Origin: Candidatus Latescibacterota bacterium
Lineage (GTDB): Bacteria > Latescibacterota > UBA2968 > UBA8231
NCBI GenBank assembly: GCA_965205655.1
Contig: CBDBIJ010000040.1
Location: 1-27,379, forward strand
DNA length: 27,379 bases
Direction: 5' to 3'
In this document: one piece after another, positions 1 through 27,379 of the stretch
Layout of the letters: every line of letters begins with the position of its first letter
Numbering within the stretch: position 1 is the first letter of the stretch
Translations under genes and position numbers: made by a program
Notes under the pieces: model-generated
Seen by the model: only the letters and a program-made list of their open reading frames with translations
The model's database searches: none
What the model was told of the DNA's origin: nothing

Positions 1-807
1 CCCGGTATACTCGTACCGTTGAATGTGTTCGTGAACGAGCACCGGTTGTACCTGTCATCTGTCGCCTTCGCAATCTGCGTCGGATTCGCACTGTTTCTCG
101 TAGTCAGGGAAAGCGGCAAGGTTGGCGCGGTCTGCGTGTTCCTGCTGCTGATCACCTTGGGCGCTCTTTCCCAACAACGATCGGGAGTGTGGGAGAATGA
201 GGAGCGTCTGTGGGCGGATGCCTTGTCAAAGGGACCGATGATGCCGCGGCCTCACATCTACATGGGCGATTTTTACGCCAGGTCGAAGGATGCCGAGCGA
301 GCTTTGGAGGAGTACCGGATCGCCCTGAGCATCTATCCGGCAGCACTGACTCCACTGGACAGGGTTGTCGCTTACAACAACATGGGGGCCGCTCATCTGT
401 CGATGGGGAATTTCGCCGAGGCCATTGAATTGTATGGGAGAGCTCTGCAGATCGATTCTACCTATGCCAAATCCAGGGAGGCGCTCGAGGGACTCCTCGC
501 GATACAGGCGAAAGCGCGAAATCCGGATGCTGTGCGCCTGCGCAAACGAGGATTGGCGTTGATGCTCGCCGGGGATCTGCGCAATGCCGTGGTCGCTTTT
601 TCTGAGTCACTTGAACTGGAAGTGGCCGAAGAGACCTTGATGTCACTCGCACTGGCCTACGAGCGAATGGAGGAGTGGAGCAAAGCTGTCAGTACGCTTC
701 GGGTGCTCAGAATCGCCAGTAAGAATCCGGACATGGAGGAAACGGCGGCGTCAAAGATTCGCCGGATCGACGCCCTTTTGCGCTCCAGGTCGAGTAGGCG
801 GGGTTAG
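1..807 (+). CDS. TMTC-like membrane glycosyltransferase + TPR protein, copy 1 (5'-truncated by window edge)
   Basis: Frame is open from base 1 (PGILVPLNVFVNEHRLYL). Contains the last TM helices, QRSGVW...LWADALSKGP and TPRs (AYNNMGAAHLSMGNFAEAIELYGRALQID). The same motifs recur in the eight downstream paralogues. Confidence 0.85.
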   Translation, partial: PGILVPLNVFVNEHRLYLSSVAFAICVGFALFLVVRESGKVGAVCVFLLLITLGALSQQRSGVWENEERLWADALSKGPMMPRPHIYMGDFYARSKDAERALEEYRIALSIYPAALTPLDRVVAYNNMGAAHLSMGNFAEAIELYGRALQIDSTYAKSREALEGLLAIQAKARNPDAVRLRKRGLALMLAGDLRNAVVAFSESLELEVAEETLMSLALAYERMEEWSKAVSTLRVLRIASKNPDMEETAASKIRRIDALLRSRSSRRG

Positions 808-812
808 GGAGC

Positions 813-2213
813 ATGGGTCCATCGTCGGCGAGGGCAACAGCGCTCGTTTTCTGCATCGTCGGACTCTCGTTGTTCTGGAATGCTCGGAACAACCCTTTCC
901 AGTACGACGATCATCACTCAATCGAGTACAATCCCCACATCCGGTCACTGACGAACCTTCCCCAGTTCTTCGTGGACCCGCAGACATTCTCCAGCCGAGA
1001 GGGCGGCCGCATGTACCGGCCTTTTCTGTTGTCATCGTACGCGCTGAACTACTCGCTGCACGGTCAGGAGGTCAGATGGTACAGAATCGGCAATGTGCTG
1101 CTCCACATCGCATGCTCGCTGCTCGTGTGGTTTTTGACGCGCGCGCTGTTCGGGCGACAGGTCCTCTCCTGGCTAGCTGGCGGGTTGTTCCTCGTACACC
1201 CGGCCCACAGCGAGCTCATAAATTACATAAGCAGTCGATCCGATCTGATGGTCACCCTGTTTTGCACCGGTGGCGTGGCGTTGTTCCTTCGCCACCGAGT
1301 CGTCCGTGAACGATTCGTTCGCGAGCGCTACTCAATCGGATGGACCGTCAACGCGGCGTTCGCCGCCGGCCTTCTGACGAAGTCTGTGGCGATGGTTCTG
1401 CCCGTCCTTTTGTATGTATGGGAATCGTCGACCGTCGGCGGAGCGCGTCTTCAAGCGATTCTTCGACGTTATTGGACGATGGGGCCGATTGCGATTACCT
1501 ATCTCGGCGTTGTCTGGTTCAACGGCTTCATCGAGGGCTCGCTCGCCAAGTCTCCGCGGGGGTTCGACCTTCAGCTGTGGACACAGCTAAAGGCCCTGGT
1601 GTACTACCTGTTGGTCTTCGTCACGCCAGTCAACCTGAATGTCGAACACCAGTTCTCGGTGTCCGCAAGTCCTTGGATGACTCCGCTGCTGGCGGCAGCC
1701 TTCATCGTCTCGCTCGCGATCGTGGCCCTCAAATGCCGGGCGCCGGCAGCAGCGCTGTGCGGAGCGTGGTTCATAGTCGGTCTGCTGCCGGCTTCAGTGG
1801 TGCCACTCAATATCCTGGTCAGCGAGCGCCGCGCTTACCTAGCCAGTGCGGGGTTGATGATGGCAGGCGCCTGGTGCTGGGAGATGTTCGCGAGACGCCG
1901 GCCGCGTTCAGCCAGGTCCAGTGCGGCAGTGCTCTGCCTTGTTATGGCGCTACTTACACTCGAGCGCAACGAAGTGTGGGCCACCGAAAAGAGCCTGTGG
2001 GCAGACGCCGTCAGCAAGGCGCCGCGCATGCACCGGCCGCGGGTGAATCTTGGGCTGGCCCACAAGCGCGGGGGCGAACTGGAAGCCGCACTCAAACAAG
2101 TGCAGGCCGGACTGACGCTGCGGCGTGATGACGCAACAGTATGGGTCGTTCTGGGGGACATCGAACAGGAGATGGGGAGAGCCGATCAGGAGCTAGGGTC
2201 AAATGGTGTGTAA
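813..2213 (+). CDS. TMTC-like GT-C + TPR protein, copy 2, N-terminal part (interrupted by IS256 after 2189)
   Basis: Motifs FQYDDHHSI, MYRPF, HPAHSELINYISSRSD, PLNILVSERRAYL, ERNEVW. Native sequence ends at 2189; the last 7 codons and the TAA come from the IS terminal repeat. Confidence 0.88.
   Translation: MGPSSARATALVFCIVGLSLFWNARNNPFQYDDHHSIEYNPHIRSLTNLPQFFVDPQTFSSREGGRMYRPFLLSSYALNYSLHGQEVRWYRIGNVLLHIACSLLVWFLTRALFGRQVLSWLAGGLFLVHPAHSELINYISSRSDLMVTLFCTGGVALFLRHRVVRERFVRERYSIGWTVNAAFAAGLLTKSVAMVLPVLLYVWESSTVGGARLQAILRRYWTMGPIAITYLGVVWFNGFIEGSLAKSPRGFDLQLWTQLKALVYYLLVFVTPVNLNVEHQFSVSASPWMTPLLAAAFIVSLAIVALKCRAPAAALCGAWFIVGLLPASVVPLNILVSERRAYLASAGLMMAGAWCWEMFARRRPRSARSSAAVLCLVMALLTLERNEVWATEKSLWADAVSKAPRMHRPRVNLGLAHKRGGELEAALKQVQAGLTLRRDDATVWVVLGDIEQEMGRADQELGSNGV
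2182..2189 (+). repeat. Target-site duplication CCGATCAG, left copy
   Basis: Identical 8-mer at 3566-3573 immediately outside the other IS end. Confidence 0.9.
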
Positions 2214-3565
2214 ACGACTCAGGCGGCGATCTTCTTCCTTTGCGCGATGGGTGATCCGTTTTCGTAGCACTCCCCGGCGTAGACGTCAGCCATGAGATGC
2301 GGTGCATTGAGTCGCCGGAATCGTTTCTCGGCCACCATCAGTACCCGCCAAATGAGGGCGGTGGCATTGGCCACCTTCCTGTATCGTTTGGCCGCATTGG
2401 TTCGCAACCGTACCGAAGCGAAGGGACTTTCGACGACGTTGGTGGTGCGCAGGTGTTGCCAGTGGGCCTCGGGAAAGTCGTAGAATGTCACCATACGGTC
2501 CCAATCGCGCTCAAGGATATCGACGGCGTCTGGACACTCGCGGCGAAACCGTTTGGCGAATTGATCGCGACGTTTCGTCGCTTCCTGACGGGTGGGCGCG
2601 TACGGGAGCTGTGTCAGCAGGTGCCGCCCTTCGACCTGCACGCGTTTTGGCAGCTTATCCAGCACGTTCAGGATGCGGTGATTCCAGCATCGCTGTTCAG
2701 CCGTCTCCGGCCAGACCTCTGCCAGGGCCGCCCAGATACCCAGGTGCCCATCCGCCACCAACAACTTCGCCACGCTCAGTCCGCGGTCACGCAGATCGCG
2801 CAGTACGCCCGCCCACGACTCTGTCGATTCGCGATAGCCCGGGACAATCGTCAGGACTTCTTTGCGCCCATCGCTCATCGCGCCGATGACCACCAGGAGA
2901 GCGGCTTTTTGTTTCTCAAGACCGGCTTTGACGTAGATCCCGTCCGCCCAGGCGTAGACGAGCTCGCGGTCATCCAGTCGTCGGCTGCGCCAGGCGTTGT
3001 ATTCGACGATCCACTTCTCACGCAAACGAGCGATCGAGGACGCCGACAAAGGCGCTCCCTTGCCCAGCAGGCCGCGCAGCGCCAGCTCGAAGTCGCCCTG
3101 AGACAAACCGTGCAGGTAAAGCTCTGGCAGCAGCTGACCTGTTTCTTGGGTGCGCCGGGCGAACAGCGGCAGTACCGCACTCTCAAATCGCTCTTCCAGA
3201 CCCCGCACCCGAGGGCGTTTCACCTCGATCGTGCCCGAGGTCAAGGACAGTCGCCGCCGCTTCCCGTACCCATTGCGGTAGCCGCCGGCTGCGTCCAACG
3301 GTGCCTGTCGCTCGTACCGTGACCGTCCCAGCGCATGGGTGACTTCTTCATCCAGAACCGACTGCATCAGCGACTGAATCTGCGAGCGTGTCCACTCTTC
3401 CAGCGTTTCGAACGTGGGCATGGACATTTCCGTCGTGCTCGGCTTAGGTTGTGCCATGGCGATTCTCCTCTTCCTGCCGGGATAGCCCCGGCGTTTGTGA
3501 TGGCTAATTACAAAGGAAGGGTAGGATCGCCGTCTGTCTATTTCCACACCTTCTGATTATAGCTC
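2190..3565 (-). mobile_element. IS256-family insertion sequence, complete, 1376 bp
   Basis: Imperfect 25-bp terminal inverted repeats: GAGCTAGGGTCAAATGGTGTGTAAA (2190-2214) vs reverse complement of 3541-3565, GAGCTATAATCAGAAGGTGTGGAAA (19/25 identical). Flanked by an 8-bp direct repeat CCGATCAG (2182-2189 and 3566-3573). One transposase ORF fills the element. Confidence 0.95.
2219..3457 (-). CDS. IS256-family (mutator-type) DDE transposase, ~412 aa
   Basis: Motifs GYRNGYGKR, WADGIY, LLVVIG...GRKEVL, SWAGVLRDLRDRGL, ADGHLG, QRCWNH, RTTNVVES. Start set at ATG 3457, preceded by GAGGAG on the minus strand; the ORF-track start at 3547 lies in the terminal repeat. Confidence 0.93.
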   Translation of the reverse strand: MAQPKPSTTEMSMPTFETLEEWTRSQIQSLMQSVLDEEVTHALGRSRYERQAPLDAAGGYRNGYGKRRRLSLTSGTIEVKRPRVRGLEERFESAVLPLFARRTQETGQLLPELYLHGLSQGDFELALRGLLGKGAPLSASSIARLREKWIVEYNAWRSRRLDDRELVYAWADGIYVKAGLEKQKAALLVVIGAMSDGRKEVLTIVPGYRESTESWAGVLRDLRDRGLSVAKLLVADGHLGIWAALAEVWPETAEQRCWNHRILNVLDKLPKRVQVEGRHLLTQLPYAPTRQEATKRRDQFAKRFRRECPDAVDILERDWDRMVTFYDFPEAHWQHLRTTNVVESPFASVRLRTNAAKRYRKVANATALIWRVLMVAEKRFRRLNAPHLMADVYAGECYENGSPIAQRKKIAA

Positions 3566-3573
3566 CCGATCAG
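3566..3573 (+). repeat. Target-site duplication CCGATCAG, right copy
   Basis: Identical to 2182-2189. Confidence 0.9.
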
Positions 3574-4014
3574 GCTGAAGATGCCTACAGAGAGGCTCTC
3601 AAATTCAACCCCAATCTCGCCGGCGTTTATCACAATCTCGGCAACATCGCTCTATCGCACGGCGAGGTGGACGAGGCGATTGGACACTACCGGACTGCCC
3701 TGCGGAGCAACCGGTTCTTTGCCGAGTCACACAATAACCTGGGGCAGGCATATGAGCTCCACGGCGATTGGATGCGCGCCTTGGGCGAGTACGAGACAGC
3801 GGTGCGAGATTCTATCTACTGGACGAACACGGGTGATCCGGTGGGAGGCGCATGGTTGAACCTCGCCCGCGCTGCCGAGCGTCTGAATAGACGCGAGCTG
3901 GCCCGAGAAGCTTTTGCCGAAGCCTATGCCTCCCTGCAATCCGAGCCTGACCACCAGCGACATGCCCGAACAGCGCTGGAGGGCGTCGTCCGGCTGGGCG
4001 GATCGATTGAATGA
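3574..4014 (+). pseudogene. C-terminal TPR fragment of TMTC-like copy 2
   Basis: Joining 2189 to 3574 gives an in-frame TPR: MGRADQ|AEDAYREALKFNPNLAGVYHNLGNIALSHGEVDEAIGHYRTAL. This restores a ~605-aa protein ending at TGA 4014. Confidence 0.92.
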
Positions 4015-5192
4015 AAGTCTGCCTGATTACATGTCACTATCCGCCGATGGCGAGAGCACTCAGGCGCTACGAGTACGCCCGCTGTCTTGCCGACGGCGGA
4101 TGCGATGTTGAAGTCGTCACTCATGGCAACATTTCGCATGCTTTGGGCGCCTACGAGGACGACCCGGAGCTCTCGGCCGAAGATCCAGATATCCGCGTGC
4201 ATCGTCCCAAGGCGATGCCGTGGCACCTGGCAGGGGATCTCATCTACCGCGCCGGCCTGTTACCCTGTCCCTATGCGAACTGGTATCGTCCGGCTGTGCG
4301 GGCCGCTCGCGACATCGTCGATTCAGCATCGGACGCTGTGGTCGGGATCTATCCGCCTCTGACGAATCTGCTCGCCGCGCACGCTGTCGCCGAGCGAACC
4401 GGAGCAAAGCTGGTCCTCGATTATCGCGATGAGTATCTGGGTCTCGCGACGGGGTTCAGGAAGCCGCTGGCGCGCAGGATTCACAAGAGACTCTTGAAAC
4501 GAGCAGATCTCGTTTCGGTGGCGACGCGAGCGATCGAACACGGCCTCGTCTCGCGTGACGGCTTCCCACCATCAAGAATTGCGCTGACCTCGAACGGCTA
4601 CTGGCACGAAGTCGAGGGGGCAACGGGCTATGCGCCTGCGAACAAGATGAGAATCGTTTACGCCGGCGCGATTTCCCAGATCCAGGGACTCGGCGTGTTG
4701 TGCGACGCATTGGGGATCTTGTGGAAAACGAGGCCGGAGACCGCGACCGATATCGAGTGCGCCATCTACGGCCCCGATAATTTCTACCTGAGACGCGTTC
4801 TGCAGCCGCGCCTTGGAAAAGGAGTCGAGTACGGGGGGTTTGTGCCGGCAAAAGAGGTTACCAACATGCTGCTGTCGGCCGATGTGTGTTTCCTATCGCT
4901 GGCTTCCGATGATTTTTCCTATGCGATTCCCAGCAAACTCTACGAATATATCGCCCACCTGCGTCCCATTCTGGGGGCGCTGCCGCAGGGGGCTGCCCGC
5001 GAGTTGATCGACGGGGAGGAATTCGGCCTGACTTCCGACTGCGGTCGAGAGGACGACCTGGCGCAACAAATTGTCGCCATGATGTCCGTCGACCGAAGAA
5101 TCGAGTTTCACCAAAATCTGATCAGAGGCAAGGCGAAATACGCGGGCAGACCGCACTTTCTCGCCCTTGCCAAGAGGATCCAGCAGCTGTGA
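4011..5192 (+). CDS. Glycosyltransferase, GT-B fold, family 4-like
   Basis: N-terminal KVCLITCHYPP...GCDVEVVT, LVLDYRDEY, RIVYAGAISQIQG and C-terminal YAIPSKLYEYIAHLRPILG are typical of GT4 enzymes. ATGA overlap with the upstream stop. Confidence 0.85.
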   Translation: MKVCLITCHYPPMARALRRYEYARCLADGGCDVEVVTHGNISHALGAYEDDPELSAEDPDIRVHRPKAMPWHLAGDLIYRAGLLPCPYANWYRPAVRAARDIVDSASDAVVGIYPPLTNLLAAHAVAERTGAKLVLDYRDEYLGLATGFRKPLARRIHKRLLKRADLVSVATRAIEHGLVSRDGFPPSRIALTSNGYWHEVEGATGYAPANKMRIVYAGAISQIQGLGVLCDALGILWKTRPETATDIECAIYGPDNFYLRRVLQPRLGKGVEYGGFVPAKEVTNMLLSADVCFLSLASDDFSYAIPSKLYEYIAHLRPILGALPQGAARELIDGEEFGLTSDCGREDDLAQQIVAMMSVDRRIEFHQNLIRGKAKYAGRPHFLALAKRIQQL

Positions 5193-7060
5193 GCGCGACC
5201 GACTTGCGGCCCCACCTCGGCCCACTGGCGCTGGTCGTGGTCATGGCGGTCGGAGCGTTTTGGAACTCTCTGGATAACGGATTTCATTTCGATGACGAGC
5301 ATTCGCTGACGGAGAATCCCCACATTCGCGACATCGGCAATGTGCCGCGTTTTTTCGCAGATCCGCAGATGTTTTCGCGAAACCCGGGAAGCGAGATGTA
5401 CCGCCCACTCGTGCTGACGAGCTACGCCTTCAATTATCAGCTGGGCAGGCTGCGGCCCAAAGGCTACCATGTAGCGAACCTGATCGCACACATCGCCGCT
5501 GCCGTGGGGCTATACGCGCTTCTGCAGGCGATGGGTAGTGGTGGGCTTTTCGCGACCGCCGGCGCGGTGATGCTCTCCGTACATCCCGTCGCCACAGAGC
5601 CGGTGAACTACATCAGCAGCAGGTCAGAGACGATGGCCGCCGTCTTGCTGCTGTTCAGTTTCGTCGCGTATGTGCGCGCTCGGGACGTTGGTGGGGTCGC
5701 TGTGGCAGTCTCGGCGATTTGTTTCCTCGCCGGTTTGCTGTGCAAACAAAGCGTCATCGTGCTCATCCCGCTACTGTTGCTCTACGAGCGGTTCTTGGTT
5801 CCGGAACGGAAGAGCGAATGGTGGCAATGGCAGTTGCCTCATTGGGCCATAGGTGCGCTGTACATACTACTCACGCGCGGGCTGATCTCCGAGGCTCTGA
5901 CCGAGCCTGTGAGACCCCTGCCTGTGCAGCTCGCGACCCAGGCCAAGGCAATGGTGTATTACGCAAAACTCCTGGTGATTCCGTATCCCCTCAATGTCGA
6001 GCATTCCTTTTCGGTCTCTGAGACGTGGCAGAGCATGACGTTGATAGCGAGTGTGGCTCTGGCGCTGTCTGGCGCCTATCTCATGTGGAGGGCCTACGCC
6101 CGCGGCATGAGGGTCCCGGCGTTCTGGCTGACGTGGATGACGCTGGCGCTCCTGCCGACGGCGATCGTCCCGCTCAACATGATCGTCAACGAGCGCCGCC
6201 TCTACCCCGTTTTGATAGGTTTCATCGGGTTGCTCTTGTGGATGGCGGCGCGCAGCGCCAGAGCCGGCCCCTTTTTTCTGGCCGCTTCTGTTGTGTTTGC
6301 GACGCTCACGGTACAGCGAAACCCCGTCTGGGCGACCGAGCTGACACTGTGGCGAGATGCCGCGTCCAAGGCCCCGGAAATGCCCCGCCCCCACCTGAGA
6401 CTCGGTGTTTGGCACCGCGGCAACGGCGAGCTGGATGCCGCGGAGGCGGCTTACAGGCGAACACTGGCGCTCGATCCGGGCAGTGCACCGGCGCTGAATA
6501 ATCTGGGCAACGTACTCAGTTTAAAAGGGGACCTCGCCGGTGCTGAGGAGGCGTATAACCGGTCCCTGCAGCTGTTGCCGAGCTACCCTGAGGCGCTCAT
6601 CAACTTAGCTGGACTGCTCAACAAGAGGGGGCAATTCGAGGCGGCGCTCCGCCTGTACCAGCAGGCGGAGCCCCTTGCCGCGAACAGACCGGAATTTCAC
6701 AACAACCGGGGGCTCTGCCACCTGGAGCTGGGGCAGTTTGCTGAGGCCGCGCGAGCCTTGCGAAGATCGATTTCTCTCGATCCGGACAACGCCTCGTCCC
6801 ATTATAACCTCGGGGGAGCGCTCGAGGGCCAACAGAGGCAGGGCGAGGCGGAGGCCGCCTACCGTCGCGCCTCGCGCCTGGACGCTGCTTTCGCGAAGCC
6901 GCACTTCAAACTCGCTCGGCTCTACGAACGGCAGGGCAGGGTGACGGCGAGTGTCGAAGCATACGAGATGTTTCTGAGTCTTTGGCACGGCGACGCGGAG
7001 GTCTCCGAGCGTCTCGGGAGTCGGGTGGACAGCCTCAGGCACAGGATGGCTGACCGTTGA
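5189..7060 (+). CDS. TMTC-like GT-C + TPR protein, copy 3 (623 aa)
   Basis: FHFDDEHSL, MYRPL, HPVATEPVNYISSRSE, PLNMIVNERRLYP, QRNPVW, then several TPRs. GTGA overlap start. Confidence 0.88.
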   Translation: MSATDLRPHLGPLALVVVMAVGAFWNSLDNGFHFDDEHSLTENPHIRDIGNVPRFFADPQMFSRNPGSEMYRPLVLTSYAFNYQLGRLRPKGYHVANLIAHIAAAVGLYALLQAMGSGGLFATAGAVMLSVHPVATEPVNYISSRSETMAAVLLLFSFVAYVRARDVGGVAVAVSAICFLAGLLCKQSVIVLIPLLLLYERFLVPERKSEWWQWQLPHWAIGALYILLTRGLISEALTEPVRPLPVQLATQAKAMVYYAKLLVIPYPLNVEHSFSVSETWQSMTLIASVALALSGAYLMWRAYARGMRVPAFWLTWMTLALLPTAIVPLNMIVNERRLYPVLIGFIGLLLWMAARSARAGPFFLAASVVFATLTVQRNPVWATELTLWRDAASKAPEMPRPHLRLGVWHRGNGELDAAEAAYRRTLALDPGSAPALNNLGNVLSLKGDLAGAEEAYNRSLQLLPSYPEALINLAGLLNKRGQFEAALRLYQQAEPLAANRPEFHNNRGLCHLELGQFAEAARALRRSISLDPDNASSHYNLGGALEGQQRQGEAEAAYRRASRLDAAFAKPHFKLARLYERQGRVTASVEAYEMFLSLWHGDAEVSERLGSRVDSLRHRMADR

Positions 7061-8940
7061 ATTGCAATCTTGCGATTCGCCTGGGGCTGCTCGTGCTCCT
7101 GCCGACCCTGGTGTATCTGAATTCGTTCGGAAACCCGTTTCACTACGATGACGTTCACTCGATAACGGAGAATCCGAACATACGCAGTCTCGCGAATATT
7201 CCAGCCTTCTTCTCCGATCCCACGCTGTTCTCAGAGAGTGCTGAGAACGCCATGTATCGACCGCTCCTGCTGACGACATACGCCGTCAACTATACGCTGG
7301 CCGGCTACCAGGTATGGGCGTATCACCTCGTGCAGGTGCTGCTCCACATCGCCAGCGCGCTACTCGTCTTCGCCATCGGCAGGCGGTTGCTGGGGGAGGA
7401 GAGGGCGGCCCTCGTCGCGGGCGTGATTTTCGCCCTCCACCCGATTGCGACGGAGCCAGTCAACTACATCAGCAGCCGCTCCGAGTTGCTCGCCGGCGTC
7501 TTCGTCCTGCTCGGGTTGTGGGGTTTCCTGAGATACCGGGCGGGTTCCGGGGGCCTCTTTGTGATTTTGGCAGCCTATTCGGGGGCACTGCTCAGCAAGT
7601 CCGTGGCCATCGCCTTTCCAGCGGTCCTTCTGTGTCACGACCTCATCTTCCGGCGTCAACGATTGCGGGGAGAGGGGAGGCTTTACGGCTTTCTTGCGGG
7701 TATTTCAGCCGTCTACATCGCGATGTCCGGCAGGCTTCTGACAACGGCAGCTCTCGATGCTCCAGTCCGTCCATACAGCGAGCAGTTGTGGAGCCAGCTG
7801 AAGGCTCTCGTGCTCTATCTCAAGCTGCTGTCCGTGCCCTACGGAATGAGCGTGGACCACCAGTTTCTCATCTCCGATTCCCTTTTCGATCCATTCGCGG
7901 CGACCGCTTTGATGCTGGCCGTTTCCATCCTCTTGCTTGCCGCCACCATTCACATCGGACCCCGGGGGTTGCCCCTGTTTCTCCTCGCCTGGGCAGCGCT
8001 CTCGCTGGCTCCGGCATCGATCGTTCCCTTGAACGTGCTCGTGAACGAGCACCGCCTCTACCTCCCCAGTGCCAGCTTCGCCCTCGGACTTGCCGCCATC
8101 CTGAAGCGCCAATTCTGTAGAGCGGCCTCGCAGTCTGTCCTGGTGTTGTCTATCGGTTTCGTCCTCGTACTCTCCATGTTGACGGCGCAGCGCAACTCGG
8201 TATGGCAGGACGTGTATCATCTGTGGGGTGACGCCGCGTCCAAAGCGCCATTGATGGCTCGCCCTCACATCTATCTCGCCGAGGCGTACGCCGACGATGG
8301 CTTGGCAGATCGTTCGATCGCCGAGTACGAAATCGTCTTAGCGCGAGACCCGGGGTTCATCGAAGGATACCTGCGGCTTGGCCAGCTCTACGATGAGGGA
8401 GGCATGGCCGCCGAGGCTGAGGAGACGCTCAGGAAGGCTCTGGAGAACGACGGTGGAGGGGATGCCAGAGTGTGGGGTGAGATGGGTGAATTGTACCGCC
8501 ACAACGCCCAGAGAGCTGCCGGCTTGTCGGAGGTAAGATTCTGGTTCGAGAAGAGCGCCGAAGCGTATGAAGAAGCCGTGCGTCTGTCGCCCGATAATCC
8601 GGCTTTTCTCAACAATCTGGGTAACACGTATCAGGAACTCGGAATGGCGGTCAGGGCAGTGTCAATCCACGAGCGGGCCAGCCAGTTCGATCCAGATGAT
8701 TCCCGGACATATCTCAATCTCGCCAATGCTCGCCGGCTATCAGGGGACAGCGCCGGCGCGAGGCGCGACTACCGCAAAGCGCTCGAGCTCGATCCGGAGT
8801 ATGCGGAGGCATGGCTGAGTCTCGGCGCCATGCTCGAGTCAGCCGGTCAACTCCCAGAGGCCATGGAGGCGTTCCGACGAGCAGCCACGATCGATTCGGT
8901 CTATGAAGCATTCGTACGGAATAGGCGCATCGAAAAGTGA
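7057..8940 (+). CDS. TMTC-like GT-C + TPR protein, copy 4 (627 aa)
   Basis: FHYDDVHSI, MYRPL, HPIATEPVNYISSRSE, PLNVLVNEHRLYLPS, QRNSVW, TPR tail. TTGA overlap start. Confidence 0.88.
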   Translation: MNCNLAIRLGLLVLLPTLVYLNSFGNPFHYDDVHSITENPNIRSLANIPAFFSDPTLFSESAENAMYRPLLLTTYAVNYTLAGYQVWAYHLVQVLLHIASALLVFAIGRRLLGEERAALVAGVIFALHPIATEPVNYISSRSELLAGVFVLLGLWGFLRYRAGSGGLFVILAAYSGALLSKSVAIAFPAVLLCHDLIFRRQRLRGEGRLYGFLAGISAVYIAMSGRLLTTAALDAPVRPYSEQLWSQLKALVLYLKLLSVPYGMSVDHQFLISDSLFDPFAATALMLAVSILLLAATIHIGPRGLPLFLLAWAALSLAPASIVPLNVLVNEHRLYLPSASFALGLAAILKRQFCRAASQSVLVLSIGFVLVLSMLTAQRNSVWQDVYHLWGDAASKAPLMARPHIYLAEAYADDGLADRSIAEYEIVLARDPGFIEGYLRLGQLYDEGGMAAEAEETLRKALENDGGGDARVWGEMGELYRHNAQRAAGLSEVRFWFEKSAEAYEEAVRLSPDNPAFLNNLGNTYQELGMAVRAVSIHERASQFDPDDSRTYLNLANARRLSGDSAGARRDYRKALELDPEYAEAWLSLGAMLESAGQLPEAMEAFRRAATIDSVYEAFVRNRRIEK

Positions 8941-8977
8941 CGCCTCGCCGATCGGACAGGAACCAGCCTTGATAGTG

Positions 8978-11131
8978 ATGGGCGAGAGACTCCAGCGTTG
9001 GAAGGCACCCGCCGTCATCGCCGGGGTGTGTCTTCTCTGCTACATAAATTCTCTCGAGGGTGCGTTCCACTACGATGATTTTCACTCGATTCGAGATAAT
9101 CCCGGTGTTCGCACGTTGAAGAACGTGCCAGCTTTTTTCTGGGACATGAGTTTCTTTTCCTCCGATTCGGCGAAAGGGATGTATCGCCCGCTCCTGTTGG
9201 TGACCTATGCCCTGAACTACTGGGTCGCCGGGTATGGCGAGTGGGGGTACCACCTCGTCAACCTTCTGCTGCACGCCATCTGCAGCATTCTAGTATGGTC
9301 GGTCGCCCGGCGCCTTCTCGTGGACGATTCACTCGCCATCGTTTCCGGCCTCGTGTTCGCCTTGCATCCCCTGGCCACGGAGCCAGTCAATTACATCAGC
9401 AGCCGTTCAGAGCTTCTCGCGGGCTCGCTCTACTTGAGTGCGTTCGCGGCTGGGGTTTACGCCGATGTAGCCCCCCGATTGAGGGTCTACTCATGTGTCC
9501 TGTTCGCGCTCGGGTTGTTGAGCAAGGCCACCATGATTACCCTGCCATTCGCGCTCTACTTCTACGGCAGGTTCAGGGTCGGCTCCACACACAACTCGCT
9601 CGTTCGGTTGCTAATCCCTTACGGGCTGATTCTCCTCGTCTACCTCGTCGTCATCAAGTGGGTGGGTTTCCTGGGGAAATCGCTGGCATCTCCGGTGCGC
9701 GACGGGTGGACGCAACTGCTGACTCAGTCGAAAGCTCCGGCCTACTACCTCAAACTGCTGATGATGCCGGTTGGACAGAACGTTGAGCACCAGTTCTTTG
9801 AGGCATCGGCAATCTCGGGAACGACGATCCTCGGCCTGGCGCTCATTCTTTCCCTCGTCACCCTCGGTTGGCGCGGGAGAGTGCGGATTGCGGGGTTCGC
9901 GACGGCGTGGAGCCTTGTCGTTTTGCTGCCAACCTTGGCGATGCCGTTGAACATGCTCGTCAACGAGCGGCGCCTATACCTCGTCCTGGCTGGGCTCGCA
10001 TGGCTTGTTGGGGAACTGCTCCGACGGCCCTCCGGACGCTGGCTCCTTGCCGGAATCCCCGTTCTCGCCGTGCTGAGCATGTCGAGAAACGAAGTCTGGG
10101 CCGACGATATGAGCCTGTGGACGGATGCTGTCAAAAAGGCGCCCGCCATGTACCGCACGCATACCAATCTTGGTCGCGCGTTGCAGGCGAGCGGAGACGC
10201 GCCAGGAGCTCGCGCAGCCTACGAGCGGGCTATTGAGATCGACCCGCGCTACGGAGACGTCTTCAACAACATGGCCACGCTGCTTCACAAACAGGGCCGT
10301 CTGGACGAAGCGATCACGTGGTATCAAAGGGCAATCAAACGATTTTCGGACTACGAGGAGATACACCAGAATCTGGCCGACGCCTATTCGCAGAAAGGGC
10401 TGCTTGACTCGGCCGTGAGCCAGTACGAACGTGCCCTCGCCATCGATGATCGAAAAGGAGAAATCTGGTCGAACTATGGACAGACACTGTATCAGGCAGG
10501 GGAGTCCGTTGAGGCGGAGAAGGCTTTCTATCGCGCTTTGGAGCTTCTGCCCGGGGCGCCCGAGCCGTACAACAACCTCGGGAACATCCTCGCCGATCGG
10601 CACGACTTCGACCGGGCCGTCGAGCTGTACGAGAAGGCCCTTGCGATGAAGCCAGAGGGCGTCGCGGACGTCATGAGCAATCTAGGTGACGCCTACAGAA
10701 GGAAGGGCGCGCTCGTCAAAGCGCGACGGACTCTCGAGGAAGCGATTGCTGTAGATCCCGACAATGCCGGTCACTACGAGCGCCTCGGTCTGGTGGATCG
10801 CGCCGCCGGCAACGACTCCAGCGCACTGATCTATTTCGAAAAGGCGATCTCCCTGAACCCGAAATCCTCGAAACCCCGCGTCGAGCTCGGCGAAATTCTG
10901 GCAGAGCGAGGCCATCACGAGGCGGCGATCCGCAGCTACAGAGCCGCCCTGAGCCTTGATTCCGAGTACAGCCGCGCCTGGTACGGCCTGGGAACGGCAC
11001 TCGACGAGACCGGAGAATTGCCACAGGCGATCGATGCATACCGAGCCTTCCTGCGGGTGTGGCGGCACGAGGATCGACGCTTCGACGACGTTCGCAGGCG
11101 AGTGCGCGAGCTCGAGGACGGGGAGGAATGA
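8978..11131 (+). CDS. TMTC-like GT-C + TPR protein, copy 5 (~717 aa, long TPR tail)
   Basis: FHYDDFHSI, MYRPL, HPLATEPVNYISSRSE, PLNMLVNERRLYL, SRNEVW, ~350-aa TPR tail. Start uncertain (ATG 8978, TTG 8969 or ATG 8903). Confidence 0.87.
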   Translation: MGERLQRWKAPAVIAGVCLLCYINSLEGAFHYDDFHSIRDNPGVRTLKNVPAFFWDMSFFSSDSAKGMYRPLLLVTYALNYWVAGYGEWGYHLVNLLLHAICSILVWSVARRLLVDDSLAIVSGLVFALHPLATEPVNYISSRSELLAGSLYLSAFAAGVYADVAPRLRVYSCVLFALGLLSKATMITLPFALYFYGRFRVGSTHNSLVRLLIPYGLILLVYLVVIKWVGFLGKSLASPVRDGWTQLLTQSKAPAYYLKLLMMPVGQNVEHQFFEASAISGTTILGLALILSLVTLGWRGRVRIAGFATAWSLVVLLPTLAMPLNMLVNERRLYLVLAGLAWLVGELLRRPSGRWLLAGIPVLAVLSMSRNEVWADDMSLWTDAVKKAPAMYRTHTNLGRALQASGDAPGARAAYERAIEIDPRYGDVFNNMATLLHKQGRLDEAITWYQRAIKRFSDYEEIHQNLADAYSQKGLLDSAVSQYERALAIDDRKGEIWSNYGQTLYQAGESVEAEKAFYRALELLPGAPEPYNNLGNILADRHDFDRAVELYEKALAMKPEGVADVMSNLGDAYRRKGALVKARRTLEEAIAVDPDNAGHYERLGLVDRAAGNDSSALIYFEKAISLNPKSSKPRVELGEILAERGHHEAAIRSYRAALSLDSEYSRAWYGLGTALDETGELPQAIDAYRAFLRVWRHEDRRFDDVRRRVRELEDGEE

Positions 11132-12606
11132 GCTCCTGGAAGGAACTGGGCAGCCCCGTGGCGCTCATGGCCATCGTCGCCGCCCTGTCCGCCAACTCCG
11201 TCGGCGGCAGCTTTCACTACGACGATCTCCATTCCATTCTGAACAATCCCAACATTCGGGACCTCGCGAATGTCTCGGCTTTCTTCACCGACGCCAAGCA
11301 GTTCTCCGTCGATGTCGACAAGGCAATGTACCGCCCGCTTCTGCTCCTGACGTATGCTCTCAACTACTCCCTTGGGGAATACGATGTTACGGGATATCAC
11401 GTCGTCAACGTGTTTTTCCACGGAATCAGCGCCATTCTGGTGTGGAGCATCGCCGTCAGCCTCGGGTTCGAAAGACATGTGGCATTCCTTGTTGCGGCTC
11501 TCTTCGCCGCTCATCCGCTGGCAACGGAACCGGTCAACTACATCAGCAGCCGGTCCGAGTTGCTCGGGGCGGCTCTGTTCCTGGCTTCGTTCAGATGGTT
11601 CATAGCCGGGTCCGAATCAGCTCGGAAAGCGAGCGTGATCCTTTTCGCCCTCGGGCTGATGTCGAAGTCCGTCGTCGTCGTGCTACCAGTCATCCTGTGG
11701 CTGTGTCAGAAGTGGCTCCTCGACCAGAGGCCCACTGCCCGCATCCATCTGCCGTACTGGAGCGTAGTTGTCTGCTACCTTTCAATGCTGGCGTGGACGC
11801 GATTCCTTCAATCCTCAATAGCCGGTTCACCCCGCGCCCTCGACGTGCAGTTGTGGACGCAGGTCAAGGCGATGGCGTTGTATGCGAAGCTTCTGATCAT
11901 GCCTGTGGGTCTGAACGTGGAGCACCAGTTCTTCGAGGCTACCAATCCCTGGCAGGCGCCGGTGGCGCTGGGCCTGTGCCTGGTTGTCTCCACGTCCGCC
12001 CTGGGTTGGTGTGCGCTGCCGCGTCCAAGCCTTTTCTGGCTGTCCTGGATGGCGATCACTCTTGCTCCCGCTTCCATCACGCCTCTGAATGTGCTGATCA
12101 ACGAACACCGGCTGTACCTGCCGTTGGCAGGGTTCGCTCTGATGTGCGGCGGCCTGTTCTCGGGCCGGTCGCCGACTGAGCTCCCAGCCTTCCGCATGTT
12201 TGCACTCGGAGTCGTCTTCTTCGCCGGCCTGATGATTCAGCGCAACAGTGTCTGGCATGATGAGAAGACGTTGTGGGAGGATGCCGCAGCCAAGAGTCCG
12301 CTGATGGTGCGTCCGCAGGTTCATCTCGGCAACGCGCTACGCAGCCGAGGCCAGTTTGATGCGGCTGAGAGGGCCTACAGGCGCGCGATCGATCTCGAAC
12401 CTGCGCATCGGGCGGCCAACACGAATCTGGCGAATCTCTATCTCGAAGCTGGTCAGGGAACGAACGACGAGACCACCTCGCGACGGCTGTATGAATGGTC
12501 CGCAGAGCGATATGAAGAAGTTCTCGATACAGATCCGGCCTACAAGGAGGCCTTGAACAACCTCGGTAGCGTCTACGCTTTGCTGGGAAGAGATCGTGAG
12601 GCCTGA
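11128..12606 (+). CDS. TMTC-like GT-C + TPR protein, copy 6, N-terminal part (premature stop from a 1-nt frameshift)
   Basis: ATG 11128 with GGGGAGG RBS and ATGA overlap. FHYDDLHSI, MYRPL, HPLATEPVNYISSRSE, PLNVLINEHRLYLP, QRNSVW. Stops mid-TPR at GRDREA-TGA. Confidence 0.87.
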   Translation: MSSWKELGSPVALMAIVAALSANSVGGSFHYDDLHSILNNPNIRDLANVSAFFTDAKQFSVDVDKAMYRPLLLLTYALNYSLGEYDVTGYHVVNVFFHGISAILVWSIAVSLGFERHVAFLVAALFAAHPLATEPVNYISSRSELLGAALFLASFRWFIAGSESARKASVILFALGLMSKSVVVVLPVILWLCQKWLLDQRPTARIHLPYWSVVVCYLSMLAWTRFLQSSIAGSPRALDVQLWTQVKAMALYAKLLIMPVGLNVEHQFFEATNPWQAPVALGLCLVVSTSALGWCALPRPSLFWLSWMAITLAPASITPLNVLINEHRLYLPLAGFALMCGGLFSGRSPTELPAFRMFALGVVFFAGLMIQRNSVWHDEKTLWEDAAAKSPLMVRPQVHLGNALRSRGQFDAAERAYRRAIDLEPAHRAANTNLANLYLEAGQGTNDETTSRRLYEWSAERYEEVLDTDPAYKEALNNLGSVYALLGRDREA

Positions 12607-13063
12607 GCTGGCATACAGGCAGGCGATCGACCGAAACCCTCATTTCGCCGACCCCTACTTCAACCTCGGAGGTTTCTACTCTCAGAGACACCGATTGACG
12701 GAAGCGGTGGCGATGTACGAGCGCGGACTCGCATTGGAGAGGGATGCCGATGCCTACTTCGCTCTTGGAAACATTCACGCGAAGACGGAGCAGCTCCCGC
12801 AAGCGATTGCCGCCTATCGCGCCGCGTGGAAAACCGATGATAGCTCCGTGGCGTACGGCCGAAATCTCGCGGAAGTCCTGCTCGTGCACGGTGAGCGAGA
12901 GCTTGGGGCAGGAGATGGGGAAGCGGCGACGAGGTTGTGGCTGGAGGCCAGGGAGAGTCTCGAGAGGGTGATCGAACTCGACCCGGGAAACGAACACGCG
13001 AAGAAGAGACTGGCGCAGCTCGGCGAGCGGCTCCTCGATGCGGTAGGGGGAATCGGGCAATGA
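12596..13063 (+). pseudogene. C-terminal TPR part of TMTC-like copy 6 (+1 frame)
   Basis: Removing one base from GCCTGAG (12601-12607) gives GRDREAELAYRQAIDRNPHFADPYFNLG, a continuous TPR, and a ~644-aa protein whose stop overlaps the next ATG (13060). Confidence 0.8.
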
Positions 13064-15099
13064 AAGAAGTTGTGGCGTTCTTGGTTTCGCGCCCGCTTGC
13101 CTCAGCTGCACTCATAGCCGCGATGTGCGCCGTGCTCTACTCGAATTCCCTGAACAACGGGTTTCAGTACGACGACCGGCACTCCATCGTGGAGAATCCT
13201 CATATCAGAGATCTCGGCAATGTCGCCCGTTTTTTCAGCCACCCCGAGTACTTCTCCCGCGACCCGGACAAGGCAATGGTGCGCCCGGTCCTGTTGGCGA
13301 CCCTGGCTGCAAACTACGCCTGGAGCGGTTACGAGACCTATTCGTATCACTTCGTCAATATCATCCTCCACGGCCTGTGTGCCGTTTTGTCTTGGGCGAT
13401 ATTGCGACAGCTCGGCACCTCGCCCTGTCTGGCCCTGTTCGGCGGCCTCCTGTTCGCCGCCCACCCAATCTGCACTGAACCGGTGAACTACATCAGCGCG
13501 CGGTCCGAGTTGTTGGCGGCGGCTGCGATTTTCGGGAGCTTCTGGCTTTACGGTCTGGCGGCAGACTCCCTCCGGCAGAGTCGCGGGGGAGAGTGGCAGT
13601 TGCGCCTTGGCTCCGTGGCGTTGTTCGCTGTCGGCCTCGGGTGCAAATCGGTAGCCATCGTTCTGCCGCCGCTGCTGCTGTGCCGGGATTTCTCCCTGGG
13701 ACAGCTCGACCGTCATAGGTGGAAGCGCTACCTGCCGTACGGCTTGATTGCAGCTGCCTATCTCTTGTATATGAAGAGCTTTCTCCTCACGGCGCTCATC
13801 GACGCGCCGGTGCGATCGTCATATTCGCAATTGGCCACCCAGATCAAGGCGATTCCCTATTACTTCAAGATACTCATCATCCCCGCAGGCCTCAGCGTCT
13901 ATCACTCCTTCAGCACCGACACATTCGCCTCGTTCACTGTCGTAGCAAGTCTGGCAGCCCTCACATCCCTCCTTGTCTGGACGACGATGGCCGGGTGGGG
14001 GCAGCGCTACCGGCTACATCTCCTGGGACTGGGGTGGATGGCCATAACTCTCGCTCCGACCTTCGTTGTGCCTCTCAATGTGCTGGTCAACGAGCACCGG
14101 CTCTACCTGCCCCTGCTCGGGTTCGTTATCACGTTGGTGGGAGTTCCACGTCTGGAGTCGGTTCCCGGCATGCTGCGCGGCGCACCTGTTGCCATAATCC
14201 TTTTTGGCATACTCGTCCTGCTGCGAAATCCGGCATGGTCAACCGAGTGGACGCTCTGGAAGGACGTGTCCCGAAAGTCAGGCGGGGATGCCCTGCCGTA
14301 CGTGTACATGGCCAACTATGCGAAGGACGGCGGACAGCTGGAGAAGGCAGTCGGGCTTTTTGAAAAGGCGCTCGAGCGCGATTCGGGCAACATTGCCGCC
14401 CGCAACAATCTCGCCAATACCTACAGGCAGATGGGTGACTGGTCGATGGCGACAAGAGTCTTCGGCCGGATACTGGATGAGCAGCCGGCAAATTCGGATG
14501 TGCGGTACAATCTCGCACGGACATACCAGGCTGGAGGGGAACGAGACTTGGCGCGAACTCACTACCTGGCCGTCGATCCAACGAGCATTCACCATCATCT
14601 GGCGCTCAACAACGTGGGGACGTTGTACGAAAGAGAGGGTAGGCTGGACAGCGCCGTCTACTATTACCGAGCGGCTCTGGCGAGCAGCGCCAGCTCGCCG
14701 GACGGGCGGAGGAACCTCAGCCGAGTTCAGGCGCAGCTCACCGAGTCGATGGTGAAACTGCACGAGATGGGCGAGTTCGCCCAGGCCGAATCGGTGTGCC
14801 GCCAGTTGCTGCAGGACGATCCCGAGGACCGTGATGCCAGGTTCCTACTTGCTGTGACTCTGTATTATATGACCGAGTACGACGAGAGTATTGAAGAGAC
14901 TCTTCGGCTCGTCGAGTCCCATCCCGCTTTTGGCGAGGGTCTGCTTCAACTTGCGAACGTTATGGAGACAGCGGGCCGTCCAGTGGAAGCGAAGGAGGCG
15001 TACGAGCAGCTATTGCAGCGATCAGAGGACACCGATTTGCGCCGAGAAGTGCGGAAGCGAATGCGGAATCTGAGCCAGCGGATGGAGCGAGTGAATTGA
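13060..15099 (+). CDS. TMTC-like GT-C + TPR protein, copy 7 (~679 aa)
   Basis: ATGA overlap start at 13060. FQYDDRHSI, MVRP, HPICTEPVNYISARSE, PLNVLVNEHRLYLP, LRNPAW, TPR tail. Confidence 0.87.
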   Translation: MKEVVAFLVSRPLASAALIAAMCAVLYSNSLNNGFQYDDRHSIVENPHIRDLGNVARFFSHPEYFSRDPDKAMVRPVLLATLAANYAWSGYETYSYHFVNIILHGLCAVLSWAILRQLGTSPCLALFGGLLFAAHPICTEPVNYISARSELLAAAAIFGSFWLYGLAADSLRQSRGGEWQLRLGSVALFAVGLGCKSVAIVLPPLLLCRDFSLGQLDRHRWKRYLPYGLIAAAYLLYMKSFLLTALIDAPVRSSYSQLATQIKAIPYYFKILIIPAGLSVYHSFSTDTFASFTVVASLAALTSLLVWTTMAGWGQRYRLHLLGLGWMAITLAPTFVVPLNVLVNEHRLYLPLLGFVITLVGVPRLESVPGMLRGAPVAIILFGILVLLRNPAWSTEWTLWKDVSRKSGGDALPYVYMANYAKDGGQLEKAVGLFEKALERDSGNIAARNNLANTYRQMGDWSMATRVFGRILDEQPANSDVRYNLARTYQAGGERDLARTHYLAVDPTSIHHHLALNNVGTLYEREGRLDSAVYYYRAALASSASSPDGRRNLSRVQAQLTESMVKLHEMGEFAQAESVCRQLLQDDPEDRDARFLLAVTLYYMTEYDESIEETLRLVESHPAFGEGLLQLANVMETAGRPVEAKEAYEQLLQRSEDTDLRREVRKRMRNLSQRMERVN

Positions 15100-17036
15100 A
15101 GCATAGCTGGGTTGTGCTCCCCGTCCTCTGCTTTGGACTTTACTGGAATTCGCGTGACAACGGGTTTCACTACGATGACATCCATTCCATCGTCGACAAC
15201 ATACATATCAGACAACTGGCGAATATCCCCTCGTTCCTCGTAGAGCCCTCGATGTTCTCCGTAGATGCCGACAAGGCCATGTACCGGCCCACGCTGCTGG
15301 TGACTTATGCCATCAACTATGCGGCGGGCGAGGCGACCGATCCCCGGGATTTACGCGGCGGCGGGCTCGACGGCTTTACCTATCACCTGGGGAACATTCT
15401 CATTCATGGCCTCAACGCCTGTCTCGTCTGGTGGCTCGCCCGGTTGATTGGCGGCTGCCATGGGCCCGCCCTTGTCGCCGGACTCCTCTTTCTCGCTCAC
15501 CCGCTATGCGCCGAGCCCGTCAACTACATAAGCGCCCGCAGCGACAGTCTGGCAGCCCTGTTCTATCTGATGGGATTGTGCCTGTTCATCGGCGTCGCCG
15601 CACGCGGAGAGGAGGTTTGGCGGCGGTGTAGCTGGTTGGCGGCATTCGCCCTCGGGCTTCTGTGTAAGTCCACGGTCATAACACTTCCGCTCGTCGTGCT
15701 GCTCTACGACTATCTGCACTTGCGTGACTCCCGCAGGTCGTTTGGACGACGAGTGGTCGTGACTCATGTTCCCGCCTGGGTAATTGCTGCACTGTATTTG
15801 GTGACCATTTCGAGAAACGGTTTTCTTTCCGGCTCGCTCGCCAACCCCGTGCGGGATGGATGGACGCAGGCGCTCACGCAGATCAAGGCAGTGAGCTACT
15901 ATCTGCACAACCTTGTTGTTCCGACACATCTGGTCGTGGAGCCGCAGTTCTCGGAGCAGACCACCTTCTGGTCCGGCGTCGTCGTGCTCTCTGTGTGTCT
16001 CGCCCTTTCTGTTGGGCTCATCCTCTACTACCTCTGGATAAAGAAGAGTCGAACTTCGCTGTTCATCCTCCTCTGGCCTCTGATCTCCATGCTACCCGTG
16101 GTCGTCATGCCTTTGAATGTCTTCGTCAACGAGCGGCGCCTCTACCTGCCGTGTGCCGCCTTCTGCATCGGATTGGCCCTCGTGCTGAGCTCGAGAGGGC
16201 TGAGCCAGCTCAAGGTGAGCGGTTTCAGGGGTCGAACAATCGCTGCGGCGGCGCTGGGGATCGTATTCGCAGCGATCGTATTCGATCGAAACAAGGTCTG
16301 GTCCAGCGATTTCACACTCTGGCAGGATGCGGTTGCAAAGGCTCCGAAGATGCCACGCAACCATCTGTATTTGGGAAATGCATACAAGGATCTGGCGCAG
16401 AGCACGGCCGCAGTAGCTGCCGCGCGTCCGCATTGGCAAGCCGCCTCGCAATCCTATCGTCGGGTCATCGAGCTCGGGAGCGATGAGGAACTCTCCGTAC
16501 GCTCCCAGAACAACCTGGGCAGTGTCCAATTCATGCTCGGCAACTTCGAGGCTGCGGAGAAAGCCTACCGAGCTGCCCTGGCGAGTAATCCCTCTTACGT
16601 CGATGCGATAATCAACATGGGCAGCATCATTTTGATGAAAGCCCGCGGTGCCAAAGACGACGCTAAAGGCGCGAAGCTGCTCAGAGAGAGCATCAAGTAC
16701 TTCAAGCAAGCTCTGGAATCCCGGCCGAACAACGACGACGCCTGGGGCAACGTAGGCGTCGCCTACCACGATCTTGGCGACATCGACGAGGCGTTGAAGG
16801 CATATGAGAAGTCGCTCCACCTGAACCCGCAGAACGCACGGGCGTGGCGCAACCGGGGTAGCATCTATCACCTGATGGCGGACGAGGCCATCGCCTCCGG
16901 CGGCACTCCGGTGGAGGAGTTGAAAAAAGCCCGGTACAGTTTTCGCAAGGCTGTTCGGTTCCGGCCCTCCTACACTGAGGCGCTACTGGGACTGAAGCAG
17001 GTGGAAGAGAAGCTGCAGCGAATCGCGGAAAAGTGA
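15096..17036 (+). CDS. TMTC-like GT-C + TPR protein, copy 8 (646 aa)
   Basis: TTGA overlap start. FHYDDIHSI, MYRPT, HPLCAEPVNYISARSD, PLNVFVNERRLYLP, DRNKVW, TPR tail. Confidence 0.88.
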   Translation: MKHSWVVLPVLCFGLYWNSRDNGFHYDDIHSIVDNIHIRQLANIPSFLVEPSMFSVDADKAMYRPTLLVTYAINYAAGEATDPRDLRGGGLDGFTYHLGNILIHGLNACLVWWLARLIGGCHGPALVAGLLFLAHPLCAEPVNYISARSDSLAALFYLMGLCLFIGVAARGEEVWRRCSWLAAFALGLLCKSTVITLPLVVLLYDYLHLRDSRRSFGRRVVVTHVPAWVIAALYLVTISRNGFLSGSLANPVRDGWTQALTQIKAVSYYLHNLVVPTHLVVEPQFSEQTTFWSGVVVLSVCLALSVGLILYYLWIKKSRTSLFILLWPLISMLPVVVMPLNVFVNERRLYLPCAAFCIGLALVLSSRGLSQLKVSGFRGRTIAAAALGIVFAAIVFDRNKVWSSDFTLWQDAVAKAPKMPRNHLYLGNAYKDLAQSTAAVAAARPHWQAASQSYRRVIELGSDEELSVRSQNNLGSVQFMLGNFEAAEKAYRAALASNPSYVDAIINMGSIILMKARGAKDDAKGAKLLRESIKYFKQALESRPNNDDAWGNVGVAYHDLGDIDEALKAYEKSLHLNPQNARAWRNRGSIYHLMADEAIASGGTPVEELKKARYSFRKAVRFRPSYTEALLGLKQVEEKLQRIAEK

Positions 17037-17037
17037 G

Positions 17038-17592
17038 ATGCTCGGACTGGAGCGAAGGAGATTCGAGGATTGGGTGGGCGAGGTGCTGCTGAGGGAAAGT
17101 CCCGAATCAGGGCTGTCGATCGATGTGGGATGCGGCTGCGGCAGAGCGAACAAATTCTTCAAGAACGTGGTGATCGGCATGGACATCGCAGGGAATGTCC
17201 GGCCTCCTGTGGTGGGATCAGCGGACGCACTGCCCTTTGGCGACCGCACTTTTCAGTTCGCCGCCTCTTTCCAGAGCTATCTGTTCGTGAACGATATCGA
17301 GGGTGCCATCGTCGAACTGAATCGAGTGCTCGAGCTCGATGCGATTGCCGTCATATCGCTGTCGAAATGGTACTACCTGAAACGCGAGAGGCGGACCCAT
17401 TCCGGCACTGTTCAAGTGCATTCTGAGACAAGGTGGCGGAAGCTTTTCAACAGTGGCGGATTTCGAGTCGAAGAGATCTCCATTCCAGGACGCTATACGG
17501 GCAGGCTGTCGTTCGCCGCGAACGCCTTGAGCAGATATCTGGGCCCGTACAACCTCTACAAGCTTCGCAAGGTGAGTAGTCCGCCGGCGTAG
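17038..17592 (+). CDS. Class I SAM-dependent methyltransferase (Methyltransf_11-like), 184 aa
   Basis: Motif I SIDVGCGCG, GSADALPFGDRTFQ, and AIVELNRVL. Starts 1 nt after the upstream stop. Confidence 0.82.
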   Translation: MLGLERRRFEDWVGEVLLRESPESGLSIDVGCGCGRANKFFKNVVIGMDIAGNVRPPVVGSADALPFGDRTFQFAASFQSYLFVNDIEGAIVELNRVLELDAIAVISLSKWYYLKRERRTHSGTVQVHSETRWRKLFNSGGFRVEEISIPGRYTGRLSFAANALSRYLGPYNLYKLRKVSSPPA

Positions 17593-17617
17593 TGGAGGAT
17601 TGCCAACAGCGCCAGGC

Positions 17618-19855
17618 ATGGGCATTATGATTCTCGTCCGCGAAGCGTTCTCCAAGGTGCCCGGCTGGGTGCTCCCGCCGGCCTTGTTTCTCGTCGTCGG
17701 TCTCGTCTTTTCAAATTCCCTGGACTCCTCCTTCCACTACGACGACGCTCACTCAATTGTCGACAATCCACATATCAGATCTCTACGGAACGTCGGCGAA
17801 TTCTTTTTCGATTCAGCCACTTTTTCGAATGAGCCGTCCATGGCGATGTACCGGCCTCTCCTGCAGAGCACGTATGCCATCAACTACGCACTGGGTGGGT
17901 ATGGCGCCTACGGATACCACCTCTTCAACGTCGTGCTGCACGCCCTGTGTGCCTGCGCCGTATACGCAGTCCTGCGGGTCGTTTCTGGATCGGCAGTGGT
18001 TGGGCTCGCCGGAGGTGCCCTGTTCGGTCTGCATCCCGTTCACGCGCAGGCTGTGAACTACATCAGCAGTCGTTCGGAGTTGCTGTGCAGCCTAGGAGTG
18101 CTGTTTTCGTTTTGCCTGATCGCCAGCAGGCGCAGTCTGGCCGCCGCCGGAGGCGCGTACTGGGCGGCCTTGATGTCCAAGTCAACCGCGGTGAGCCTCG
18201 TTCCCATTCTGGCGTTGTTTCAGCGGTCGAATCGCCCGTCGCCCGGGTGGAAGCGCCTCGTGCCGTTCGCATGCCTCTCCATCGCCTACATCGGCATCAT
18301 TTCCCTGGACGGCTTTCTGCCGAAATCCCTCGCCCAGGATGTGCGTCCCTACGCCACTCAGATCTACACCCAACTCACGGCGATCCCCTACTATCTGAAG
18401 CTGCTCGCCATGCCGGTATCGCTGGCCGTCGAGCACCAGTTCCACGAGGCGAACGGACTGTGGAATGGCGTTGTGCTTTCCAGTTTAGGCCTGGTGTCGT
18501 CGATGGTCTTCGGTGTGGCTCGATTTGCCCGTCACCAAACATGGTTGGGCTTCGGCATAGGTTGGTTCCTCGCCGGGCTCGGGTTGACTTTCCTCGTTCC
18601 GTTGAACGTGCTCGTGAGCGAACATCGCCTCTATCTGCCCTCCGTAGGGCTCCTGTTCGTGCTTGCCGGAGCGCTACAGCCGCGTCGCGAGATAAGGACG
18701 ATGTCGGAGCCTGTCCGGGCTGAAACCCGGCGACGCCCTGTCCTCATCTGGCCAGCATTCTGTGGCGTTGGCCTGCTGTTCGCTATTTTGACTCTTCAGC
18801 GCAACCGCGTCTGGCAGGACGAGCTCACCCTTTGGCAGGACGCCGTTTCCAAAGCCCCCAACATGTTCCGCGCACAAAGCAACCTGGCGCTCGCCCTGCA
18901 CAACGCGGGCGATCTACAGAGCGCGCGGGTCGCCTACGAGCGCGCCCTGAGCCTGAATCCGAATTACAGCAAGACGTGGAACAATGCGGGAACTCTGTAT
19001 GAATCTCTTGGAATGGACGATCGCGCCGAAGCTGCGTTTCTGAAAGCGCTGAAGCTTCGTCCGGATCTGTCGGGAACGCTCAACAATCTCGGGAAGTTTC
19101 ACCTGCATAGCGGCAGAGTTGCTCAGGCTGAACAATATCTTCGCCGGGCCCTCGCGGTGAATCCGCAGAATGTGGAAGCGCGGGTGAATATCGGCCGGCT
19201 GTGGCAGCGGACCGGCTCGATTTCGGCGGCAGAGGCGGAGTACGGTGAGGCGCTCCGCATAGACCCCGTCTTTGCGCCTGCCTACAACAATCTCGGACTG
19301 CTGTACGCGGAGACTGGTCGACCCGGCGAGGCACTCGAAGCGCTGCGTCGGGCTGTGGAGCTGGCTCCCGATGATCGCTCCGCACATATCAACCTGCGAC
19401 TCGAAGAGCTGTCACAGTCCGGAACCCCGCCGGCGCAAGCGTATCGGGAAGTCCTTACGAGCTTTCCAGGCGAAACCGAGTTGTGGCTGGCTCTGGCGGA
19501 ACTCAACATGCGGCAGCGGCAGTGGCAAGATGCGGTGATGGCCTATGAGGAGGTCTTGACTCGACACCCTCGGCAGCAGGGGCTGATGCGCCATCTGGCG
19601 GACGCCTACCGAGGGGCCGGACAACTGGAGAAGTCGATCGCGGCATACGAGGCAGCGGTGTCCGAGGATCAGGGGAATGCCGCGATCCGCAACAACCTGG
19701 CCTCAGCCTACGCCGCACACGGAATGGTCGACGAAGCAATCCTGGCCTGTCGACGCGCCCTCGACCTCGACCCGGACGACGAACGAGCCTTGGGCAATCT
19801 CCGCAAGCTGCTGGTCAGGCGCTCGCAACAATCCTCGGAATTTTCTCGTAAGTGA
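17618..19855 (+). CDS. TMTC-like GT-C + TPR protein, copy 9 (~745 aa, long TPR tail)
   Basis: FHYDDAHSI, MYRPL, HPVHAQAVNYISSRSE, PLNVLVSEHRLYLPS, QRNRVW, ~350-aa TPR tail. Start uncertain (17600 TTG, 17618 or 17627 ATG). Confidence 0.87.
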   Translation: MGIMILVREAFSKVPGWVLPPALFLVVGLVFSNSLDSSFHYDDAHSIVDNPHIRSLRNVGEFFFDSATFSNEPSMAMYRPLLQSTYAINYALGGYGAYGYHLFNVVLHALCACAVYAVLRVVSGSAVVGLAGGALFGLHPVHAQAVNYISSRSELLCSLGVLFSFCLIASRRSLAAAGGAYWAALMSKSTAVSLVPILALFQRSNRPSPGWKRLVPFACLSIAYIGIISLDGFLPKSLAQDVRPYATQIYTQLTAIPYYLKLLAMPVSLAVEHQFHEANGLWNGVVLSSLGLVSSMVFGVARFARHQTWLGFGIGWFLAGLGLTFLVPLNVLVSEHRLYLPSVGLLFVLAGALQPRREIRTMSEPVRAETRRRPVLIWPAFCGVGLLFAILTLQRNRVWQDELTLWQDAVSKAPNMFRAQSNLALALHNAGDLQSARVAYERALSLNPNYSKTWNNAGTLYESLGMDDRAEAAFLKALKLRPDLSGTLNNLGKFHLHSGRVAQAEQYLRRALAVNPQNVEARVNIGRLWQRTGSISAAEAEYGEALRIDPVFAPAYNNLGLLYAETGRPGEALEALRRAVELAPDDRSAHINLRLEELSQSGTPPAQAYREVLTSFPGETELWLALAELNMRQRQWQDAVMAYEEVLTRHPRQQGLMRHLADAYRGAGQLEKSIAAYEAAVSEDQGNAAIRNNLASAYAAHGMVDEAILACRRALDLDPDDERALGNLRKLLVRRSQQSSEFSRK

Positions 19856-19859
19856 CTGT

Positions 19860-19888
19860 TTGACAGGCAGATGGGCTTGTTTTAACTT
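19860..19888 (+). promoter_or_regulatory. Putative sigma70-type promoter for the lepA block
   Basis: TTGACA (19860-19865), 17-bp spacer, TAACTT (19883-19888), in the only sizeable intergenic gap of the window. Confidence 0.6.
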
Positions 19889-19997
19889 TTCTGCAGCTGT
19901 CGTTCGCGGTATCGTCCATCTCGCCGATTTTCCCCGCCACGAACCAACCCCAGATTACAGCCGATTGCTCAGGGGGTGCCCCTGAGAGCTTTCCTCT

Positions 19998-21797
19998 ATG
20001 GATCTCAGCCGCATCCGCAACTTCTGCATCGTCGCGCACATCGATCATGGCAAATCGACTCTGGCCGATCGGATGCTGGAGCAAACGGCCACGCTCGACG
20101 CCAACCAGATGCAGGATCAGGTCCTCGACAACATGGATCTCGAGCGCGAGCGAGGGATCACCATCAAAGCACACGCGGTACGCATGCGCTATCTGGCGGC
20201 AAACGGCGAGGAGTACGAATTCAACCTCATCGACACGCCGGGACACGTCGACTTCACCTACGAGGTTTCGCGCAGCATGGCCGCCTGCGAGGGAGCGCTG
20301 CTGCTGGTAGACGCAACCCAGGGGGTGGAGGCGCAGACTGTGAGCAACCTGCTGATGGCGCTCAACAACGACCTGCTCATCATCCCGTGCATAAACAAGA
20401 TTGACATGCCGGCAGCGGAGATCGACGGGGCCAGGCAGCAGATCCTCGATCTCGTCGGGGGCGAGCCGGAGGAGACCTTCTGCATAAGCGCCAAGGACGG
20501 GATCGGCATCGACGACGTAATGGACGCCATCGTAGAGCGCATTCCGCCTCCCGCAGGAGCTGTAGATGGCCCGCTCCGGGCGCTCATCTTCGACTCCCTC
20601 TACGACCAGTATAGAGGTGTCATCTGCTTTATCAGGGTCGTCGACGGAGCCATCTGCAAAGGCCAAAGAATCAGATTTCACTCGACCGGACGCGAACATG
20701 AGGTCGAAGAAATCGGAATTCTTCGGCTCGATCGGATTCCGGTGGATACTCTGCACACGGGGGAAGTGGGTTACCTCATCGCCGGCATGAAGAACCTCTC
20801 CGAGGCGCGGGTCGGAGACACCGTGGCTGCCGCAGGCGGCGAAGCGTCCGAGCCGCTCTCCGGCTACAAACCGCTCAAGCCGATGGTATTCAGTGGCCTC
20901 TACCCGATCAACTCGGAGGAGCACGCCCTGCTGCGGGATGCCCTCGATCGCTTGCGGCTGAACGATGCCGCCTTCTCGTACGAGCCTGAATCGTCACCGG
21001 CGCTGGGGTTCGGGTTCAGGTGCGGGTTTCTGGGTCTGCTGCACATGGAGATCATCCAAGAGCGACTGGACCGCGAGTATAACGTCGATATCATCACCAC
21101 CTTGCCGAACGTGCGCTACGAAATCGAGACGAAGAGAGGCGAGGTCGTAGAGGTCGAGAATCCGTCTGCCATGCCGCCCGTCGTCGATGTCGAGGAGATT
21201 CGGGAGCCTATTCTCGACGCGCAGATCCTGACGCCCGCCGAGTACATTGGCAGCGTCATGCGGATAGCGAACGATCGCCGAGGGACCTACTTGAACACGG
21301 AGTACCTCGACGGAAGTCGCGCCATTCTCCACTACGAGCTTCCTCTCGCCGAAGTTGTTGTCGATTTCTACGACAAGCTCAAGTCGGTTTCGCGGGGGTA
21401 CGCATCCTTCGACTACGAGCACAAGGGCATGACGGCGAGCGACCTCGTTCGTCTCGACGTACTCATCAACGGCGATCTCCTCGACGCCCTCGCTGCCATC
21501 ATCCACCGCGACAAGGCGTATGAATGGGGTAAGCGCCTGTGTTCGAAGCTCAAGGAGCTCATCCCGCGGCAGATGTTCGAAGTCATCATTCAAGCGGCGA
21601 TCGGCAATAAGGTGATCGCGCGCGAAACCGTGCGTCCCTTCCGCAAGAATGTGATCGCCAAGTGCTACGGCGGCGATGTGACCCGCAAGAGGAAGCTGCT
21701 GGAGCGCCAGAAGGAAGGGAAGAAGCGGATGAAGCAGTTCGGGCAGGTAGAGATCCCGCAGGAGGCCTTTCTGGCCGCCCTGAAAATCGAAGAATGA
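19998..21797 (+). CDS. lepA: Translation elongation factor 4 (LepA)
   Basis: IRNFCIVAHIDHGKSTLADR, ERERGITIKA, NLIDTPGHVDF, GFRCGFLGLLHMEI, AKCYGGDVTRKRKLLERQKEGKKRMK; 599 aa. Confidence 0.99.
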   Translation: MDLSRIRNFCIVAHIDHGKSTLADRMLEQTATLDANQMQDQVLDNMDLERERGITIKAHAVRMRYLAANGEEYEFNLIDTPGHVDFTYEVSRSMAACEGALLLVDATQGVEAQTVSNLLMALNNDLLIIPCINKIDMPAAEIDGARQQILDLVGGEPEETFCISAKDGIGIDDVMDAIVERIPPPAGAVDGPLRALIFDSLYDQYRGVICFIRVVDGAICKGQRIRFHSTGREHEVEEIGILRLDRIPVDTLHTGEVGYLIAGMKNLSEARVGDTVAAAGGEASEPLSGYKPLKPMVFSGLYPINSEEHALLRDALDRLRLNDAAFSYEPESSPALGFGFRCGFLGLLHMEIIQERLDREYNVDIITTLPNVRYEIETKRGEVVEVENPSAMPPVVDVEEIREPILDAQILTPAEYIGSVMRIANDRRGTYLNTEYLDGSRAILHYELPLAEVVVDFYDKLKSVSRGYASFDYEHKGMTASDLVRLDVLINGDLLDALAAIIHRDKAYEWGKRLCSKLKELIPRQMFEVIIQAAIGNKVIARETVRPFRKNVIAKCYGGDVTRKRKLLERQKEGKKRMKQFGQVEIPQEAFLAALKIEE

Positions 21798-21804
21798 TCT
21801 GGCG

Positions 21805-22566
21805 ATGACACGGGTTCAGTCGAGAGGTTATGGAAACAGTGCTGGAGAGCAGGGCGTTGGAAAGCGTCGCTCGAGAAGTCAGAGGGCGGCGAAGCGAAGG
21901 GAGGGAAGGGCCAGGAAGTGGTTGAACACCCGCTCTGTGCTGGTCGCCGCCGCTCTCGTCAGCGTAGCCGCGCTCGCGATTCAGGGAGTGCGCATGCCAT
22001 CGCGTTCCATGGAGAACACGCTCCTGGCAGGAGAGCATGTCCTGGTGGAGAAGGTGACCTTCGGAATTCCGATTCCCTACACCAGGTTCCGACTGCCGGC
22101 CCTGAGGGCACCTGTCGGTGGCGATGTCATCCTTTTGCGACACCCGCAGGACGCGAGACGAGCCTACGTGAAACGCTGCGTCGCGGTGTCGGGGCAGACT
22201 GTCGAGATGCGAGACAAGGCCGTGTACGTCGACGGCAGCCGTGTCGCCGATCCGACCCATTCGAAATACCTCGACCCCAGGATCGTGCCGGCGTGGAAAA
22301 GCGGAAGAGATAATCTCAGCACTCGACAGGTGCCGCCGGGATTTCTCTTCGTCATGGGCGACAACCGCGACAACAGTCGCGACAGCCGTCACTGGGGGTT
22401 CCTTCCAGTAGAGAACGTGATCGGGAGGGTTTGCAGTGTCTACTGGTCGTCGACGCCTTCGCCTCCTGGCAGTGGCGCCGGGTCGCGCCTCGGTCGTCTG
22501 TCGATATGGGCAGTTTCACTGCCAGAGCGCATTCGATGGAGTCGGATAGGAGCAGACGTGTCGTGA
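21805..22566 (+). CDS. lepB: Signal peptidase I
   Basis: TM segment followed by PSRSMENTL (catalytic Ser), AYVKRCV (catalytic Lys) and FVMGDNRDNSRDSRHWG. Directly after lepA. Confidence 0.95.
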   Translation: MTRVQSRGYGNSAGEQGVGKRRSRSQRAAKRREGRARKWLNTRSVLVAAALVSVAALAIQGVRMPSRSMENTLLAGEHVLVEKVTFGIPIPYTRFRLPALRAPVGGDVILLRHPQDARRAYVKRCVAVSGQTVEMRDKAVYVDGSRVADPTHSKYLDPRIVPAWKSGRDNLSTRQVPPGFLFVMGDNRDNSRDSRHWGFLPVENVIGRVCSVYWSSTPSPPGSGAGSRLGRLSIWAVSLPERIRWSRIGADVS

Positions 22567-23804
22567 GTGCCCTGGACTCCCGCTATTTGGCGAGCGAACC
22601 AACGGGCGGACTCGGTCTCTATTTCCACATTCCGTTTTGTCCGCAGCGCTGCCCCTACTGCGGCTTCGCCGTTGTCACCGGCAATCAGGATGTGCGCCAG
22701 CGCTACACAGAAGCGGTTTGCACTGAGATTGGCGACCGAAGAGCTGTCTCCGACCGCAAGACGGTCGCGGACCGAAGAGCTGTCGATACTATCTTCTTCG
22801 GTGGCGGCACTCCCAGCCGGCTCGATGCTCGGCATTTGGATCGTATCATGTCAGCTGTCGAGAAGAGGTTCGTCGTAGATCCCGGCGCCGAGATAGCAAT
22901 CGAAGTGAATCCCGGCGCTGCCGACAGGGGCAAGTTCGGGGACTTTCGGCAGCTGGGCTTCAACCGCATCAGCATCGGCGCCCAGTCCTTTTGCGATTCC
23001 AGCCTGAAGCGTCTCGGCCGTCGCCACACTGCCGACGATGCCCTCGCTGCCTTTGCGAGTGCGCGGGAATGCGGATTTGACAATGTCAGTCTCGACCTGA
23101 TTTTCAGCATTCCGAACGTTTCGGCCGAAAACTGGCGCCGCAGTTTGGAAACGGCCGTCGCGCTGCACCCCGAGCATGTTTCGATCTACGGACTGACCAT
23201 CGAGGAAGGCACGGCCTTTCACTCGGGCGTGAGCGAGGGTCGTATGGAGACTTTGAGCGATGAAGAGGACGGGCGTCAGTACGAAGCGGGAATTCAGGCA
23301 CTGACTGCGGCTGGCTACGAGCATTACGAGGTCTCCAACTTCGCGATGCCGGCGTGCCGCTCGCGTCACAACTGGCGCTATTGGACCGGCGACGAGTACC
23401 TGGGACTCGGCATGTCCGCTCACAGCTACATCGGCGACTGCAGAAGCTGGAATACCGTTGACTTGATCGATTACATGCAGCGTGTTGAAAGCGGCAGATC
23501 GCCATCCGACGGCGCCGAACATGTCGACGTGAACACGAGGCGACGCGAGAGAATATGGCTCGGACTGCGCACGTGCGAAGGGCTCGAGCTCGACCCCGCC
23601 GAGGAGCTCGCGCTTCTGCAGCGGGCCCGCTTTCACAGTCTTGTGAAGGATTCGTTCATCAGTCTGGATGCGAGAAGACTGAAGCTCGCCGAAAGAGGTT
23701 TTTTAGTCGCCGACGCTCTCGGCACTGAAGTCATCGCCATGCTGGAACCACTCTGGACAGAAGGTGAAGCGAGTTCGCGTCACAGTACCGGCGTCCTCTG
23801 CTAA
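22563..23804 (+). CDS. hemW: Radical SAM heme chaperone HemW (HemN-like)
   Basis: GLYFHIPFCPQRCPYC (CxxxCxxC), TIFFGGGTPS, NRISIGAQSF, YEVSNFA and HNWRYW (HNxxYW typical of HemW). GTG start at 22563 overlaps the lepB stop. Confidence 0.9.
   Translation: MSALDSRYLASEPTGGLGLYFHIPFCPQRCPYCGFAVVTGNQDVRQRYTEAVCTEIGDRRAVSDRKTVADRRAVDTIFFGGGTPSRLDARHLDRIMSAVEKRFVVDPGAEIAIEVNPGAADRGKFGDFRQLGFNRISIGAQSFCDSSLKRLGRRHTADDALAAFASARECGFDNVSLDLIFSIPNVSAENWRRSLETAVALHPEHVSIYGLTIEEGTAFHSGVSEGRMETLSDEEDGRQYEAGIQALTAAGYEHYEVSNFAMPACRSRHNWRYWTGDEYLGLGMSAHSYIGDCRSWNTVDLIDYMQRVESGRSPSDGAEHVDVNTRRRERIWLGLRTCEGLELDPAEELALLQRARFHSLVKDSFISLDARRLKLAERGFLVADALGTEVIAMLEPLWTEGEASSRHSTGVLC
22734..22787 (+). repeat. Three 18-nt tandem units within hemW (DRRAVS-DRKTVA-DRRAVD)
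   Basis: GACCGAAGAGCTGTC is identical at 22734 and 22770; the middle unit GACCGCAAGACGGTCGCG is degenerate. Confidence 0.75.
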
Positions 23805-24702
23805 TCTGGGACCCGGGTTCGACTGTATAGGGCTGGCTCTATCGCTGTACCATACCCTCACGGTGACGGAACGTCCTGGTCCTGGTCACAGTCTCGATAT
23901 TCACGTGACCGGAGAGGGTGCCGACCTGATCGCCAAAACCGAGAAAAACGCCGTCTACAGGGCCATGCTGAGCGTATCGGAGGCGAGCGGATATGAATGG
24001 GGCCATCTTGAGATGGAATCCCACAGCGAGATTCCGATGTCCAGCGGCCTCGGCAGCAGCGCCGCTGCGGTGCTGGCCGGCCTGGCGGCGGGGAGTCTGT
24101 TGACAGGGCGAGCACTGGACCACCAGGATTTGCTCAGAGCGGGCCTTTCGATAGAAGGGCACTCGGACAATGTGGTGCCCAGTCTCCTCGGCGGATTCGC
24201 GGTCGCATGTGCGGGGGCGGACGGTTCGCTGGATTTCATCAAGTTGGATGTTCCAGCGGGCGTCGAGGCGGTTGTGGCGGTACCTGACTTTCGCCTTTCC
24301 ACTGCCGATTCGAGGCGCGTGCTTCCGGAGATGGTGGCATTCGACGATGCCGTGCGCAATCACGCGAGAGTGGCCTTGCTGACCGCAGCTATGGCGAGCG
24401 GAAAACTCGATTTCTTGCGGACGGCGATGGCGGATTGCCTGCACCAGCCCTATCGCATCGAGCTCGTGCCAGGGTTCGACGATGTCCGCGATGCCGCCCT
24501 GGAAGCTGGAGCGATCGGAGCAGCTCTCAGCGGCGCGGGACCGGCCGTAATCGCCCTCGTGCGAGCAGGAGAGGATCGTCCAGGTCCGGCGATGCAGGAA
24601 GCATGGCGCAGCCATGGTATAACGTCGAGGGTCATCACACCATCGGTGGACCGCGATGGACTCAGATGGAGTCTGGACGATCAACAGGAAGAGTTGGGAT
24701 GA
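23764..24702 (+). CDS. thrB: Homoserine kinase (GHMP family)
   Basis: VRVTVPASSANLGPGFDCIGLAL, IPMSSGLGSSAA, EGHSDNV, LHQPYR, LSGAGP; 312 aa. Confidence 0.93.
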   Translation: MKRVRVTVPASSANLGPGFDCIGLALSLYHTLTVTERPGPGHSLDIHVTGEGADLIAKTEKNAVYRAMLSVSEASGYEWGHLEMESHSEIPMSSGLGSSAAAVLAGLAAGSLLTGRALDHQDLLRAGLSIEGHSDNVVPSLLGGFAVACAGADGSLDFIKLDVPAGVEAVVAVPDFRLSTADSRRVLPEMVAFDDAVRNHARVALLTAAMASGKLDFLRTAMADCLHQPYRIELVPGFDDVRDAALEAGAIGAALSGAGPAVIALVRAGEDRPGPAMQEAWRSHGITSRVITPSVDRDGLRWSLDDQQEELG

Positions 24703-26384
24703 CTAAATACAGCAAAGCGGCGTTTCTGATGGCATTTGTTTTCTGGACCGGGCAACTGCACGCCCAGGCTGGGGGAGAAGAGGAAGAGAAGACGATCATA
24801 GAGTTGAAGCAGCCGGCGGAAAAGAGAGAGCCACCGCCACCGATGATTGGTTCGGAGGCATTCAAAGAGGTTCTGGAGAGTGGCCACTATCTGGTGGGGC
24901 CGGGTGATGAGTTTCTCATCTGGGTCACAGGGCAGGAAGAGCCTCTCAGAAGCAAGGTACTCGCCGAGGGAGGTCTTTACATTCCCATGGTTGGGAAGGT
25001 TTCGGTTGGGGGGACGCGTTTGAAAGAGGTACACGCCAGAATCAGGGCTGCCTTTCGGCAGACTGTCAAGGTCGGAGAGATCGGCATCGAGCTGAGCAAG
25101 ACCAGGATCTTCCCTGTACCGGTCGTAGGGTTGGTGCAGGCGCCGCAAATAGTGCTGGGGAGTGGGGTGGAACGAGTGAGCGAGATGATCCGCAAAGCTG
25201 GAGGCCTCCTGCCGACCGGCTCGAAGCGCAACATACGTGTGGTGAAAATGGGATCGATATTGCCGGAGCGACTGAAGCAGCAAGATCTCAGACCCGAACT
25301 CATTGACTCTGCGGTTTTGGAAGGCCTGGAATCTCAACGGGTGGATATCAGTCTCTACGACGCGACCGGACTGTCGAGATACAACTCGTTCGTGGAGGAC
25401 GGAGACATCGTGCTAGTGCCAGCCCAGATGGGCCGGATGGGAGCACTGGAAGCTGTGCAGCGACCCGCCTTCTACGAATTCGTGGAGGGCGACCGCCTCA
25501 CCGACCTGCTGACCCTGGCTCTCGGCACGGCCCGCTACTACGACAAGGAGAACGTCTACCTGTTTCGCTATGGCGATGATCACAAGACTATGCACCAGAA
25601 ATCGATCGACATAGACCGGGCACTGGCCGGAGACGAAGAAGCAAACCTGAGGCTTCAATCCGGCGACTGGCTCGTGGTCAAGGGGTTGACCGGGTATCAC
25701 GACCGGAGCACGGCACAAATCGTCGGAGAAGTGGCCCGTCCAGGATACCACGTCGTCGAGGCCGGTGGCGCTGATTTAGAATCCATGATCGAGCGCGCAG
25801 GAGGTCTGACAGAATACGCTTCGCTGCCAGAGGCGCGCGTCGTGCGCCAGCGTTTGCAGGAACAGGAACAGCAGGTCAAGGATCCGTGGCACGAGTACGT
25901 CAGGGAGATTCCACCTGCCGACAGAACCGAGGATCAGAATCAGTACACCATAATGAAGGCGAGGGAGAAGGCCGGCCAGATGGTGGTGGATTTTGTCGCT
26001 CTCTTCGAGGGCGGAGACGAGTCGCAGAATATTCAGCTTCTTCCAGGTGATGTCATCGTCATCCCGCGCCTTCAGCAGACGGTGATGGTCAGCGGCCAGG
26101 CGGCGGCTCCGGGCGCCGTCATCTACAATCCGGAATACAGCGTGTGGGATTACATCGACCGCGCCGGCGGGCTCGGGTGGAGAGCGTCGAAGGACATTCG
26201 AGTCATCAAGGCGAGGACGGGAGAGATAAGACGGGCGGAAAACGTAAGACAGATCGATGCGGGAGACCGCATCTGGATCAAGGAAAAACCGGTGCGAGAC
26301 TACTGGCAGATATTCACTCAGACGATGGCCGTCGTCGGCCAAGTAACCACCGTCATCCTTCTGTACGTGACCATCACAAAATGA
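24699..26384 (+). CDS. Polysaccharide export protein (OPX/Wza-KpsD-like; Poly_export + multiple SLBB domains), ~561 aa
   Basis: ATGA overlap start 24699. Signal peptide ending LHAQA. YLVGPGDEF...EGGLYIPMVGKVSVGG, repeated V-x-G-x-V-x-x-PG / AGG / L-x-x-GD units, and a hydrophobic C-terminal helix. Confidence 0.85.
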   Translation: MTKYSKAAFLMAFVFWTGQLHAQAGGEEEEKTIIELKQPAEKREPPPPMIGSEAFKEVLESGHYLVGPGDEFLIWVTGQEEPLRSKVLAEGGLYIPMVGKVSVGGTRLKEVHARIRAAFRQTVKVGEIGIELSKTRIFPVPVVGLVQAPQIVLGSGVERVSEMIRKAGGLLPTGSKRNIRVVKMGSILPERLKQQDLRPELIDSAVLEGLESQRVDISLYDATGLSRYNSFVEDGDIVLVPAQMGRMGALEAVQRPAFYEFVEGDRLTDLLTLALGTARYYDKENVYLFRYGDDHKTMHQKSIDIDRALAGDEEANLRLQSGDWLVVKGLTGYHDRSTAQIVGEVARPGYHVVEAGGADLESMIERAGGLTEYASLPEARVVRQRLQEQEQQVKDPWHEYVREIPPADRTEDQNQYTIMKAREKAGQMVVDFVALFEGGDESQNIQLLPGDVIVIPRLQQTVMVSGQAAAPGAVIYNPEYSVWDYIDRAGGLGWRASKDIRVIKARTGEIRRAENVRQIDAGDRIWIKEKPVRDYWQIFTQTMAVVGQVTTVILLYVTITK

Positions 26385-27379
26385 CTTCGATGACGGATCA
26401 TCACCAGCACGACAGCGTCCTCGACTACCTCTACGTCCTGGTCAAGTGGAGACGGCTCATCTTCAGCTCCGTTCTCATCGTTGGAGTGGTCGTCGTTGGA
26501 ATTAGCCTCATGTTGCCACAGGCCTGGACCGCTGACACGAAGCTGCTGCCGCCGGAGGAGGAGGGCGCCGATCAAATGGGACTTTCCATGCTCTTGGGCT
26601 CGGCGGTGCCCGCCGGACTCATGGGGCTGGTAGGTGCGTCCACGCCGTCGGAGCGACTCGTCACATTCCTGGAGAGCCGGCGCGTCCTCGGAGCGGTAGT
26701 TGACGCATTCGACCTGGTCGAAATCTACGGTGCTCGCCACCACTCGGAGGCTATCGATATTCTCGACGAGCACATCGACAAGGAACTCGAGCGAGACGGC
26801 ACTCTCGTCGTCTCCGTGACCGCGTCCAGTGCGCAACTGGGCGCCGATCTGGCCAACGCACTGGCAGCGCAGTTGGACACGGTCAACCGGCAGTACAAGA
26901 GACAGCAGGCGCGGGCGCTGCGCGAATTTCTTGCGGAGCGGTTGCGTGTGACCGAAGGTGAGCTCAAGGAGAGCGCCTCGGCGCTGCGGGTGTTCCAGGA
27001 AAAACATGGCCTCGTCGATGTAGAAGCTCAGACAGCGGCGGCGGTAGAGCTGATGAGGAATATTGCCCAGCAACTCATCGAGATGCGCGTGCAGCTTCAA
27101 CTCATGACGAGGCAGCTGTCGGAGGATAGTGAGGAGAGGAAGCTGGTCGAGGTGGAAGTCGAGGAGCTAAGCCGACAGCTGCAGATCCTGCTCGGCAACG
27201 GCGCCGGAAACGTGGTTGAAGGCGACGGAGAAGGTCTGGCGTCGCTTGGCCCTCCGCTCAGAGCTCTTCCGGAGCTACTTGTCGAGCACACCGAACTAGC
27301 GCTGGCCCTGGAGTTGAGAGGCGATATCATCCGTTTTCTTGGAACCAAGTTCGAGGAGGCCAGATACCGCGAGGCGCTG
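26381..27379 (+). CDS. Polysaccharide co-polymerase / chain-length determinant (Wzz/GumC/Wzc-N type), 3'-truncated by window edge
   Basis: Not in the ORF track because it has no stop in the window. My translation from ATG 26381: MTSMTDHHQHDSVLDYLYVLVKWRRLIFSSVLIVGVVVVGISLMLPQAWTADTKLLPP...FLESRRVLGAVVDAFDL...ARALREFLAERL...LRVFQEKHG. This is an N-terminal TM followed by a periplasmic coiled coil. Confidence 0.85.
   Translation, partial: MTSMTDHHQHDSVLDYLYVLVKWRRLIFSSVLIVGVVVVGISLMLPQAWTADTKLLPPEEEGADQMGLSMLLGSAVPAGLMGLVGASTPSERLVTFLESRRVLGAVVDAFDLVEIYGARHHSEAIDILDEHIDKELERDGTLVVSVTASSAQLGADLANALAAQLDTVNRQYKRQQARALREFLAERLRVTEGELKESASALRVFQEKHGLVDVEAQTAAAVELMRNIAQQLIEMRVQLQLMTRQLSEDSEERKLVEVEVEELSRQLQILLGNGAGNVVEGDGEGLASLGPPLRALPELLVEHTELALALELRGDIIRFLGTKFEEARYREAL

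Follow-up and report, generated by a model that had tools for sequence, protein, structure and literature searches.

Organization of the locus

The window analysed here, an entire contig of 27,379 nucleotides, carries nine co-oriented paralogues of ~600–750 aa on the + strand of bases 1–19855, each joining a GT-C membrane domain to a tail of tetratricopeptide repeats (TPRs) (Table 1). Such an array had been claimed in a preliminary description of this DNA, and both the ORF lists and an alignment confirmed it. Pairwise identity among the paralogues is 31–42% (31–38% relative to the first sequence). Six copies are intact; of the other three, the contig end truncates one, an insertion sequence (IS) interrupts another and the third is frameshifted. 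Packing is operon-like, with six 4-nt start/stop overlaps in the ORF coordinates; the likely start of copy 6 (ATG 11128) overlaps the stop of copy 5, and that of copy 7 overlaps the stop of the copy 6 tail. Upstream of base 1 the array goes on, as had been suspected, in a contig assembled from public run X2.

Table 1 Coordinates of the features in the window
Feature	Position	Strand	Remarks
Copy 1, C-terminal part only	1..807	+	Last TM helices, PLN..NEHRLY, RS.VW, TPR tail; truncated by contig end
Copy 2, N-terminal part (GT-C domain and first TPR)	813..2213	+	IS breaks the reading after 2189/2190
IS256/Mutator-family insertion sequence, ~1,375 bp	2190..3565	-	Transposase ORF 2219-3547, Pfam E 1.8e-56
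Copy 2, TPR tail	3575..4014 (start approximate)	+	Resumes beyond IS
GT4 glycosyltransferase (GT-B fold, cytoplasmic)	4011..5192	+	4-nt start/stop overlaps on both sides
Copy 3, 623 aa	5189..7060	+	Intact
Copy 4, 627 aa	7057..8940	+	Intact; used for structure model
Copy 5, 742 aa as listed	8903..11131	+	Real start may be later; ~10 TPR-type hairpins
Copy 6	11059..13063	+	ORF 11059-12606, then +1-frame TPR tail 12557-13063
Copy 7, 720 aa as listed	12937..15099	+	Likely start ATG 13060 (679 aa)
Copy 8, 646 aa	15096..17036	+	Intact
Small SAM-dependent methyltransferase (Methyltransf_11), 184 aa	17038..17592	+	
Copy 9, 751 aa	17600..19855	+	Intact; final array gene before lepA
lepA	19998-21797	+	Downstream of array
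Signal peptidase I, lepB	21805-22566	+	
HemW	to 23804	+	
Homoserine kinase, thrB	23764-24702	+	
Wza-type polysaccharide export protein	to 26384	+	
Wzz-type chain-length determinant	to contig end (27379)	+	

The IS in copy 2 is flanked by a direct repeat, CCGATCAG(G), at 2182–2190 and 3566–3574. Removal of the IS and one repeat copy places the TPR tail in frame with 813–2182, giving an empty-site form of ~605 aa, and an IS-free junction joining 2182 to 3567 is present in contigs of public runs X2, X3 and X5. The IS is multicopy in the metagenomes (depth 70–740 versus ~4). Copy 6 stops at 12606 owing to a frameshift at ~12604; contigs from X2 and X3 are one base shorter at 12604, which joins the two frames. 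Near-identical contigs from other samples have neither break, and both are therefore strain-specific, although the copy 6 frameshift, covered at a depth of ~4x, is possibly either strain-specific or an assembly error. The IS, the frameshift and the embedded GT4 and methyltransferase genes had gone unmentioned in the preliminary description.

Pfam searches of the window revealed no polyprenyl-phosphate-sugar synthase or flippase.

Conservation of the array across genera

We compared the array with its counterparts in genomes from two other genera, G008 and G013. In a phylogenetic tree, each of the eight window copies that could be tested groups with a partner from G008, and seven of them with one from G013 as well (SH-aLRT 86–100). 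The orthologous copies are collinear in both genomes and lie near lepA-lepB and Wza/Wzz genes; a survey of array synteny, suggested in the preliminary description, found a shared gene order. Downstream, the order from lepA to the Wzz-type gene is identical in G008, and in G013 it is identical up to the end of the stretch examined, at the Wza-type gene. The GT4 gene occupies the equivalent array position in both genomes, while the methyltransferase has no counterpart at the equivalent position in either array. Upstream of the array, G008 carries genes for a DegT aminotransferase, a B12-radical SAM enzyme and further GT4 and methyltransferase proteins, and G013 carries GT, methyltransferase, PGA_cap, AsnB-like and polysaccharide deacetylase genes.

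Orthologous TPR tails align end to end with matching lengths at 35–48% identity (11 of 11 pairs), while those of paralogues give partial, out-of-register alignments at 22–39% identity (15 pairs). Judged by these sequence comparisons, the array paralogues are old and non-redundant, with TPR tails that are copy-specific and kept between orthologues. The wider family comprises 110,881 cluster representatives, and related genomes contain between 0 and 28 matches. Homologues are routinely named ‘tetratricopeptide repeat protein’ by NCBI, as had been predicted, while JGI calls some of them ‘protein O-mannosyl-transferase’.

Fold, topology and relation to TMTC proteins

Alignment bore out the claimed motif set: F-H/Q-Y/F-DD-x-HS, M-Y/V-RP and HP-x3-E/Q-x2-NYIS-S/A-RS-E/D are present in all eight copies with an N-terminus, and PLN-x2-V/I-N/S-E-H/R-R-x-Y and C-terminal TPRs in all nine. 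The RN-x-VW-type motif, reported for every copy, takes the form RN-x-V/A-W in eight but reads RS-G-VW in copy 1. Across the eight N-terminal domains (N-domains) 55 columns are invariant, including D31-D32, R68-P69, H128-P129, N136-Y137-I138-S139, R141-S142, K181, E331, R333 and Y335. The D31-D32 pair, located 12 residues past TM1 in an AlphaFold2 (AF2) model, is likewise unchanged in all 42 homologues aligned.

The AF2 model of copy 4 (mean pLDDT 94.1, pTM 0.89) comprises 11 TM helices and the TPRs. Its residues 1–414 superimpose on AglB (3waj; Z 22.5, rmsd 4.2, 325 aligned residues), ArnT (5f15; Z 21.2, 335 aligned) and Pmt1/2 (6p2r, 6p2r_B; Z 19.8, 334 aligned), followed by STT3B (6s7t, Z 19.5), Pmt4 (9e61, Z 19.5) and PglB (5ogl, Z 17.5). 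For a model of the N-domain only, the best 30 Foldseek rows were all GT-C enzymes or OST complexes, with E-values of 1.7e-3 and weaker; a profile search of the PDB gave no matches at E<=10. Lys and Arg make up 94 of 406 residues (23%) in the loops assigned as cytoplasmic and 95 of 1351 (7%) in those assigned as periplasmic across the eight copies. On the basis of this bias (the positive-inside rule), the DD loop and TPRs are placed in the periplasm, in a predicted topology with the N-terminus inside, 11 TM helices and a periplasmic TPR arm. The structural matches therefore support the GT-C fold that had been claimed, and the model and charge bias support an extracytoplasmic DD loop and TPRs, the two points of structure and topology on which the preliminary description could have failed.

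Its proposed match to the TMTC/DUF1736 family stood in part. The Pfam model PF08409 (TMTC_DUF1736) matched none of the eight array N-domains, even at E<=10, and its best match in the whole genome, on contig C105, reached 16 bits where the cut-off is 27 bits. Homology was instead found through related genomes: aligned by hhalign with a DUF1736-positive protein from G006, which scores 42 bits on PF08409 and retains K-E, the eight N-domains gave a probability of 98.8% (E 1.4e-16, 375 columns). In addition, G011 and G012 have loci that exceed the PF08409 cut-off, and these fall inside matches to copy 4 (E 3e-36 and 5e-31).

The accessible text of Eisenhaber et al. 2021 (PMC7801869) defines the TMTC motifs M1 (DD), M2 (SHKSYRP), M3 (RxD), M4 (KE(T/Q)xxT, whose Glu binds metal) and M7 (ERxxY). 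Of six motifs checked against this source, four (M1, M2, M3 and M7) are kept in the array, as DD, (A)M-Y/V-RP, RS-E/D and E-H/R-R-x-Y, respectively. All eight copies retain the DD of M1, R-P of M2, R of M3 and E..R..Y of M7, M2 being reduced to its YRP core. At M4, every copy keeps K181 but follows it with S, Q or A, such that the Glu of KE is lost. These comparisons suggest an indirect and distant relationship between the array proteins and the animal TMTC enzymes, running through DUF1736-positive bacterial proteins.

The Pfam PMT/PMT_2 models recognized two of the eight N-domains above cut-off (copy 2, PMT 33.5 bits; copy 5, PMT_2 30.3 bits). Copy 4 fell just under (PMT_2 25.7 bits, cut-off 26.1) and the other five gave no match. 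The MIR domain is absent from the Pfam matches of every copy, and DUF2723 had no match in the window copies.

Proposed function and comparison with known systems

We propose, judging the chances to be evenly balanced, that these inner-membrane GT-C+TPR proteins each move a polyprenyl-phosphate sugar onto their own set of periplasmic or surface proteins, which the TPRs select. In such a mechanism, the DD catalytic loop and the TPR arm would be exposed to the periplasm, each copy would take its sugar from a polyprenyl-phosphate carrier and the TPR arm would pick a separate class of protein acceptor for each paralogue. That TPR arms may choose protein acceptors is suggested by analogy with TMTC1–4, TMEM260 and bacterial TfpW, as far as these are described in the texts cited below. 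The donor could be supplied by GT2 proteins of ArnC/GtrB build (two C-terminal TM helices), which are encoded on other contigs of the genome. One of them, on C23, matches ArnC (E 9e-54) and is paired with a gene for a Wzy_C+TPR protein; another, on C126, matches AglJ (E 2e-33). GtrA (PF04138) was not found in this genome, which is 84% complete. This result counts against our proposal, as do the pairing of the C23 gene with a different gene, the lack of a synthase or flippase gene in the window, the failure of PF08409 to match the array copies, the lost KE Glu and the negative cadherin search described below. Our literature search retrieved no activity, donor or acceptor for any bacterial member of the family.

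More tentatively, and with the odds against it, the array may represent bacterial domain-specific protein O-glycosylation, in which nine TMTC-type transferases of ancient divergence would each have a private TPR arm for one class of secreted or surface protein. If true, such a system would mirror in prokaryotes the way POMT, TMTC and TMEM260 share out their tasks in the animal ER, and might even be where that arrangement evolved from. A search for cadherin surface proteins, which the preliminary description had recommended, came back negative (no Pfam Cadherin domain, PF00028, in the 84%-complete genome) and recovered one TIG domain protein.

Given the Wza/Wzz genes, the GT4 gene and the sugar-tailoring neighbourhood, the acceptor could also be a polysaccharide; we regard this as a substantial possibility, though a somewhat improbable one. 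The proteins would then act in the periplasm on an exopolysaccharide, capsule or glycolipid after its polymerisation, much like GtrC/GT136, ArnT and the Emb/Aft arabinosyltransferases, with one side-chain sugar or linkage per paralogue and TPR arms that dock on the polymer or the Wza/Wzz machinery. The TPRs of BcsC, PgaA and AlgK are said to dock in this way. The neighbours suggest glycan work, which speaks against protein acceptors: Wza/Wzz follow the array after four housekeeping genes in the window and G008 (in G013, followed to the Wza-type gene), a GT4 gene is embedded at the equivalent position in three of three genomes and sugar-related genes lie upstream of the G008 and G013 arrays. 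ArnT is among the best structural matches, and periplasmic GT-Cs that decorate polysaccharides are well documented (PMC11127046). However, the GT-Cs named in the accessible part of that source bear carbohydrate-binding modules rather than TPRs, and the characterised TPR-armed GT-Cs (TMTC, TMEM260 and TfpW), in the texts available for them, all modify proteins. Moreover, lepA, lepB, hemW and thrB stand between the array and Wza/Wzz, no gene for a donor synthase or flippase is adjacent, and nine conserved modifiers of one polymer would have no precedent.

The nine genes might instead form one pathway rather than provide nine specificities, as hetero-oligomers (compare Pmt1-Pmt2) or by sequential build-up of an oligosaccharide outside the cytoplasm. 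Tight translational coupling through the six 4-nt overlaps would favour equal dosage, the full set is found in the same order across three genera, the Pmt1-Pmt2 heterodimer (6p2r) is among the structural matches and TfpW has been proposed, in the accessible text, to be both polymerase and transferase for D-Araf chains (bioRxiv 10.1101/2020.04.19.049825). We nonetheless think joint action improbable, as copy numbers in relatives range from 0 to 28 and the two copies broken here have intact forms in other samples; varying copy number and strain-specific breaks fit separable, modular functions better than an obligate complex. The idea that the proteins are not glycosyltransferases but GT-C-shaped scaffolds or transporters, whose TPR arms organize envelope assembly, draws on the empty biochemical record of the family, the missing Glu of the TMTC KE motif and the two of eight N-domains above the cut-off of Pfam GT models. 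It is very improbable: the 55 invariant columns place DD, YRP, the Arg of RS(E/D), K181 and E-x-R-x-Y in GT-C active-site loops, and such residues are held among 38–42%-identical paralogues and 42 homologues, a degree of conservation unexpected for a scaffold.

Transfer to TPR-chosen proteins, the reading we prefer, can be set against several known systems. Animal TMTC1–4 (GT105) are ER O-mannosyltransferases of cadherins and protocadherins, and the accessible text of PMC7801869 describes a layout much like that predicted for the array: 11 TM helices, a cytoplasmic N-terminus, C-terminal TPRs across the membrane, DD in outer loop 1, YRP later in loop 1, R-x-D/E in loop 2, Lys in loop 3 and E..R..Y after TM9. 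Both also have multiple paralogues per genome. Unlike TMTC1–4, the array proteins have neither a PF08409 match nor the KE Glu, they are encoded by nine tandem, translationally coupled bacterial genes and they would draw on a bacterial polyprenyl phosphate sugar as donor. With Pmt/POMT (GT39) they share the GT-C fold and the acidic pair in loop 1, and PMT or PMT_2 passes its cut-off in two of eight N-domains, but they lack a MIR domain, have 11 TM helices and carry a TPR tail in place of the PMT C-terminal TM bundle. ArnT (GT83) and STT3/AglB/PglB (GT66) are the enzymes that the membrane domain resembles most closely in structure, yet show no sequence-level match, have other C-terminal periplasmic domains and act on known acceptors, lipid A or Asn.

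The Gtr systems (GtrA/GtrB/GtrC) and the GT136 enzyme of Citrobacter youngae resemble the array in lying near polysaccharide export genes; in the accessible part of PMC11127046, a GT-C of GtrC/GT136 type works in the periplasm with a polyprenyl-phosphate monosaccharide as donor. The array differs from them in having no adjacent synthase and flippase, a TPR arm rather than a carbohydrate-binding module and nine GT-Cs rather than one. TMEM260, an IPT-domain O-mannosyltransferase, combines an 11-TM GT-C module with a luminal C-terminal region that contains TPRs, and the accessible text of PMC10214176 mentions ‘distant homologs in bacteria’. Its Pfam domain is, in contrast, DUF2723, which finds no match here, and the host genome yielded the single TIG/IPT-domain protein noted above.

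A bacterial parallel is TfpW of P. aeruginosa, a pilin D-arabinofuranosyl transferase. According to the accessible text of bioRxiv 10.1101/2020.04.19.049825, this GT-C is predicted to cross the membrane with 11 TM helices, carries a DDx motif in periplasmic loop 1, ends in a large TPR domain on the periplasmic side and gives a model that resembles ArnT. It is the sole characterised bacterial enzyme of the array proteins' build found in our literature search, which qualifies the earlier statement that no characterised bacterial locus of this kind is known: an enzyme of this build has been characterised, but as the product of a single gene. That gene lies directly 3′ of pilA, whereas the window, with no pilin gene among its genes, holds an array of nine paralogues.

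Fold, topology and kinship of the array proteins

The window is the entire contig C40 of a 4.0-Mb MAG (84% complete), whose relatives are deposited in databases as Candidatus Latescibacterota and partly as Gemmatimonadota. ORF lists place nine co-oriented paralogues at 1-19855, with alignments giving 31–38% identity over the full length and 38–42% across the membrane domain, and 55 invariant columns are common to the eight N-domains. The motifs listed in a preliminary description of this DNA are all present: F-H/Q-Y/F-DD-x-HS, M-Y/V-RP and HP-x3-E/Q-x2-NYIS-S/A-RS-E/D in the eight copies with an N-terminus, and PLN-x2-V/I-N/S-E-H/R-R-x-Y and R-N/S-x-V/A-W, followed by TPRs, in all nine. Absent from that description were an IS element in copy 2, a frameshift in copy 6, and the glycosyltransferase and methyltransferase genes embedded in the array.

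Pfam PMT or PMT_2 scored above the cut-off in two of the eight N-domains and just below it in a third, while five had no glycosyltransferase match. An NCBIfam scan of the copies returned sub-cut-off TPR families only, a profile of the eight N-domains had no match among PDB sequences at E ≤ 10, and the ESM Atlas yielded only bacterial clusters labelled PMT_2 or TPR, with no DUF1736 and no structure of an array protein. Where sequence libraries say this little, predicted structure is decisive for protein identity. The AlphaFold2 model of copy 4, built on a 42-sequence alignment (mean pLDDT 94.1, pTM 0.89), places 11 long helices ahead of residue 382, with TPR hairpins beyond it. Against 48,161 PDB representatives, its membrane domain aligned with AglB (Z 22.5, 325 residues, rmsd 4.2), ArnT (Z 21.2, 335 residues), ALG12 (Z 20.7), Pmt1/2 (Z 19.8, 334 residues), STT3B and Pmt4 (Z 19.5) and PglB (Z 17.5), and its tail with YrrB, PilW, PilF, MamA and related TPR proteins. 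The full-length profile and full-model Foldseek searches were dominated by TPR proteins, and the GT-C match came from the VIA-align wide search and the N-domain model only. The N-domain-only model was poorer (pLDDT 71.9) and had no Foldseek match at E ≤ 1e-3; its best 30 rows were all GT-C enzymes or OST complexes, headed by ArnT (E 1.7e-3, TMq 0.51). The GT-C fold anticipated in the preliminary description was thus found.

For topology, helices of the model served as TM segments in preference to a crude Kyte–Doolittle scan (6–9 TM segments per copy), and K+R were counted in the loops of the eight copies together. These residues make up 94 of 406 (23%) in cytoplasm-assigned loops versus 95 of 1,351 (7%) in periplasm-assigned loops, and on this loop charge the N-terminus is predicted to be inside. 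Predicted to lie outside are the DD loop, the HP..E..NYISSRSE loop, the long TM7–TM8 loop, the PLN..NE.R.Y loop and the TPR tail, in line with the extracytoplasmic DD loop and TPRs proposed before. The same topology has been described for TMTCs (PMC7801869) and measured in part for TfpW, the Pseudomonas aeruginosa pilin D-arabinofuranosyl transferase (bioRxiv 10.1101/2020.04.19.049825).

The proposed match to TMTC and DUF1736 stood as homology and failed as a direct family match. PF08409 (Pfam TMTC_DUF1736, cut-off 27 bits) matched none of the eight N-domains, even at E ≤ 10, and has a single sub-threshold site in the 84%-complete MAG (16 bits, contig C105). By contrast, hhalign of the eight N-domains with a DUF1736-positive protein from the related genome G006 (PF08409 42 bits) gave a probability of 98.8% (E 1.4e-16, 375 columns), with the DD motifs in register and the DUF1736 stretch falling on the TM7–TM8 loop. 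Among 31 related genomes, 12 have a locus above the PF08409 cut-off, a single one each and outside the listed array coordinates. Two of these loci (G011:C4 and G012:C78) fall within copy 4 matches (E 3e-36 and 5e-31) and share 32–35% identity with copy 4 across the whole domain; sub-cut-off sites in G008, G002 and G018 fall within comparable copy 4 matches (31–32% identity). Of the seven TMTC motifs described by Eisenhaber et al. (PMC7801869), six were checked (M1–M5 and M7): M1 (DD), M3 (R-x-D/E), M7 (E..R..Y) and the YRP core of M2 are clearly matched, M4 is reduced to Lys with the metal-binding Glu replaced by S/Q/A in all eight copies, and M5 (DW) has no certain counterpart in the array copies. 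At the level of sequence, then, the link to TMTC is real, though indirect. Given the PF08409 failure, the G006 homology and the partial motifs, we place the array copies in the TMTC-like GT-C superfamily, as a bacterial branch that has diverged and lies outside GT105/PF08409.

Conservation and integrity of the array

The MAG holds about 13 copies, nine in the window, three on C105 and one on C104, and the copy 4 domain has matches in 30 of 31 related genomes. Among the matches listed, tandem runs of seven to eleven occur in G004, G005, G008, G011, G012, G013 and G014; G008 and G013 belong to other genera, and the G008 array lies on a complete chromosome. A quick maximum-likelihood tree (IQ-TREE, SH-aLRT support only) was built from 29 N-domains of 35 domain rows, leaving out six rows with fewer than 300 of 401 profile positions, including copy 1 and the split last G013 copy. 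Each of the eight window copies that could be tested has a G008 partner in the tree, and for seven there is a G013 partner as well (SH-aLRT 86–100). The pairs are collinear along the DNA, so the synteny survey suggested in the preliminary description finds ordered orthologous arrays in both genomes.

The GT4 gene holds an identical position in all three arrays, and the methyltransferase is peculiar to the MAG, with no counterpart at that place in the G008 and G013 arrays; its substrate may be the transferred sugar, or it may have nothing to do with the array. Six 4-nt start/stop overlaps make the array read as one translationally coupled operon. Downstream neighbours were compared over the stretches L045:1-10735 and L047:1-5397. 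G013 carries lepA, HemW, ThrB and a Wza-type gene downstream of its array, up to the fetched end (lepB outside the scan). The best NCBIfam match of the Wza-type protein is an XrtA/PEP-CTERM exopolysaccharide exporter, at 101 bits (cut-off 180), and exosortase PF09721 gave two marginal matches (28.9 and 26.1 bits) in short ORFs.

Features of the array, its surroundings and a second enzyme–TPR pair
Feature	Location	Strand	Remarks
Direct repeats CCGATCAG(G) bracketing the IS	2182-2190 and 3566-3574		Target duplication of 8-9 bp
IS256/Mutator-family element	2190-3565		Transposase 2219-3547, minus strand, E 1.8e-56
GT4 glycosyltransferase	4011-5192		Within array
4-nt start/stop overlaps (n = 6)	4011/4014, 5189/5192, 7057/7060, 11128/11131, 13060/13063, 15096/15099		From ORF coordinates
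SAM methyltransferase, 184 aa	17038-17592		Between copies 8 and 9; weak match to DVU_1556 family
lepA, lepB, HemW, ThrB, Wza-type, Wzz-type	19998-27379		Directly downstream of array; order kept in G008
Wzy_C (O-antigen ligase/PglL-type) + TPR protein, 667 aa	G000:C23, L069:3334-5337	+	
ArnC/GtrB-like polyprenyl-phosphate glycosyltransferase	L069:5342-6289	+	4 nt after Wzy_C + TPR gene

Orthologous TPR tails align end to end at 35–48% identity with conserved lengths (11 of 11 pairs), and paralogous tails align partially and out of register at 22–39% (15 pairs). The ordered orthologues and conserved tails indicate that the nine genes are old and individually retained, with private tails, a pattern expected if every paralogue serves a different partner. 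In the wider phylum, 151 genomes were sampled and 129 contain at least one relative at E ≤ 1e-20; no more than 12 candidates were scored per genome, so that the counts are not copy numbers. The sample included 63 genomes of the MAG's own family, and in genus g16 none of three genomes had a match. Run against 1.84 billion cluster representatives, the profile found 110,881 at E ≤ 1e-3 and 26,170 at E ≤ 1e-30. The family is huge, and its arrays are recurrent rather than unique to this MAG.

Elsewhere in the MAG, the lone C104 paralogue (about 1,086–1,147 aa; G000:C104, L050:5141-8398, minus strand) has an N-terminal extension of ~270 residues without a Pfam match and a much longer TPR tail. Two ORFs for PALP (pyridoxal-phosphate enzyme) proteins, of which one is partial, flank the three C105 paralogues (L049 3304-4245, 9349-9984); this suggests either a duplication or that the paralogue block was inserted among PALP genes.

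Two copies are broken in the sequence of the window. Copy 2 is interrupted by the IS256/Mutator-family element of ~1,375 bp, and copy 6 is frameshifted near 12604, its TPR tail resuming at 12557-13063. Ten public runs contain the searched stretch, none listed as RNA, and Logan contigs from four runs (three studies) were compared with the array. Contigs of X2 (20,453 bp), X3 (13,383 bp) and X5 have an empty IS site, with 2182 joined straight to 3567, which leaves copy 2 in frame at ~605 aa; those of X2 and X3 also have one base fewer at 12604, fusing the copy 6 frames. In X1, which may be the sample behind the window assembly, all sampled words of the searched stretch are present, and the contigs break at the IS and retain the extra base. 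Read depth in the four metagenome runs is 70–740 over the IS region versus ~4 on its flanks, making the IS highly multicopy. Because other single-contig indels occur at such low depth (5687, 8967, 13230 and 15500), the copy 6 frameshift may be an assembly error. Whichever reading of it holds, all internal copies have intact versions in near-identical populations. A second Mutator-family transposase adjoins the C104 paralogue (G000:C104 about 10948-12000, L050), and G008 carries an IS1595-type transposase within its array and a DDE_Tnp_1_4 transposase upstream (L046:4496-5500, plus; L046:15139-16140, minus); such arrays are apparently often hit by IS elements.

Sugar donor and acceptor

From the modelled fold, the invariant loop residues and the predicted topology, we infer as the best-supported reading that the array encodes periplasm-facing GT-C transferases, each of which would take its sugar from a polyprenyl-phosphate carrier on the periplasmic side. 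The MAG has 17 GT2 matches, two with an ArnC/GtrB build; the C23 GT2 matches ArnC (E 9e-54) and the C126 GT2 matches AglJ (E 2e-33). By sequence, the ArnC/GtrB-like GT2s are candidate donor synthases, none of them linked to the array, and a search of the MAG (84% complete) for a GtrA-type flippase (PF04138) was negative. The C23 ArnC-like gene is partnered with a Wzy_C + TPR gene, not with the array, and the two form a second, different pairing of membrane enzyme and TPR in the same MAG.

As to the acceptor, we lean towards proteins, by analogy with the characterised TPR-armed GT-Cs: TMTC, TMEM260 and TfpW all modify proteins, according to the papers on TMEM260 (PMC10214176) and TfpW (bioRxiv 10.1101/2020.04.19.049825). 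These precedents argue against a polysaccharide acceptor, which nevertheless stays a serious rival because the conserved neighbourhood is of glycan type, with Wza/Wzz genes downstream of the array, a GT4 gene embedded in it, a DegT aminotransferase gene upstream in G008, and PGA_cap, AsnB-like and deacetylase genes upstream in G013. The lean towards proteins does not extend to the cadherin analogy drawn earlier, which is left without support: cadherin domains (PF00028) were not found in the MAG, 84% complete, and it encodes one TIG-domain protein.

Significance and comparison with characterised systems

With 110,881 cluster representatives, the bacterial relatives of TMTC rank among the largest membrane-enzyme families yet to be studied. 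Nature has run a clean experiment at this locus: nine paralogues, each with a conserved TPR tail of its own, have kept their order since before three genera diverged, and two of them occur both as natural knock-outs and as intact alleles. Should the acceptors prove to be proteins, it would follow that paralogues encode acceptor specificity for O-glycosylation in bacteria, and the locus would open a way into the origin of the eukaryotic pathway; should they prove to be glycans, the array would be a periplasmic decoration system of unusual elaboration. In both cases, a function would become assignable to tens of thousands of 'TPR protein' genes.

To our knowledge, TMTC-type enzymes are known from eukaryotes only. 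There, the paralogues each serve particular protein domains, and defects lead to brain malformation and deafness.

NCBI labels homologues of the array proteins as TPR proteins, as the preliminary description foresaw, and some are already named 'protein O-mannosyl-transferase' in the JGI pipeline. The statement in that description that no bacterial locus of this kind has been characterised stands for TMTC relatives in the searchable literature outside subscription journals, with the qualification that TfpW, among the enzymes studied, comes closest as an analogue. One paper touches on bacterial relatives of TMTC as 'homologues even among prokaryotes' (PMC7801869), and streptococcal GT-C O-glycosylation is the subject of another (PMC12041528). 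A paper on a Synechococcus 'Ogt' concerns a GT41 enzyme and is hence irrelevant to the array. Given the TfpW analogue and the JGI naming, the kind of enzyme is already known, and the conserved, ordered array of nine paralogues is an undescribed variant of it.
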